64,000 nt of DNA from Planctomycetota bacterium (GCA_038227875.1 JBBRPR010000050.1:1-64000), one strand, 5' to 3'. Shown: positions 1 through 64,000, counted from the stretch's first letter. Program-made: numbers and translations. Notes: generated from the letters alone by a model not told the origin.

Positions 1-180
1 TACAATCTGATTCTATTCCGGCTGCGGCACCGTCACGCGATTCATAACGCCATATATTTTGAGAATCAATCCGCGCCGTTCACACTTTCCCGCGCCGATT
101 TATCTGAGACTCACAGCGCTGAAGTACGTGATTCCCGACAATCTGCGCCCGGTTTTTGCCCATCGTTAAATTCGATCCGA

Positions 181-2067
181 CTACCTGTTCTGCAATTTCA
201 CACCCTTGCGGTACACCACTACGCTGGAGACGGCGTCCAGTGATACCGAAGTGCCATCTGGACTGGAGAACGTCAATAGCACCGGCAACTTGTGCGGCTC
301 TCCTGAAAGCAGCGAATCCTCATTGAAGATGCGGAACGCATCAACCGTATTTGTCGTGATCAGGATCGTGCCCTTCCTGTTGTCGATCGTCAACGTTCGG
401 AGCGGAACGGTTGCGTCTGTATTGGTGAAGGTCAGGATATTACCCTTGGTCTCCAAGCTTGACGCGGGGAACGAACCAATGCAGCTATTCTTCGTGCCGC
501 CCACAACAATCGAAACCACATCGGTGGCAACAGGGGATAGCGGCTTGCCACCCGGCAGACGCAGGAAACCCGACAGCTGCATCGTGATGACATCGAAGTC
601 ACCGCTGCCCTTAACTTCCGTGCCCGTCACTTTCGTAATCAGGAACTGACCACCGGGGTTGGAAATGTCGCGCTTGTTGGTGGTACCACTTCCAACGGTC
701 GATGAGCGCCGATAGTCGAACTGTACCAACGAAACCTTGTCGTATGTAACTAAAGCGACACCTGTCGTTACCCCTGTGCCGGTCGAGGTTCCAGTAATGG
801 AATTCCCCGCCGTTCCGGTAGCCGCGCCCAAAACAACTTCCACAGGGATGACGTTCCTGAAATTGCGGAAATCACCGCCCAGCCCTTTAATCAGGCTGAC
901 ACCCGTAAAGGTGAAGTTCAAGATGCCCGTTTTTGGATCCAGCGCAATTTTGTAGGTTGGCTGATTCTTGGCCCGCGGCAAAGTCCCGCCTTGCGTGAGA
1001 GGCAGAGGAAAGGACACCGTGCCTTTCGCATCGAAAATATTTAGTGGCGTGGTCGTGGATGTGGACGTCGAAGTCGACGTCGACGTATCAGTGCTGGTGG
1101 CTGTGTTCGTATCCGTACTCGTAAACAATTGAACGCCCGGAGGCAGAACCACGCCGCCGATCAGAATTCCAACGGGAATACCTTTCAGGTCCGCTTTCGT
1201 GCGAATGTTCTTTGCGCCCAAATCGTCCTTGTTAAGAATCAGGCTCATTTTGATCGTATCGTGAGTGCCATCGCGACCGAAGGAGAACTTGAATCGTCCC
1301 GTTGAGGCAATGACATCCGTGGAAATCGAGCCTTGCACCACGGGTAGCGTGAACGTCTTTTGGGCAGAGTTACCCACTAAGTCCGTGGCGATGATCGTAA
1401 ACGAAGAGGCATTCGCCGGCGCAAACACCGGTGCGCCGAAAATCTGTCCATCCTCACGCAAGGCCAATCCTGCGGGAAGCGCGTCGTGCGAGGCATCGTC
1501 TGCAAAGGTATACGTGTATGGCGAAATTCCGCCGTTTGCCTGAATCGTGTAACCGTAGCTCGCCCCCGTTACGCCGGTGGGCAAAATCGGTCCGTTTACG
1601 ATACTGAGAGGCGTCGGAGCCGTCGTGGCGTCGAGCGCAGTAATGAAGAATCCCCGGGTGATTTGTGGAATCGGTTTTTCAGTGCTCGAGTCCTGCACTG
1701 TTACTGAGAAATCGAAACGGCCAGACTTCGACGGAGTCCCAACCACCGCACCATCTGAGGTCAACGTAACCGGAATCTTCTGAGCCTGCGGATCGGTGTT
1801 CAACAGAAACGTATGCGGTCCAATGCCAAACCGCACCAGGATCTGGCGGCGATAATTGGTCGCCACAACCACAAATCCAAGATCCGACGCCGTCACAAAT
1901 TGCGTCGGGGGCCGGGGACAGGTCGTCCCGATCGCGCGCGAAGATGCATTGTAGGTGAGGGTGTTCGCCCCCCCGGACGTGGCAAGGGCATACGTAAACC
2001 CGAGTCCCGCGAAAAACAGTCCCATCGTTCCGGACCGGTACCGCTGGGCAACGTGAAGAATCTTCAT
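181..2067 (-). CDS. Secreted/surface protein with putative Ig-like (He_PIG/cadherin-like) domains and Thr/Ser-rich linker
   Basis: 628-aa ORF; Ig-like motifs 'LPTGVTGASYGYTIQANGGISPYTY..LPAGLAL..G.IFGAP' and 'GTPSKSGRFDFSVTVQDS'; TSTS run; hydrophobic N-terminus. Start could be at the later MGLFF. Confidence 0.65.
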   Translation of the reverse strand: MKILHVAQRYRSGTMGLFFAGLGFTYALATSGGANTLTYNASSRAIGTTCPRPPTQFVTASDLGFVVVATNYRRQILVRFGIGPHTFLLNTDPQAQKIPVTLTSDGAVVGTPSKSGRFDFSVTVQDSSTEKPIPQITRGFFITALDATTAPTPLSIVNGPILPTGVTGASYGYTIQANGGISPYTYTFADDASHDALPAGLALREDGQIFGAPVFAPANASSFTIIATDLVGNSAQKTFTLPVVQGSISTDVIASTGRFKFSFGRDGTHDTIKMSLILNKDDLGAKNIRTKADLKGIPVGILIGGVVLPPGVQLFTSTDTNTATSTDTSTSTSTSTSTTTPLNIFDAKGTVSFPLPLTQGGTLPRAKNQPTYKIALDPKTGILNFTFTGVSLIKGLGGDFRNFRNVIPVEVVLGAATGTAGNSITGTSTGTGVTTGVALVTYDKVSLVQFDYRRSSTVGSGTTNKRDISNPGGQFLITKVTGTEVKGSGDFDVITMQLSGFLRLPGGKPLSPVATDVVSIVVGGTKNSCIGSFPASSLETKGNILTFTNTDATVPLRTLTIDNRKGTILITTNTVDAFRIFNEDSLLSGEPHKLPVLLTFSSPDGTSVSLDAVSSVVVYRKGVKLQNR

Positions 2068-2426
2068 GTTAGCGCAATTCCTCCTCGCACGTGGTCACGC
2101 TGGCCGAAAGGCAGCACCGCATTCCACGGGACGATACACCTCTGATTGCACGAGACGCTATAAAGGTAGCCGTCTCCACCAAGTATGTCAAGTGGGGCAT
2201 GAACATGGTGCGAGGCTAATTCTCACCGAAATCCATCATCAGCCTCGGCAACATCTTCATCCAGCGTGTTATCGGACATTCCTTTAACTAAGTGCACAAT
2301 AATTGATTTTAGTTTCATACTATTTTAGTGTATCGGCAGCTGGGGGGCGAATTTCGTCCCCGGCTGAGACGGGCGAGTCCCTGCCTCCACCTTGCCAGCC
2401 TAGTGAAACCTGTTATGCATACATCC

Positions 2427-3186
<760 letters not shown>

Positions 3187-3188
<2 letters not shown>

Positions 3189-3202
3189 CAGCCCGTTGAA
3201 AA
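3187..3202 (+). repeat. 16-bp IS-end-like motif AGCAGCCCGTTGAAAA overlapping the hisF stop
   Basis: Exact reverse complement of 4614-4629 (TTTTCAACGGGCTGCT). Confidence 0.7.
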
Positions 3203-3236
3203 GCGCTGAAGAAGTACACGCAGGAGAAGCCAGTTC

Positions 3237-4376
3237 ATGAGCGAAACGCAAGCGGTTCAGTCCAGTGCCACCGCCACGCCCAAGGAAGTCGACAAGTACC
3301 TCACCGCCGCGTGGAAAAACAACGCCAGCGACGTCCACATCAAAGTTGGCGAACCCCCGCTCTTCCGCATCCGAGGCGCCGTCGTGCGCGCCAAAATGCC
3401 GCCGCTGCTCTACGAACAAGTCCGGGCGATGTTCGACGAAGTCATGAGCCCCCAGCAGCAGAAGGAACTCGAAGCGCTCGGCGGCACTGACTTCGCCTAC
3501 AGCATCAAGGGCGTGGGCCGTTTCCGTCTGAATATTTTCAAGCAGCGCGGCTCGCTTTCCATGGCCGCGCGCACGGTGAAGACGGAAGTCCCGACCATTG
3601 AGCAGTTGAATCTGCCCCCGAGCGTCAAAGTCATCGCCAACTACGAAAGCGGGCTGGTGCTGGTCGCGGGCGTGACCGGAGCTGGAAAATCGACGTCGTT
3701 GGCGGCGGTGATCGAAATCATCAATCAGAATCTTCCCGTCCACATTGTCACGATCGAGAACCCGATCGAATATCTCTACCACGACAAGAAGGCGTTCATC
3801 AACCAACGCGAAATCGGCATCGACGTCCCGGATTTCCACAACGGTCTGCGTCACGTGCTTCGCCAGGATCCCGATGTGATTCTCGTCGGCGAAATGCGCG
3901 ACGCGGAAACCATCGAAGCGGCGCTGCTCGCCGCCGAAACCGGGCACTTGGTCTTCGGCACCATCCATTGCGGATCGGCGTCGCAGTCCATCGGCCGCGT
4001 GCTCGACTATTTTCCGCCCAACCGCCACCATCAGATCCGCCAGATGCTCTATTTCAATCTGAAGGCGGTGCTCGTCCAGAAACTGCTGAAGGGCTTGAAA
4101 CCCGAAGCCCCGCGCATTCCCGCCGTGGAATTGATGCTGGTCAATCCCGCGATCAAGAAAATGATCTTCGACAACGAAGACAAAAAAATTCCCGACGCCA
4201 TCCGCGCCGGCCGCCAGGAAGGCATGCAGGATTTCAACCAGTCGCTCTGCGACTTGGTGAAGCGCGGCTACGTCAGTGAAGCCGACGCCATGGAAAACTC
4301 CCCGAATCCGGAACAGCTCTCGATGAACCTGAAAGGCATCACTCTCGGTTCAGACCGCGGCAGCATCACGGGTTGA
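3237..4376 (+). CDS. pilT: PilT/PilU-family type IV pilus retraction ATPase
   Basis: ASDVHIKVG, GRFRLNIFKQRG, Walker A GVTGAGKST, LRQDPDVILVGEMRD, AETGHLVFGTIH, GMQDFNQSL. Confidence 0.88.
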   Translation: MSETQAVQSSATATPKEVDKYLTAAWKNNASDVHIKVGEPPLFRIRGAVVRAKMPPLLYEQVRAMFDEVMSPQQQKELEALGGTDFAYSIKGVGRFRLNIFKQRGSLSMAARTVKTEVPTIEQLNLPPSVKVIANYESGLVLVAGVTGAGKSTSLAAVIEIINQNLPVHIVTIENPIEYLYHDKKAFINQREIGIDVPDFHNGLRHVLRQDPDVILVGEMRDAETIEAALLAAETGHLVFGTIHCGSASQSIGRVLDYFPPNRHHQIRQMLYFNLKAVLVQKLLKGLKPEAPRIPAVELMLVNPAIKKMIFDNEDKKIPDAIRAGRQEGMQDFNQSLCDLVKRGYVSEADAMENSPNPEQLSMNLKGITLGSDRGSITG

Positions 4377-4531
4377 GTGCTTGGGGAAAATAGGCGAACA
4401 CGGATTGCGCAGCCGTCGAAGATCTACGCGCGCCCGCCTTCTGGAAAAGTTGCGTGGCAGGGAGCATATGGACAATTGTCCATATGCCGGAATTTGACCA
4501 CCCTCCTTGCCCTCACCCACTTCTGACCCTT

Positions 4532-4629
4532 CAGCCCGCTGAAAGTTCTATTCCGCCAAATTTCTCCGTGAAACGCCTGGCAGTAGAGGCGTTTCACGGC
4601 GCAGCTCAGAGATTTTTCAACGGGCTGCT
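4532..4629. mobile_element. ~96-bp MITE-like element with CAGCCCGYTGAAA terminal inverted repeats and an internal hairpin
   Basis: Left CAGCCCGCTGAAA (4532-4544); right TTTCAACGGGCTG; internal 13-bp stem CCGTGAAACGCCT/AGGCGTTTCACGG (4566-4599). Confidence 0.5.
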
Positions 4630-6434
4630 GGCCCCTGACCCCTGACCCCTAGGGCCTCCGGCCCAACTTCCTCCGCGTACCGGATCTGCGTCGCGTCAGT
4701 CTTGTACGGCAGCCGACTCGCATCCGGAATCAGCCACGCATGCGTTCGCTGCGTGCTCACCCGATCAGGCGGCATTCCGGTGATCAGCAGAATCGGCGCA
4801 TCGCCGGGAAAATCGCGCGCATCATCCAACACCTGCACCGCCGGTTGCAAGAGCGGCGTCGACCGCGGCAGAGACACGCGGTGCTGCAGCATCTCGTCGG
4901 CGGCGATCGGGCCCAGATCGCGCAGTTCCCCGCCGGTGTAGACCATCCGCACGCGCTGAACGTTGCGCGAGACGGCATACGTGCTGATCGCGCCGAGCAC
5001 CTGCGTCAGCATCGAAGCCGGGAGCGCGCCGCTGGCGTCGATCACAAGACCCAGCGTACTGCGCTGCGCGATTTCCTCGTCGGGCCAGACGTAGCGCGGA
5101 CGCGCGATCTCCGGCGTGGAACTCTGCCGCCGCGACGGCCGTCCGTACGTACGCATCCGTTCGACCGGCGGCACATGCTCGTCAAACCAGCGCGCCAGCA
5201 CCACGTCCCACGGCAGCGGCGGCTTTTCCAGCGAACGGATTTCGTCGAGCAGCGTATGCGGCAGTGGGCCTTTTCCAGACTCCGCATGAATCTGGTAGCC
5301 GCGCAGCAGTGCGTCGAGCAGAAATCGATCGCTCACGGAGGGCGGCAGATCCATCCCCAGAATATCCGGCAGAGCTTCGCCGGCGAACGTGCTCAACTTG
5401 CGCGTCAGTTTCGGATTCTGGATCAGCTCGTCGTAAATCTCTTCCGGCGGCTTGCCTTCGTAAAGCGGCGAAAGCAGCAGCCCTTCCTTCGGCGCAATGC
5501 ACGACCGGCGCAGCAGATCGATCTTCGCCAGCCACCCGTTGATGCAGTAATCGCACGCGACGCTCCAGACGAACGAATCGCGGTCCTTGCGCCGCGCCGC
5601 GTGCATCAGCCCAGCATGGAGCGACGCGTGTGCGACGACGTAGCGCATCTCGGCATCTTCCATCGCCCAGCCCGGATTTAAAATCAGCTCCCGCCGCCGC
5701 GGATTGACCGCCGCGACGCGAATTTCCATGCGTTCGCAGATCTTCGCGTCTTCCACGATTTTCAGATGCTGAGCCACCGCGCCCAGCAGCGGATAATTCT
5801 TGATAAACCACGACCGCGCCTGATGCGCCGGCCCCATCTCCGCGCCTTCGCCGGCTGCCGCCGCAAGCGACTCCTTGGCCGCGCGCCGGATCGCCCGCGC
5901 GAAGATGTCGTGCCAGTTCGCTTTCGCCGGTCCGGTGGAAACCATATCCACCGCCGTGCCGTTGGTCGTGTTGCCTTTGGGTGGACTGCCGTTGCGCGAC
6001 CAGATCGCGAACAGTTTGTCTTCGTCGTTGGGCATGCCCGTCGGCAGCTTCACCAATCCTTCCGGCTGCTGACCGATGCGCATGCGATGGAGAAATTCAT
6101 TGACGATGCAATCGCACGCGATGTTCCAGACGATCCCCTTGCTCGCAAACTTCACGTGCCCAAACGCGAGATGCAGCAGCGAATGCGCCAACGCGAACGT
6201 CCATTCCTCCTGCGTCGTTTTGATGCTGAACGAGTTGGCGAAGACTTCACCGACCGACGAAACCGTGGTCAGCATCGCCGCGACCTGCGGCTGGTAGTCA
6301 ACGATCTTCAACCGGGCCCGTTGCACCAGCGGCCCAATCAACACATGCTTGCGCAGCTCCTGCCAAGCCCGGTCAATGCGCTCGCGTGAAAATTTGAGCG
6401 CCTTTTCATCCGGTGGCTGAAGTTGCTTCGACAT
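4617..6434 (-). CDS. DUF2201-family protein (tandem metallopeptidase-like domains plus vWA-like domain), motifs degenerate
   Basis: LAHSLLHLAFGH..WNIACDCIVN; VAHASLHAGLMH..WSVACDYCIN; PWDVVLARW; RTYGRPSRRQ; VIDASGA; lies downstream of a MoxR ATPase; start MSKQ at 6434. Confidence 0.82.
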   Translation of the reverse strand: MSKQLQPPDEKALKFSRERIDRAWQELRKHVLIGPLVQRARLKIVDYQPQVAAMLTTVSSVGEVFANSFSIKTTQEEWTFALAHSLLHLAFGHVKFASKGIVWNIACDCIVNEFLHRMRIGQQPEGLVKLPTGMPNDEDKLFAIWSRNGSPPKGNTTNGTAVDMVSTGPAKANWHDIFARAIRRAAKESLAAAAGEGAEMGPAHQARSWFIKNYPLLGAVAQHLKIVEDAKICERMEIRVAAVNPRRRELILNPGWAMEDAEMRYVVAHASLHAGLMHAARRKDRDSFVWSVACDYCINGWLAKIDLLRRSCIAPKEGLLLSPLYEGKPPEEIYDELIQNPKLTRKLSTFAGEALPDILGMDLPPSVSDRFLLDALLRGYQIHAESGKGPLPHTLLDEIRSLEKPPLPWDVVLARWFDEHVPPVERMRTYGRPSRRQSSTPEIARPRYVWPDEEIAQRSTLGLVIDASGALPASMLTQVLGAISTYAVSRNVQRVRMVYTGGELRDLGPIAADEMLQHRVSLPRSTPLLQPAVQVLDDARDFPGDAPILLITGMPPDRVSTQRTHAWLIPDASRLPYKTDATQIRYAEEVGPEALGVRGQGPAAR

Positions 6435-6438
6435 GGTT

Positions 6439-6655
6439 GCGGCTCTTGGCTTTTGGGAGTCCTGTCGGGCTAAATGGTGCCATTTGGAAAACGTCGGCCA
6501 CTGGGAAGTTCTGGTGCAACTGGCACGGACGAAGCAGAGCGTAGCGTAGTTTCGGTCTTGCCAGTGCGATCGCAGTGGAAAATCAATTCGCCCCGACTCG
6601 CACCCATCCGCTCCGCTTATATTCAAGAGCCCAACAGCTAAGAGCCACGAGCCGC
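6439..6655. repeat. Inverted heptamer (GGCTCTT/AAGAGCC)-bounded intergenic element with internal hairpin
   Basis: Left GCGGCTCTTGGCTTTTGGG; right CAAGAGCCCAACAGCTAAGAGCCACGAGCCGC; internal ACTGGCA...TGCCAGT stem. Confidence 0.6.
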
Positions 6656-6656
6656 C

Positions 6657-7709
6657 CTACTCTTTCTGCGCCGCCAACCGCGGCAGATCGCGCACGATCT
6701 CCAGCATGAACCAGTCCGGCAATTTCCGGCCGCCGACATCGTCTTCACCGATCAACACCTGAGCAAACTCCAGATTGATCTCCGCCAATTCCTTGATCAG
6801 CCGCTTGGCGTGATGGACCAACTCCGCTTCGCGCGCGCGCCCGGCCGCATCTTCCGGTAGCCGCCGCAACAACTGCGCGCGGACCAGCTGCACCAGCATG
6901 TACAACATGCCCGTGTCGCCGTCGTTCGCTCGCGGCCACGTCTTCTCGCCGCGCAGTAGTTCCTCAACATTGAAACGCTCGCGCCGCATCTGCACGAACG
7001 TTTTGAACTGCGCCGCGTGCGAGGGACTCAAGACGCCCTGCGCCAGCACCCACGCTTTTTCAGTGTCGATCGCGTCGCCGTAGCTTTTCAGACAATCGCT
7101 GAGCAGATGCCAGCTGCGCGGCGTCGAGAACGGTTCCTGCGTCTTCGGCGGCGCGGTGAACAGTTGCTCTGGACGCAGCTTGATGAATTCGATGATATCC
7201 GGATGGATCTCGTTTTTCGCCGCCCACTCCAGCCAGTCTTTGGGATTCGGCTGCAATTCGACATGAACCATGCGGTTGATCAGCGCACTGGACATCTGCC
7301 GCGTGATGGCCTGATCGAACGCCCGGTTGCCCGCGCCGATCACGACCGAATTCTTATGCAGCTTGTAATTCCCCAGCCGTCGATCGTGAATCAAACTGTA
7401 GAAGGCCTTCTGCACTTCCGTCGACGACGCATTCAGTTCATCAAGAAAGAGCAGATACGGCTCGTCGCGCGCGATTTGTTCCGGCGGACAGAAGCGGCTC
7501 TTGCCGTCTTTGATCTGCGGCACGCCAATCAAATCTTCCGGCGCCAACTGTGTTCCCAGCAGCGTCACCACTTCCAGCCCGACCTCGAGCGCAAACTGCT
7601 CGACAAGACTGGACTTCCCAATCCCCGGCGGCCCCCAGATAAACACCGGCCGCACGCTGGCCACGTGGAGCAGAAAATCGATCAGATCGTTGGGTCGAAT
7701 GGCTTTCAT
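6657..7709 (-). CDS. MoxR-family AAA+ ATPase
   Basis: Walker A WGPPGIGKS, Walker B LLFLDELN, GAGNR, SALINR, FSTPRSW; start MKAIRP at 7709. Confidence 0.9.
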   Translation of the reverse strand: MKAIRPNDLIDFLLHVASVRPVFIWGPPGIGKSSLVEQFALEVGLEVVTLLGTQLAPEDLIGVPQIKDGKSRFCPPEQIARDEPYLLFLDELNASSTEVQKAFYSLIHDRRLGNYKLHKNSVVIGAGNRAFDQAITRQMSSALINRMVHVELQPNPKDWLEWAAKNEIHPDIIEFIKLRPEQLFTAPPKTQEPFSTPRSWHLLSDCLKSYGDAIDTEKAWVLAQGVLSPSHAAQFKTFVQMRRERFNVEELLRGEKTWPRANDGDTGMLYMLVQLVRAQLLRRLPEDAAGRAREAELVHHAKRLIKELAEINLEFAQVLIGEDDVGGRKLPDWFMLEIVRDLPRLAAQKE

Positions 7710-7764
7710 GCGCCCATCGTAGCGAAATTCACGCTCCTTTGCAGGAGGAGATTGGAGGCCTGAC

Positions 7765-7799
7765 TTATTGCGGATTTCGGATTGCGGATTGCGGATTAG
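7765..7799 (+). repeat. TTGCGGA heptamer array (left arm of inverted repeat)
   Basis: TTATTGCGGATTTCGGATTGCGGATTGCGGATTAG; 33/35 match to the reverse complement of 8288-8322. Confidence 0.9.
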
Positions 7800-7864
7800 A
7801 ATGGCGTGCGTGCAGCGAGAACTATACACCACTCATTTGCACGCACTACGGATAGAGCGATCGT

Positions 7865-8257
7865 ATGAATGCATTCCGTACTCGTCGATGGTTTCAATTG
7901 CACCTCAGCACTCTGGTATTCTTGTCGCTGACGTGGGCAGCATTTGTGGCATCAGAAATCTTACCGATTAGAACAAACATTGTTCATATGTCGCGGGACG
8001 GCGATACGTTAACCCAGAATTATGGATGGCCAAGCGTCTACGCCATTGGATGGCCCAATAACAATCCGCCCGCGATTTTGTACCGTGACTTTGGCACTCA
8101 TTTTATTGGCTCTAAAGAAGCCCTGTCCCGTTGGCCATCTATCCGCTCGGTACTCATTGATTTTGGAGCGGGCGTGGGGCTGCAAATTTGCATTATTGCT
8201 CTTCTCAAATGGCTGATCCGCCGCCGCCAGACCCAAACAGTAAAACCAACATCCTAA
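7865..8257 (+). CDS. Small low-GC membrane protein with N- and C-terminal TM helices (RRWFQLHLSTL...YGWP...WLIRRR)
   Basis: 130-aa ORF; two hydrophobic segments each flanked by Arg clusters; visibly AT-richer than neighbours. Confidence 0.7.
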   Translation: MNAFRTRRWFQLHLSTLVFLSLTWAAFVASEILPIRTNIVHMSRDGDTLTQNYGWPSVYAIGWPNNNPPAILYRDFGTHFIGSKEALSRWPSIRSVLIDFGAGVGLQICIIALLKWLIRRRQTQTVKPTS

Positions 8258-8287
8258 AAATATCATTTTCAAGTCCTCGCCCCCCAC

Positions 8288-8322
8288 CTAATCCGCAATC
8301 CGAAATCCGCAATCCGCAATAA
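8288..8322 (-). repeat. TCCGCAA heptamer array (right arm of inverted repeat)
   Basis: CTAATCCGCAATCCGAAATCCGCAATCCGCAATAA. Confidence 0.9.
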
Positions 8323-8395
8323 AAATCCCCTCCAGCCCATCCCACACCCTGCCGATATCAATCCCGGGGAAAATTACACACTCTAGGAGCCTGCC

Positions 8396-8848
8396 ATGTC
8401 CATCGAGACAGTCGTTGCGAAAGATATGACTGAAGCGGTCCGCGCGGAGTCCACTCCCGTCAGCGCACCGGCCGTGAAGAGCGTGCCCAACAAGCGCGTC
8501 TTCAATGCTGCCTCCAACTCGGCCGAATTCTTCGATCATCTCCGCGCGCATTTCAGAGAGACGCGCCGCACCCGCGTCGATATCGCCTGCGATCTGCAGT
8601 TGGTGCTCGGCGACGGCAGCCTCTTCGACTCCGGTACCGCGACGGTTCGTGATTTCTCACCCTCGGGCGCATTGCTCGGCAACATGAAGCTTCCCAAGGC
8701 CTGCTACCCGGCCGTGCCGTTCAAGGTCCTGGTGACGTTGAAGGGCGGCGATTACGCCGGCATCTGCTTCGAAGCCACGCCCGTCCGCATCGCCACCGAC
8801 ATGCCCGGCCTCGGGGTGCGATTTGACGAGATCGTCTGCCGCGTTTAA
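8396..8848 (+). CDS. PilZ-domain protein (putative c-di-GMP receptor)
   Basis: RxxxR (RETRR), D-x-S-x-x-G (DFSPSG), terminal GLGVRF; AGGAG SD upstream. Confidence 0.7.
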   Translation: MSIETVVAKDMTEAVRAESTPVSAPAVKSVPNKRVFNAASNSAEFFDHLRAHFRETRRTRVDIACDLQLVLGDGSLFDSGTATVRDFSPSGALLGNMKLPKACYPAVPFKVLVTLKGGDYAGICFEATPVRIATDMPGLGVRFDEIVCRV

Positions 8849-8899
8849 TTTTGTTCCTCGTGCGGCGGAACTGCGTGTCATGGCGGACGCCGCACGCTG

Positions 8900-9718
8900 A
8901 TGCGCGTACTCATCCTCTCTGATCTGCATCTGGGTAATAAGGCATCGAAGGCTCCCAGCCTCCTCGAAGGCCTCGCCAAACTTGCACACCTTCACGATCG
9001 CGTCATCCTCAATGGCGATACGCTCGACCGCTACGAATCGGTCGAGCGACTTCCGTACGTCGTCAGCCATCTCGAGACCATTAAAAGCGCCTGCGTCAGC
9101 CGTTCAGGCCCCGCGGAAATCATAACCGGTAATCACGACCCCGCGATTTCTGACCTACACTGGCTCTACCTCAAAGAATCCAGAACGCTCGTCTTTCACG
9201 GCGACTGCATCGCTGACGTGACGCATCCCAGCGACAAGAACGAGGGCCTGCTCGCTGCTTACGTTCGGAAGCATTGGGCCAGCATCGGCGGTCGTCCCAA
9301 CACATTCAGCGAGTTGGCCGACACCTACCGGCGCCTGCAGGGCGAACACCTCCGCAATTTTCCGCGCATCGAACCCGGTTCCAGCTTTCGCTACCTGACA
9401 CGCCTGCTCTACCCGCCGCGCCGGCCGTTCGATGTGCTCCGCTACGTCTTCAACGCGCCGCGCCTCGCCGCGGAACTCGCCCCGACGCACCACGAACCCG
9501 TCGAGCACATTGTCGTCGGCCATACGCACCGCCCGGGAACCTGGAAGATCAACGGCCGCACCGTGATGAACACCGGCAGCTTCATGCCGCTCTCGCAGCC
9601 CTCCGCCGTCGTGATCGAGAAGGGCGCGGAGCCCGTGCGCATCCCGCTGGTGAAGCTCATCCGCACATATACCACGACCGTCGTGCTGCCGATGCGGGAT
9701 TCGACCGCAGGGAGTTAG
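8900..9718 (+). CDS. Calcineurin-like metallophosphoesterase (LpxH-like)
   Basis: SDLHLG, LNGD, GNHD, HGD, GHTH motifs. Confidence 0.85.
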   Translation: MRVLILSDLHLGNKASKAPSLLEGLAKLAHLHDRVILNGDTLDRYESVERLPYVVSHLETIKSACVSRSGPAEIITGNHDPAISDLHWLYLKESRTLVFHGDCIADVTHPSDKNEGLLAAYVRKHWASIGGRPNTFSELADTYRRLQGEHLRNFPRIEPGSSFRYLTRLLYPPRRPFDVLRYVFNAPRLAAELAPTHHEPVEHIVVGHTHRPGTWKINGRTVMNTGSFMPLSQPSAVVIEKGAEPVRIPLVKLIRTYTTTVVLPMRDSTAGS

Positions 9719-9792
9719 TCTGAGTTTGCCGCTGCCTCCATTTAGAGTAAAATCAGTGCGACAGTCAGGATTGCTCAGGAGAGAAGACGGAA

Positions 9793-10191
9793 ATGCCCAC
9801 ATACGAGTACACGTGCGCCGCGTGCGGCCACGAATTTGAGCGCTTTGAAAGCATCACAGCGAAACCCAACAAGCTCTGCCCCAAATGCGGTAAGAAAAAA
9901 GGTGAGCGGCGGATCTCTGCCGGTGGCGGATTCCTGTTCAAAGGCAGCGGCTTCTACATCACCGACTACAAGAAGACCGGCTCCAAGCCCGCCGATGGCA
10001 AACCAGCCGAAGGCAAGCCTGCGGAAACGAAAGCCGGTACCGAACCCGCCAAATCCGGTGACAGCAAATCCACCGACAGCAAACCCGCCAGCACCGAAAG
10101 CAAACCCTCCGGCGACAGCGGTGGAGGCAGCAGCGGCGGTGGCGGCGACAAGAAGGGTTCCAAAGGCGGCTCCAAACCCAAAGTCGCCTGA
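9793..10191 (+). CDS. FmdB-family zinc-ribbon protein with low-complexity tail
   Basis: MPTYEYTCAACGHEFE..CPKCG..FKGSGFYITDY. Confidence 0.9.
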   Translation: MPTYEYTCAACGHEFERFESITAKPNKLCPKCGKKKGERRISAGGGFLFKGSGFYITDYKKTGSKPADGKPAEGKPAETKAGTEPAKSGDSKSTDSKPASTESKPSGDSGGGSSGGGGDKKGSKGGSKPKVA

Positions 10192-10214
10192 TCACCAATT
10201 CAATGGGTCCTGCA

Positions 10215-10250
10215 AACAAAAACTCCCCGCTAATGCGGGGAGTTTTTGTT
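10215..10250. terminator. Bidirectional intrinsic terminator
   Basis: AACAAAAACTCCCCGC-TAAT-GCGGGGAGTTTTTGTT between convergent genes. Confidence 0.9.
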
Positions 10251-10268
10251 CGTCGGTCCTCAGTCCCT

Positions 10269-11570
10269 TCAGCGGCAGCCGAGAATGCTCGCGCAATTCG
10301 TCAGCAGAATCCGCTCCGCCAGCGCCAGCGCGCTGGTCACATCCATCGGTTCCAGCGTCGTCGTGCCGCCGATCTGGCCTTCTTCGATCCGTTCGGCCAG
10401 TTCCATCGCCAACTGCAGGCGGTAGGTGTTGAACTTCGGCAACGTGAATTCCAGCGAGTACCCGTCGGAATGGAAGCCGATGAACTTCGTCCGCGGCAGC
10501 ACGTCCAGCCGGCGGCGCAGTTCGCGGCGGATGTCCACGGGATTGTTCGCGTACCACCAATGGCTCATCGGATAAACGTTGTGGCGAATCCAGCCCATTG
10601 CCGCTAATTCCAAGCCCGCGGTGTCGCTGACCACCATGAACGGAAAGCGCACATCAGAGTACGTATTCAAAAGCTTGTCGTAGCCGCGCAGATGGGCGTC
10701 GCAACGGAACAGATCCTGCCCAGCCGGAACGCCCTGCGGATATACGCCGCGGTCGGCACCGGCCATCAAACAGTACGGCGTCTTGACGCGGCGGCACTGC
10801 TTGGTGATCTCTTCGACGGCGAAGCTGGCCCACGTGCGCTTGGACTGATCGTCAAGCATCTGACCATCGGCAAGTTTCTTCAGCAAGGCCGGAGCCTGTG
10901 CTTCCGCGTTTTCGACAAAAGTAAAGCTCGGCGGCAAGCCCACCGCTGCGTAGCCCATCTTCCAGTCGCGGAAATTGGAGAAGATCGTCGTCAGCGCCGC
11001 GCGCCAGGCCCCAATGCTCGCTCCGGTTTTCGTGCCGGTCATCTTGTCGAGGCGTTCGACCATCTTGTTCACGTCGGCGTTGAAGACCAGGTCGTCGGTG
11101 CGCAGACACGGCACCAGGCGGCTGTCTTTCAGGCCCGAAAGATCTTCATCGAACTGATTGGTCAGGTACACCTGCTTGATGTTCGAGCGCTCCCACACCT
11201 TCTGAGCGTACGACTTGTCGCGGATCACGGCCTGCGCGCGCTTGACGATGTCGGCCTTCGTTTTCGAGAACCAATCGCCGCGCGGAATGTCGAGGAAAAC
11301 CTCGCTGATGCCCATCATCCAATCCAGCTGCACCGTGCCGCGCAGGTCGACGAGATGCGGCCAGACATAATCGATACGTTCATCCGGATCGTCGGGCAGC
11401 GGCACCGGCGTCCCGCGCGAACTGTTGCTCAGCTCCGTGTAGTAATGGTAGCCCAGCAGATCGCCGAAATGGGCGGCCACCGGCTGATGCGCGCGGACGT
11501 GCGTATGCGGATCGATGATCGGCATCTTGCGGAGTTCTTCGAGCAGCGTTTTGACCAGCGCGGTGTTCAT
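10269..11570 (-). CDS. Amidohydrolase-superfamily protein, uronate isomerase-like
   Basis: IIDPHTH, LGYHYY, PCLRTDDL, SHWWY, FHSDGYSLEF; start MNTAL at 11570. Confidence 0.7.
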   Translation of the reverse strand: MNTALVKTLLEELRKMPIIDPHTHVRAHQPVAAHFGDLLGYHYYTELSNSSRGTPVPLPDDPDERIDYVWPHLVDLRGTVQLDWMMGISEVFLDIPRGDWFSKTKADIVKRAQAVIRDKSYAQKVWERSNIKQVYLTNQFDEDLSGLKDSRLVPCLRTDDLVFNADVNKMVERLDKMTGTKTGASIGAWRAALTTIFSNFRDWKMGYAAVGLPPSFTFVENAEAQAPALLKKLADGQMLDDQSKRTWASFAVEEITKQCRRVKTPYCLMAGADRGVYPQGVPAGQDLFRCDAHLRGYDKLLNTYSDVRFPFMVVSDTAGLELAAMGWIRHNVYPMSHWWYANNPVDIRRELRRRLDVLPRTKFIGFHSDGYSLEFTLPKFNTYRLQLAMELAERIEEGQIGGTTTLEPMDVTSALALAERILLTNCASILGCR

Positions 11571-11639
11571 CGTCGATTTCTCCAAACGAAGCGTTGTCGC
11601 AAAAGATTCCACGCACCCAGCAACGCCGCAACGACCTAT

Positions 11640-11677
11640 TTGGAGTGACTCGGGCCATCTGGCCCGAGTCACTCCAA
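11640..11677. repeat. Perfect 18-bp stem palindrome (REP-like)
   Basis: TTGGAGTGACTCGGGCCA-TC-TGGCCCGAGTCACTCCAA. Confidence 0.75.
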
Positions 11678-11721
11678 TGCGCGGCGTCCCATCAGGTTAA
11701 TGCGATGTCAGCAGACATGCA

Positions 11722-11760
11722 ACGGCCCGCTGGTTTGCGGTGAGCAATCCAGCGGGCCGT
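11722..11760 (-). terminator. Hairpin downstream of rpmA, probable terminator
   Basis: ACGGCCCGCTGG...CCAGCGGGCCGT 12-bp stem, 15 nt after the rpmA stop; weak U-tract. Confidence 0.5.
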
Positions 11761-11775
11761 CGAAAATTCAAATGT

Positions 11776-12060
11776 TTACTTCGTGGCGGCGGCTTTTTCG
11801 GCTTCGACTTCCGCGACCGGAATCACGTGTACGCGCTTGGCGGACGTGCGATCGAAGCGAACGACGCCTTCAGCCAAAGCGAAGAGCGTGTAATCGCGGC
11901 CGAGACCGACGTTGCGGCCCGCCCGGAAGACCGTTCCGCGCTGGCGCAGAATGATGTTGCCCGGAATGACCACTTCACCACCGTAATGCTTCACGCCAAG
12001 ATACTTCGGCTTGCTGTCGCGACCGTTCTTGGATGAGCCCTGACCCTGTTTATGTGCCAT
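11776..12060 (-). CDS. rpmA: 50S ribosomal protein L27
   Basis: [50 protein letters not shown]. Confidence 0.98.
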
Positions 12061-12140
12061 GAGTGACGTCCTTTAAAACAAAAAAGCGAACCCAAACGTT
12101 CGCCGAATCGAAGCAGAAAATCTAACGCAGGCTTCCGGCA

Positions 12141-13271
12141 TTAGCAAGCTGATTTTAGGGATATACGCTCCAATAAGGGAGTGAGATTTTTTTGAATATC
12201 AAAATCCCGCTCTACCAGCTGCCGCGCGGCGGCCACCTTCCGGGGCACAATATTGCGATGGGCAGCAGCCATGGCCTCGGCCAGCAACCGGAAATTCCGC
12301 TCCGGAACAACGGTCCCGGTCTCCGGCGTGAGAATTTCAGGAAGGCTGCCCGCGCCGGTGCCGATCACCGGTAATCCAGCCGCGAAGGCTTCGAGAATCA
12401 CATTTGGAATGCCGTCGGCGTCCCCGTCCCCGGCCGTTTCGTATGGCGCCACCAGCGCGGTCGCGGTCTGAAAAACCGTCAATAATTCCAGCGATCCCAT
12501 CGGGGGCGTGAAGCGGATGCGGGATTCGAGATTCATTTTCCGAACCAGTTTCTCCAGCGACTTCTGCTCCGGCCCGTCGCCGATCAATTCCAGCTCAGCA
12601 CCGGATCCGGACATGCGCGGGTCACTCATGGCCTCAATCACGTACTGCAGGCCTTTCTTCTCGACGAACCGGCAGACGGCAATGAACTTTGGCTTGCTCC
12701 GTTCCGATTCTCCATGATCGGTGAAGGGAAATCGATCCAGCGGCAAGCCATGATGCATGCACGTGACCCGGGTCGCCCCGCGGGCTTTCAGAAATTCCAA
12801 CGCGCGGCAGTGGCAGGTAAAGATGTGGGATGCGTCGGCAATCTTCGCGTCGAGTTCCCGCGCCTCCACAAACAGGTCGCGCGCGTGCACCGAAATCGAA
12901 TACGGCACGTTCGCGCCCATGGCCGCAAAGCGGCCCACGCTCGACGGCACATTCGCGAAGTGACTGTGAATGTGTTCAAAGCCTTCGTTCAGGACGATGC
13001 GTTCCAGTTCTCCCGCCGCCTTGGTCGTGGAATTCACATCGCGATTGATGATTGGGATCGTGCCGTAGCTCAGCGGCAACAACCGGCTGCGATTTAACAG
13101 CCCCTCCCACTCCGAATCGTCGCCGAACGGCAGCGTGCCCTGCTTGAAATGAAACACCGTGAAGTCGACGCCGCGCCGCTTCAATTCCTGCAATTCGCGC
13201 GCAATGAACCGCTCGCTCCATTTCGGAAACGTGTCGACGACGACGGCGAGTTTGCGGTACTTGGCTTTCAT
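12141..13271 (-). CDS. GT4-family glycosyltransferase (WcaL-like)
   Basis: SERFIARE, HIHSHF, RFVEKKG, DGIPNVILEAFAAGLPVI. Confidence 0.9.
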   Translation of the reverse strand: MKAKYRKLAVVVDTFPKWSERFIARELQELKRRGVDFTVFHFKQGTLPFGDDSEWEGLLNRSRLLPLSYGTIPIINRDVNSTTKAAGELERIVLNEGFEHIHSHFANVPSSVGRFAAMGANVPYSISVHARDLFVEARELDAKIADASHIFTCHCRALEFLKARGATRVTCMHHGLPLDRFPFTDHGESERSKPKFIAVCRFVEKKGLQYVIEAMSDPRMSGSGAELELIGDGPEQKSLEKLVRKMNLESRIRFTPPMGSLELLTVFQTATALVAPYETAGDGDADGIPNVILEAFAAGLPVIGTGAGSLPEILTPETGTVVPERNFRLLAEAMAAAHRNIVPRKVAAARQLVERDFDIQKNLTPLLERISLKSAC

Positions 13272-14246
13272 CTACTCTCGCGGATCAAACTTCGATACTT
13301 TCGCAAGCGCTTCCCACGCCTCGCGCTCCGCCTTGGTCAGCGTCTTCGGCATGGCGATGCGGATGTGCGCGAACAGATCGCCATCCTCGCCGCGCGGATT
13401 GGGAATCCCCTTCCCTTTCAGGCGCAGCTTCTGCCCGCCGCTGGTGCCGGCCGGAATCGAGATCGACAATTCGCCCGTCAGCGTCTGCAACGGAATCTTG
13501 GCGCCGAGCGCCGCTTCCCACGGGGTCACGGCCAGGTCCACATTCAAGTCGCGGCCTTCCACGCGGAAACGGTCGTGGGGCGAAATCTCGACGGTGAGGT
13601 AAAGATCTCCCGGCGGCGCTTTGCCGGAACCCGGAGCGCCCTGGCCGCTCAGCCGGATTTTCTGCCCCGTGATGATGCCCTTGGGAATCTTGACATCGAA
13701 GTTGCGGCGTTTCGATTGGACGCGCCCGTCAGCGGTGACTTCCTGAACTTCCATTCCGATTGTCCGTTCCGCACCGCGCATCGCGTCTTCCAGCGGAATA
13801 TGGATGCGGTAGTCCTGATCCTCTCCGGGGATGTCGCGCGGCACGCGCCGGCCGGAACCGGCCCGCGAACGCGGCCCGCCGAACCCGCCGGCGCCGGCAA
13901 AATTTCCGCCGAAGAGAGATTCGAAAAAGTCGCTGAAGTCCGACGCGTTCACCCCGCCGCCCATCCCGCCCGCTCCGGTGGAGTACGACCAGCCGTTCGG
14001 CGGCGTGAATTCCTCGCCCTGCTGCCAGGCCGAGCCAAGCCGGTCGTATTTCGCGCGTTTCTCGGGATCGCTCAGGACTTCGTTGGCTTCGTTGAGCTCT
14101 TTGAATTTGTCCTCCGCGCCGGCCGCTTTGTTCACGTCCGGATGGTACTTGCGCGCCGCTTTGCGAAACGCCGTGCGGATCTCATCCTGCGTCGCCGTCC
14201 GCGCGACCCCCAGGATCTCGTAGTAGTCTTTGAATTTCACTGCCAT
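13272..14246 (-). CDS. cbpA: DnaJ-class co-chaperone, CbpA-like (no zinc finger)
   Basis: KDYYEILGV, YHPDVN, G/F-rich linker, DFSDFFESLFG, GQKLRLKGKG. Confidence 0.85.
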   Translation of the reverse strand: MAVKFKDYYEILGVARTATQDEIRTAFRKAARKYHPDVNKAAGAEDKFKELNEANEVLSDPEKRAKYDRLGSAWQQGEEFTPPNGWSYSTGAGGMGGGVNASDFSDFFESLFGGNFAGAGGFGGPRSRAGSGRRVPRDIPGEDQDYRIHIPLEDAMRGAERTIGMEVQEVTADGRVQSKRRNFDVKIPKGIITGQKIRLSGQGAPGSGKAPPGDLYLTVEISPHDRFRVEGRDLNVDLAVTPWEAALGAKIPLQTLTGELSISIPAGTSGGQKLRLKGKGIPNPRGEDGDLFAHIRIAMPKTLTKAEREAWEALAKVSKFDPRE

Positions 14247-14337
14247 GGTCAGGTTCTCGTTTCAGGTGGAGCCATCGGTTCGTCATCTATCTTCATTCTA
14301 ACGCGCCTCGCGGGGATTCAACACACAGAATGCCCCG

Positions 14338-16173
14338 TCACGGCGCGAATGCCGCGTCCTTCAACATCTCCTGCGCCTTCTTGAAGACCTCCGACTCGCT
14401 GGTGATCGCCTGAAGATCGTTCCGGGCGCCGGCGAGCAGTTTGGCTTTCGTCTCCGCATCGGTCGTCGCGCTCCGGGCCCAGGCCAGCGCCGCCATGGCG
14501 CGGATCAGCAGCGACTTGTCTTGGGCGTCGCCGACTTTCAACGCTTCCTGCGCCAGCTTGAACGCATTCGCCGGCGTGCCCGCGCGCAAATGGAGCGTCG
14601 CCAAGTCGCGCAGCGCTGCCGATTGTGTCTCCGCCGAGCACCGAACACCCGGTGCAGGAAACGCGCTCAGTTTGAAAAACCCCTCGGCCTTCTGCAGGTC
14701 ACTGTGTTCATACGCGAATTCCCCGGCCTGCAGCGCCACAACCGTGAAGACCGTATGCCGCGTCGCGTCCGGAGATTTCAGAAACCGTTCGCGTTCGCGC
14801 TGCACTTTTTCCAGCATCCCTGGATCCTTCGTCTCCACCCAGGCCTGAGCGTACGCCTGCGAAAGCGGATAGTGCGACCACGCCGCGTCCGGCTGCTTGA
14901 TGGCCGCGTCTTCAAACAAGGTCTGCGTGCTTTGAAACGCCGCACTGCGTGCCACCGCGATGGCACTGAAGGCGACGATGCTCAGCGCCCCGGCCAGGCG
15001 CAGCAATTGCGGCGTGAGCGCCGTGACGCGGTCCGACAGGCCCAGCAGCGCTTCTGTCAGCGCCAGAAAAAATCCCGGCAGTGACAGGTACACGTAGCGG
15101 TCCTGCATCGGGTAGAAAATCGAAATGATGTTCAAACACGGCACCAGCGCGATGAAAAACCAGAGCCAGCCGAACACCGCACGCCGGCGGCTGCGCGCCA
15201 GCCAGACCGTTCCGCCCACCACCGTCGCCAGCAGCAGCGTGTAGGCCAGAAGCCGTACGCTTGCCAGCGAGACGATCGGTTCCACCGAATACGCGATGCT
15301 CAAGCTGACCGGCGCAATCATCGCGCCGATGTAGCGGGCGAGAATTTCCGTATCGGTGAGCAGCGCCGTGAACACCGAGCCGCCCGGCGGGGCGATGATC
15401 GTCGCTTCGTGGCCAATCAAATTCATGCGCAGATCAAACAACGCTGCGGCAACGAGTGGAATCAAGGTCAAGCCCGCTCGCGTCCACGCCGGACTGGGCC
15501 GCAAATTCAAACTGCGCTCGCCGCGCAATCCCGCCGCGCCGCCGCAGAGTTCCAGAATCGGAAACAGCGGCAGCAACCCCAGCGCGCTGGGCTTGCTGAA
15601 GAGCGCCAAAGCGTATAGCACGCTGGTCAGCGACACCCGCAGCCACGCCTTCTCCACGCGCAAGAACGTGAACAGCGACGCGAACCCGAAGAGTGCAGCC
15701 AGCGCGTTCTTGCGCTCGGAAACCCAGCAGACGGTCTCACACGCCATCGGATGGCCGGCAAAAACGAGCGCGATAAACAGCGCCTGCCCCGTCGAAGCGC
15801 CAATCAGCAGCAGCAACCGCCACAGTACGATCGCCGCGCAGACGTGATAGAGACACGTCATCAGCCGCACGACCGGCGCCCAGTTTTCCGTCCCCGTCGG
15901 CGCAAGATGCTGACCGAACAGCACGTAATCGATGCGGTAACTGATAAACGTAATCGGACGATACGTATCCGACGGCGTGTTGAACAACTCGAGCAGCGGG
16001 GCTTTGCCGAAAATCTGCGGGACCTCAAAAATGTGCGCCGTGTCGTCGTAACTCAGGAAGCGCACGTTCCAGCATTGCGTCAGCAGCAGCAACCCGGCCA
16101 GTGCCATCAGCACCGGTTGCCAGAGCTGCGAAGGCGAGCGGCTCGCTGAAAGTGGTGCGGCGTTCGTCTCCAT
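14338..16173 (-). CDS. TMTC-like GT-C protein glycosyltransferase with helical/TPR-like C-terminus (paralog 2)
   Basis: YDD, YRPIT, HPMACETVCWVSERKN, SKPSA, MQDRYVYL; many TM segments. Confidence 0.8.
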   Translation of the reverse strand: METNAAPLSASRSPSQLWQPVLMALAGLLLLTQCWNVRFLSYDDTAHIFEVPQIFGKAPLLELFNTPSDTYRPITFISYRIDYVLFGQHLAPTGTENWAPVVRLMTCLYHVCAAIVLWRLLLLIGASTGQALFIALVFAGHPMACETVCWVSERKNALAALFGFASLFTFLRVEKAWLRVSLTSVLYALALFSKPSALGLLPLFPILELCGGAAGLRGERSLNLRPSPAWTRAGLTLIPLVAAALFDLRMNLIGHEATIIAPPGGSVFTALLTDTEILARYIGAMIAPVSLSIAYSVEPIVSLASVRLLAYTLLLATVVGGTVWLARSRRRAVFGWLWFFIALVPCLNIISIFYPMQDRYVYLSLPGFFLALTEALLGLSDRVTALTPQLLRLAGALSIVAFSAIAVARSAAFQSTQTLFEDAAIKQPDAAWSHYPLSQAYAQAWVETKDPGMLEKVQRERERFLKSPDATRHTVFTVVALQAGEFAYEHSDLQKAEGFFKLSAFPAPGVRCSAETQSAALRDLATLHLRAGTPANAFKLAQEALKVGDAQDKSLLIRAMAALAWARSATTDAETKAKLLAGARNDLQAITSESEVFKKAQEMLKDAAFAP

Positions 16174-16185
16174 CCATCGCACCTT

Positions 16186-18030
16186 TTAGTGAACGGGCCC
16201 GGTTTGCTTAAGCAACTCTTGCGCGGACGCATAGACCTCGGACGAGGCCGACACCTGTTCCAGATCCGTGCGCGCCGACTTCATCAGTTCCTGCGCTGCG
16301 CCAGCATCTCCTGATTTCTGCTTCGACAGCGCCACTTCGATGCGTGCGCGAACGTACCGCGAGTAATCGCGGTCCGCATCCACGTCCAGCGCCGCGGTCG
16401 CAAAGGAGAGTGCCTCGACCAGATTTTGCTGCTGCAGTTTCAGCATCGCCATTCCGCGCAGCGCCGAAGCGCGAACCTTCGGCGTCGCGATGATTCCGGG
16501 CTCCGGATGCGCGGCCACCAGGTAAAGAGTCTCCGCCGTGCCCGCGGTGTTGCCGCTCTTGATCTGCGCCTGCGCTTCCTCCACGGACATGCGCGCGTAA
16601 TCGAAATGGCGCTTCACGTCCGGACACCTTAAGAAGACGCGCCGTTCCTCGTCAGCCTTCTGGCGAAATTCCTGGGCCTTCTGCTTCAGTTCCTCGCCGA
16701 TCGGTTCTGGCTGATGACTCAGTCGCTCGGAACTATGAATAAAGCCGAACATCAAACCGTAATGCGCATTGGAGGCCAGCGGTTGCTTCTGCGTCGCATC
16801 GAAGAAGAGCGTAAGCGAATCGACATAGTCGCCACCACGCACGAGACTGACCACCGCCAGCGCCGCAACAAACGTGACCGCCGCGATCCGCAGCGCGCCG
16901 GGTTGAACCTTCCAGCGTTGCGCCACTCCGGCATAGGCCTCCACGATGGCCAGAAAAACACCGGGCAAACTTAAATAAAGGTAGCGATCCTGCATCGGGT
17001 GCGAAATCGCAACGAAATTCAAGCACGGTCCCAGTGCGCCGACCGCCCAGATCCATCCAAAGATCGCACGTCGCCGGTTCGGCGCCAGCCAGATCGTCAG
17101 CGCCGCGAAGGCCCCCAACGCCGCGCCATATCCCCAAAGCCGCGGGCTGAGCACCGACATGATCGGCTCAACGTAATAGACGAAACTCAAGCCCAGCGGC
17201 ACGAGCAACGAACGAACATAGCGCGCGAGGATTTCGACGTCCGTCAGCGCCGCCGTGAAAATCGATCCGCCTGGCGGCGGCACGCGTGTCGCCGCGGTTC
17301 CGGCCATATTCATGTAGAGCACGAAAATGGAGATCACCACGAACGGCACTGCGCGCGCGGCTAGGCCCAGCCACTTTGCGCTGGGTTTCCACGACGTCTC
17401 GCCTTCTCCACGCAACCCTGCACGCCCGCCAAACAGATCGATCAGGACCAGCACCGGCAGAATGCCCAGCGCGCTGGGCTTGCTCAACGTCGCGAGCAAG
17501 TAAAGCAGTGCCGCAACCGGAACCCGCCAGCTTTTTGTTTCGTGCGCGATGTAAATCCAGAGCGCCGCGAAGCCAAACGTTCCAGCCAGAATGTTCTTAC
17601 GCTCCGACGCCCAGCACACCGATTCGCAGGCCGTTGGATGCACCGCGAACACAAACGCGACGAACAACGCCGCGCCGCGAGACACCCCGATCTCCTGCAG
17701 AAAACGGAGCAGCATGTACGCCGCCGCCGCGTGATAGACGCAGTTCATCAGCCGAATCGCGAACGACCAGTCGGGAACGACGCTGCTGTTTTCCATCCAC
17801 TGCCCCAGCAGCAGATAATCCGCACGGTAACTTAAAATCGTGACTGGCAGGTATTCAAATTCGACCGGCGGCTTGAACAATTCCAGAATAGATCCGCGAC
17901 CAAAGATCTGCGGGATGAGGTGGATGTGCGCGACATCGTCGTAGCCGAGAAATTCCGCGTTCCAGCAATTCCAAATCAGCACCGACGACGCGACGAAGAG
18001 AAGAAGTCCGATGCCGAGGTCGCGACGCAT
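16186..18030 (-). CDS. TMTC-like GT-C protein glycosyltransferase with helical/TPR-like C-terminus (paralog 1)
   Basis: YDD, YLPVT, HPTACESVCWASERKN, SKPSA, MQDRYLYL. Confidence 0.8.
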   Translation of the reverse strand: MRRDLGIGLLLFVASSVLIWNCWNAEFLGYDDVAHIHLIPQIFGRGSILELFKPPVEFEYLPVTILSYRADYLLLGQWMENSSVVPDWSFAIRLMNCVYHAAAAYMLLRFLQEIGVSRGAALFVAFVFAVHPTACESVCWASERKNILAGTFGFAALWIYIAHETKSWRVPVAALLYLLATLSKPSALGILPVLVLIDLFGGRAGLRGEGETSWKPSAKWLGLAARAVPFVVISIFVLYMNMAGTAATRVPPPGGSIFTAALTDVEILARYVRSLLVPLGLSFVYYVEPIMSVLSPRLWGYGAALGAFAALTIWLAPNRRRAIFGWIWAVGALGPCLNFVAISHPMQDRYLYLSLPGVFLAIVEAYAGVAQRWKVQPGALRIAAVTFVAALAVVSLVRGGDYVDSLTLFFDATQKQPLASNAHYGLMFGFIHSSERLSHQPEPIGEELKQKAQEFRQKADEERRVFLRCPDVKRHFDYARMSVEEAQAQIKSGNTAGTAETLYLVAAHPEPGIIATPKVRASALRGMAMLKLQQQNLVEALSFATAALDVDADRDYSRYVRARIEVALSKQKSGDAGAAQELMKSARTDLEQVSASSEVYASAQELLKQTGPVH

Positions 18031-18086
18031 GTTCCCGATTGTACGTCTTTTCTATTTTGGTGCCACGGATGCGCGGGTTTTCGAGA

Positions 18087-18224
18087 TGTGCCATGGATGT
18101 GCGAATTTCTGAGCGCAGCGAAGAAATGCGCTCATCCGTGCGCGGCGCGCCGCCGATTCCGTGCGCAACGCACGGATGAGCGGCTGCTTTCGCTGCGCTC
18201 AAGCAGCCACACATCCATGGCACA
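18087..18224. repeat. 138-bp long imperfect palindrome (MITE/REP-like)
   Basis: Ends TGTGCCATGGATGTG / CACATCCATGGCACA; nested GAGCGCAGCGAA/TTCGCTGCGCTC and CGCTCATCCGTGCG/CGCACGGATGAGCG. Confidence 0.8.
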
Positions 18225-18226
18225 CT

Positions 18227-18529
18227 TCAACCCCAGGGATGAAGCAGAGCCGCGAGCAGGATCAGCACAATCAACACCACCGCGCCAACCACATATAAGG
18301 TAGGCAGCCGCCGCGGAATGGGCTGGCCGCGGTCACCGGTGTAGCTCTTACAGTACGGACACTCCACCACGCCGGTCGGCAGTTCCCGCCCGCATTTTGC
18401 GCAGGGAAAATCCTCGCCAGACGGATCCTTGAAGCAGTACGGACATTCAAAGACGCCGGCGAAAACCGTCTTGCCGCAGTGCGCGCACGCGGCGTAGGTC
18501 TCGCTGTCTTCGTCGGTGTCGTAGCTCAT
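18227..18529 (-). CDS. Double zinc-ribbon membrane protein
   Basis: Four CxxC motifs followed by a C-terminal TM helix; ATGA overlap with the mutase stop. Confidence 0.75.
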   Translation of the reverse strand: MSYDTDEDSETYAACAHCGKTVFAGVFECPYCFKDPSGEDFPCAKCGRELPTGVVECPYCKSYTGDRGQPIPRRLPTLYVVGAVVLIVLILLAALLHPWG

Positions 18530-20196
18530 ACCGCCGCGAGTTTATGATACTCGCCGTAAACTTTCCGGCAGACGTCGGCCATTTCGCTCAGCGTCACATT
18601 GGCTCGCGCACAGTCAACCAGCGCAGCCATCACGTTATGTTCGGCCGACGGAGCGTGCTGGCAGGCGTCTTCGAGCGCGCGTAATGTCGCATCCACTTTC
18701 AGAGCATCGCGCTCGGCCCGCATCCGCGCCAGGCCCTGCTTCTGCCGCTCTTCGAGTTGTGGATCGACATAGAGCGTCGGCGGTTCCGGCTCGGCGTCGT
18801 TGACATACGCATTGACGCCGATGATCAATCGCTTCTTCGTCTGCACTTCCTGCTGGTAGATGAAGCTCGACTTGGCAATCTCGCGCCGGAAGAATCCCGA
18901 ATCGATCGCCGCAAACATGCCGCCCTGTTCTTCGATGCGCTTGAAGTAGGCTTCTGCTTCGTTCTCGAGCCGCGTCGTCAGTTCTTCGATGTAGTAGCTG
19001 CCGCCGAGAGGATCGATGACGTTGGCAACGCCGGATTCGTGCGCCACGATCTGTTGTGTGCGCAGCGCGATCTGCACGGCCTTTTCCGTCGGGAGTGCCA
19101 GCGCCTCGTCGAAGCTGTTCGTGTGCAGGCTCTGCGTTCCACCCAGCACCGCGGCCAGTGCTTCGATGGCGGTGCGGACGATGTTGTTTTCCGGCTGCTG
19201 CGCGGTGAGCGACACGCCAGCCGTCTGCGCGTGCGTGCGCAGCATCATCGACTTGGGATTTTTCGCGCCGCGCTTTTTCATCTCGCGCGCCCAGATACGC
19301 CGCGCCGCGCGAAACTTCGCGATCTCTTCAAAGAACTCAATGTGCACGTCGAAAAAGAACGACAACCGCGGCGCGAAGTCGTCGATGTCCAGCCCCGCGC
19401 GCACGCCTTCATCAACATAGAAGAGGCCATCGGCGAGCGTGAACGCGAGTTCCTGTCCGGCGGTGCTACCGGCTTCGCGGATGTGGTAGCCGCTGATCGA
19501 GATCGTGTTCCACTGCGGCACATGTTTGGACGCGTACTTGAAAATGTCAGTGATGATGCGGACCGACGGCTCCGGCGGCACGAGCCACGAATTCTGTGCG
19601 TGGTATTCTTTCAAAATGTCGTTCTGAATTGTGCCGCGCAGTTTATCCAGCGGCACTTTCTGGCGTTCAGCGGCCGCGATGTAAAACGCAAAGAGCATCG
19701 CCGCGGGTCCGTTGATGGTCATTGACGTCGAGACGTCGCCCATCGGAATGTCTTTGAACAGGCGCTCCATGTCGTTGGTACAGGAGATCGCGACGCCGCA
19801 GCGCCCGACCTCGCCGCGGCTGCGGTTGTGATCGCTGTCGTAACCCATCAGTGTCGGGAAATCGAACGCGACGCTCAGCCCCGTCTGCCCTTGAGAGAGC
19901 AAATAGCGGAAGCGCTCGTTGGTCTCTTCGGCCGTCCCAAATCCCGCGAACTGCCGCATGGTCCAGAGCCGCCCGCGGTACATCGTGCCGTGAACGCCGC
20001 GCGTGTACGGAAACTCACCCGGAAATCCGAGATCGCGATCGTACTCCGTCCCCGCGATCTCTCGCGGCGTATAGAGCGGCTTGTTGGCCGTGCCCGACAT
20101 GGTCGTGAAACCGGCCGTGCCGTCGGTGCGCTCCGCCGATTTGGCGATCGCTTTTTCGTACGCGGCCTGGGCGTCGGATTTGCTGGGTGTGGTCAT
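18526..20196 (-). CDS. Methylmalonyl-CoA mutase family, N-terminal (substrate-binding) subunit
   Basis: PGEFPYTRG, WTMRQFAGF, GTIQNDILKEY, ISISGYHIREAG, LGGTQSLHTN; no B12-binding domain. Confidence 0.93.
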   Translation of the reverse strand: MTTPSKSDAQAAYEKAIAKSAERTDGTAGFTTMSGTANKPLYTPREIAGTEYDRDLGFPGEFPYTRGVHGTMYRGRLWTMRQFAGFGTAEETNERFRYLLSQGQTGLSVAFDFPTLMGYDSDHNRSRGEVGRCGVAISCTNDMERLFKDIPMGDVSTSMTINGPAAMLFAFYIAAAERQKVPLDKLRGTIQNDILKEYHAQNSWLVPPEPSVRIITDIFKYASKHVPQWNTISISGYHIREAGSTAGQELAFTLADGLFYVDEGVRAGLDIDDFAPRLSFFFDVHIEFFEEIAKFRAARRIWAREMKKRGAKNPKSMMLRTHAQTAGVSLTAQQPENNIVRTAIEALAAVLGGTQSLHTNSFDEALALPTEKAVQIALRTQQIVAHESGVANVIDPLGGSYYIEELTTRLENEAEAYFKRIEEQGGMFAAIDSGFFRREIAKSSFIYQQEVQTKKRLIIGVNAYVNDAEPEPPTLYVDPQLEERQKQGLARMRAERDALKVDATLRALEDACQHAPSAEHNVMAALVDCARANVTLSEMADVCRKVYGEYHKLAAV

Positions 20197-20244
20197 GGGT
20201 GTCGGCTCGCCTTGAGTTGTTCGGAACCCGGAACGGTTCTGAAA

Positions 20245-21396
20245 TCACTTAATCTCTTTAATCACATTCGCCGCAATGACCAGCCGCTGGATCTCGCTCG
20301 TGCCCTCGTACAACCGGCAGATGCGGACGTCACGGTAGTGGCGCTCGGCATCATACTCCTTGATGTACCCGTAGCCGCCGTGCATCTGCAATCCTTTGTC
20401 CGCCGCGCGGAAGGCCGCCTCGCTGGCGAAGAGCTTCGCCATCGCCGCTTCCTTCGTGTAGCGACGATCGCCCAGGTCCTTCAGCTTCGCCGCGCGCAGC
20501 ATCAGCAGTTCGGCCGCTTCCAGCTCCGTTGCGGAGTCGGCGATCATCCACTGGATCGCCTGCAGCTTGGAGAGCGGCGCGCCAAACTGTTCTCGCGTAT
20601 TGGTGTGGCGGACGGCCGCTTCCAGCGCCGCCTTGCCGATGCCCAAAGCCTGTGACGCGATGCCGATGCGCCCGCCGTCGAGCGTTTCGAGCGCGATGCT
20701 GAAGCCCTTGCCGATTGGCCCAAGCAGATTTTCCTTCGGCACGATGCACTGCGTCAGCACGATTTCCGTGGTGCTCGACGCATTGATACCCAGCTTGTGT
20801 TCGGTCTTGCCGCGCGCGAAGCCTTTGAACGACGGCTCGACAATGAACGCGCTGATCCCCTTGTGGCCGGCGCCCTTGTCGATCGTCGCATACACGATGC
20901 AGACGTTGCAGTAGCCGCCGTTGGTGACGAACAGCTTCGTGCCGTTGAGTTCGTAATGATCGCCGCAATCTTTGAAGACGGTGCTCAAATTCGCCGCGTC
21001 GCTGCCGGAGCCCGGTTCGGTCAGGGCATAGGCGCCGAGGTACTGCCCCGTGGCCAGCGGCTTGAGGTACTTCTCTTTCTGAGCCGGCGTGCCGTGTTTC
21101 AGAATCGGATCGGAACAGAGGCTCGTGTGCGCGCTTAAAATCACGCCGGTGCTCGCGCACGCCTTCGAAATTTCCATGATCGCGAGGTTGTAGGCCACGG
21201 CCGTGCAGCCCGCGCCACCGAACTCCTCGGGAATGTAGATGCCCATCAGGCCGAGTTCGCCCATCTCTTTCACGAGTTCTTCGGGGAAACGGCAGGTCTC
21301 GTCGAGTTCCCGCGCGATCGGTTTGACTTTCTTGGTTGCAAATTCGCGTGCGGTTTCCAGGACGGCCTGTTCCATCTCACTCAAGGAAAAATCCAT
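20245..21396 (-). CDS. Acyl-CoA dehydrogenase (short/branched chain type)
   Basis: ALTEPGSGSDA, LNGTKLFVTNG, LDGGRIGIASQALG, HGGYGY, YEGTSEIQR. Confidence 0.95.
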   Translation of the reverse strand: MDFSLSEMEQAVLETAREFATKKVKPIARELDETCRFPEELVKEMGELGLMGIYIPEEFGGAGCTAVAYNLAIMEISKACASTGVILSAHTSLCSDPILKHGTPAQKEKYLKPLATGQYLGAYALTEPGSGSDAANLSTVFKDCGDHYELNGTKLFVTNGGYCNVCIVYATIDKGAGHKGISAFIVEPSFKGFARGKTEHKLGINASSTTEIVLTQCIVPKENLLGPIGKGFSIALETLDGGRIGIASQALGIGKAALEAAVRHTNTREQFGAPLSKLQAIQWMIADSATELEAAELLMLRAAKLKDLGDRRYTKEAAMAKLFASEAAFRAADKGLQMHGGYGYIKEYDAERHYRDVRICRLYEGTSEIQRLVIAANVIKEIK

Positions 21397-21501
21397 CGTC
21401 TGCCCTCAATGTTGTGCGAAAACCATCGCGACCCGGAAATGCGCCTTCTCAGCGGCGTTACGCTTGCTATTGTATTCTATGGTAACGGAGGTGAACCGAC
21501 A

Positions 21502-21867
21502 ATGGCGGACATCGTACCGATCGTCGATAGTGAGGCTTGGGCAGCCCTGTGGAACGCTGAAAAAGCGGAGGGTAGCGGGGCTCTATTAGTTTTCAAACGC
21601 AGCCCAATCTGTCCCACAAGTCACTTTGTTGAAGGCATCTTCAACCGATATGTCGCGAAACTACCGGCTGCAAAAGATTTGAAAATAATTTCAGTCGATG
21701 TCATCGGCGCGCGCTCCACCTCGCAGCGCATCGCCGCCGACACCCAGATTCGCCACGAATCCCCCCAGGCGCTCCTGATTGGCCCCGGCCAGAAAATCCT
21801 CTGGAATGCGAGCCACGGCGACATTGACGACGAATCATTGACCAAGGCGCTGGCCCTCGCAAAGTAG
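21502..21867 (+). CDS. YtxJ/DUF2847-family thioredoxin-like protein
   Basis: FKRSPICPTS and IRHESPQALLI..WNASH; GGAGGT SD. Confidence 0.8.
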   Translation: MADIVPIVDSEAWAALWNAEKAEGSGALLVFKRSPICPTSHFVEGIFNRYVAKLPAAKDLKIISVDVIGARSTSQRIAADTQIRHESPQALLIGPGQKILWNASHGDIDDESLTKALALAK

Positions 21868-21939
21868 GACTGACCGCACGCGCTTAGGCCATGATCACGC
21901 GCGCATCTGCAATCGCATATAGAAGGTAGGGCTTTTCTG

Positions 21940-23229
21940 ATGACTCCCGACACACCCGGCGCCCCACCTCTCAATCCTCAGTCCTCAGCCCTCAGTCCTG
22001 TTCGTCCCGCTTTCCACGTCATGACCAAGCCGATCGGCGCGATCTGCAACATCGATTGCAAATACTGCTATTACCTCGAGAAAGAACAGCTCTACCCCGA
22101 CACGCGCAACTTCCGCATGACCGACGCCGCGCTGGAAAATTACGTCAAGCAGTACATCGAAGCGCAGTCGGTGCCGGAGATCGCGTTCGCCTGGCAGGGC
22201 GGCGAGCCCACGTTGCTCGGCGTCGACTTTTTCCGGCGCGCGGTGGAGCTTCAGAAAAAGTACTGCCCGCCCGGCAAGCGCATCACCAATGCGCTCCAGA
22301 CCAACGGCACATTGCTCAATGCCGAGTGGTGCGATTTCTTCCGCGAAAACGGTTTCCTGATCGGCCTGAGCATTGATGGCCCGCGCGATCTGCACGATTA
22401 CTACCGCGTCGACAAGGGCGGCAAGCCAACCTTCGACAAGGTGATGAAGGGCCTCGAACTGCTCAAAACGCACGGCGTCGAATTCAACACACTTACCGTC
22501 GTCAACCGGCAGAACTCCCGGCGCCCGCTGGACGTTTACAATTTCCTGAAACAGCACGGCAGCGGCTTTATTCAATTCATTCCGCTCGTGGAACGCGTCG
22601 GCGAAGGCCAATCGTTCGCCGCGCCGCCCGATCCCGATCCAGAGCACGCCGAGGAGAAGAACTCGCCAATCACGCCGTGGAGCGTCGAGTCGAAACAGTA
22701 CGGCGAATTCCTTTGCACGATTTTCGACGAGTGGGTCCACAACGATGTGGGCAACATTTTCATCCAGCTGTTTGAAGTGCAGTTGGCCATCTGGATGGGC
22801 AATCCCGCGGCACTCTGCGTCTTCGCCGAGACCTGCGGCGGCGCGATGGCCATGGAACACAACGGCGATCTGTATTCGTGCGACCACTATGTCTACGACA
22901 AGTTCAAACTCGGCAACATCAACCAGACGCCGATCACCGAGCTGGTGAATTCCGCCTTCCAGCAGAAGTTCGGGCTCGACAAGCGCGACGCGCTGCCCAA
23001 GTACTGCCGCGAATGCGACGTGCGCTTTGCCTGCAACGGCGAATGCCCGAAGCACCGCTTCATCAAAACACCCGACGGCGAGGACGGACTCAACTACCTC
23101 TGCGCCGGGTATTTAAAATTCTTTCATCACATCGATCCGTACATGAAACAGATGGGCGAATTGCTTAAGAATAGAAAGCCCGCCAGCCTGATCATGACCC
23201 AACTGGCGCGGCAGAAGCGGAAGAAATAG
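21940..23229 (+). CDS. Anaerobic sulfatase maturase (radical SAM/SPASM)
   Basis: [56 protein letters not shown]. Confidence 0.95.
21970..22000 (+). repeat. CTCAGTC heptamer tandem array inside the 5' end of the maturase gene
   Basis: CTCAATC CTCAGTC CTCAGCC CTCAGTC, translated as [10 protein letters not shown]. Confidence 0.7.
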
Positions 23230-23272
23230 AACGTCGGGCCGGGAGCCTGCATCAACTCGAGGAAAAGTGAAC

Positions 23273-24220
23273 ATGTCCGAGTACTGGAAGGGCAAGACCG
23301 TCATCGTCACCGGCGGCGCCGGTTTCCTGGGATCGTTTGTGTGTGAGCGGCTGCGAGCACGCGGCGTCAAAGAGATCATCACGCCGCGCCGCAAAGAATG
23401 CGACCTGACCGACGCAACAGTGGTGCGGAATCTTTACGCGAACGCCAAGCCGGACGTTGTACTCCATCTTGCGGCGGAAGTCGGCGGCATCGGCGCCAAC
23501 CAGGCCAATCCCGGCCGCTACTTTTTCGCCAACATGGCGATGGGTCTGAATCTCGTCGAAGAAGGACGCAAGTACGGCAAGCTCCAGAAATTCGTGCAAG
23601 TGGGAACCGTCTGCGCGTACCCGAAGTTCGCACCGGTCCCGTTCAAGGAAGAGGACATCTGGAACGGCTACCCCGAAGAAACCAACGCGCCGTATGGCGT
23701 CGCCAAAAAATCCCTGCTGGTGATGCTCGACGCCTACCGCCGGCAGTACGGCTTCAACGGCCTGTTCCTGATTCCCGTAAACCTCTACGGCCCGCGCGAC
23801 AACTTCGACCTCAACACCAGCCACGTCATCCCCGCGCTCATTCGCAAATGCGTCGAAGCCACCGACCACAGCGACGGCAAGATCGTCTGCTGGGGCACCG
23901 GCTCCGCGTCGCGTGAATTCCTTTACGTCGAAGATTGCGCCGATGGCATCGTCGCCGGCGCGGAACTTTACAACGCCAGCGATCCCGTGAACCTCGGTAC
24001 CGGCAGCGAAATCAGCATCAAAAATCTCGTCGAACTCATCGCCCGGCTCACCGGCTTCAAAGGCCGGATCGAATGGGACGCCACCCGCCCCGACGGTCAG
24101 CCCCGCCGCTGCCTCGACGTCTCCAAAGCGCAAAACCTCTTCGGCTTCAACGCCAAAGTCTCCTTCGAAGACGGCCTGGCCAAAACCATCGCTTGGTTTC
24201 GAGCGCAAAAGCGCGGCTAA
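23273..24220 (+). CDS. fcl: GDP-L-fucose synthase
   Basis: [65 protein letters not shown]. Confidence 0.93.
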
Positions 24221-24418
24221 GTCGCGAGGGGTTAGGGCTCAGAGTAGCGCGCGATTTACGGCTGAAGAATGTCTTCCGCCCTCCGGCAGGAAACCTTGCG
24301 CAATCGCGTAAGGAAATTCGACATTCAAACTACGCCCAACCCCCGAGGGCCAAGTTTTCGCCACACCACCGTCCTCTATTCTGACCCCTGGCCCCTGACC
24401 ACTGACCCCTCGCGGCTT
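24219..24418. repeat. Inverted heptamer (AGGGGTC/GACCCCT)-bounded intergenic element
   Basis: Left AAGTCGCGAGGGGTTAGGGCTCAGAGTAG; right CTATTCTGACCCCTGGCCCCTGACCACTGACCCCTCGCGGCTT. Confidence 0.7.
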
Positions 24419-26694
24419 GCCGCGAAGTCCATTGCCATCGACATCACCCACACCGTCATCCACGGCACAAACCAACGCGCGATGCCGCCGCGCGGTTTGC
24501 AGACCGGGTCGTGCGGGTGCTGAATGTAGTTGGTCTGATTGTACTGCTCCGTCTGCTCGCCGGGCTCGTCCATGCCCCACAGTTTCCCGGGACGCGCAAT
24601 CGTCTCGATGATCGGCACGAGCATGCGCCGCGCTTGCTCGCGGTACAGTCCGGCGTAAGCGCCAGGATCGGATTCCAGAAGCGTGGCGTACTGCGCGATT
24701 TCTGCGGCAGCAGAAAAGACGTGCAGATGCCGATTCTGCACCGACACGTCGCTTAATCCGTTCGTCCGAAATCCCGCGTCGCCCAGCAGCGTGCCCGGAA
24801 GTAGCGGCACGTTCCACGTGTATGCCCAGGTCAGCACCCAGTCCGCCGCGTGGCCTGCCCAACCGAGCAATTGTGCGAGATCGTTCGAGTCGGCGTGGCG
24901 CGCCGCTTGAACGCGGTAGAGCGTGCGCGCCGCGATCAGCAAAAACAATCCGGATTCCATGTCCTCACAACCGGAATCCAGCGCCGAACCGCACGGATGC
25001 GTGCCGCCACTGTCGAGAAACCCGGCAGCATACGCGCGCATCAGTTCCTGCGCCGTTGCGATGTACCGCTCACCGCCCGGCAGCGCGCTCGCTTCCGCCA
25101 GCGCTGCGACGCTCAGCGCGCCGGCGGTGACCGCTGCGCCCGGAAGGACTTCGCCCGTCGCCGACCACGCGAGCGGAAACAACCCGTCTCTGCGGCGGCG
25201 TTGGGGCTCGAGATACCAATCGAGCAATTCGAAGAAACTCTGCTCGCGCAACTCATTGGCGAGACCCGCTCGCCGCTGCGTCGCAAGCAACAAGGACAAC
25301 TCGTAGAGCGTCTCCCACGTCGCGCGCGCGTAGCCTTCGCTGGAACCCATCACATCGCCCCAGCGTTTCTGCTTGATCACATACCGCGTCGGCGCCGGCG
25401 CATTCCGCCGGACCGCGAGCAGCGCGGCGCTCAGCCAGCGAACGGCAATGCGGTCCCCCCGCCCCATCAAGTCCGCGTTGTTCGTGCGTTTTCCCCAACG
25501 CCAGAGCGACAAGCCCAGGCGCATGTTCTGTCCGACCCAGCCGTACTCCACCGACTGCTCCACGCCCGCGTACTCCGGGCGGTTGGGATACCAGAGCATC
25601 CCGCACGCGTTCTCGTCCTCAAACCAGCGGCTCAGTGCGTAGGAAACTTTCAGTCCGATGGCTTCTTCCAGCGCCGGAATTTCAACCCACGCGAGTTCCT
25701 CCGGAGTAAGCGCGGGCTGTTCGGACAAGCAACGCGTCAGCGGCCCGCGCCACGACTGCCAGGGCGTGGCCGCCGCGATCTGAAGTCGATAGTGCTTATC
25801 GTAAATCTGCCCCGGCCGCGCTTCCGTCCACGCGTCGAGATAATCGGCTGCGTGGTTCTGAGCGTCGTAGATCGTCTCGTTCTCGCCGTTCAGCGCGAGG
25901 CGTCCGGAGACCGACAGCAACCGCGCGCGCCCGGTTTTCGGAACCGCAATTCCCAGCGACCACCATTGATCGGGAAGATGTCCGTGCAGCACCGGCATCG
26001 GCGTGGTGTGCAGCGTGACGCCAAAAAGTTCGAGATTGACTTCCGTCTCGACGTGAACGAACGGCGACGGAAACTTGTGTTCCTCGAAGAGATTTTCCGC
26101 GTCCGCCGAAAGCCGCGGCACCAATCGAGAGGGCACTGCGCCCGGATTGCCGTCGTATAGTATTCCGGGAAGCAAATGTGAATGCAGCGTGCCGCAGACG
26201 TCGACGTGCGCCGAAAATTCCAACTGAGAAATGGGCTCCGCGCGTTCATGCCACCACGCGCGCCGCCAGTCCAGCACCCCCGGCCCCGTCCACGTAAACG
26301 TGTCGCGCAGCGAGATGAAAACATCCGCACCCGCCCGTACCGCACACTGCCGCGTCCATTCGAGGCTCGACCCGTTCACCGCAACGCTGCTGGACTGAAT
26401 CTCGCCGTGTTCACCACCGCGATACGCGCAAACCCCACCCATCGGAATCAGCGCGATACGGTTGTCACGAAACGAAACCGCCACCGCCGCTTCATCCGGA
26501 AGCGTCTCCAGTCGCCAGGGATGCAACTCGAGCGTCGAAATACCGCCTCCGGTAACAGAGTCATTGGCAAATTGGACATTTACGGGAGCGGATGACAAAC
26601 CGAAACCGCTTGCCACAACGCCCTTCCGTAAATGAAAAACGACCGATGACCAATGCCCAATGACCAATGACCAATGCCTCCGTTCAAGACTCAA
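24376..26694 (-). CDS. Hypothetical protein, probable (alpha/alpha)6 glycosidase-like; start uncertain (26694 TTG, 26526 TTG or 26442 ATG)
   Basis: Long ORF; YGWVGQ, ALDSGCEDMES, VSVQNRHLH, GEQTEQYNQTNY; helical Trp-rich C-half. Confidence 0.6.
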   Translation of the reverse strand: MSLERRHWSLVIGHWSSVVFHLRKGVVASGFGLSSAPVNVQFANDSVTGGGISTLELHPWRLETLPDEAAVAVSFRDNRIALIPMGGVCAYRGGEHGEIQSSSVAVNGSSLEWTRQCAVRAGADVFISLRDTFTWTGPGVLDWRRAWWHERAEPISQLEFSAHVDVCGTLHSHLLPGILYDGNPGAVPSRLVPRLSADAENLFEEHKFPSPFVHVETEVNLELFGVTLHTTPMPVLHGHLPDQWWSLGIAVPKTGRARLLSVSGRLALNGENETIYDAQNHAADYLDAWTEARPGQIYDKHYRLQIAAATPWQSWRGPLTRCLSEQPALTPEELAWVEIPALEEAIGLKVSYALSRWFEDENACGMLWYPNRPEYAGVEQSVEYGWVGQNMRLGLSLWRWGKRTNNADLMGRGDRIAVRWLSAALLAVRRNAPAPTRYVIKQKRWGDVMGSSEGYARATWETLYELSLLLATQRRAGLANELREQSFFELLDWYLEPQRRRRDGLFPLAWSATGEVLPGAAVTAGALSVAALAEASALPGGERYIATAQELMRAYAAGFLDSGGTHPCGSALDSGCEDMESGLFLLIAARTLYRVQAARHADSNDLAQLLGWAGHAADWVLTWAYTWNVPLLPGTLLGDAGFRTNGLSDVSVQNRHLHVFSAAAEIAQYATLLESDPGAYAGLYREQARRMLVPIIETIARPGKLWGMDEPGEQTEQYNQTNYIQHPHDPVCKPRGGIARWFVPWMTVWVMSMAMDFAASREGSVVRGQGSE
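26554..26684. mobile_element. MITE-like hairpin element with TTGGTCA/TGACCAA heptamer arms (copy A)
   Basis: AACAGAGTCATTGG...CATTTACGGGAGCGGATGACA...CGTAAATGAAAAA...CCAATGCCTCCGTT; homologous to 30057-30205. Confidence 0.75.
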
Positions 26695-26984
26695 TTGATG
26701 TCCAACAGCTCATACGTCCCATACCCTTCGTATTTCAGCTTCCCCATCTTGACCAGCTCTTCCCAGATCTCCTTGGGGAACTGCGAGGGCGGCGTGATCG
26801 CCTGGATCGCCGACGATCTGCCGGAGCTCAACGGTCCGGTGATCTTTCCGGATTCGCTGTCGAGCTTCATGGCTTTCAAACGCTTCTTGAACGCCTTGAG
26901 CGCCCCTTTCAGTTCGCCGTGCGAAAACGTGCCGGGCGCGCCGGGTGCCGGCGTGGCTGCGGGAGGTGTAGCTTCGTCGGACAT
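26691..26984 (-). CDS. Small conserved-looking hypothetical protein
   Basis: MSDEAT start with AAGGAG SD; ALKAFKKRLK..ITPPSQFPKEIWEELVKMGKLKY; GC3-rich codon usage. Confidence 0.75.
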   Translation of the reverse strand: MSDEATPPAATPAPGAPGTFSHGELKGALKAFKKRLKAMKLDSESGKITGPLSSGRSSAIQAITPPSQFPKEIWEELVKMGKLKYEGYGTYELLDIN

Positions 26985-27043
26985 AGCGGAGCTCCTTGTA
27001 GTTTGTGTCTCGAAAGCATAAACGCTTAGTGTGATCCGGTACA

Positions 27044-28333
27044 CTACATTGACGATCGAGAGTCGCGCCACTTACTCCACACCAACCCCAGCCCCACCGC
27101 CACCGCCAGCCAGAATTCCGGCAGCCACGCGAAGCCAAGCGCCCCGATCGGCCTGTGCTTGAGCCAGACTCGCACCGTGCCGTCCTTGTCGAGCGTGGCA
27201 ATGCGGGAATCGTCGGGCGCGATGGCGGTGGCGCTGGTAGCTTTATGGTCCACACCAAGGGCCTGAATGAACGACCCGTGCATCGCCGCCATGTCCAATG
27301 TCGAGTAGATGCTAAAGTCCCGCGAGAAAAGTTCGATTTCACGTCCGCGAATTCGATTTCTCGCTTTGGGCATGCAATGTCTGAATTTCGGTGCAAGGCG
27401 ATACTGGAGTAGCGCATCATTCTCCATCGCGTCTGGCGAGATGAGCTTTCCATTGTCGTCTACATACGAAACTTCGTCGTTTATTGGGACCGACTTTGCC
27501 AATCGCGTGGAACCTAATTCCCAAGTATCGTGCACATAATCCTTCGGTGCGCCGTAGACCACTGCCAGCAGTCCATTGTTGGACGAGAAATTCAGCGGAA
27601 TCGCTGCTTCGTTCATTTCATTAAGCACGCAAAGTTCAGTACCTGTGGCGGGGTTGAAGACATGAATCTTCCCTTTCCAACCTACTGCCGCCAATTTGTC
27701 ATCGTCGGAGATTGTTACTCGATCCAAGAGCAGCTCAGCAGAGATAGGATTGTCGATAGGCGAATTCGATATGCTCGTAGCATCCGCAACAAGAGATTTC
27801 GGCATCTCCATGCGTTTGCCTGTTTCAATATTCAGAAATGCGACAGCCCATCTACCGCCGCCGCAATTGAAACTCGGCATCAAATCATCCGCCCCCGCAA
27901 CTGTTCGACCGACACAGACCCATTTGCCGCCGGGCGAAAGAACGCAATCCGATCTATCTCCAGTCTCTTTCTCACGATGAGACCAGATTAATCTGCCCGT
28001 TGAAGCATCCCACATCGTTACTTTCGGCGGCGACGCACCGCTCGGATAACCGCAGAAACCCGGGGAAAAATGGATTTCCATTTCCATTCTACATGTGACG
28101 AGTCGCTTACCGTCCGGAGTGAAAAACAGTTGTTGAGTTGGAGGCTCAAACGCCGTGGAACTTTCCGCACAGTTCCACGCCCGCTCCAACCGCCACGGAA
28201 ACCTGTTTAACCAAAGCAGCGTCGCACTCGCCATCAACACCGTGAACAGCAGTAACGTACGCAACGAAAATCGCAGCCAGCGCCGGCGCGCAGGTCGAGT
28301 GGAGGCAACCGGTGGTGTGGAAACCTCGATCAT
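27044..28333 (-). CDS. WD40-like beta-propeller membrane protein with N-terminal FSLRTLLL anchor and C-terminal LPEFW-TM tail
   Basis: FTPDGKRLVT, MWDASTGR, IAPDDSRIATLDKDGTVRVW; TM segments at both ends. Confidence 0.75.
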   Translation of the reverse strand: MIEVSTPPVASTRPARRRWLRFSLRTLLLFTVLMASATLLWLNRFPWRLERAWNCAESSTAFEPPTQQLFFTPDGKRLVTCRMEMEIHFSPGFCGYPSGASPPKVTMWDASTGRLIWSHREKETGDRSDCVLSPGGKWVCVGRTVAGADDLMPSFNCGGGRWAVAFLNIETGKRMEMPKSLVADATSISNSPIDNPISAELLLDRVTISDDDKLAAVGWKGKIHVFNPATGTELCVLNEMNEAAIPLNFSSNNGLLAVVYGAPKDYVHDTWELGSTRLAKSVPINDEVSYVDDNGKLISPDAMENDALLQYRLAPKFRHCMPKARNRIRGREIELFSRDFSIYSTLDMAAMHGSFIQALGVDHKATSATAIAPDDSRIATLDKDGTVRVWLKHRPIGALGFAWLPEFWLAVAVGLGLVWSKWRDSRSSM

Positions 28334-28602
28334 AGTTTCAGCACACTCTCCAGTGAGATAAATCGCAGCGGTCGGCCACAGTCACATAGGTGTCTAAGGT
28401 TCGGAGCGCGGCCGTTCACCGACAACTTTTAGCAGGACTGATCCGAACAAGCGACAAGTATCGCCCGTACAAGAGACTATAAAATATCGCGGCAAGCCCA
28501 AATCACTTGTGCAAAAAGCACCCGTAAATACCCGCAAAGTACCCAATTGAAAACCATGCAGAATGCCTTAAAGTACACATCGTGCTCGTTGCTTTGCCAA
28601 GG

Positions 28603-29049
28603 ATGGCGCCCATGTTGTTGTACAACGTTAACACCGCGGAATGCCACGCCTTCTCGCGCCAGAATGCGAGTCAGAAGTACATCACGCAAGTCCGCACGGT
28701 GCTCGAAAAAGGTGAAGCGCCGATTCCTCATCACGATGACTTCAGCACGCGCCTCCACCGCCGCGCCAGAAACGCCGTCTTCACCATCAACCGCTTCAAC
28801 GTCACGCCCATCGCCGCTGGTGCTTTTGTCGCCGATGAATTCGACGAGCCGCAGATCTGGTCCGGCATCATCAAGCTCGTCCCGCCCGGCTCCGGTTTCC
28901 ACCGGCTCGATCCGCTGATGCCCGAAGTCCGACCGTGGCTGGCCGTCGCGCTGCTCCCCGGGCACATCTTCGTCCGCGAAGGTGTGGAATGGCTCTCCGA
29001 ATATTGCATGACCGTCGCCTGCGCCATGGACGAATGCGCCGTGTCGTAA
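28603..29049 (+). CDS. Hypothetical protein
   Basis: 148-aa ORF with GC3-rich codon usage; PWLAVALLPG..WLSEY motif. Confidence 0.6.
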   Translation: MAPMLLYNVNTAECHAFSRQNASQKYITQVRTVLEKGEAPIPHHDDFSTRLHRRARNAVFTINRFNVTPIAAGAFVADEFDEPQIWSGIIKLVPPGSGFHRLDPLMPEVRPWLAVALLPGHIFVREGVEWLSEYCMTVACAMDECAVS

Positions 29050-29080
29050 GCAGTTCCCATCAACATCTGTTCTTTTGCAG

Positions 29081-29111
29081 TTTCTTTGCGTCTTAGCGGC
29101 TTTGCGTGAGA
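29081..29111 (+). repeat. CTTTGCG-type short tandem repeat
   Basis: TTTCTTTGCGTCTTAGCGGCTTTGCGTGAGA; related copy at 34123-34145. Confidence 0.6.
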
Positions 29112-29161
29112 TTCAACCCCGCATTCCCAACTCAAGAATCATAAAACTCAAAACTATCCTG

Positions 29162-29191
29162 TTGACATTCGCACCTTTGATGGTGTACATT
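29162..29191 (+). promoter_or_regulatory. Candidate sigma70-type promoter
   Basis: TTGACA-18 nt-TACATT upstream of the HTH gene. Confidence 0.45.
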
Positions 29192-29294
29192 CCACACACC
29201 TGCGAACGTCCGTCCTTATCGCTGATACGCGGTCCGGCGCTCGCCAACTTTCATCACCCACACAACCAGAGTCACCACCAAAGCCGCAGCGCTT

Positions 29295-29315
29295 GCCGTG
29301 AGCTTGTCGAACGGC
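29295..29315. repeat. REP-like hairpin GCCGTGAGCTTGTCGAACGGC
   Basis: GCCGT/ACGGC stem around the GAGCTTGTCGAA core seen in widespread intergenic repeats. Confidence 0.55.
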
Positions 29316-29346
29316 CCGGTGCCTCCGTGGGTAGAAAGTGATCGTT

Positions 29347-30024
29347 ATGAATACGCTCGAACCGCTCCACGAAAAAGCCATCGACCTCTTCGTCTCCGGT
29401 AAAAAACAGCATGAAGTCGCGAAGGAGCTAGACGTCAACCCGCGCACCGTCCGCCGCTGGGCCGAAGAAGAACTGTTCGTCTCCGAACTCAACAAGCACC
29501 ACGCCCTGGCCCGCAAGCTCCAGCAGGACGAAGCCGCTGAAATCGCGCGCGAAAACCGGGAGCTCCGCAAGCTCGGCCGCAACCGCATCCGCGCGATCCT
29601 GGAAGACCCCAAGTCCTCCGATTATCTCGTGATCCAGTCGCTGAAATTGCTCCAGCAGGAAGAGCGTGCCGAACGCCGCGCCGAGGAAGCGCAAGCCTGG
29701 CGCGAATTCGTCTACAACGACAAGAAGGCCGAGCGCCAGGAGCAGGCCAACCGCGACCGCGACGAACACGTGAAACTCGTCAATGCCATGCAGCGGCCCT
29801 CGCCGGCCGACGTCATGCTCAAGATGATGAAATCCCAGGAAGAGGAAGCCGTCGCCAAAATCCGAGCCGACATCGCCGCCGAGAAGGCGGAGCTGGCCGC
29901 CAAACGAGCGGACAAAAGCGGACAAAACCGGACAGCCCCGAGCGTCCAGCCGCCGGTAGTCCAGCCCGTGAAGCCCTTCCGCTACCCGCCGGTCGAAAAA
30001 GCAGACAAAAGCGGACAGGTGTAG
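29347..30024 (+). CDS. N-terminal helix-turn-helix, coiled-coil protein
   Basis: KAIDLFVSGKKQHEVAKELDVNPRTVRRW; charged helical C-terminal region with two ADKSGQ repeats. Confidence 0.75.
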   Translation: MNTLEPLHEKAIDLFVSGKKQHEVAKELDVNPRTVRRWAEEELFVSELNKHHALARKLQQDEAAEIARENRELRKLGRNRIRAILEDPKSSDYLVIQSLKLLQQEERAERRAEEAQAWREFVYNDKKAERQEQANRDRDEHVKLVNAMQRPSPADVMLKMMKSQEEEAVAKIRADIAAEKAELAAKRADKSGQNRTAPSVQPPVVQPVKPFRYPPVEKADKSGQV

Positions 30025-30056
30025 CCCAGACTGTTACGTAAGCAGGTCTGGTGCTC

Positions 30057-30205
30057 AACGGAGTCATTGGGCATTGGGCATTGGTCATTGGTCATTTTTC
30101 ATGGGTCATTTACGGAGAGCGGATGACATGGCGCTCGACTCGCCGCAACGCTCTCGTAAATGAAAAATGACCAATGCCCAATGCCCAATGACCAATGACT
30201 CCGTT
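30057..30205. mobile_element. MITE-like hairpin element with TTGGTCA/TGACCAA heptamer arms (copy B)
   Basis: AACGGAGTCATTGGGCATTGGGCATTGGTCATTGGTCATTTTTCAT ... ATGAAAAATGACCAATGCCCAATGCCCAATGACCAATGACTCCGTT. Confidence 0.85.
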
Positions 30206-32869
30206 CTACTTCACCTCACACGTCGCTTCTGCCGCATAGAGAAGCTTCGCGCGCAGCAGGCGCCGGTTGCCGCTGTCGCCCATGTAGATGAACTTGTCCG
30301 TCGCGCCGACGCCCAGCAGCCAGGAGAAGGCAATCTCCGGATCGGCGAAGGGGCTCTTCAGGTCCGCCGCGTCGCCGGTGGCGCGCGCGCGGACGCGGTG
30401 TGTCTTCGGATCGACCACGGGGCTGTCCGGTCCGGAACTGTCGCCGTTGCCGTAGCCGCCGAATGTGGTGATCACATTGCCGCCGGTGTCCAGCACGCAG
30501 ACGCGGTAGCGGCCGAGGTCCGGGTACCAGACGCGCCCGAACGGATCGACGTCGAAGCGCGCGTTCTCGCAGTTGCAGTAGAGCCGGTCGACGTGGCTCA
30601 TGCCGAAATGAATCCACTGCGCGCCGGTGACTTTCAGCGTGTCCATCGAGCGCCAGTCCTTGCCGCCGAAGCAGAACGCACCGTCGACGGTTTTCAGTGA
30701 GGGGTCCAGATGCGGCGAGCCTTCATAGGGCAGCGGCTTGGCGCCATTGTAGGCGATCATGCCGCCCTTGGGCGAGAACTTGATGATGCTGCCGTAGATC
30801 GTCCCGATTTCGGCCTTGGGGTTCTGCGTCGTCCATTGCGATTTCACCGTCAGCGGCCCGGTCACGCTGGTGAATTCCGGCGGCACGAGTTGATCGAGCG
30901 GGCGGACGATGTCGGCGATGTAGATGTTCCCCTCCTGGTCGAAGCGCGGCCCGACCACGGAATCCGACGCTTCCCAGATCAGCGGATTGCCGCCCGCGCG
31001 CTTGCCGGACGGCAGAATCTCCACCAGCGACTTGGGTCCGCGCTCCAGCTTCGGCGATTCGAAGACAAACAGATGCCCGTCCGGCCGGATGCCCAGCGTG
31101 TGCGGCATGTAATTCATGCAGACGTGATCGTAGACCGCATTTTCGCCCGGCAGTTTGGCCCCGTAGGGCGTGATGCCTTCAGGATACGTAAACGGTTCCG
31201 TCCATTTCAGCGCCTTGCCCGTGCGGTCGCATTTGAAGAGATAAAACGGCCAGCGCTGGATGAACAGATTCCCATCGGGCCCGACTTCCAGTCCCGCGCC
31301 CGACGAGTTGTACAGCTCCACCGCGTCGACCTTGTCGGTGCTGCCGGTCTTCTCGTTGAAGCGCACCCAGCCGCCGTTGGCCGACTTGCGGATGTAGACT
31401 TCCGGCTCGGCGTGGTAGTGATCGACCGTCAGGCTGACAAAGTCGCGGATGTCTTCATGGCCGATGACTTTGGGCTCGGAGAAACTGCTGCCCTGATCTT
31501 CCAGCCGCAGCAGCTGCACTTCATTGCCGACCCAGATCACCGCCGGCGTGGCGCTGGTGTCGGCGGAGAAACGCCACGACGTCCAGCTGCGCGGCGAGGG
31601 GATGTGAATGCTCGCCAGCGTTTTTGGATCCTTCCAGCCGCTGAGCTTGATCAGGTCGGCGCCTTTGGTCGTCTTGAGGATGTAGACGGCGCCGCTGTGC
31701 GCGTCGACAGCGATGAACTCGGGGCTCTCCGCCGGAAACGAGGCGACGAACTTCCCGTCCTTTTCGGAGACCACCAGCACGCGGTTGTTCCCCGCGTCGC
31801 AGATCAGCAGATTTCCCTTGCCGTCCACCGCCATGCCCTGCGCGGAACCGGCCAGATGCGCCGTGTCTTTGCCAGTCTCGTCGGGCTTGCCGAAGAAAAC
31901 TTCAGCGCCCGTCCGTTCCGGCAGCTTGACCCGGTACACGGCGCTCCACTGCCGCGGTTGGTCGGTGGAGACTTGCCGACGCTCCGCCATGCCGCTGACG
32001 TACGCGTATTTGCCGTCGCCGGAGACCGCAAGGTAGGAGCGCTGGCTGGAATTGAATCCCGCTTTCGGCGCGCTGGGCAGCAGGGGCTGACCCAGCAAAG
32101 GTGGAGGAGCCTTCTCGCCGGTCAGATCCACCAGTCCAATCCGCGGCGCGCCGTAAGCGGTGAATTCGTCAAAGTGCTGGAAGAGCAGCTGCCCGCCGGG
32201 CGTCACGACCGCGTCACCCACGGATCGGAATGCAGTGGTCTGGCGCGTCTGAATGTTGGTCACGACCGGCACCGTCCGCCCGCTCACTTCCACTGGCACG
32301 CAACCGAGCGCTTCGAGCTGCTCGCGGGTGGCGTTGGACGGCGGCGGAATCAGCGTCCGCTGGTACGAGCCATCGCGATTCAGCGCGACCAGGCGTTGCG
32401 TGTCGAAATTGGCGATCTTCGGCCCGCCCACGACGGCGTAGAGCGTCCCGTCCGGACCGGCCGCCATGTTCTGCAGATCGCCCAGGATCATCGGGTCGGA
32501 AATGACCGGCTTGTCGTACTTCGCGCCGAGACCCAGAGCGACGCGGACCTTGAACGGCCCGTTGCCCGCCGGCTTGCCCCAATCGGCCTTGCCGTCCCAC
32601 TCAAGGCTCTGCGCGAGCGCGTTGGGCGTCAGTGGCGCGGGCGCGTTCTTGCCGAGCACCCCGGCGGCCAGATGCCGCACCACTTTTCCCTGGGTGTCTT
32701 CGACGAACACAGCCACGTCCGTCGGCGCGGAAACCGCGAAGGAGATCTTGACCATCGCGCCAGTGCGGGTTGCCGCCGGCTGTTGTGTGAAGGCCGGCAC
32801 CGCCGCGGCAGCCGTGAACATCTGGAATCCAACCGCGCAGAACAGCACGGCCATCATTCGCTGATTCAT
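30206..32869 (-). CDS. Large secreted protein: FlgD-like Ig N-domain plus NHL/beta-propeller repeats
   Basis: Signal peptide; GKVVRHLAAG..WDGK; GMAVDGKGNLLICDAGNNRV; RFDVDPFGRVWYPDLGRYRV. Confidence 0.75.
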   Translation of the reverse strand: MNQRMMAVLFCAVGFQMFTAAAAVPAFTQQPAATRTGAMVKISFAVSAPTDVAVFVEDTQGKVVRHLAAGVLGKNAPAPLTPNALAQSLEWDGKADWGKPAGNGPFKVRVALGLGAKYDKPVISDPMILGDLQNMAAGPDGTLYAVVGGPKIANFDTQRLVALNRDGSYQRTLIPPPSNATREQLEALGCVPVEVSGRTVPVVTNIQTRQTTAFRSVGDAVVTPGGQLLFQHFDEFTAYGAPRIGLVDLTGEKAPPPLLGQPLLPSAPKAGFNSSQRSYLAVSGDGKYAYVSGMAERRQVSTDQPRQWSAVYRVKLPERTGAEVFFGKPDETGKDTAHLAGSAQGMAVDGKGNLLICDAGNNRVLVVSEKDGKFVASFPAESPEFIAVDAHSGAVYILKTTKGADLIKLSGWKDPKTLASIHIPSPRSWTSWRFSADTSATPAVIWVGNEVQLLRLEDQGSSFSEPKVIGHEDIRDFVSLTVDHYHAEPEVYIRKSANGGWVRFNEKTGSTDKVDAVELYNSSGAGLEVGPDGNLFIQRWPFYLFKCDRTGKALKWTEPFTYPEGITPYGAKLPGENAVYDHVCMNYMPHTLGIRPDGHLFVFESPKLERGPKSLVEILPSGKRAGGNPLIWEASDSVVGPRFDQEGNIYIADIVRPLDQLVPPEFTSVTGPLTVKSQWTTQNPKAEIGTIYGSIIKFSPKGGMIAYNGAKPLPYEGSPHLDPSLKTVDGAFCFGGKDWRSMDTLKVTGAQWIHFGMSHVDRLYCNCENARFDVDPFGRVWYPDLGRYRVCVLDTGGNVITTFGGYGNGDSSGPDSPVVDPKTHRVRARATGDAADLKSPFADPEIAFSWLLGVGATDKFIYMGDSGNRRLLRAKLLYAAEATCEVK

Positions 32870-32966
32870 CTCATTCTCCCGAATACAGTCTGCGGCACGT
32901 CCATTCACCGGTAGTTGATACCCAGCGGGCGTACTCGAGAGTATCTTTTTCCATGGCGAATGTTAA

Positions 32967-32980
32967 ACTGTGTACATAGT
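32967..32980. promoter_or_regulatory. Candidate GntR operator
   Basis: Near-palindrome ACTGTGTACATAGT between the divergent genes. Confidence 0.45.
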
Positions 32981-33009
32981 GTGTCTTTAATGGGTGAAGG
33001 GATGCCTGG

Positions 33010-34098
33010 ATGGGACAACTCAAACGCGGTCGTCCCCGCGGCAAGTCCACGCGCTACATCGCGATCGCCGCGGAGATTGGCGAAAAAATGGCGGCGGGTG
33101 AATGGCCCGTCGGCCACCCGCTGCCGTCCCTGCGCGAACTGGCGCGCAGGCATCGCGTCAGCTTCAAAACCATCCACCGCGCCTTCGCGCTCCTGAAATC
33201 CCGCGGCCAGCTGCATGTCCGCCCCCACCGCGTGGCCCTCGCCGCGCTCGGCGCGCCGCTGGAAGGCGTATTGCGGGACGCTATCGCCGTGGTCCTGCCG
33301 CAGTCCCTCACCGGCAGCTGGCAGGGCCAGTTCTGGAACGGCATCGCGCACGGCGCGAAGAAGCTCGGCGCCACACTCGTGGTCCTGCAGGACGACGAAC
33401 GCTGGAAGACTGAATTTCCCGCCGGCCTCCGCGACGCGCCCTTGCGCGGCGTGCTGCTGGTGGGCCCGTTCCGCCCCGGCTTGCTGCGCCAATACGAATC
33501 GCTGGGCCTGCCCGTGGTCCTGCTCGATCAGCCCGGGGAGGACTACCAATTCCATTCGGTGAGCGTCGCCAACTACGACGCCGCCTACGATGCGACCGCG
33601 CGGCTGATCGCCATGGGTCACCGCCGCATTGCCTTCATCGGCTACATCCTGCCGTCGCTATTAACCGTCGAACCCGACGCCAGGCAGCGCCAGCTCGGCT
33701 TCGCCGCCGCGTGCAAAGCGAAAGGATTGAAAGATGGCGACTACCGCAGCTTTCTCGCCGGCACCAGTCACGCCACGCAGGCGATCCAGGCGCTGCACGC
33801 CGCCAACCCGCCATTTACCGCCGTCATCACCTCAAAACCGATGCACGCCGAACAAGTCTTTGCCGCCGCGAAGGCCCGCGGCCAGCGCATTCCACGCGAC
33901 CTGAGCCTCGTGACGTTTCACGTCAAAACATCGGACCCCATGCAACCGGATTGGTCCGGTCCCCGCCTCGATCTCGATCAATTCGGAATACAAGGCGTCG
34001 AACTTCTCGTCCGCAACCCCCGCACGCCCCAGCACGTCCTGCTCACCCCGGTCTGGCACGACGGAAAAACCACCGCCCCCAAACCCAAACGAAAATAA
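33010..34098 (+). CDS. GntR wHTH plus LacI-type sugar-binding transcriptional regulator (AraR-like)
   Basis: GHPLPSLRELARRHRVSFKTIHRAF; GLPVVLLD, MGHRRIAFIG, RIPRDLSLV. Confidence 0.88.
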   Translation: MGQLKRGRPRGKSTRYIAIAAEIGEKMAAGEWPVGHPLPSLRELARRHRVSFKTIHRAFALLKSRGQLHVRPHRVALAALGAPLEGVLRDAIAVVLPQSLTGSWQGQFWNGIAHGAKKLGATLVVLQDDERWKTEFPAGLRDAPLRGVLLVGPFRPGLLRQYESLGLPVVLLDQPGEDYQFHSVSVANYDAAYDATARLIAMGHRRIAFIGYILPSLLTVEPDARQRQLGFAAACKAKGLKDGDYRSFLAGTSHATQAIQALHAANPPFTAVITSKPMHAEQVFAAAKARGQRIPRDLSLVTFHVKTSDPMQPDWSGPRLDLDQFGIQGVELLVRNPRTPQHVLLTPVWHDGKTTAPKPKRK

Positions 34099-34192
34099 AT
34101 CCCAGTCCCTTCCGTCCGTTCCTTTCTTTGCGCCTTTGCGAGAGATCAAAAATTCCTTGCGCGACCCACGACACACGCAGCACAATGCCCCC

Positions 34193-35164
34193 ATGAAAGC
34201 ACTCCACATCACCGCGCCCAACACGCTGCTCCTGAAAGACATTCTGCCACCCCCGCTGCCACCGAATGGGGGCGAATGCCGCGTCGCCGTGCGCCTGGCC
34301 GGAATCTGCCGGACGGATCTGGAGCTGGCGAAGGGCTACATGAACTTCACCGGCATCCCCGGCCACGAATTCGTCGGCACGGTCGTCGAAGGCCCGGAGC
34401 GCCTCCAGGGGCGGCGTGTCGTCGGTGAGATCAACGCCGCCTGCGGCCGCTGCGCGCTCTGCCAGCGCGGCCTCGCGCGCCATTGCGCAAATCGCACGGT
34501 GCTCGGAATTTTTCAGCGCCCCGGCGCCTTCGCCGAATCGCTCACGCTCCCCGCGGAAAATCTGATCCCGGTCCCGGACAACGTCAGCGACGAAGACGCC
34601 GTCTTCACCGAACCCCTCGCCGCCGCGCTGGAAATTTTCGAGCAGCTCCACGTCGCGCCCGGCTCGCGTATGTTGGTGATCGGCGACGGCAAGCTCGGCC
34701 TCCTGATCGCGCAGGTCTGCTCCCACATGGGCGCGCGGGTCACGCTTCAGGGACGCCACGAGAAAAAACTGGCGCTCGCGCGCCGCTGGAATGTCGACGC
34801 GATTCAGGCCAGGGCCCGGGGCGACGCCGAGAAATTCCCCTACGTCGTCGAATGCACCGGCACGCCCGGCGCGCTGGCCACCGCGCTCGAATGGACCGCC
34901 CCGCGCGGCGTGCTGATTTTAAAAAGCACGTACGCCCCGGCCACGCCCCCGCAGCTGGACTGGGCCAAAATCGTCGTCGACGAAATCACCGTCCTCGGCA
35001 GCCGCTGCGGCCTCTTCGCGCCCGCGCTGAGACTACTCGCCCAGCAGAAGCTCGACGTCCGCTCCCTGATCGACCACCGCTGCAAATTCGAAAACGTCGT
35101 CGACGCCTTCGCCCTCGCCGAACGCAAAGGCACACTCAAAGTCCTCGTCACCATCGGTTCCTGA
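34193..35164 (+). CDS. Zinc-dependent alcohol dehydrogenase (MDR)
   Basis: GICRTD, GHEFVG, CGRCALC..C, GDGKLG, GSRCG. Confidence 0.92.
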   Translation: MKALHITAPNTLLLKDILPPPLPPNGGECRVAVRLAGICRTDLELAKGYMNFTGIPGHEFVGTVVEGPERLQGRRVVGEINAACGRCALCQRGLARHCANRTVLGIFQRPGAFAESLTLPAENLIPVPDNVSDEDAVFTEPLAAALEIFEQLHVAPGSRMLVIGDGKLGLLIAQVCSHMGARVTLQGRHEKKLALARRWNVDAIQARARGDAEKFPYVVECTGTPGALATALEWTAPRGVLILKSTYAPATPPQLDWAKIVVDEITVLGSRCGLFAPALRLLAQQKLDVRSLIDHRCKFENVVDAFALAERKGTLKVLVTIGS

Positions 35165-35274
35165 ACACCCCGCGCGTCACCGACAGGCCCCAAGAGCCAA
35201 GAGCGCCCAAAACAAAACAGCCCGCGCAATCGCGCGAGCCGTTTCCAACACCTTAATTCCGAGTTTCCGTACTC

Positions 35275-35889
35275 CTACTTGCTGAGCTTCACGAACAGAA
35301 TCGCGACCACCACCAGCAGCACGATGACCACTGCCGCCAGCGCGATCATGTAGGTCTTCATCGCGGCGACTTCGCCGGTCGGTGCGGCGCCCGCCGTCGG
35401 GTCGAGGGCCTTCGCGTAATCCTTGGCCGTGGCTCCAGCGCCCGGCGCGGCCGGCGTCGTGCCCGATCCGCTTGCGCCAGCACCCTGGCGCATCTTCGCC
35501 AGCTGTTCCTGAATCTTCGCGCCGTCCATCACGTACGTGTTCAACGTATCGGGAACGTTGGCGGCGGTGCCGGCGGCCGGAGCGGCTGCCGGAGCAGCCT
35601 GCTGTTCGTTCTTGAATTTCAGGGAGTACTTGCCGATCACCACTTCGTCATCGTTGTTCAGGAAGTGCTCGGTGATCTTCTTGCCGTTCACGAATGTGCC
35701 GTTGGACGACCCCAGATCCTGAACGATGAACGCCTCGCCGCGCAGCGCGAACTGGCAATGCTGACGGGAAATGCCCAGGTTATCGATGGGAATTTCACAC
35801 GTCGGCTCGCGGCCCACAATCAGCTTGGGTTTGTCGAGCTGATAGACTTTCTGTTCCTGCCCGCCGAAAACAACCGTGACCGTGGCCAT
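35275..35889 (-). CDS. FHA-domain membrane protein
   Basis: VGR..ISRQH..DLGSSNGTFVNG; C-terminal TM helix. Confidence 0.9.
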   Translation of the reverse strand: MATVTVVFGGQEQKVYQLDKPKLIVGREPTCEIPIDNLGISRQHCQFALRGEAFIVQDLGSSNGTFVNGKKITEHFLNNDDEVVIGKYSLKFKNEQQAAPAAAPAAGTAANVPDTLNTYVMDGAKIQEQLAKMRQGAGASGSGTTPAAPGAGATAKDYAKALDPTAGAAPTGEVAAMKTYMIALAAVVIVLLVVVAILFVKLSK

Positions 35890-36119
35890 TCCACCATCCT
35901 CAAAGTCCGTGAAAATCCATAATGTACATGAGTCTCGCCGAGCGTGGCTTTTCTGTCAAGCTCGCACTCCTACTTGCTTTCCGTTTATTCGTGGGGTTCA
36001 GTGAAGAAGGTACCGCAAGCCGCGGGTATTGCCATCGCGATCCGCTTTAATTCGCGGCAGGAAGCTCCGGCGCAGGCGTCGGGACGTGACAATATTGTAA
36101 TTAAGGGAGTGCATTAGTC

Positions 36120-36422
36120 ATGAGTTGGGCAACATTTGCCATCGCCGGCCTGCGGGCCGGTCAGGAAGTTCAAATCCGGCCGCGAGGTCACTCCATGAAG
36201 GGAAAAGTCAACGACGGCAATCTGGTGACGCTCCAGCCCGTCGCCGCCGACACGTTGAAGGTCGAGGACATCGTGCTGGTCCGCGTCAAAGGCAACGACT
36301 ACCTTCACCTGATCAAAGCCATCGACGGCGACCGCCTCCAGATCGGCAACAACCGCGGTGGCATCAACGGCTGGGTCGGCAAGTCCGCCGTGTACGGCAA
36401 GGCGATCCGCGTGGAGGCGTAA
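36120..36422 (+). CDS. Small S24/S26 peptidase-like protein
   Basis: RGHSM..DIVLVRVKG..LHLIK..GNNRG. Confidence 0.6.
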   Translation: MSWATFAIAGLRAGQEVQIRPRGHSMKGKVNDGNLVTLQPVAADTLKVEDIVLVRVKGNDYLHLIKAIDGDRLQIGNNRGGINGWVGKSAVYGKAIRVEA

Positions 36423-36479
36423 CGATCGTACTCGCGCTGCATTGGCGCGATTCCTGAATTTGAAGATGATGCCACCACC

Positions 36480-37292
36480 ATGCTGCGCATCCTCAGCTAC
36501 AACCTGCTCGTTGGTTTTCAGACTCACCCCGAGCGCAAGTCCGCCGCGCTGGCGTGGATCGCCGCGCAAAAGCCGGACATCCTCGCGCTGCAGGAGATGA
36601 ACGGCTACACGCCTGATCAGCTCGCCCGCGAATCTGTGCAATGGGACCACGCCCACAGCGTGCTGGCCAAGATCGAAGGCTACGCGCCCGCGCTGACCTC
36701 CCGCGCGCCCTTCGACTCCGTCGAACGCATTCACGATGGACTGCGCATGGGCCTGATCGTTGCCCGCACCGCGAACCTCGACGTCTACGCGCTCCACCTG
36801 AACGCCTGCAGTTGGGCCGAACGCCACCGCGAGGCCACGCGCATCCTGGCGCGCGCACAGGAATCGATTCGCGCCGGCCGCCACACCGTCGTGCTGGGCG
36901 ACTTCAACGCTCTCTCGACGTTCGACGCCGATTACGATTCCAATCACCCCACCATCCGCGAGTACCTGCGGCAGTACGACCGCGAATACGGCTGGTCGAA
37001 CATTCACGACGGCGAACTCGATTTCAGTGTCATGGAGTTGTTTGCCGCCGCCGGCCTGGTGGACGTCATTGCGCAGCGAACGCCGGAGAGCGCCGCTCGG
37101 ATGAGCTATCCCACGCCGATGCTCGAAGCCGACCCCACGTCCGGAGACCATCTGCCGCGCAGCATGCGCCTGGACTACGTCCTCGCCACACCGGAACTGG
37201 CCGAACGCTGCCGCCGCGCCGGCGTGGTCCGCGACGAAGCCACGTCGATGCAATCAGACCACTACCCGGTTTTCGCCGACTTCGAACTCTGA
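36480..37292 (+). CDS. Endonuclease/exonuclease/phosphatase family protein
   Basis: LSYN, PDILALQE, LGDFN, RLDYVL, SDHYPV. Confidence 0.9.
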   Translation: MLRILSYNLLVGFQTHPERKSAALAWIAAQKPDILALQEMNGYTPDQLARESVQWDHAHSVLAKIEGYAPALTSRAPFDSVERIHDGLRMGLIVARTANLDVYALHLNACSWAERHREATRILARAQESIRAGRHTVVLGDFNALSTFDADYDSNHPTIREYLRQYDREYGWSNIHDGELDFSVMELFAAAGLVDVIAQRTPESAARMSYPTPMLEADPTSGDHLPRSMRLDYVLATPELAERCRRAGVVRDEATSMQSDHYPVFADFEL

Positions 37293-37303
37293 AGGCTCAA
37301 ACG

Positions 37304-37331
37304 AATCCCGAATCCCCATTCCCGAATCCCG
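37304..37331 (+). repeat. AATCCCG heptamer tandem array
   Basis: AATCCCG AATCCCC ATTCCCG AATCCCG in the spacer. Confidence 0.6.
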
Positions 37332-37353
37332 TAATGGCGATATCCTGCATGAC

Positions 37354-37737
37354 ATGGTCGAACGACTTCCCGATCAAGTGCAGGAGTTCATGCGCACGGC
37401 GATGCCGGACGTGGGCGATCCCGCGCGCGTTGCGCTGTACTGCTGCGATCGCCTGCCGTTTTTTATCGGGACGCGCTATTCCGGATTCACGCTCTATGGG
37501 CGAATCTACCTGCGGCGCAGTTACTTTCCGCTCGACCTGACGGAATTCGGAACGCTCGACCTGCTCTTCCATGAGCTGACCCACGTCGCTCAATTTCGAA
37601 AACGCCCGCTACTCTTCCCGCTCTCGTACCTGCTGCACTTGGCCCGTTACGGCTACTGGGATATTCCGGCGGAAATTGAAGCGCGCGAGCGCGGACACGT
37701 GCTGGCGCAACAGTATTTGAACCGACAGGCCGGATGA
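37354..37737 (+). CDS. DUF4157-like zincin metallopeptidase-domain protein
   Basis: GFTLYGRIY, LLFHELTHVAQF, EIEARE. Confidence 0.7.
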   Translation: MVERLPDQVQEFMRTAMPDVGDPARVALYCCDRLPFFIGTRYSGFTLYGRIYLRRSYFPLDLTEFGTLDLLFHELTHVAQFRKRPLLFPLSYLLHLARYGYWDIPAEIEARERGHVLAQQYLNRQAG

Positions 37738-37753
37738 ACTCCGCGGTGTCGCT

Positions 37754-38767
37754 TTAGCTCCACTGAAAATGGCAGCCCATCGTGCTGGCGCGGTCGTGGA
37801 GCAGCTTCTGATAGGCGTTCTGGCATTCAGACGGTTTGAAGACATGCGTGTTCAGATCGGAGACGCGCATGCGGCCGTGCTTGAGGTACTGAAAAAAGAG
37901 CGCGATCATGTTGGCGCGCGTCCAGTGCGCGTAGACGCTGTCGGTCGCCGGCGTGTTCATGGCGTGCGAGGCGACGATGCGGAGGCTGCGGCTGATCACT
38001 TCGCCGGTGAGGTGCTGCCTGGCCGGCGAACCGGTGTCGCCGATCAACACCAGCGAGCCCAGCTTGCGGAGCAGCTTCTGCGCCGAGGCGAAGACTTTGT
38101 CGTTGCCGGTCATGTCGTAGACGGCATCGGCGAGGCGGCCGTGCGTGAGCTTCTCGACATGGGGCAGAATCTCGTCGACATTCAGCGCCAGGCCCTGTGT
38201 GGCGCCGTGCGCTTTGGCCAGATCCAGCCGGAACTGCACCGGATCGACGGCGATGATCTCGCGCGCGCCGAGCAGATTCAGGAACTGCACGGCCAGTTGT
38301 CCCAGCGGCCCGAGCCCGACCACGACGTAATCTTCACCCAGTTCATGCTCGCCGCGGCGGACGCCGTTCTGGACGATGTAGGAAAGCGTAAACCACGCCG
38401 CATCGGCATCGCTGACGCCGTCGGGAATGGGAAAGAACGCGTCGGCCTTGCCAACCACGAACTGCTGATGCGCGAAGGTGCTGGCCGCGCGGTCGCCGGG
38501 CTTCCACGCGGTCACGCCGTCGCCGACGGCTTCGACCACGCCGACCTGGCTGTAGCCGGCGGGGAAGGGGTACTTGACCCAGTTGTCCCAATGCGTGCCC
38601 GGCTGAAACCGCCGCCCGTAGCAGATGGTCTCGGTGCCGGTGGAGATGAGTGTCCACGTCGTGCGAACCAGAATCTCGCCGGCGCCCGGCGCAGCGATGG
38701 GCAGCGCGCGCAGTTCGGCTTTTTCCTTGTCGGTGAAGATGATGTTCTGCGACGTGGCCGGAAGCAT
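37754..38767 (-). CDS. MDR-family (zinc-binding-type) dehydrogenase
   Basis: LISTGTE, YPFPAGYS, VGLGPLGQ. Confidence 0.85.
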   Translation of the reverse strand: MLPATSQNIIFTDKEKAELRALPIAAPGAGEILVRTTWTLISTGTETICYGRRFQPGTHWDNWVKYPFPAGYSQVGVVEAVGDGVTAWKPGDRAASTFAHQQFVVGKADAFFPIPDGVSDADAAWFTLSYIVQNGVRRGEHELGEDYVVVGLGPLGQLAVQFLNLLGAREIIAVDPVQFRLDLAKAHGATQGLALNVDEILPHVEKLTHGRLADAVYDMTGNDKVFASAQKLLRKLGSLVLIGDTGSPARQHLTGEVISRSLRIVASHAMNTPATDSVYAHWTRANMIALFFQYLKHGRMRVSDLNTHVFKPSECQNAYQKLLHDRASTMGCHFQWS

Positions 38768-38928
38768 GGTGGACCTCCTGAAATAGTAAGAGTCAACCTT
38801 GTAAGGTTAGTTCTTTTCAACTGCAAACGTAAAAAAGTAAGGCTGACGATTGCGGGTTCCGAGATTTAATTGATAGTTTGTTTCATCTTGATTTATGCTG
38901 TGGCGCGGAACTGGAATGCAACGAATCT

Positions 38929-40416
38929 ATGAAACTGCGCAGACGCTTTCGCATCTCTCTCCTCACTCTACTGTTGCTCACGCTGCTGATTGGCGCGATC
39001 GGTGCGCTGCGGCTGAAGTGGAATCCATGGGTGCTGCAGCGAACGTTTGCCAGCAGCCAGTATAGATTCGAGTGCGCATCGCCGGACGGCCGACTAGTAC
39101 TACTGACGGAAATCCACGGGTCTGCCGGTATTGAAGAAATTGAGATGCTAGGACTGCGAATTATCAATCTTGAAACGGGAACCGAGCGCATATTGGCAGA
39201 TAACACCGCGAGATTCTCCCCCGATAGCAGAAGTCTCGTCTCCATCCTTGACGACGGCACCGTGCGCATCAGGGACACTAAAACCCTGGCTTGCCGAGCC
39301 ACGTTGAGTACCGCTCCGCAAAGAATAACGAACGTAGACTTTTCGCCGGATTGCAGCGTGCTGGTGACCACTTCGGTGTATGGCGGTCGCGCCAGCATGT
39401 GTCTATGGGATGCGCGCACCGGCACGCGACGCTCGGACCTCACGGGAACAAACCTCGGAGGGTTCTCGCCCGATGGATGTCTGCTGACAACGCTGGATGA
39501 CTTCGTGTCTGTCGTTTGGGATGTGGAGCGCGGAACGGCCCTCTATACCATCCGTCCACGGGAACCTGAATTGCCGACGTGCGTTCTGTTTTCAGACGAC
39601 AACAGATATCTGGCGGTTGGAGAATCAAACGCAATAAAAATTTATGGTTCAAGGTCTGGAGAAGTTGTGCGCTCCTGGAAATTCGAACGCCCGAGGCTCC
39701 GGGCGTTTTCTCCGGATTCACAATGGCTTGTTGTCTCCAACGATGAGATGTCGTGGATTTACCCGATGGAAACAGGTTCCGCCACTTGCCTCAAAACGCT
39801 GCGCACCGACGGGAATGTCTTTCTGAACGCCAATCGCTATGTTCAACGATTGAGGTACTCAATCAATGAATATGTCGACCCACGTGCCAACGGATATGTT
39901 TACGATCTGGATCGTAATTCCTATAACGAACTGTCGCGAGACCTGCCATTACAAGCGGGTGAATCCCTGATCGAGTTACGGAATCGAATCGAATTAACGG
40001 CATCGACGATGGGAAAAGACCTGTCGCTCTGGGATCTTGATTCCGGTTCCCGTAGCGTCACGTTCAAAAACTTTGCAGAGTATTGCAGAACAGAGTTTCT
40101 ATTTTCCAGGGATTCCAAAGGGTTGCTTGCAATCGGTCAAAAGCCCGATGAACTATGGCTCTGGGATATCTCCAGCGGGAATGGATGTCTGATAGCGATC
40201 TGGCAGGATAATTACAGGCCTGTGTCCAGCTTCTCAACTGATGACAAATACCTAACGCTGGCCAGTCCTCATCACGATACCTGCATCTATTACCAATGTC
40301 GGGGATATGGATGGATGGGGTTTGTAATGCTACCGGAATTCTGGATTGCAACGCTGCTGGCGGCTGGATTAATCTGGCGGCTCGTGCGCGCGTTTTATCC
40401 CCGACCTGCGGCGTGA
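38929..40416 (+). CDS. WD40-like beta-propeller membrane protein with N-terminal ISLLTLLL anchor and C-terminal LPEFW-TM tail
   Basis: Repeated FSPD..LV..WD..TG units; TM segments at both ends; start MKLRRRF at 38929. Confidence 0.8.
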   Translation: MKLRRRFRISLLTLLLLTLLIGAIGALRLKWNPWVLQRTFASSQYRFECASPDGRLVLLTEIHGSAGIEEIEMLGLRIINLETGTERILADNTARFSPDSRSLVSILDDGTVRIRDTKTLACRATLSTAPQRITNVDFSPDCSVLVTTSVYGGRASMCLWDARTGTRRSDLTGTNLGGFSPDGCLLTTLDDFVSVVWDVERGTALYTIRPREPELPTCVLFSDDNRYLAVGESNAIKIYGSRSGEVVRSWKFERPRLRAFSPDSQWLVVSNDEMSWIYPMETGSATCLKTLRTDGNVFLNANRYVQRLRYSINEYVDPRANGYVYDLDRNSYNELSRDLPLQAGESLIELRNRIELTASTMGKDLSLWDLDSGSRSVTFKNFAEYCRTEFLFSRDSKGLLAIGQKPDELWLWDISSGNGCLIAIWQDNYRPVSSFSTDDKYLTLASPHHDTCIYYQCRGYGWMGFVMLPEFWIATLLAAGLIWRLVRAFYPRPAA

Positions 40417-40417
40417 A

Positions 40418-40921
40418 TCAGGATCCGGCTTGCCGATTTTCCGCACTCGGCGTGGGCAGCGGCTTTTTTACGGAAGGGAGCGTGAACGACTGCGCCTCCC
40501 GCTGGCCGATGCGGATGTGCGCGTCGCCAACCAGGTACGACACGCCGGCGATCGCCCAGCAGATGCCGAAGCCCAGCCAGATCAATCCGTCCGGCACTTC
40601 CACCCCGGTGGGCGTGATCAGACCATCGCGGGTCTGCGCGATCAGGTACATCGCGCCGACGGCGTGCAGGATCGCCACCAATTTCATGTAAGTGCCGAGC
40701 ACCCAGCGCAGCGACCACGTTCCCACGCCGTCGAACATCTGCATCGCCACATAAAACAAGTACCCGTTGATCACCGCCAACAGCGCGCTGAATCCGTTCG
40801 GGAGGTTGACGATGGAAGAGCCGCCGCGCTGGTCCATCCACCCCAGCACCACCACCGCCGGAGCGATCGTCGCGGTGAGGCCGCTGACCCACTGGAACCA
40901 GGTCCATTCCAAAATCACCAT
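40418..40921 (-). CDS. Integral membrane protein (~4 TM), last gene of the pilin cluster
   Basis: Hydrophobic segments; start MVILEW at 40921 avoids overlap with the upstream gene. Confidence 0.6.
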   Translation of the reverse strand: MVILEWTWFQWVSGLTATIAPAVVVLGWMDQRGGSSIVNLPNGFSALLAVINGYLFYVAMQMFDGVGTWSLRWVLGTYMKLVAILHAVGAMYLIAQTRDGLITPTGVEVPDGLIWLGFGICWAIAGVSYLVGDAHIRIGQREAQSFTLPSVKKPLPTPSAENRQAGS

Positions 40922-40938
40922 CGGGCCGCGGGTGCCGG

Positions 40939-41391
40939 TCAGCGGATGGTTTCGTTCTGCGAGTGCCATTCCGACACGCTCCAATGAGTCTGCTGGGCCT
41001 GCTGGGCACCCGCCGCCGGGGCGGCATCCTTTGTCAGCGTCCAGCGCACCCGCACCGCCGGGTGCGGAAGTTTGCTGCCCGGCTTCGTCCATTTATCTTC
41101 CAGCGGAACCAGCGTATCCAATGCCACGCCATCGCCGTTACCGGTGTTGGCGCAGGCCACGGTCACGCCGGAAATGTTCACGGTCGTTCCCGGCGTCAGC
41201 GTGCCGCGGCTCAAGTCCGCGCGCGCCTGTTCCAGCGCCGACTCGGCACTGGCCAGCGCCGCATCGCGCTGCGTTTCCACGCGCTTGGCCTGCAAGCGCG
41301 TGGTCGCCGCGCGCGCCAGCAGCAGCACCGCGCCCATGATGACCGTCAGCAGCACCATTCCCACCAGCAGTATGTATCCGCGCGGACGCAT
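40939..41391 (-). CDS. Minor (pseudo)pilin, GspK/PilX-like
   Basis: Class III signal RG|YILLV (no E+5); AALASAESALEQA. Confidence 0.7.
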   Translation of the reverse strand: MRPRGYILLVGMVLLTVIMGAVLLLARAATTRLQAKRVETQRDAALASAESALEQARADLSRGTLTPGTTVNISGVTVACANTGNGDGVALDTLVPLEDKWTKPGSKLPHPAVRVRWTLTKDAAPAAGAQQAQQTHWSVSEWHSQNETIR

Positions 41392-42128
41392 CAGGGTTTC
41401 TCCAGTTCCGCAGCCTGCGGCTCAAGGCGCTCAAGACGGGTGGTTGCGCCGACGCTGAAGGTGGCCGGCGTCTTGCCGGGAAGCGCCAGCTGCAGTGTCG
41501 CCAGCACAAAGACGTGCGCCTGGCGCGCGTCGATTTCCGCACCCATCTTGAGCGGTTCGAGCTGCCAGATGCCGCCGCCGACACTCTGTGGCGCACGTTC
41601 CAGTTTGTTCAACTCGTACGCATTCCAGCGGCGGGAGCTCTTCTGAACGCCATGCAGCAGCACCGTCCGCGTCAACGCGGGCTGTTCTTCGATCGTTTGC
41701 GTCACCATCACGCGCTCGGGATTCTGAAGGACAGGCGCCATGCGCCGGCCGTTGGCTGGCTTCGGTGCCGCGGGGACCTCGGTTTCGAACGAGACGTCGT
41801 ACGTCTTGCGTACGAACGCGTACTCAACCACGACCTCGCCGGGCTGCGTCAGCCGCAGCACCGATCCCACGCCCTTGTTCTTTAGCGCTTTCGCGTCCAG
41901 CCATTCGATCTGGCGCGACATGCGCAGGTCGTCGCGGAGGAGATCGGCGACTTCGTCGCGCTCCACCGCCTGTTTCTCGCGGCTGGTGCTGTCGCTCAAG
42001 GAATGCGAGATCAGCGAAAGCGAGCCGATCATCGTGCCGAACAGAAGCATCACGATGGCCACGTACACGAGCATTTCAAGCAGGAAAACGCCGCGTGGAC
42101 GCAGCATGCGTGGACGATTGGAGCTCAT
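41391..42128 (-). CDS. Minor (pseudo)pilin, GspJ/PilW-like
   Basis: RG|VFLLEMLV prepilin motif; LRDDLR. Confidence 0.75.
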   Translation of the reverse strand: MSSNRPRMLRPRGVFLLEMLVYVAIVMLLFGTMIGSLSLISHSLSDSTSREKQAVERDEVADLLRDDLRMSRQIEWLDAKALKNKGVGSVLRLTQPGEVVVEYAFVRKTYDVSFETEVPAAPKPANGRRMAPVLQNPERVMVTQTIEEQPALTRTVLLHGVQKSSRRWNAYELNKLERAPQSVGGGIWQLEPLKMGAEIDARQAHVFVLATLQLALPGKTPATFSVGATTRLERLEPQAAELEKP

Positions 42129-42541
42129 TTCTTCACCGCCTCTCTCGCGTCGTCCAGATGAAGCACCATCTCTCCGCCTTCAGCTTTGGGCAGGCTGGGC
42201 GCGGCGAGCTCGACCTGCGCGCGCACCAGTCCAGGCGCGGGGCCGTCCGAAACTTTCAACACGCAGGTGGCACCGGGCAGAGCGGATTTCAAGTGCGGCG
42301 GCACGCCCAGGTCCAGGGATTCGCCGGGCTTTGGAAAGGACGCCGAGTCGAGGGCGCGAAGACGCTCGAGGTTCAGCGCCACCGCTTCGCGCGCCGCATT
42401 CTGATGTTCGCGTGCGCGGCGGTTCACCGTGGCCTGATTGAACGCCACCATGCCGACGGTTAGCGCCGTCATCAGCACCAGGATGGCGACGAAGACTTCG
42501 ATGAACGCGAATCCGCGTGTTGACCGCTTCTCTGTACTCAT
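42125..42541 (-). CDS. Minor (pseudo)pilin, GspI/PilV-like
   Basis: MSTEKRSTRG|FAFIEVFVA; LERLRA; ATGA overlaps with both neighbours. Confidence 0.78.
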   Translation of the reverse strand: MSTEKRSTRGFAFIEVFVAILVLMTALTVGMVAFNQATVNRRAREHQNAAREAVALNLERLRALDSASFPKPGESLDLGVPPHLKSALPGATCVLKVSDGPAPGLVRAQVELAAPSLPKAEGGEMVLHLDDAREAVKK

Positions 42542-43590
42542 CCCAGCATCTCCCGCGCGACCGCGTACAGTCCGCTGAACACCGCGTAAGCCAGCAGGCC
42601 CACGCCCGCCGCCGTGATCATCGTCGCCACCGGCATGCAGAAATTGTGGATGCGCTCCAGCCGCCGCCGCGCCTTGTCTTCCAGCACCATCGCGACTTCT
42701 TCCAGGCACGGCCCCGGCGGCACGCCGTGCGCCACCGACTCCATGCCCCACAGGAATTCCGGCCGCCACGCCGCGGCGCCGAAGGCCTCCGCCGCCGTTT
42801 CGCCGCGCTGCAGCGCTTCATGGATCTGGAACATTTCACTGCGGAAGGGTCCGGCCACCTCGGCCGCGGTGATGGCGCCGAGCGCTTCTTCCAGCGTCGC
42901 GCCGCTGCCGAGTACCAGGCTCAGGTTCCGCGCGAACTCCGCCTGCTCAGCGAGCCGGAAATGGGTCCTGAACCACGGCACGTAGCGCCAGAAACACCGC
43001 CCGCAGATCGCGGTCTGCAGCGTCACCGCAAGCGTGCCCCAGATCACCATGGCGTAGAGCAGTACCATGCTCAGGCTGGTGGCTTCACTAAAGAGGGGCA
43101 CGGTCATGCCCATTTCTTTGAACATCTGCTCGAACTTGGGGAAGATGAACAGGTATAGAAAGTTTGAGCTGATAATAAGCGCCGCGCCGATCACCAGCGG
43201 ATACACCAGTGACATTTCCGAGACAGACACGCGCCGTTCCAGGCGGGTCGCCTGGTCGGCCATGCGTTCCATCAGCCGGTCGGCCACGCCGTGCTTGACC
43301 GCGACATTCAGCACCGCCGCCTGCTGCGGCGTGACGACATTCGACATCGCCAGCGCCAGCGGCAGGTCCGCGCCGCGCGTCATGTTGACGACGACGCGCC
43401 GGATCAGGCGCTCTTCGCTGGCCGCCGAACGGATGCGGCTGAGCGCCGCGAGTGTCGACTCCAGCGGCATCTGCCGGTTCAGGATCACCGAGAGCATGCG
43501 CAGCACCTGGCCGCGCCGCATGCGCACCATCGCCCAGCCCGTGAACAGGAGCAGGCTGCAGAGCGCAAAGAAGAGTCCGGTTAAAATCAC
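42538..43590 (-). CDS. T2SS protein F / PilC-family platform protein (paralog 2)
   Basis: MPLESTL, LVYP, IFPKFEQMFKEMG..P, FARNLSLVLGSGATLEEAL. Confidence 0.8.
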   Translation of the reverse strand: MILTGLFFALCSLLLFTGWAMVRMRRGQVLRMLSVILNRQMPLESTLAALSRIRSAASEERLIRRVVVNMTRGADLPLALAMSNVVTPQQAAVLNVAVKHGVADRLMERMADQATRLERRVSVSEMSLVYPLVIGAALIISSNFLYLFIFPKFEQMFKEMGMTVPLFSEATSLSMVLLYAMVIWGTLAVTLQTAICGRCFWRYVPWFRTHFRLAEQAEFARNLSLVLGSGATLEEALGAITAAEVAGPFRSEMFQIHEALQRGETAAEAFGAAAWRPEFLWGMESVAHGVPPGPCLEEVAMVLEDKARRRLERIHNFCMPVATMITAAGVGLLAYAVFSGLYAVAREMLG

Positions 43591-43609
43591 GTGTTGCGTC
43601 CCCGTCCGG

Positions 43610-44779
43610 TTAACGTCCCATCAGTTCCATGATGCGCAGCAAGGGATTGAGGAAGCCGAAGAGCATTACGGAAATGACCAGGCCCACGCCGACCAGGAAG
43701 ACCGGCGGCGCCAGCACCGTGACAATGCGGCCGCGGCCTTCGGCTTCGATCTGGTAAAGCTCCGACAACTGCGCGAAGGCCTTCGGCAGATCGCCACGGA
43801 CTTCCGCCGACTCCAGCACATACCGCAGCGACGCGGGGAACAAGCGCGCGTTGGCCCAGGCTTCCGCATGCGTGGCACCGGCGCGGAGTTTCTCCGCGGC
43901 CTGAGCCGAGGCTTCCGCGTAGGGCGCAAAGCCGGTCAATGGTCCGGCGGCGGCCACGGCCTCGTGATATGGCCGACCGGCTTTCAACAGAATCGCCACG
44001 CACCCGCAGAAGCGCGAGAGCGCCAGCGGCCGGCAGACAGAACTGACCACTGGCAGCCGCACCATGATGTTCTCGCGCCAGCGTCGCACGGTTCCGCTGA
44101 GGTGCCCCAGCGCGCTGGTCACTGGAACGATCAGGCACGAGGCCAGCACCAGGCCGATGAACACTTCCGCGGCAGCGGGCGAAAAATACGGAAAGAGAAA
44201 CTGCTTCGGGCCAGCCTCTGAACCAAAGCCCCAGTCCGATCCGAACTGGCCACCCGGCTCATAAATATTGAAGACCCGTGCGACACTGAAAAAAGCCAGG
44301 CCCAACACGCACGCCAGCACCAGCACGGAAAATGGATACATCAGCGCGTCGGTGATCTTGCGCTGGATGCGATCCTGGTTGAGCGTCCACGCGGAGAGTT
44401 CGGCCAGCAGCGTCGGCAGTTCGCCCGTCGCGGCGCTGGCTCCGGTGACGCGGCCGAGCACGCCGCCGAGCTCCGACTCTTCGGCGCGGAAGGCTTCTTC
44501 CGGCGTAATGCCGCGGTCGATGGCGGCCGCCGCGCGTTCCAGCGCCGCGCGGAATTTTCCGCTGCTGGCTTCATTGGAAAGCGTGCGCAGCGCGTTGGGA
44601 AGGGGCATGCCGGACTTCAGCAGTCCGGACAATTGGCCGTAAAAGACGCCGACGATTTCCCCGGGCAGCACCACCGACCGGGCCGGATTGGAAACCGGAG
44701 TCGTGGCTGCCGCAGCCTGAGGCTTGGGCGTCAGCGGAGCAGAGTCAGCGGCGAAGGCGTCATTCATGCTTTTATTCAA
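43610..44779 (-). CDS. T2SS protein F / PilC-family platform protein (paralog 1)
   Basis: QLSGLLKSGMPLPNAL, ALMYP, ILLKAGRP, AEVRGDL. Confidence 0.85.
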   Translation of the reverse strand: MNKSMNDAFAADSAPLTPKPQAAAATTPVSNPARSVVLPGEIVGVFYGQLSGLLKSGMPLPNALRTLSNEASSGKFRAALERAAAAIDRGITPEEAFRAEESELGGVLGRVTGASAATGELPTLLAELSAWTLNQDRIQRKITDALMYPFSVLVLACVLGLAFFSVARVFNIYEPGGQFGSDWGFGSEAGPKQFLFPYFSPAAAEVFIGLVLASCLIVPVTSALGHLSGTVRRWRENIMVRLPVVSSVCRPLALSRFCGCVAILLKAGRPYHEAVAAAGPLTGFAPYAEASAQAAEKLRAGATHAEAWANARLFPASLRYVLESAEVRGDLPKAFAQLSELYQIEAEGRGRIVTVLAPPVFLVGVGLVISVMLFGFLNPLLRIMELMGR

Positions 44780-44916
44780 CCGATTTTGGTGACAAGGTCA
44801 CCGAGGATTTACGAAAATCAAAAAAATCGTGCGGTCATTTTATCTATTTGGGTTTTATGCACTTACGTGGGGCGTCCCGAAGTACAGACACGCCAGGGAG
44901 GGAATTTTTCCTGCAA

Positions 44917-46107
44917 TTATTCAGTACGAATAAGTACGCGCCGCAGTTCGGTCGTGGTGGTCAATCCCGCGGCAACTTTTTCCAAACCGCGAACCCACAG
45001 TCCTTGCCATGCCTGTTTCGCGGCGGCGGTCATCAGGCCTTTTGCATCCGTGCGCGCCAGCACCGCCGCGCGCAATAGTTCATCCATAAAGAGGAGTTCG
45101 GCGATCAACAGCCGTCCGCTGAAGCCGGTCTGCACACAGGCGTCGCACCCGGCCGCGGCCATCGGTTCAGCCGCGTCCCCGGTCGCTTTTTTGCATGCGC
45201 AGAGTTTCCGGACCAGCCGCTGTTCCAAGACGGCGCTGACGACGCTGGCGACGAGGTACGGTTCGACGCCGAGATGCAGCAAACGCAGCAGCACTTCCGG
45301 ACCTGAGGGCGCGTGAACGGTGCTCAAGATCAGATGGCCAGTCAGCGCCGCCTGCACGGCCACCTGCGCCGTCTCGCCGTCGCGGATTTCGCCGATCATC
45401 ATCACTTCCGGATCCTGGCGCAGCAGCGACTTCAGCGCCGCGGGGTAATCCAATCCGGCCACCGGTTTCAATTCCGTGTGCGTGACGCCGTCGAGAATTC
45501 GTTCGACCGGATCTTCGATCGTCACGATCTGCCGCTGACTACGCGAGCGTTCCACAATCCAGCGCAGCGCCGCGTAGAGCGTCGTGGTCTTGCCGCTGCC
45601 GGCCGGTCCGGTCAGCAGGAGCATGCCTTGCGGCCGCGACAGAATCGTTTCGAGACGCTCAATGCTGGCCGCATTCAAGCCCAGCGAGGTCAGTTCCCAT
45701 TCGAGGCCCACCTTTTTCGTGGCGGCGTTGCTGGCCTGCTTGTGGAAGAAGCGGACGACGATTTTCTCGCCCAGTACCGCCGGATAAACCGAGACGCGCA
45801 TGTCGGAGATCGAACTGCCTTCCGCGCCGGCGATGCGGCCGTCCTGGGGAATATCGGTGCGGTACGTGAGCAACCCCGCGAGCACTTTCACGCGTTGAAT
45901 CAGATTGTTCCGCAGCGGACCGCGCACCGAAGCCGCGTCGGCCAGGCAGCCGTCGACGCGCCAGCGCAGCAGGAGTTCGTCGCTGCGCGGTTCGAGATGC
46001 AGATCGCTGGCGCCAGCCCGGGCGCTCTGCTGCAAGACCCAGTCGGCCAGCGCCGGAATGCCTTCCGCGCCGGACGCGAGACGCTTGTCGAGTTCTTGTT
46101 GCAGCAT
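44917..46107 (-). CDS. GspE/PilB-family assembly ATPase (short form)
   Basis: ASDLHLEP, PQDGRI, TGPAGSGKTTTLY, TIEDPVE, LRQDPEVMMIGEIRD, ALTGHL. Confidence 0.92.
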   Translation of the reverse strand: MLQQELDKRLASGAEGIPALADWVLQQSARAGASDLHLEPRSDELLLRWRVDGCLADAASVRGPLRNNLIQRVKVLAGLLTYRTDIPQDGRIAGAEGSSISDMRVSVYPAVLGEKIVVRFFHKQASNAATKKVGLEWELTSLGLNAASIERLETILSRPQGMLLLTGPAGSGKTTTLYAALRWIVERSRSQRQIVTIEDPVERILDGVTHTELKPVAGLDYPAALKSLLRQDPEVMMIGEIRDGETAQVAVQAALTGHLILSTVHAPSGPEVLLRLLHLGVEPYLVASVVSAVLEQRLVRKLCACKKATGDAAEPMAAAGCDACVQTGFSGRLLIAELLFMDELLRAAVLARTDAKGLMTAAAKQAWQGLWVRGLEKVAAGLTTTTELRRVLIRTE

Positions 46108-46123
46108 GAGAGCACTCAGAGGT

Positions 46124-46201
46124 AGTTTTGAGTTTTAAGTTTTGAGTTACGTCTGCCGAGGCCAGACCCAACTCAAAACTCAAAACTCACAACTCAAAAC
46201 T
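46124..46201. repeat. Inverted heptamer (TTTTGAG/CTCAAAA) element with small central hairpin
   Basis: AGTTTTGAGTTTTAAGTTTTGAGTT - GTCTG..CAGAC - AACTCAAAACTCAAAACTCACAACTCAAAACT. Confidence 0.85.
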
Positions 46202-46225
46202 GTCAGGAAGCATCGAATTTCCACA

Positions 46226-46954
46226 TCACTCTTTCTTCACCGGCGCCGCCTTCGCCTCTTCTTCTTTCCGCTTCTTGTACGCGGCCAGTTCCTTCTCGGG
46301 ATTTTCGTTGAACGACGTCTTGCAGCCGCCGCAGCAGACGTAATACGTCTGCCCCTTATATTGGACCGCGATGGTGCCGAGACCGCCGGTGATCACGCAT
46401 TCGTGTTCGTTGGTCTCTTTCCCGAAGCCGCTGCCCTGCCGTGTGAAACCGACTTCGGCGATGGGTGAGTAGCGTTCGCCGACCTTCTTCTGGTAGTACA
46501 TGACCATGCGCTTGCCCTTGGCGATCAGTTCGATCGAGAGGCGCGCGGGGCGGCCGTCTGCGGCGTTGGCCGAATCGAGGACCAGTTCGGTCTTGGCGAT
46601 TTCGCCGGTGAAATCCTGGTGTGTTTTGCCGTCCGGCAGCGTGCCATCGAAATGGAACGCGCCGGGCTTCTCTCCGGCTTCCAGTTTTCCAGCGGAGAAA
46701 TACTTCCCCTTCGGCGCTGAGAAAACCAGCGCCGCGTGGCCGCCCTTGAATTCCCACGACCAGTCGGATTCCTCGACCCAGCCGTCGGCGGGATTGGCGC
46801 TGCCTTTCGAGCCGCCCTTCCACTGGCCGACGTACGACTTCATCGGCTCGAGCGCCTTCTTGTCGGCTTCCGTCTTATCGGCGTCTTCAGCGCGCACGAA
46901 CGCGGCGCAGAGCGCAAGCATCGGGAGCACGCACAGCAACGGGTAGTTCTTCAT
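46226..46954 (-). CDS. Secreted YHS-domain protein
   Basis: Signal peptide; C-terminal CVITGG..YKGQTYYVCCGGCK..F..NPEK. Confidence 0.8.
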   Translation of the reverse strand: MKNYPLLCVLPMLALCAAFVRAEDADKTEADKKALEPMKSYVGQWKGGSKGSANPADGWVEESDWSWEFKGGHAALVFSAPKGKYFSAGKLEAGEKPGAFHFDGTLPDGKTHQDFTGEIAKTELVLDSANAADGRPARLSIELIAKGKRMVMYYQKKVGERYSPIAEVGFTRQGSGFGKETNEHECVITGGLGTIAVQYKGQTYYVCCGGCKTSFNENPEKELAAYKKRKEEEAKAAPVKKE

Positions 46955-46994
46955 GGAAATTCTCCGGCGGGCGAAACAGGACTCCCAGCCTAAC

Positions 46995-48452
46995 TCATTT
47001 TTCCCCGGGCGGAAGAGGCCAGTGCAAACCGCGCTGGCCGCTCAGGTAGCGGTTGGGGTAGTCCTGGTACGGCATGTCCGGCCGCCCAACCAGTGAACCG
47101 TTCTGAATCCACTCGAGGTCACCGCCGTTCAATTCGTGAAGCAGAATTTTCGTGAGCTCCGCACGTATTGCGGCATGCGCAGCCGACGCGCCGAGGTCGT
47201 GAAGTTCGCGCGGGTCCTCCTGCAGATCGAACAACTGCGTGCGGCTGCCGACGGGATAGTAGATCAGCTTGAAACGTCCGTTATGAACCATGCGGGCGGC
47301 ATGATCATATTCGTCCCATTCGCCGTAGAGATGCTCGCGCGGCGTGGCGCTGAGCATGGAGCGGCCTTCCACCGAGGTGGGAATGGGCAGGCCGGCCAGT
47401 TCCAGCAGCGTGGGCATGACGTCCTGCAGACCGACCAGCCGCTGGTCCACGCGGTGATGTTCGACGCGTTCATCGCCGTCGACACCCAGCAGGATCAGCG
47501 GAATGTGCGCGGAGTTCTCGTAGAACTTGGTCTTGTGCGAGAGGCCGTGGTTGAACAGCATGTCGCCGTGATCGGCCGTGAACAGGATGATCGTGTTGTC
47601 GAGCAGCTTCTCTTCGCGCAGTGTGCCGATGACGATTCGCAATTGGTGATCGATGTGGGTGCAGAGCGCATAGAACGCGCGGCGCGCGGCGCGGACGTAA
47701 TCGTCGGAGCGCCCGGTGTTTGTCACCCATTCGTTGCGCAGCGCGTAGGGCAGCGCATCGCGATCGCGCGCCCACTCGCCACAAAACGGCGCGTCGATGG
47801 CGATGTCGCGGTACTGATCGAGATAACACTGCAGCGGCACGAGCGGCGGATGGGGATGGCGGTAACCCAGATACCAGAACCCGGGCCGGCCGGGATCGCG
47901 GCGTTTGATCTGCCGCACCATCGTGTTCGTTGCCCAGTTGGTCGGGTGCAGGTCTTCGGCCAGATGCCACGGCCGCGTGGCGTAATCGTTGTTGCCCATG
48001 CCGTGCGCAAACTGCCGTCCGGCAAAGCCGCGGTCGCCGAGGAACAGATCGTAATCGTCGACGCAGCCGAACTGCACGCGGCCTTCTTCGTCGAGCTGGA
48101 CGTCGTCGAAGCCGATGCGCGAACGCTGCGGGTAGACATGCAGTTTTCCCACCGCGTGCGCCTGGTAACCGTGATCGCGAAACGTCTGCGCCAGCGTTGG
48201 CACGGCCGGCATCGGCAACCGTTCTTTGTAGCAGCGGTCGCCATGCGTGCGCGCGGATGTGCCGGTCATCAGTGTGCGGCGCGCCGGGATGCAGACCGGG
48301 CATTCCGAATACGCGCGCGAAAAGCGTGTGCCGCTGCTGGCGAGCTGATCAAGCGTCGGCGTCTGAATCGCCGGATGGCCCGCCACGCCCAGCAGCGCGC
48401 CGGGCCAATGGTCGGTGGTGATCAGCAGGACGTTGGGAGGAGTCTTGGGCAT
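46995..48452 (-). CDS. Cys-type sulfatase
   Basis: PNVLLITTD, CIPARRTLMTG (CxPxR), GKLH, TADHGD, QLFDLQEDPRE. Confidence 0.93.
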   Translation of the reverse strand: MPKTPPNVLLITTDHWPGALLGVAGHPAIQTPTLDQLASSGTRFSRAYSECPVCIPARRTLMTGTSARTHGDRCYKERLPMPAVPTLAQTFRDHGYQAHAVGKLHVYPQRSRIGFDDVQLDEEGRVQFGCVDDYDLFLGDRGFAGRQFAHGMGNNDYATRPWHLAEDLHPTNWATNTMVRQIKRRDPGRPGFWYLGYRHPHPPLVPLQCYLDQYRDIAIDAPFCGEWARDRDALPYALRNEWVTNTGRSDDYVRAARRAFYALCTHIDHQLRIVIGTLREEKLLDNTIILFTADHGDMLFNHGLSHKTKFYENSAHIPLILLGVDGDERVEHHRVDQRLVGLQDVMPTLLELAGLPIPTSVEGRSMLSATPREHLYGEWDEYDHAARMVHNGRFKLIYYPVGSRTQLFDLQEDPRELHDLGASAAHAAIRAELTKILLHELNGGDLEWIQNGSLVGRPDMPYQDYPNRYLSGQRGLHWPLPPGEK

Positions 48453-48625
48453 AAGTTCCGCCGAAACACGAAGCGATTTTGAAAATCAAACGTGGATATC
48501 CTGTGACGAATTCGTCGCAGGGTTGTGCTTTTTGTAGTCCGGGCGTCTCGCCCGGTCAAATCTCGGAAAATGCCAGCGGGTCAATTCGTTCGATTGACTT
48601 GCTGAATTGCGAAGCAAAGCCACTA

Positions 48626-48653
48626 GACCTTTGTGCCTTTGGGCACAAAGGTC
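48626..48653. repeat. REP-like palindrome GACCTTTGTGCC-N4-GGCACAAAGGTC (copy 1)
   Basis: 12-bp perfect stem identical to the core of 61668-61703. Confidence 0.8.
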
Positions 48654-48673
48654 AAAATGACCCAGTCGCACAT

Positions 48674-49165
48674 TCAAGTATGCGAATTGGCGATGATCAC
48701 CGTGTTGGCCAGCAATTCCGTCGTGGCGCACAGACGTTTGCAAACGGTGCGGCCGATGTTCAAGCTGATGCGCAGCGCGGTCAGGTTGTTCTCCGCGAGC
48801 TTGTTGGTGAAGAGTTTGCCCGGCAGGTAACCGACCATGACATTGGTGACCGCGCGGATCCCGGCGGTGCGGGCCTGGTTGTTGAGCAGCCCGATCTCGC
48901 CGAAGAAACTGGGCGCGGTGATTTCCGTCAGCTTCACGTTGCGGATGCTCGACGTTTTCACCACGGAGACCGTGCCGCCGGTGAGCACGTACATGCCGCA
49001 CGCCAGGCGGCCTTCGCGGATGATCTCCGCGCCCGCGAGGTAATCGCGGCGTTCCAGCCATGTGTAGAGTTCGTTGAGCTGTGACTGCTCAAGATCCTGA
49101 AAGATCTCGATTTTCTCGACGACTTTTTCCAGCATGGGTGTCCCTGCCATTTTTTTCTCCGCCAT
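48674..49165 (-). CDS. Stand-alone cyclic-nucleotide-binding domain protein
   Basis: IFQDL, IIREG, MYVLTGG, FFGEIGLL..RTAGIRA; start MAEKK at 49165. Confidence 0.85.
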   Translation of the reverse strand: MAEKKMAGTPMLEKVVEKIEIFQDLEQSQLNELYTWLERRDYLAGAEIIREGRLACGMYVLTGGTVSVVKTSSIRNVKLTEITAPSFFGEIGLLNNQARTAGIRAVTNVMVGYLPGKLFTNKLAENNLTALRISLNIGRTVCKRLCATTELLANTVIIANSHT

Positions 49166-49346
49166 ATAAACTCTATCCTCACCCATCGCATTTGACAGAC
49201 GGAACGTTCCCGGAATCCATTTATAATAAGCAGCGCGAAAAAAATCCTGAAATGAACATGTGCAACTCTTTCGCTTTCGAGATTTTTTCGGCGGGATATG
49301 CTGACTTTCCGCACGCTGCGAAAATTTCCCACAAAGAGGACTCGTC

Positions 49347-50219
49347 ATGAAGGGCATCATTCTCGCCGGCGGCTCGGGCACGCGTCTTTACCCCATCACC
49401 CGCGTCGTCAGCAAACAACTGCTCCCGGTTTTCGACAAGCCGATGATCTACTATCCGCTCTCCACATTGATGCTCAGCGGCATCCGTGAAATCCTGGTCA
49501 TCTCCACGCCGGAAGATCTGCCGCGCTTCGAACAATTGCTCGGCGATGGCGCGCAGTGGGGCTTGAAATTTCACTACAAAGTTCAGCACACGCCCAACGG
49601 CCTGGCGCAGGCGTTCGTGATCGGTCGCGACTTTGTCGGCAGCGACAGTGTCGCGCTGGTTCTTGGTGACAACATTTTTTATGGCCACGGCTTGAGCCGC
49701 CTGCTTCAGAATGCCGCGCAGCAAAAAGATGGCGGAACGGTCTTCGGTTACTGGGTGAAAGATCCCGAGCGCTACGGCGTGGCGGAAGTGAGCAAAGAGG
49801 GAAAGGTCCTGAGCCTCGAGGAAAAGCCTGCGAAGCCCAAGTCGCATTACGCGGTCACCGGACTTTACTACTACGACCACCAGGTGCTCGACATCGCGCA
49901 GGCGCTGAAGCCTTCCGCGCGCGGCGAGTACGAAATCACCGACGTCAACAAGGAGTACCTCCGCCGCGGCCAGCTCCGCTTGGAATTCCTCGGCCGCGGC
50001 ATGGCGTGGCTGGATACCGGCACGCACGAATCGCTTCACGAAGCGTCGAGCTTCATCGAGACGATCGAGAAGCGCCAGGGCCTGAAAGTCGCGTGTCCCG
50101 AAGAGATCGCCTACCGCATGAAGTACATCGATGCCGCCCAGGTTCTCAAGCTGGCCGAACCGCTGAAGAAGAATTCGTACGGGCAGTATTTGTTTCAGGT
50201 GCTGGAAGACAGGATGTAA
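49347..50219 (+). CDS. rfbA: Glucose-1-phosphate thymidylyltransferase
   Basis: [52 protein letters not shown]. Confidence 0.97.
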
Positions 50220-50220
50220 G

Positions 50221-50290
50221 GGCAATTTTGAATTCTTATTTTGAATTTTGAATTACTGCCGCGCGAAGTAATTCAAAATTAAAAATTGCC
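50221..50290. repeat. Inverted heptamer (TTTTGAA/TTCAAAA) element
   Basis: GGCAATTTTGAATTCTTATTTTGAATTTTGAATTACT...AGTAATTCAAAATTAAAAATTGCC right after the rfbA stop. Confidence 0.85.
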
Positions 50291-50318
50291 TGGGATGCAT
50301 CATCCGCCCTCGTGGGTT

Positions 50319-51080
50319 CTACTTGGGCAGCAGTTTCACAATCCACGGTTCGCCGGCGCAGTCGCGTTTCATGCGTTCGAGATCTTCCGGTGATTTCAAT
50401 GGCTGCATCAGCGGCCCAAAGCGCGTCCACCAGGCTTCGACGGCTTCCGCCTCGGTCTGATGATGCGACTCCGGAAGATAAACATCCGCGGCAAGCTGAC
50501 TGAACGCGAGCTCACGCACGTCCTTTGCCTGGCGGTCGAGCGGATGACTCTGCTCGAACAAGACGTGCATTTTTTCGATGGGGCGGAGCAGCGCAAGCTT
50601 CGCCATTAGTTCCTCTTTCTGTACGAAAAATGGCGGTACATCATTGGCGCCCGAGCCGGTGAACAGTGGACAGGCTTCGCTTAATTTCGAGAAGTCATGT
50701 TTGACGCAATGGTAGTGAAACAACTCTTCAACGCGCGATGACTTTGTGAATGAAACCTGGCAGACCCAGAAGTGGTACGTCGTCCGCGGCGCGCCGCAGT
50801 GTTTGCAGAGGTTCTCGCTTTTGCCTTCGAGAAAATAGCCAGTCAACGCCGACATTCCCATCAGCGCCAGCGCGCCAGGCAGCGCGACCCACGCCGGTGC
50901 GAGAACTTTGGGCTTGAGGCCGTGATAGATCCAGAGGCTCAAGACGCCGCCGCCGAACGAGGCGATCGCCGCGCGGATCAATTCCAGCGGCGTGGGCTCG
51001 CCGCCCGTCGCGCCGGTGATCGCGCTGGGAATTCCGGAGAGGATGACCAGGATCAACGCGTGCCGCAGCGAGAATTTCAT
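50319..51080 (-). CDS. Hypothetical membrane protein with CxxC..CxxH putative metal site
   Basis: MKFSLRHALIL N-terminus, ~3 TM segments, CKHCG..HCVKHDF. Confidence 0.65.
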   Translation of the reverse strand: MKFSLRHALILVILSGIPSAITGATGGEPTPLELIRAAIASFGGGVLSLWIYHGLKPKVLAPAWVALPGALALMGMSALTGYFLEGKSENLCKHCGAPRTTYHFWVCQVSFTKSSRVEELFHYHCVKHDFSKLSEACPLFTGSGANDVPPFFVQKEELMAKLALLRPIEKMHVLFEQSHPLDRQAKDVRELAFSQLAADVYLPESHHQTEAEAVEAWWTRFGPLMQPLKSPEDLERMKRDCAGEPWIVKLLPK

Positions 51081-51115
51081 GGCGGTATGTTAACGGGGAA
51101 GGCCATGCCGGACCT

Positions 51116-51817
51116 TCAATAATCGCGAATGTGTTTCAACAAACGCCAGAGCTGCCGGACATCGGCGCGGGCGACGGTGCGTTCGGGGTAGACGGCGTTG
51201 AGCGGGACCAGGCGGAGCTGTTCGGCGTCCACAAAAATGACGCGGCGGAAGACGTTCGAATCTTTCAGCGCGACGAGCACGAAGTCGCCGGACTTCGGTG
51301 GCGTAGCGCCGAAGATCGCCAGTTCGCCGGGGCGGAAATCGTCCGCGCCGCCGGGCTTGTGCATCGCGTCGTCGTCGATGCGGATGGCGAAAGGATGAGC
51401 ATCGTGGAGCGCGGCGTCGGGCGCCAACTGCAACATCACTTCCCGCCGCGTGTCGAGGATGTTGCCGGACGAATCGAGTTGCACGGGCTGCGCGGCGCTG
51501 ATGTCCAGCACGGGAACCGGCACCAGTTTTCCCGTCAGCAGCAGCGCGGCGTGCTTGGGGCCCATGGACGCGGCCCACTTGCGTTCGACTTCCTGAACTT
51601 TCGATTCGCTGTAAAAGGTCTGCACTTCAACGCCGAGCGCCTTGGCGATTTTCTCCAACGTGTTGCGGCGGGGCGAGACGAGCCCGTTTTCGATGCGCGA
51701 AAGATTCGGCTGCTTCAAGCCGGTGAGCAGCGCCAATTCGGACTGGCGCATGCCCTTCTCGCGGCGCATTAAATGGATGATTCGGCCAATATAACGGTGA
51801 ATCGCTGGCAGGGACAT
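51116..51817 (-). CDS. XRE HTH plus degenerate S24 (LexA/CI-like) transcriptional regulator
   Basis: MRQSELALLTGLKQPNLSRIENG; FAIRIDDDAM, GDFVLV, LVPLNAVYP. Confidence 0.85.
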   Translation of the reverse strand: MSLPAIHRYIGRIIHLMRREKGMRQSELALLTGLKQPNLSRIENGLVSPRRNTLEKIAKALGVEVQTFYSESKVQEVERKWAASMGPKHAALLLTGKLVPVPVLDISAAQPVQLDSSGNILDTRREVMLQLAPDAALHDAHPFAIRIDDDAMHKPGGADDFRPGELAIFGATPPKSGDFVLVALKDSNVFRRVIFVDAEQLRLVPLNAVYPERTVARADVRQLWRLLKHIRDY

Positions 51818-51883
51818 GGGCGTCTCCAGAAACTATATTATCCCATGCCTTACGTTCTGGCAATGTTTTGGTGGATCTTACGT

Positions 51884-53014
51884 CTATTTATTCGAATTCC
51901 CTTCGAACGTGATGGGCACTTCTTCCGAGACCAGCGTGCCCGTCCAGACCGGCGTGCCGATGTCCAGGCCGCTGCCGTCGAAGGAACTGCTGTAGATCGC
52001 GCTGACGAAATATTCGCCGTTGAATGCGCCGAGTCCCTTGATTTCCTTGGCGTCGAAAAAGAGTTCCTTGGTGATGCTGCTTTCGCGCGCCACGGTGGTG
52101 AAGTCCAGCGCATCGGTGATCGACAGAACCGAGCTGTCGGCAACGGCGACGGGGATGTGCAGCACCACGGTCGCGCCGCCGGCCTTCGGACGCATGCGCA
52201 CGGCGTACGGTGCGGCCGCGCCGTCGTACACGGCCTGATCCTTGGCGTGCGTGTTTTCGATCTTCGCGGTGATCGAGAAGCTGTTGTCGTGGCGCATCGA
52301 CACCTGCGGGCGCAGCGCCCAGAGGCGCAGGCCCATCACGGTTTCGCCGCCCTTTTGCGTTTCAATCGCCTTGTCGGCTTCGCGCTGGCGGGCGCGCTGA
52401 GCCATCTGGTGGTCCCACTCGCGCAGGTAGCGGCCGTCGGCGACGGAGCGCGGCCGGTTGGCGCCGAGTTTCACCTGCGGCAGCAGGTCCGCGTCGTACA
52501 CTGACTGCGGGTGGCTGACGCGGTACGCGGCGTCGCCGGGCGCGGTGTGTTCCCAGAGAAAGAAAATCGCCTGCGTGCCTTCCGGCGGGATGGGCACGGT
52601 TTTTTCTGCGACGATGGGGATGAATTCCTGCGGTGCCGTGGCCGGGGGAGCCGGCGGCGGCAGATCGACCTTGTCGTTGGCCAACCGCGCGGCGGCGCGC
52701 TTCACGGCTTCGGGATCCACCTTCTTAGGCGCGACCCACGGCAGCGCTTTCAGCGACTGCTGTACTTTCAGAACCGTGTTGCCATCCTTGTCCTTCGCGA
52801 CTTCGGCGACGACGATCCGTTCGGAACGGTTCAGCAATTCAAAGAAGGTGTAGTAACTGATCGGCTTGGCTTCGGGCTTCTGCGGCGCGGGGGGAGAGGC
52901 ATCGGCGACCGTCTTTCCCTCGGGAACAGCCTCCGCGAAAACCGCCGGCGAAAGTCCGCACATGACGATGGAAGAAGTGAGGAAACAACGCCACGCTGAA
53001 CTGATCACGTTCAT
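51884..53014 (-). CDS. Exported hypothetical protein
   Basis: Signal-peptide-like N-terminus, Pro-rich linkers, GC3-rich codons. Confidence 0.65.
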   Translation of the reverse strand: MNVISSAWRCFLTSSIVMCGLSPAVFAEAVPEGKTVADASPPAPQKPEAKPISYYTFFELLNRSERIVVAEVAKDKDGNTVLKVQQSLKALPWVAPKKVDPEAVKRAAARLANDKVDLPPPAPPATAPQEFIPIVAEKTVPIPPEGTQAIFFLWEHTAPGDAAYRVSHPQSVYDADLLPQVKLGANRPRSVADGRYLREWDHQMAQRARQREADKAIETQKGGETVMGLRLWALRPQVSMRHDNSFSITAKIENTHAKDQAVYDGAAAPYAVRMRPKAGGATVVLHIPVAVADSSVLSITDALDFTTVARESSITKELFFDAKEIKGLGAFNGEYFVSAIYSSSFDGSGLDIGTPVWTGTLVSEEVPITFEGNSNK

Positions 53015-53139
53015 GAAATGAAGCTCCAAAACTCCCCCGCCGGTTCTGCCCGTTGTCTGCGAAATTCACGTTGAAAGCAAGACCAATATGAGCAAAGCCC
53101 ATCGTTTTCGGACTACATAATGTGCAGAGCGCAAAGTCT

Positions 53140-54315
53140 TTATAGTCTTCCGCCGAGGCTGTCCTGCGCCTCGGACTTCCCCGACGCCGAGGGCGCGCCG
53201 GTGATTTCCAGGTAGCCGAAGCCGCTGACCGACTTTCCTGAAACCGATCCGCTGACATGCACGGCGCCCTCGTAGTAGCTGATGCCCGCCGACTTCGCCG
53301 AGCGGACTTCCTGATCGTCTTGCGCGGCGCGCACGTCCAGCGCGATCTGAGCGCCGGAGATCTCGACGTGCCAATCGAGCGCGTACTTGCGCTCCGTTTT
53401 CGGGCTGACCCACGCGCGGCTCGACGTGGTCTTGAATGCGCTCGCGGGAAGATGCGTCGACTTGCCTTGCGCGTCGGTCCACGTGCCGGAGGACGCGGGC
53501 TCCAGCGAGCCGTCGCGATTGCGAAGCTGGTAGAGCATCAGCGCGCTGCCGTCGGTGAGTTCGATCGCGAACCACTCCCAGCCGGCCTGATCTTTCGAAA
53601 GTTGATTGGAGCCGAATTCGTGGTCCATCCACGATTTTCCGGTGACGGCGTACGCTTTCGATTTGAGGCTGAGCGAGCCGGTGGTCGTGAGCTGCGGCAC
53701 GGAATAATAATAGGACGCCTGACCGGGCTTGGCGCCCTTGTGGCTCAGGCCTTCCTCGCCCGGCCGGCCGTGAAGCACCGGTTGCAGCGTTTCGGTGAGC
53801 GACAGATCGAGCGCGATGTCGCCTTGCGCGGCTTTCAAGGTCCAGCCGTTGGCGGTGCGGATCATGCTCCATTCGCGCAGCCAGACTTTGATGGGATCGG
53901 GATTCTTATCCTGCGGACCGGCTTCCGTCGCGCCGGCCAGATCGGCGGCGCCACGCATCAGATCTTCTTCGAAAGAGAATTGCTTTCCGCTGATGTCACT
54001 GATGGCGAGATGCCCGAGGTAAAAATCGGTCGGCGCCCAGACGCTGGTACGGCCGCGTTCTTGAGCGGACTTCACGTCGGCGGCGCGGCGGAAGATCGTG
54101 AACTGGTAGCCGAATTCATGGCCAGCGCCGTCGTTGAGGTTGCCCGTGACGTACCACCATTCGGTCTCGAAGCCGGCGTGGCTGCCGTGATCGTTGGGGA
54201 AGTTGAGCGTACGCGGCTCGATCGCCTGCTTGAATCCGGCGGGTTCATCCGCTGCATGCGTGAGCACAGATGCGGCGAGCAGTATTAAAATCGCGGCGCG
54301 TTTGATCATCGTCAT
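53140..54315 (-). CDS. AttH/CrtC-like lipocalin-fold secreted hydrolase
   Basis: FPNDHGSH..ETEWWYVTGNL, GYQFTIFR, ASYYYS, SWMDHEF, GWEWF, YYEG; ATGA overlap with the permease stop. Confidence 0.88.
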   Translation of the reverse strand: MTMIKRAAILILLAASVLTHAADEPAGFKQAIEPRTLNFPNDHGSHAGFETEWWYVTGNLNDGAGHEFGYQFTIFRRAADVKSAQERGRTSVWAPTDFYLGHLAISDISGKQFSFEEDLMRGAADLAGATEAGPQDKNPDPIKVWLREWSMIRTANGWTLKAAQGDIALDLSLTETLQPVLHGRPGEEGLSHKGAKPGQASYYYSVPQLTTTGSLSLKSKAYAVTGKSWMDHEFGSNQLSKDQAGWEWFAIELTDGSALMLYQLRNRDGSLEPASSGTWTDAQGKSTHLPASAFKTTSSRAWVSPKTERKYALDWHVEISGAQIALDVRAAQDDQEVRSAKSAGISYYEGAVHVSGSVSGKSVSGFGYLEITGAPSASGKSEAQDSLGGRL

Positions 54316-56963
54316 TCCTCCCGCAAGGCCTGCGAGATGTTCGTCCGCTGCGCGCGCAGGGCGGGGTAGACGCCGGCGAGCGCGGACATCAGCAGCGTCA
54401 GGATGCCGACGCGGATGAACACGTCCGAATGGATCGCGAAAAGAATCGTCCAGCCGAAGGCTCGAACGTTGATCACTTGAATCAGGACCACCGCTAGCGC
54501 CGGGCCCAGCGCGCACGCGACGAGAAACGCGACACAGCCCAGCAGCATCCCTTCAAAGACGATCAAGCCCCCGAGGCCTCGACCGGTCAAGCCAAGCGCA
54601 CGGATCAGCGCGAATTCCGAGGCGCGTTCGCGCAGCAGCGCCAGCAGCGCGCTGACGATGCCGCAAAGTCCCACCGCGAGGCTCAGGTTTTCCAGCTGGC
54701 CGGTGATCGCAAACGTGCGGTCGAAAACGCGAAACGCTTCGGCGCGCAGCGTGGTGTTGGAGAAGAGATACAGACCGTGCGGCGCGCCGATTTCGTCGCG
54801 GAGTTTCAGGCGCATCGCTTCCACGTCGGCGCCGGGCTTCAGGTACACGGTGGCGCTGTTGGGGCGGGCGTCGTGGAACAGTTTTTCATAGGTGCTTTTG
54901 TCCATGCTCGCCACGCCGCGGTCGGTGGCGTACTCGTAGTAAATCCCGGAGATGGGCAGCGACGCGGTGCCGCCGGCGGTGGGGATCACCAGCTGGCCGC
55001 CCAGCGCCAGGTGCCGCTTGCGCGAGAGCGATTCGGAGATCAGCACGCCGCCGTGCTGCAGACCCTGGAAGGCGGTATCGGGGTCGCCGGCCATGAACGG
55101 AAAGCGCGAGCGCCCGCGGCCGAAGGTCACTTTCGTGTCGGTGCCGATGACGAGAATCGGCGAGCCGTCATCCAGCAGCAGATCGCGGCCGCGGTAACTG
55201 TCGACGTCGGCGACTTCCGGCCGCGCGCGCAAGGCTTCGAGCACGTCGTCGGACATGAACGTGCGCAAACGCATGGCGCTGGGGCCCGCCGGGCGGATGT
55301 AGAGGTCCGCGTGGAGCGACTGGTCCATCCAGCGATCGAGCGTGCCGCGGAAGCTCGAGACCATCAGCGCGACGCCGATGGTCATGCTCAGGGAGAGCGA
55401 GAGCGCGCCGACGGCCAGCCCGGTGCGGCTGAGGTGCGCCGACAAGCCGCGGAAGGCCAGTTCGCCCAGCGCGCGCGTTGCGCCTGAAGAATTGCTGCCG
55501 CGATGGCCGAGCAATCGGGTCATCAGCACCGAAAAGCCCTTGGTGATCGCCGGCGAACAGAACGCGCCGCCCAGCGCGAGGGCGAACGCCGCGCCCAGTC
55601 CGGGAATCGGGCTGCTGCCGGGCACAAGCGCCAGCCCGATCGTCGCCGCGAAGGAAATCAAACCCAGCACGCCCAGAATTTTCCAGGAATGCTGCGAGCG
55701 CTGTTCCAGCCGCGAACGACGCAGGATCTGCACCGGCTGCGTCGCCGCCGCTTCGCGCGACGGAAACCACGCGCCGATCAGCGAGGCGAGCACGCCCAGC
55801 ACGAGGCCTTTAATGAATGGCGACGGCTCGTAGAAAATCGAAAACGCACCGACGTGAACGTAGAGATCGGAAACGATGCCGCCGACGCGTTCCAAAAATA
55901 ATCCCGCCAGGGCCGTGCCCGCGAGCAATCCGGCCAGCGAGCCGATCAGTCCAAGCAGCGCCGCCTCCAGCAGCACGGCGCGGCGGATCTCCGAGGCGCT
56001 GCTGCCCAGGCAGCGCAGCGTGCCGATCAGCGGCAGGCGCTGCAGCACTGCGACGGTGAGCGTGTTGTGAATCAGGAAAATGCCGACGACCAGCGCCAGC
56101 AGCGAGAGCGCGCGCAGGTTCAGTTCGAACGCATCGAGCAGCGCTTCAGTCTTGCCGCCGCGATCGGACGGGCGCTGAATCATCAGCTCCGGCGGGAGTT
56201 CTTTCTGGATGCGAGCGACGACGCGGTCGCCTTCCGCGCCGATGGGCAGCATCAGGTCGATCGAGCTGATAAAACCCGGCCGGCCAAAACGTCCCTGTGC
56301 GGCGGCGATGTCCATCAGCATCAGGTCGTCGCTGCCGCGCGAAAATCCGGTCGACGCGTCGTACGTGCCGATCAGCTTCAGCGTGTTGCGTTTGCCGGAG
56401 TAGAGCAGCGTGACGTCGCCGCCGAGCTTGAGATGCATGCGTTCGGCCACCGACTGCGGCAGCACGCAGGCGTCGTCGCGGACGACCCAATCGTGAAGCG
56501 CGCTGGAGCCGAGCGTGACGGACGAATTGGTTTTCGTTTCGGACTTCACGTCCGATGAACGGAACGGCGCGTCGAGCATCGGGTCGATGCCGAGGATGCG
56601 CACGACTGTCGCCGTCTCGCTGGCCGAGTGCGGCAGATCGCCAAGTTCGGCGTTGGCGCTGGGCAGGATGATGCCGTTGGATTCGAGCACGGGCGCGGCG
56701 GCGATGACGCCGGGAATTTTCAATGCGCGCGCGAACATCGCGTCGGGCACGCCGCTATAAAAGCCGTCGGCGGCGACAATCTGGTGCGTGGCCTTACCGT
56801 TGACCGCGCCGATGGATTCGCGAAAGCTGTTCAGCGCGCTGGCGTTGGCGATGTCCATCGCCGTGACCACGGCCACGCCCAGCGCCACGCCCAGAATTGC
56901 AATTCCCAGCTGGAGCAGATGCCTGCGCCAGTATGTGAGGAGAGTCCGAAACGCCTGTTTCAC
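54312..56963 (-). CDS. AttFG-like ABC transporter permease (duplicated FtsX/MacB-PCD)
   Basis: GVALGVAVV..NASALNSF, FELNLRALSLLALVVG, MVSSFRGT, FDRTFAIT; GTG start at ~56963. Confidence 0.88.
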   Translation of the reverse strand: MKQAFRTLLTYWRRHLLQLGIAILGVALGVAVVTAMDIANASALNSFRESIGAVNGKATHQIVAADGFYSGVPDAMFARALKIPGVIAAAPVLESNGIILPSANAELGDLPHSASETATVVRILGIDPMLDAPFRSSDVKSETKTNSSVTLGSSALHDWVVRDDACVLPQSVAERMHLKLGGDVTLLYSGKRNTLKLIGTYDASTGFSRGSDDLMLMDIAAAQGRFGRPGFISSIDLMLPIGAEGDRVVARIQKELPPELMIQRPSDRGGKTEALLDAFELNLRALSLLALVVGIFLIHNTLTVAVLQRLPLIGTLRCLGSSASEIRRAVLLEAALLGLIGSLAGLLAGTALAGLFLERVGGIVSDLYVHVGAFSIFYEPSPFIKGLVLGVLASLIGAWFPSREAAATQPVQILRRSRLEQRSQHSWKILGVLGLISFAATIGLALVPGSSPIPGLGAAFALALGGAFCSPAITKGFSVLMTRLLGHRGSNSSGATRALGELAFRGLSAHLSRTGLAVGALSLSLSMTIGVALMVSSFRGTLDRWMDQSLHADLYIRPAGPSAMRLRTFMSDDVLEALRARPEVADVDSYRGRDLLLDDGSPILVIGTDTKVTFGRGRSRFPFMAGDPDTAFQGLQHGGVLISESLSRKRHLALGGQLVIPTAGGTASLPISGIYYEYATDRGVASMDKSTYEKLFHDARPNSATVYLKPGADVEAMRLKLRDEIGAPHGLYLFSNTTLRAEAFRVFDRTFAITGQLENLSLAVGLCGIVSALLALLRERASEFALIRALGLTGRGLGGLIVFEGMLLGCVAFLVACALGPALAVVLIQVINVRAFGWTILFAIHSDVFIRVGILTLLMSALAGVYPALRAQRTNISQALREE

Positions 56964-57036
56964 GCGACGAAGTGTGCCACAACGCGGAGCAGACACAAGC
57001 TACCGCGATGAGGCAGAAGTCCGTGACAGACGAGGT

Positions 57037-59868
57037 CTACAGTTTCTTTTCTTCCTCGTGGAAGAGGATGATGCGCGCGTTCAGCAGAATCAGGAGATTG
57101 CGGCGGACGCGTTCGCGATGATTGCTGGAGAAGAAGCGGCCGATGATCGGCAGATCGGAGAGCAGCGGGATGCCGGTCTTCGTATCGATCTTGCTGTCGT
57201 TGATCAGACCGGAGAAGAGCATCGTGCCGTTGTCGGGGATGGTCACGGTGGTGCTGATCGAGCGCAGTTCGAGATTGGGCAATTCCAGCGGCAGGTTGAT
57301 CGAGCCGGACGGGTTGTTGATGTCGCCGCCATTGGTGATGTAGATGATCTGCGGCGGCGTGATTTCGGTCGCGGTTCCGGGACGAATGTCCATCGTGATG
57401 TAGCGGCGGTCGTGCGAGACGGTCGGGCGCACTTCCAGGACGACGCCGGTCAGGAAGCTGCTGATCACCGGATCGTAGACCGCGCCAGCCACGTCGTAAT
57501 CGCGGATGTAAGAACGTTGCTGCGCGACCATGATGTGTGAGCGCTGATTGTTGAATTGCATCAGCTTGGGCGCGAGCAACTGGTCCTGCGTCTGATCCTT
57601 GCGCAGCGCCTGGAGAATCGCGTTCTGCTGGATGTTCTGGAGGAAGCGGAACTGGAACAGCGCGCCCTGCTGCGGAGCGTTGAGCAGCGACTGGCCGAGA
57701 TTCTGCGCGACGTTGGCCAGCGGATTGAAGCGCAACAAGCCCTGCGTCAAACCCTGGAAGAGCACAGGCGATCCCAAAGCCGAGGATTGCGTCTGGTAGC
57801 GCACGCCAGCCGGAGCGCCGGCGATCAGATTGTTCGTGGCCTGTTCGATGCCGAATGCATTGTTGTCCAGGCGCGGACGGAGGATCGGAACGTTGTTGGG
57901 CGCGACGTTGTTCGAGGCCGGCCCGAAGGTCTGGCGGTATGGCGGATTGGGGCTGAAGTTGGAGAACTGAAACGCCGGCGACGGGGCGATGTCGGAGAAA
58001 TTCGTGCCGCCCGGAAGGCCCGCTCCACCACCCAATGGGAACAGACCGAACTTGGACGGCTGCTGGAGCGGGTCGACTTTCACGTTCGGCAGCGCGTTTT
58101 CGCCGGGCGCCGCGTCCAGGCCCGTGAAGCTGACGCCGATGCGTTCGAGGAACGAATCGGTGGTGTCGATGAAGCGGCACTGCGTCAGCACCTGCAGCGT
58201 CTGCGTTTCGCGGATGCTGCGCAGCAACTGTCGGATCTTCTCGTGAATTTCCGGACGCTGCATCACGACCAGCTGGCCGTTGTTTTCGGCGATGGATGTG
58301 GCCGGATCAGCGAACTCCGCGGGCAAGAGGCGATCGTGAATCAGCGTGACCAGATCCGGCGCCTTGAGCTGCGCGACAACCGGCTGGCTGGCGAACGGAT
58401 CGACGATCGTACCCTGCGTGGTGCCCAGGTCGATACGCGGGCCGGGGAAGTCGGTGATCTGCGTCGTCAAGTCGCGAACGTCGTAGATTTCCAGTTCGAC
58501 GTTGGCGGTCAGATTGGCCTTCTTGGTGATGAAGACGGCCTGGTTGCGCAGATCGTAATCGAGGTCGGCGAGCTTCAGGATCCACTTCAGCGCCAGGTCG
58601 AGCTCCATTTCGGAAACGCGCAGCGTGATCGGCGTCTTGTTGGCGCCATCGGCCGCGATGCGCGGGTCGATGATGATGTTGACCTTGGTCAGCGAATTCA
58701 AAAAGTTGATCGCGTCTTCGAGCGTCTGGTCGACGAATTCAAACGTGACGCGGCGCTGAAGCTTGCGGCGAATGTCCTGCTTCCAGGCTTCTTCCGGCCG
58801 TGCGCGAGCTTCCTGGCCGGTGCGCTGCGCGATTTCGTGCCAGTTCTTCGGATAGATCAGGTAGTCGCGATGGGGGATGTTGAAACGCTCCGCGCGTTCG
58901 CGATTAAGATCAAAGTTTTCGCGGTATTCCTCGTCGAGAAACTTGCGATTGGTGGCGTGTTCCCTCCCGCGCGCGACACTGATGATTGAATGCGCTTCGG
59001 GGTTGGTCGGATCGACTTCGAGAATCTTGTTGGCCAGGCCGATCGCTTCGTCGTAGCGGGCGGTTTCGTAGAGCGCCGTGGCCTGATCGACCATCTTATT
59101 GACTTTCTGGTCGAAGAACTTCTTCTCGTTGGCGGTCTGTTCGGTGGCAAGCTTCGCGGATTCTTCCTTGTCCGCATCGCTGACGCGCAGTTCGGCGGCC
59201 TTGATCGATTTGCCAATTTCGGAGAGCAGCCGGTTGACTTCGTTCTGCTGTTCTTCGACGTTGACTTCGACGGGCATGTACTTCACCAGTTCGCGGGCCC
59301 GTTCGAGCGCCAGTTGCGCCTGCTGGTAGCGACGGACCTTGTCGGAGAGCGAAAGTTCCGGATCGGACGACGCCTGCGAAATGTAACGCTTGCCCCAATC
59401 GATGCGGTTATCGAGCTCAACGAGTTTTTCCTGCACGGCGACCTTGTGCTCGCCGTAGAGATCGGCGACGGCCGATTTAATGCGGTCGCGGCGCACGCCG
59501 AGAATGTCGTTCACGCGCTGCAGCAGGTTGCGGGTTTCGACGTTGGTGCGGTCCAGCTGCAGCGCTTCTTCCAGTTCCTTGCGCGCTTCTTCGTAGTTGA
59601 AGGCGCTGAAGAGCCGTTTGCCGGCTTCGATATGCGCGGAGACCTGAGCCGCGATCTCTTCACGCAGCTTCTTGTCGTTGACGGCTTGATCGTCGAGCAG
59701 CTTCTGCGCCAGCGCTTCGCCGGACGGTTTCTCTGTCGTAGCTGCGGGCGCCGGAGTGGGCGTGGGTACGGGTGCGTCCTCGGCACGAATTCCCAGCGCG
59801 CAGACGGCGAGCGCCAGAATCGCCATAACAAAACGCCATCGCCCAATCGCACTTCGCGCTTTTCGCAT
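57037..59868 (-). CDS. Large secretin (GspD/PilQ-like) with TPR/coiled-coil and STN N-domains
   Basis: TPR-like helices, VTFEF..TLEDAINFL, YDVRDL, APKLMQFNNQRS, GVVLEVRPTVSHDRRYI, TTVTIPDNGTML, GIPLLSDLPIIGRFF. Confidence 0.9.
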   Translation of the reverse strand: MRKARSAIGRWRFVMAILALAVCALGIRAEDAPVPTPTPAPAATTEKPSGEALAQKLLDDQAVNDKKLREEIAAQVSAHIEAGKRLFSAFNYEEARKELEEALQLDRTNVETRNLLQRVNDILGVRRDRIKSAVADLYGEHKVAVQEKLVELDNRIDWGKRYISQASSDPELSLSDKVRRYQQAQLALERARELVKYMPVEVNVEEQQNEVNRLLSEIGKSIKAAELRVSDADKEESAKLATEQTANEKKFFDQKVNKMVDQATALYETARYDEAIGLANKILEVDPTNPEAHSIISVARGREHATNRKFLDEEYRENFDLNRERAERFNIPHRDYLIYPKNWHEIAQRTGQEARARPEEAWKQDIRRKLQRRVTFEFVDQTLEDAINFLNSLTKVNIIIDPRIAADGANKTPITLRVSEMELDLALKWILKLADLDYDLRNQAVFITKKANLTANVELEIYDVRDLTTQITDFPGPRIDLGTTQGTIVDPFASQPVVAQLKAPDLVTLIHDRLLPAEFADPATSIAENNGQLVVMQRPEIHEKIRQLLRSIRETQTLQVLTQCRFIDTTDSFLERIGVSFTGLDAAPGENALPNVKVDPLQQPSKFGLFPLGGGAGLPGGTNFSDIAPSPAFQFSNFSPNPPYRQTFGPASNNVAPNNVPILRPRLDNNAFGIEQATNNLIAGAPAGVRYQTQSSALGSPVLFQGLTQGLLRFNPLANVAQNLGQSLLNAPQQGALFQFRFLQNIQQNAILQALRKDQTQDQLLAPKLMQFNNQRSHIMVAQQRSYIRDYDVAGAVYDPVISSFLTGVVLEVRPTVSHDRRYITMDIRPGTATEITPPQIIYITNGGDINNPSGSINLPLELPNLELRSISTTVTIPDNGTMLFSGLINDSKIDTKTGIPLLSDLPIIGRFFSSNHRERVRRNLLILLNARIILFHEEEKKL

Positions 59869-60108
59869 GCGTGATACCTAACGGGTTCATATTCAATCGT
59901 GGGAATCTCGTAGGAGTACGTGCAGTGCTGCACGTTCTTAGAAGAAATGGATGGATTGGCGGCGTGATACTGAAAGTTTGAGTGAATTCTATCGTGTGAC
60001 TAAATTCTATTCTCGTGTCACGAATTGTTTGCACTGCCGGCTTGCGCTGGCTGGCTGCCGCGCGGTAGACTCAACAGCACTGAATCATATGTATTCTGAG
60101 GAGGTATT

Positions 60109-60519
60109 TTGAAAACGTTCATCGTCCTGATCGGATTCCTGACGTTCACGCTGGCGGCTTACACTCCGCCGGCCGCGGCTTCTGACGTTCAAGATACGTG
60201 CGCGGGTTTCGCCGACCCGCTGCGCGGTGACTTCGAGAAAATCAACTCCCGCGCGATGATCGCGACGGGCAAGACGATCGAGAAGCTGACGTTCTGGGAC
60301 ATCGCCGAACAGGTCTGCGACCGCAAGCATCTGGTCGAAAATTACTGCTCGACCAATCATCTCGCCGTGGCCAATCTCAGCGCCGCCGACTGCGAACAGC
60401 TCGGGAAGAAATGCGTGCTGGCCGTCGTCGCGCTGGCCAACGCGCGCCACGAGCGCATCAGCAGGCTCGATCGTGAGGACGTAAACAAGGCCTGCGCCGA
60501 CGCCCTGGCCGGACGGTAG
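60109..60519 (+). CDS. Small secreted Cys-rich hypothetical protein
   Basis: GAGGAGG SD plus TTG start; signal peptide; six Cys. Confidence 0.7.
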   Translation: MKTFIVLIGFLTFTLAAYTPPAAASDVQDTCAGFADPLRGDFEKINSRAMIATGKTIEKLTFWDIAEQVCDRKHLVENYCSTNHLAVANLSAADCEQLGKKCVLAVVALANARHERISRLDREDVNKACADALAGR

Positions 60520-60520
60520 T

Positions 60521-61540
60521 TCAGTTCTGCTTGTGCGGGAAGGCGCGCTCGTAAGCCATGATGAGCCTGTCCCACTTCGCATTGGCCTCTTCGTCGATGG
60601 TCCGTCGTGCGGGGTCGGCGTCGAGCCATGCCAGCGCGCGGCGCACGCCTTCCGACCACGGCACCGTCGCCACGAATCCCGGAACGAAACGCTTGATCTT
60701 GGAATTGTCGAAGACCACGCTCACGGCTTTGTCGCCGATCAGACCGCCGGTGTTTTCGGGCAGATGCGCGGCGATCAGGTCGCTGGCGATGTGCTCCAGG
60801 CGCGGTTCAGCTCCGGCGGCGTGCGCGGCGATGGTGAAGAGCTGATCCCACGTCAGCGTTTCATCGGACGTGATGTGAAAGGCGTGGCCGAGCGCTTCTT
60901 CGCGGCCGAGCAGTCCGACGAAGCCTTTGGCGAAATCGCCGTTCCACGTGCAGGTCCACAGTGACGAGCCGTCGCCGGGGACGATCACTTTCTTTCCGCG
61001 GCGCATGCGGTCGATCACGGTGTACGGATGCGCCCAGCTGCCGACCGCGAAGGGAATCTGCGACGGACCGTACGTCAGCGACGGCCGTACGATCGTGACG
61101 GGAAATTTGTTTTCGCGGTATTCCTGGAGCACGCGCGATTCGCAGGCGATCTTGTCGCGCGAATACTGCCAGTACGGATTCACCAGCGGCGTGTCTTCGG
61201 TGATCTTGTAATGCGTCGACGGTTTCTGATACGCGCTGGCTGAACTGATAAAGATGTACTGCCGCGTGCGCCCGGCGAAGAGCTTGATGTCGCGTTCGAC
61301 ATCCGGCGTTCTAAAGGCGATCCAGTTGACGACTGCGTCGAAGGAATACTTCGCGAGCGTGTTGCTCAGTTCCGTGACGTCGCCGTTGATGTCGCCGGTG
61401 ATCGTCTGCGCGCCGCGCGGCACGGCGTACTTCGTGGATTTTCCGCGCGTCAGCAGAAATAGCTCCATGCCGCGCTCGATGGCTGCTTCCGCGCAGGCCG
61501 AGCTGATCAATCCTGTTCCGCCGATGAATAGGACTTTCAT
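60521..61540 (-). CDS. NAD-dependent epimerase/dehydratase (extended SDR)
   Basis: MKVLFIGGTGLIS, FISSASAY, YSRDK, VRPSLTY. Confidence 0.9.
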   Translation of the reverse strand: MKVLFIGGTGLISSACAEAAIERGMELFLLTRGKSTKYAVPRGAQTITGDINGDVTELSNTLAKYSFDAVVNWIAFRTPDVERDIKLFAGRTRQYIFISSASAYQKPSTHYKITEDTPLVNPYWQYSRDKIACESRVLQEYRENKFPVTIVRPSLTYGPSQIPFAVGSWAHPYTVIDRMRRGKKVIVPGDGSSLWTCTWNGDFAKGFVGLLGREEALGHAFHITSDETLTWDQLFTIAAHAAGAEPRLEHIASDLIAAHLPENTGGLIGDKAVSVVFDNSKIKRFVPGFVATVPWSEGVRRALAWLDADPARRTIDEEANAKWDRLIMAYERAFPHKQN

Positions 61541-61667
61541 GCGCTGAGGTCCTCCGTGAGCCGATGGCCCAAGGGGCCAGTGGACAGTCGTCAGGGGGTA
61601 AAAGGTGGCGAAATCAAGGTAACGGAGAGCGTACTGAACGCGAGCAAAATCAGCCCGTGAGCATCTA

Positions 61668-61703
61668 GGCAGACCTTTGTGCCCCGGGGCACAAAGGTCT
61701 GCC
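61668..61703. repeat. Perfect 36-bp palindrome, REP-like (copy 2)
   Basis: GGCAGACCTTTGTGCCCC|GGGGCACAAAGGTCTGCC. Confidence 0.85.
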
Positions 61704-61787
61704 CATTTTTTAATAGAGGGAGGGGAGGGCAGGGCTCGATTTTTTACAAATTGTTCAACAGTCCAATTTCTGTGGTGTAGTACTATC

Positions 61788-61805
61788 ACAGCACACGTGT
61801 GCCGT
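61788..61805. promoter_or_regulatory. Candidate LacI-family operator
   Basis: ACAGCACACGTGTGCCGT with perfect CG-centred core GCACACGTGTGC, ~30 nt upstream of the LacI gene. Confidence 0.55.
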
Positions 61806-61834
61806 AACACGATTGCTAGCCGGAGAGTCAGGCC

Positions 61835-62920
61835 ATGGCCGTCACCATTCGCGATATCGCCAAACGGCTAAACCTTTCACACAGCACTGTTTCTAGAATT
61901 ATAAACAACCGCGACAGCTCCTTTATTTCGACCGAAACACGCGCCCGCGTCCGCCAGACGGCCGAGGAGCTTGGTTATCGCCCCAATTACCACGCCCGCT
62001 CGCTGCAGACGGGCAAGGCCTGCGTGCTGGGTCTGGTGCTCGAAAAGCCAGAGCCGAATTCTGAAGACCGCTTCTGGCAGAGCATGCTCAACGGCATCAG
62101 TACCGGCGCCCGGTCGCGCGGCTACGACCTGCTGATCATCGGCCCGGCGCGCGAGCAATCGGAAATCGAACGCGGACTTGAATACGTCACCGAACACCGC
62201 GTCGATGCGTTGGTGATCCCCGGCTACCTGGGTTCGCTGGATCAGTTGAGTTCTCAGTCGAGCGACGCGCCGATCGTCCTGGCCGGAAACTCGGCGTCGA
62301 ACGCGCGCCATCCGGTGGTGGACCTGGACGCGGCGCCGGGAATCGAAGCGGCCGTCGATCATCTCGCGGAGCTCGGCCACCGCAGGCTGCTCTGGTTTGA
62401 TGTGGAACGAGAGGGCAACGGTTCCGTGGACTACCGGCGCGCCGCGTTTCGCAAGGCCATCACCCGTCGCGCGCTGAAAGGCGTTGAAGCGTCGATGAAT
62501 CTGGAATCGCGCCTGAATGAAGAGCGTACGGTGGAACTCTCGCGACGGCATTTTCCGGAAGCGCTGGCGCGGTTGCCGGATGCCACCGGCGTGATCTGCT
62601 ACAACGAGCCGACGGCCTTCGGCGTCTACGCGGCGGCGGCCGACCGGGGATTGCGGGTGCCGCGCGATCTGTCGGTGATCGGCTTCGACGATATCCACGC
62701 CGCCGTGGCCGCGCCGTCGATGACCGTCGTCAGCCACATGCTCTACGCCATCGGAATGAAGGCCGCCGAACTGGCGATTGCGCTCTCTGAAACTCCGGCG
62801 ACTTCGGTCAAGAAATCTAAGTCAGTAGCGACGGCACCGATTCGCGAATTGATTCCGGCTGAGTTAATTGTCCGGCAGAGCACCGCTGCGCCGCAGCGCA
62901 CTGCCGGGCCCATTGTTTGA
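61835..62920 (+). CDS. LacI-family transcriptional regulator
   Basis: TIRDIAKRLNLSHSTVSRIIN, LGYRPN..ARSL, LGHRR, VPRDLSVIGFDD. Confidence 0.95.
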   Translation: MAVTIRDIAKRLNLSHSTVSRIINNRDSSFISTETRARVRQTAEELGYRPNYHARSLQTGKACVLGLVLEKPEPNSEDRFWQSMLNGISTGARSRGYDLLIIGPAREQSEIERGLEYVTEHRVDALVIPGYLGSLDQLSSQSSDAPIVLAGNSASNARHPVVDLDAAPGIEAAVDHLAELGHRRLLWFDVEREGNGSVDYRRAAFRKAITRRALKGVEASMNLESRLNEERTVELSRRHFPEALARLPDATGVICYNEPTAFGVYAAAADRGLRVPRDLSVIGFDDIHAAVAAPSMTVVSHMLYAIGMKAAELAIALSETPATSVKKSKSVATAPIRELIPAELIVRQSTAAPQRTAGPIV

Positions 62921-62956
62921 AGCGTGAAGCACGTTTTAAGAAAAGGGGGCGTCACC

Positions 62957-64000
62957 ATGAACCATCGAATATTCCGCAGCAGCCTGGTTTTCGGCGTGAT
63001 CTCGCTGCTGCTGGCCTGCTGGGCCGGCGTGCACGGCGCTGAGTTGGTCTGGGTCGAAGGCGAGTCAGCGACAGTGAAGGAAGTAACGCGCCATCCATGG
63101 TGGTACGAGAAGGTCAAGCACGACGAGCTTTCCGGCGGCGAGATGATCGCGCACTGGAACGACAAGCAGGCCGGTGAAGTGGCGTACGACGTCACGATTC
63201 CGGTCGCAAAAGATTACCATTTCTGGGTGCGCGCCAATCACGTGCAGAGCACGCTTTCGTACAAGCTCGACAGCGGCGAATGGGTGGCAATCGACACGGC
63301 CAAGAATCCGCAGGACATCCGGAACATCGCCGAAGACGACAAGCCAGACTTGCGCTTCATTTCATGGATCGAAGTGGGCACGCTCAAGCTGACGCAGGGC
63401 GCGCACAACGTCCGCTTCAAGTTCAGCAGCGCCAACAACAATCATGGCATGCTCGACTGCTTTGTGTTCAGCGCCGATGCGTTTGTGCCCAACGGCAAAC
63501 TTAAACCGGGTGAGAAGGAGAAGATCACCGCCGTCTCCGTGGAAGGCCGCTGGCCCTTCACGCCGGCGAAGGATGAATTCTCCGCCGATGCGGCGCTGGA
63601 CCTGCGCTACCTGAACGAAAAAATCGCCGGCGAGAGCGGATTCGTCACGCGCGGTCCGGACGGCATGAGCTTTGTGCTGGGCAACGGCAAGCCGGTGCGT
63701 TTCTGGGCGCTGGATGACGATGCGACGCGCGGCCATCCCTCGCACGGTACTCCCGACATGGCGCGCAACGCGCGGTTCATCGCCAAGCGCGGCGCCAATC
63801 TCACGCGCTGCTTTGCCGACATCACTTCCGACAAGGGACTCAACCTGATCGACACCGGCGAGCGCGACCGCCTGTGGAAGCACGTCGCCGCGATGAAGAA
63901 GGTAGGTATCTACACGCTCTTCACGCCGATCTGGATTGGGCAATGCAAATTGAAACCTTCGATGGGCTATGTCGACGACGGCGGCAACCACAACTGGGGT
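62957..64000 (+). CDS. Secreted carbohydrate-active protein (CBM-like N-domain plus probable GH5-like domain); runs off the window end
   Basis: Not in the ORF track (no stop). My translation: MNHRIFRSSLVFGVISLLLACWAGVHGAELVWVEGE...DLRYLNEKIAGESGFV..FVLGNGKPVRFW. Confidence 0.7.
   Translation, partial: MNHRIFRSSLVFGVISLLLACWAGVHGAELVWVEGESATVKEVTRHPWWYEKVKHDELSGGEMIAHWNDKQAGEVAYDVTIPVAKDYHFWVRANHVQSTLSYKLDSGEWVAIDTAKNPQDIRNIAEDDKPDLRFISWIEVGTLKLTQGAHNVRFKFSSANNNHGMLDCFVFSADAFVPNGKLKPGEKEKITAVSVEGRWPFTPAKDEFSADAALDLRYLNEKIAGESGFVTRGPDGMSFVLGNGKPVRFWALDDDATRGHPSHGTPDMARNARFIAKRGANLTRCFADITSDKGLNLIDTGERDRLWKHVAAMKKVGIYTLFTPIWIGQCKLKPSMGYVDDGGNHNWG

What the first reader, a model, noticed from the sequence alone, without database searches (positions are those of the whole stretch)
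6439..50290. Window-wide system of inverted heptamer-array 'cassettes' with shared architecture and polarity
Seen: seven intergenic elements consist of a 7-bp tandem array, a filler, then the inverted array: 6439-6655 (GGCTCTT), 7765-8322 (TTGCGGA), 24219-24418 (AGGGGTC), 26554-26684 and 30057-30205 (TTGGTCA), 46124-46201 (TTTTGAG), 50221-50290 (TTTTGAA). Six different units share the same period and geometry, and the G/T-rich arm always comes first. Most begin within a few nt of a stop codon. Fillers range from ~20 bp hairpins to ~490 bp with a gene. Established: TTGGTCA matches cyanobacterial STRR-type heptamers, and heptamer runs are seen beside four-helix-bundle (TIGR02436-type) genes; I know of no settled mechanism. 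Inference: these may be empty, partly deleted and loaded states of a gene-cassette insertion/excision system whose enzyme acts in trans, since no recombinase is in the window.
Basis: partly seen in the sequence, partly recalled or inferred. Interest (0 to 1): 0.78.

Follow-up and report, generated by a model that had tools for sequence, protein, structure and literature searches.

The report
Heptamer-repeat hairpins behind stop codons
The gaps between genes of this uncultured planctomycete hold hundreds of long hairpins whose arms are runs of 7-base repeats, always with the G/T-rich arm first, a large multi-family example of a long-known but unexplained bacterial repeat class and not a demonstrated gene-cassette system.

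Summary
All seven elements exist; three (6439, 24219, 26554) have one decayed arm. Genome-wide (9.3 Mb), period-7 arrays dominate tandem repeats: 633 with ≥4 copies, against 17 of period 8. They form about 15 families. 178 of 185 inverted pairs have the G/T-rich arm first, and 173 of 175 are intergenic, a median ~9 nt behind a stop codon.

The cassette reading is only partly supported. About 8 of 185 pairs enclose an ORF. Only one, outside the window, encloses a four-helix-bundle gene. No gene remnants, integron integrase, flanked transposase or empty allele was found. In related genomes, however, 22 of 30 four-helix-bundle genes sit inside such inverted arrays.

Polarity, stop-codon proximity, inverted pairing and ~4-unit arms were published for Xanthomonas/Nostoc G-rich heptamers (PMC4692102). 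This scan has met the class before on other DNA.

What is added here:
- The rule also holds for families that cannot form quadruplexes.
- Arms keep their sequence without compensatory change.
- Orthologous gene ends in other genera carry different heptamers.

Best reading: dispersed hairpin modules that spread as units and fold in transcripts at gene ends. Their function is inferred, not shown.

The parts
6439..6466 (.). Element 1, left (G/T-rich) arm of the GGCTCTT family, about 2 units plus the family's inner stem GAGTCCTGTCGG
   Evidence: Sequence read. Matches other family copies at 92-100%. The same inner stem is seen in family members.
6624..6655 (.). Element 1, right (A/C-rich) arm with decayed AAGAGCC units. 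It ends 1 nt before the stop of the minus-strand gene 6657-7709.
6511..6580 (.). About 70-nt dispersed repeat of another kind, nested in the filler of element 1
   Evidence: More than 20 other copies at 75-91% identity in the genome
7765..7799 (.). Element 2, left arm (ATTGCGG x4.4, second unit ATTTCGG)
   Evidence: The identical 31-nt arm occurs in several other genera.
7865..8257 (+). Cargo ORF of element 2: 130 aa, low G+C filler (0.49), no known family
   Evidence: Found in 3 of 201 genomes of the phylum, G000 included; best foreign E 6.6e-6.
8288..8322 (.). Element 2, right arm (AATCCGC x4.4)
24219..24242 (.). Element 3, left arm (AGGGGTC family, about 2 units). It starts on the stop codon of gene 23267-24220.
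24381..24418 (.). Element 3, right arm (CTGACCC x4.3). It overlaps the last codons of the ORF called at 24376-26616 (-).
26554..26590 (.). Element 4, decayed left arm of the GGTCATT family with the family's inner stem TTTACGGGAGCG
26631..26684 (.). Element 4, right arm (GACCAAT x5.1) plus end motif CTCCGTT
30057..30102 (.). Element 5, left arm: end motif AACGGA plus GGTCATT-type units
30160..30205 (.). Element 5, right arm. It ends directly at the stop codon of gene 30206-32857 (-).
46124..46148 (.). Element 6, left arm (AGTTTTG x3.6)
46170..46201 (.). Element 6, right arm (AACTCAA x4.6)
50221..50257 (.). Element 7, left arm (AATTTTG x4.6). It starts 2 nt after the stop of gene 49347-50219.
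50267..50290 (.). Element 7, right arm (about 2-3 units)
4628..4650 (.). Solitary array CTGACCC x3.3 (not in the finding). It reads G/T-rich on the sense strand at the 3' end of ORF 4617-6434 (-).
21970..21999 (.). Solitary array CTCAGTC x4.3 (not in the finding), A/C-rich on the sense strand, 22 nt before the start at 22021
37302..37331 (.). Solitary array CGAATCC x4.3 (not in the finding), between the stop at 37292 and the start at 37354

Best explanation
The seven elements belong to a genome-wide population of about 700 heptamer-array sites. About 180 are clean hairpins and about 160 more have one decayed arm. This is the planctomycete counterpart of the STRR / G-rich-heptamer repeats of cyanobacteria and Xanthomonas.

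Anatomy (shown). Each of about 15 families is a module with four parts:
- an outer end, AACNG...CNGTT in several families;
- an arm of about 31 nt made of 4-4.6 imperfect heptamers;
- a family-specific inner stem;
- a variable tip.

Behaviour (shown). The two arms are installed together as one inverted, same-family pair. The modules sit directly behind stop codons. The G/T-rich arm always faces the gene end, and the A/C-rich arm faces the next start codon.

Mechanism (inferred). The modules spread as copy-and-paste hairpin units. They are the gene-less majority of the design that, in relatives, encloses four-helix-bundle ('23S rRNA intervening-sequence protein') genes. Once transcribed with the upstream gene they fold into -20 to -90 kcal/mol stems. 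These stems act at the RNA level as 3'-end or intercistronic processing and insulating hairpins. RNase III cutting, as for rRNA intervening sequences, is the most likely route. It would leave a G/U-rich 3' tail on the upstream RNA and an unstructured A/C-rich leader on the downstream one.

They are not integron-like gene cassettes.
For: Class and abundance:
- Period 7 dominates tandem repeats.
- There are 967 arrays, about 15 families of 20-88 arrays each, and 211 inverted against 44 direct same-unit pairs.

The pair is the unit:
- Of adjacent arrays <=300 nt apart, 165 are same-family inverted, 2 same-family direct and 46 of different families.

Polarity:
- 178 of 185 pairs are G/T-first.
- 131 of 159 arrays with a decayed partner are in the G/T-first configuration.
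- Solitary arrays near a 3' end read G/T-rich on the sense strand 158:45. Those nearest a 5' end read A/C-rich 105:27.

Position:
- 173 of 175 pairs are intergenic: tandem 110, convergent 47, divergent 16. The background is 4422/1114/1103.
- After extending the palindrome, the distance from stop codon to element peaks at 2-6 nt.

Module structure and copying:
- Conserved variant-unit patterns, inner stems and constant ~27-nt tips are seen in the GGTCATT family. 15 of its fillers cluster together.
- Arm length peaks at 30-32 nt in 312 of 967 arrays.
- Same-family neighbouring sites number 41 of 267 against 12.8 +/- 3.5 in shuffles.
- The identical 31-nt ATTGCGG arm occurs in other genera whose moxR gene is only 74-78% identical.

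Recurrent installation at gene ends:
- 7 of 9 genomes carry TRF-flagged arrays at one or both ends of the moxR orthologue, each with a different unit.

Link to the loaded design:
- 22 of 30 four-helix-bundle loci in the order lie inside inverted arrays, 19 of these 22 G/T-first.
- Two such heptamers are dispersed, genome-specific families: 540 pattern hits in G008 and 29 in G014, none in the other 3 genomes searched each time.

Strong folds: mean MFE about -70 kcal/mol; z down to -14.

Published parallel: Xanthomonas/Nostoc G-rich heptamers show the same strand rule, inverted pairs and about 4 units, and are mostly transcribed (PMC4692102; passages and Discussion read).
Against: - No RNA data exist for this organism, so transcription, cleavage and any effect on expression are untested.
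- The hairpins are not canonical terminators. None of the 11 terminator-like sites in 24000-31000 coincides with an element. Some copies carry a T-run before and an A-run after the stem, the reverse of a bidirectional terminator.
- No RNA-specific signature was found. Sense and antisense folds are equally stable in 105 tandem contexts (-70.0 against -69.2, p 0.17), and G-U pairs number 420 against 390.
- No compensatory evolution. Arm-to-arm identity within an element equals identity between elements in all 10 families tested, for example 0.909 against 0.906. What is kept is the sequence, not merely the pairing. That fits protein or guide recognition, or recent copying, at least as well as an RNA stem.
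- Against simple copy-paste: 89 of 141 fillers are unrelated to any other. No target duplication was seen. No enzyme was identified.
- This genome has 15 families but only 2 TIGR02436 matches. A family-specific four-helix-bundle protein cannot serve most families here, although the genome is 88% complete.
Confidence: 0.5

Rival explanations
1. Gene-cassette insertion/excision system. The inverted arrays are recombination sites. Fillers are cargo that a trans-acting recombinase moves in and out, and short elements are empty or deleted states.
For: - Loaded forms exist with low-G+C fillers (0.46-0.52) holding single small ORFs of 130-163 aa at 5-6 loci.
- Four-helix-bundle genes are bracketed in 22 of 30 loci.
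- AACNG...CNGTT ends occur at 73 and 82 of 178 element ends against 8% background. From recall, they resemble the attC core.
- Several genes are flanked by two same-family hairpins whose fillers are related, for example C2:103891/105001 and C14:17797/19079.
Against: - Only about 8 of 185 pairs hold an ORF.
- Cargo ORFs share no family.
- Homologues of one cargo gene elsewhere are unflanked, 3 of 3.
- No gene remnants in 698 other sites.
- No integron integrase and no array-flanked transposase.
- The elements are scattered singly among housekeeping genes, not arranged in cassette arrays.
- No empty or excised form was found.
Confidence: 0.08
2. DNA-level protein-binding arrays. The roughly four phased heptamers per arm are binding sites for an oligomeric protein: a four-helix-bundle pentamer or a host nucleoid or regulatory protein. 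The sequence, not the hairpin, is what matters.
For: - Arms keep the family sequence without compensatory change.
- The exact 31-nt arm is conserved across genera.
- Arm length is preferred at 4.3-4.6 units in all families, including those unable to form quadruplexes.
- The G000 four-helix-bundle protein matches PDB 2GSC (E 5.8e-23) and 2RLD, each deposited with 5 chains.
- A Nostoc preprint speculates that a heptamer-binding protein exists; passages of 10.1101/2022.06.06.494920 were read.
Against: - There are 15 families but only 2 four-helix-bundle genes here.
- The near-obligate inverted pairing (165 against 2 direct) and the strand rule relative to genes are not needed for simple binding.
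- No binding was tested.
Confidence: 0.17
3. Functionless selfish or slippage-prone simple repeats. Purifying selection merely confines them to the only tolerated places, the short gaps behind stop codons.
For: - Orthologous sites turn over quickly.
- Many copies are decayed or one-armed: 159 with a degenerate partner and 445 solitary.
- There is no strand-specific RNA signature.
- The elements are depleted between divergent genes, where promoters lie.
Against: - Slippage does not explain same-family inverted pairing.
- It does not explain the shared polarity of unrelated units.
- It does not explain the conserved variant-unit order and inner stems.
- It does not explain the preferred 31-nt arm.
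- It does not explain identical arms in different genera.
Confidence: 0.2
4. REP/REPIN elements mobilised by a RAYT (Y1 HUH) transposase.
For: The elements are intergenic palindromic doublets in many copies and several families. The genome has 8 Y1_Tnp matches, 4 of them strong.
Against: No Y1_Tnp gene is flanked by heptamer arrays; the nearest arrays lie 1.3-2.5 kb away at 3 of 7 loci. The arms are tandem heptamers, not REP-type short palindromes.
Confidence: 0.03

Closest known systems
G-rich heptamer repeats of Xanthomonas (GGGAATC) and Nostoc (GGGGA(C/T)T), Rehm et al. 2015, PMC4692102 (passages and Discussion read)
   Same: - Tandem heptamers that are intergenic.
[quoted passage not shown]
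- Under-represented between divergent ORFs.
- 70-75 convergent inverted pairs per genome.
- A preferred size of four units.
- Function unknown.
   Different: - Here about 15 families coexist. Many (AGTTTTG, ATTTTCC, GGTCATT, GAATTTT) cannot form G-quadruplexes, yet they obey the same polarity and the same ~4.4-unit arm length.
- Inverted pairing is the rule, not a minority.
- Arms carry family-specific inner stems and shared end motifs.
Cyanobacterial STRR heptamers (Mazel et al. 1990; recalled, not read here) and the Nostoc heptamers TTCAAAA and GAC(C/T)AAT upstream of recF and recO (preprint 10.1101/2022.06.06.494920, passages read)
   Same: The same or rotated units (TTGGTCA/GACCAAT, TTTTGAA/TTCAAAA) occur in this window. 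In Nostoc the A/C-rich reading lies just before start codons, as here.
   Different: - Different phylum.
- Here most arrays are paired into hairpins.
- The identity of STRR2 with TTGGTCA rests on my recall; the search did not retrieve it.
ORF-bearing intervening sequences of 23S rRNA (PF05635 / TIGR02436 four-helix-bundle protein inside an RNase III-cut stem); literature recalled, not read here
   Same: A long stem made of inverted repeats encloses a four-helix-bundle gene. This is seen at C9:108834-109377 in this genome and at 22 of 30 loci in the order.
   Different: - None of the seven window elements holds such a gene.
- They lie between protein genes, not in rRNA.
- RNase III cleavage is untested.
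REP/BIME/REPIN elements and MITEs
   Same: Dispersed intergenic palindromes in families, close to gene 3' ends.
   Different: - No RAYT association.
- No target-site duplication was seen.
- Arms are tandem heptamers.
- Tips and fillers are mostly unrelated between copies.
Integron attC sites and cassettes
   Same: Imperfect palindromes with a variable centre. The AAC...GTT-type ends resemble the R''/R' cores (recalled). Occasional small orphan ORFs are present.
   Different: - No IntI.
- No cassette arrays.
- The elements are scattered singly behind housekeeping genes.
- Sequence, not structure, is conserved.

Membership tests
Heptamer SSR / STRR-type intergenic repeats | Tandem 7-nt units in excess over other periods | tested here: met
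   633 period-7 arrays with >=4 copies, against 127 (period 6) and 17 (period 8)
Heptamer SSR / STRR-type intergenic repeats | Intergenic, close to the stop codon with the G-rich strand as coding strand; rare between divergent genes (as in PMC4692102) | tested here: met
   173 of 175 intergenic. Distances to 3' ends cluster at 3-16 nt. 16 divergent against 110 tandem and 47 convergent. Solitary arrays 158:45 and 105:27.
Heptamer SSR / STRR-type intergenic repeats | G-quadruplex-forming unit (proposed rationale for the Xanthomonas/Nostoc repeats) | tested here: not met
   Large families AGTTTTG (81 arrays), GGTCATT (57), GAATTTT (50) and ATTTTCC (34) have no G-runs, yet share polarity and arm length.
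IVS-like four-helix-bundle cassette | PF05635/TIGR02436 gene between the inverted arms | tested here: not met
   None of the 7 window elements holds one. The only cargo ORF (7865-8257) has no family. Genome-wide, 1 of 699 sites has one.
IVS-like four-helix-bundle cassette | Same arm design (inverted 7-8-mer arrays, G/T-first) around the gene in relatives | tested here: met
   22 of 30 loci, 19 of the 22 G/T-first. 21 of 28 without the unpublished genome G017.
IVS-like four-helix-bundle cassette | Excision of the stem-loop from RNA by RNase III | not testable with these tools
   No RNA run is listed for this organism.
Integron (attC / cassette) | Integron integrase IntI | tested here: not met
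   TIGR02249 best hit 80.4 bits against a cut-off of 265; the genome is 88% complete.
Integron (attC / cassette) | Cassettes in a directly repeated array, one attC each | tested here: not met
   Elements are single and scattered, and arms are inverted around the filler.
REP/REPIN-RAYT | RAYT (Y1_Tnp) gene flanked by its own repeats | tested here: not met
   None of 8 Y1_Tnp matches has flanking arrays.
MITE | Terminal inverted repeats plus target-site duplication, with the whole element conserved between copies | tested here: inconclusive
   Terminal inverted repeats are present. No direct repeat is seen outside the ends. Whole-element similarity holds only in some families: 15 GGTCATT copies cluster, but 89 of 141 fillers are singletons.
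Intrinsic terminator | G+C-rich stem followed by a T-run | tested here: not met
   None of the 11 terminator-like sites in 24000-31000 lies on an element. Only that region was scanned.

The most novel reading that the evidence does not exclude
Heptamer-array hairpins and the four-helix-bundle 'intervening-sequence' cassettes are one kind of mobile element. It would be a hairpin module without a transposase, whose arms are phased recognition sites for an Avd-like pentameric protein. It is installed as a pair directly behind stop codons in a fixed G/U-to-A/C direction, and it reshapes transcripts by double-strand RNA cleavage.

On this reading the hundreds of gene-less hairpins here are its non-autonomous copies. 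The occasional orphan ORFs are captured passengers.
Probability: 0.2. Interest if true: 0.8.

Novelty: new member of a known kind. Interest (0 to 1): 0.5.

Why it matters
Tandem heptamers have been the most over-represented long simple repeat in several bacterial phyla since they were noticed around 1990, and nobody knows what they do.

This genome gives a clean test set of about 15 families and 700 sites. It shows that the gene-relative strand rule and the roughly four-unit arm are not properties of G-quadruplexes. It also shows three further constraints:
- the two arms arrive as a same-family pair;
- the sequence, not the pairing, is what is kept;
- gene ends are refilled with different heptamers in different genera.

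Any mechanism has to fit these constraints. Together they point to concrete experiments: RNA end mapping, RNase III cleavage, and binding by the associated four-helix-bundle protein.

If the link to the intervening-sequence cassettes holds, two old puzzles become one.

Tried and rejected
- RNA evidence: no RNA holder is listed for the stretch 7700-12700.
- Empty or excised alleles: contigs of four other samples were laid on 7700-26700. They gave joints 7795/7797 to 8290 that skip 492-494 nt, with 19-34 other letters between. The loose ends at 7767 and 8320 agree only 0.39-0.47. These are therefore other ATTGCGG hairpins from other loci or organisms, not an empty allele of this locus. Most pieces listed were 180-680 nt, too short to bridge other elements.
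- Paralogous empty sites: both flanks of the array sites were blasted against the genome. Only one unrelated case, an array inside a repeated gene, came up.
- Second orthologous site: the gene 30206-32857 turned out to be a multi-copy family. The 4 homologous ends read carry no hairpin, but they are not orthologues.
- Close relatives: no genome of the same genus is held. The nearest have moxR at 74-78% nucleotide identity, so intergenic DNA does not align.
- Cargo homologues: the window ORF matches 3 of 201 genomes weakly, G000 included. The C18 cargo matches only itself. The C7 cargo has 3 distant homologues without arrays.
- Rfam: 0 matches in the window at gathering score.
- Captured filler DNA: 34 of 141 fillers hit elsewhere in the genome, all through other dispersed repeats or family inner stems, not gene fragments.
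- Stop codon supplied by the element: stop-codon usage beside elements (TGA 70, TAA 55, TAG 52) resembles the genome's.
- Literature: searches for heptanucleotide repeats in planctomycetes (0 papers) and for the four-helix-bundle/heptamer link (6 papers, none relevant by title or abstract) found no description. One search did not retrieve the STRR unit sequences.
- The Beggiatoa TAACTGA paper (PMC4679880, passages read) concerns direct repeats upstream of starts, with a single inverted case.

Full report
**What is in the window**

TRF reports 44 tandem-repeat rows, 14 of them with period 7. The inverted-repeat scan recovers four of the seven claimed elements as clean palindromes:
- 7765-7799 / 8288-8322: 35 nt, 94% complementary, 488 nt apart.
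- 30057-30102 / 30160-30205: 46 nt, 96%.
- 46124-46201.
- 50238-50257 / 50267-50286.

Two elements are lopsided, with one good array and one decayed arm: 24219-24418 and 26554-26684. The seventh, 6439-6655, is too decayed for either tool. Its ends match other GGCTCTT-family copies at 92-100%. It also carries that family's inner stem.

As RNA the clean ones fold far better than shuffles: z -14.2, -7.8/-9.1 and -4.3. Three further solitary arrays, at 4628, 21970 and 37302, were not in the finding.

**The genome**

The window is contig C50 of a 9.34-Mb, 176-contig assembly with 59.6% G+C and 88% completeness. Its nearest held relatives are uncultured Planctomycetota MAGs (record titles).

Period 7 dominates all tandem repeats: 633 arrays of four or more copies, against 127 for period 6 and 17 for period 8. 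The 967 arrays of at least 2.8 copies fall into about 15 large families of 20-88 arrays each.

Adjacent arrays no more than 300 nt apart split as follows:
- 165 same-family inverted;
- 2 same-family direct;
- 46 of different families.

The inverted same-family pair is therefore the unit. It is not a chance meeting of two arrays. A further 159 arrays have a decayed inverted partner within 400 nt, and 445 look solitary.

**Polarity**

In 178 of 185 pairs (spacer up to 700 nt) the first arm is G/T-rich. Five of the 7 exceptions lie in A/T-rich families where the label is nearly arbitrary.

A palindrome reads the same on both strands. This is therefore a property of the element (G/T-rich 5' arm on either strand), not of the chromosome strand. 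Of the 159 arrays with a decayed partner, 131 are in the G/T-first configuration.

Solitary arrays, which could lie either way, also follow a gene-relative rule:
- Near a 3' end they read G/T-rich on the sense strand, 158 to 45.
- Nearest a 5' end they read A/C-rich, 105 to 27.

One caution applies. A surviving arm of a decayed hairpin would inherit this orientation from its position alone. The solitary counts are therefore not independent proof of a transcription-linked rule.

**Position**

I used a crude codon-usage gene caller of my own, which gives 6,815 genes covering 85% of the genome. By these of 175 pairs are intergenic. They split into 110 tandem, 47 convergent and 16 divergent contexts, against a background of 4,422/1,114/1,103 gaps.

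Distances to the nearest 3' end are tight: most fall at 3-16 nt from the array, and the peak is at 2-6 nt once the palindrome is extended outward. Distances to 5' ends are broad. In the window, element 5 runs from 33 nt after one stop codon exactly up to the convergent gene's stop codon.

**Anatomy of a family**

Copies share more than the heptamer:
- They share the order of variant units, for example ATTGCGG-ATTTCGG-ATTGCGG-ATTGCGG.
- They share a family-specific inner stem: TTTACGGAGAGCG in the GGTCATT family, GAGTCCTGTCGG in GGCTCTT, AATAGAGCG in AGGGGTC.
- In the GGTCATT family the tip has a constant length of about 27 nt and a variable sequence.

Arm length peaks at 30-32 nt, or 4.3-4.6 units, in 312 of 967 arrays, whatever the unit.

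Several families share an outer end motif, AACNG ... CNGTT. It occurs at 73 and 82 of 178 element ends, against 8% in random intergenic 22-mers and 7.6% behind 6,765 stop codons. The AGGGGTC family instead has a small G+C hairpin outside each arm, often with the stop codon in its loop.

Fillers are mostly unrelated: 89 of 141 are singletons in an all-against-all BLAST. Some longer ones hold other dispersed repeats.

**RNA-stem selection or sequence selection?**

Two tests bear on this.

First, in 105 tandem contexts the sense-strand RNA fold is no more stable than the antisense fold: -70.0 against -69.2 kcal/mol, Wilcoxon p 0.17. G-U pairs are equally common, 420 against 390.

Second, the two arms of one element are no more alike than arms of different elements, in all 10 families tested; for example 0.909 against 0.906 and 0.922 against 0.927.

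There is thus no sign of compensatory change. Each arm stays close to the family sequence. That fits recent copying from a master or recognition of the sequence itself. It weakens, without excluding, a purely structural RNA role.

**Relatives**

No genome of the same genus is held. The moxR-like gene next to elements 1 and 2 is 74-78% identical in eight other genera. Yet the exact 31-nt ATTGCGG arm recurs in several of those genomes and at high depth in contigs of other samples.

At the orthologous gene ends the heptamers differ. TRF flags arrays downstream of the stop in 4 of 9 genomes and upstream of the start in 4 of 9. In all, 7 of 9 genomes have at least one, and no two share a unit. Gene ends are thus refilled again and again with different families.

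Within this genome, same-family sites are neighbours more often than labels shuffled among sites predict: 41 of 267 against 12.8 +/- 3.5, with a maximum of 26 in 1,000 shuffles. About nine of the 41 are the two arms of loaded elements.

**Cargo and enzymes**

Among pairs with spacers of 160-3,000 nt, about eight enclose a single ORF with nothing else between the arms. Their fillers have low G+C, 0.46-0.52. Only one has a family: a TIGR02436/PF05635 four-helix-bundle protein at C9:109015-109332, between AGGGGTC arrays. It matches PDB entries 2GSC (a Xanthomonas campestris protein, E 5.8e-23) and 2RLD.

The window's own cargo ORF (7865-8257) and four others are orphans. Three distant homologues of one of them are not flanked by arrays.

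I built a profile from 24 of 25 four-helix-bundle proteins of relatives; one had an internal stop and was left out. It finds the intact gene (E 3e-36) and nothing else among 699 array sites; the next best E-value is 8.

No integron integrase reaches the curated score: 80 bits against 265. No Y1 transposase gene is flanked by arrays.

**The loaded design in relatives**

In 20 genomes of the order, G000 included, 16 have TIGR02436 genes. Of the 30 loci fetched, 22 have inverted arrays of the same 7- or 8-mer on either side of the gene. Nineteen of those 22 are G/T-first.

Two of the 30 loci, one of them among the 22, belong to the unpublished genome G017. Without them the figure is 21 of 28.

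Two of these heptamers were counted genome-wide. One gives 540 pattern hits in its own genome (G008) and none in three others. The other gives 29 hits in G014, many within 25 kb of the gene, and none in three others. Loaded copies therefore coexist with gene-less copies of the same family.

Relatives also have four-helix-bundle genes inside units that are gene-less here: ATTTTCC, and a GTCATTT-type unit.

This bracketed-gene design has been met many times before in this scan, on other DNA. I found no paper describing it.

**What is already known**

Rehm et al. 2015 (PMC4692102; passages and Discussion read) describe for the GGGAATC and GGGGA(C/T)T repeats of Xanthomonas and Nostoc:
- an intergenic location;
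- the same strand rule, with the G-rich strand within 50 bp behind the stop on the coding strand, or upstream of ORFs on the non-coding strand;
- under-representation between divergent ORFs;
- 70-75 convergent inverted pairs per genome;
- a preferred size of four units;
- transcription of most copies;
- no known function.

They tie the four units to G-quadruplex formation. Here families without any G-run obey the same rules, so quadruplexes cannot be the common cause.

A Nostoc preprint (10.1101/2022.06.06.494920; passages read) reports TTCAAAA and GAC(C/T)AAT runs just before start codons. These are the same units as window elements 7, 4 and 5, in the A/C-rich reading that the rule predicts.

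**Verdict**

Empty and loaded forms of one design do exist. Nothing I could test shows cassette insertion or excision, and cargo is the exception.

The best reading is a population of hairpin modules that spread as pairs and sit behind stop codons, where their transcripts must fold. The RNA-processing role is inferred from position, fold strength and the analogy with rRNA intervening sequences. It is not shown, and the lack of compensatory change keeps a sequence-recognition model alive.

Noticed in passing
window 6511-6580: The filler of element 1 holds a separate ~70-nt dispersed repeat with more than 20 other copies in the genome at 75-91% identity. Some copies also lie inside other heptamer hairpins.
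   Followed up: partly
G000 contigs C15:29866-30250, C24:41722-42013, C2:237226-237695, C133:5490-6059: The longer hairpin fillers contain 165-280-nt dispersed repeats, with 47-63 BLAST hits each elsewhere in the genome. Their identity is unknown.
   Followed up: no
window 18087-18224: The longest inverted repeat in the window: 62-nt arms, 79% complementary, 14 nt apart. It lies between ORFs 16186-18030 and 18227-18529 and is not a heptamer array.
   Followed up: no
window 11640-11677 and 61668-61703: Two perfect 18-nt palindromes with 2 and 0 nt between the arms.
   Followed up: no
window 29907-29934 and 29997-30017: 10-nt tandem repeats (AGCGGACAAA type) lie inside the 3' end of ORF 29338-30024, just before hairpin 5.
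   Followed up: no
G000 AGGGGTC-family copies, e.g. C20:40999, C8:20777, C70:34382: Each arm is preceded on the outside by a small G+C-rich hairpin. Its loop often contains the neighbouring gene's stop codon (TGA or TAA), so the last codons of the ORF form half of that stem.
   Followed up: partly
G014:C2:1275716-1300457: Arrays of the heptamer that brackets this genome's four-helix-bundle gene (at 1278936) cluster within about 25 kb of it. 19 of the 29 pattern hits fall in this stretch. This suggests local spread.
   Followed up: no
G000 C2:103891-105155 and C14:17797-19264: Single genes are flanked on both sides by complete hairpins of one family whose fillers are also related to each other. 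The layout is hairpin-gene-hairpin, which could be a duplication or a composite unit.
   Followed up: partly
window 7700-8333: Contigs of three other samples pile up on the ATTGCGG arms at summed depth 260-1,730, against about 4-6 on the next genes. This exact arm is therefore common in other organisms of those samples.
   Followed up: partly
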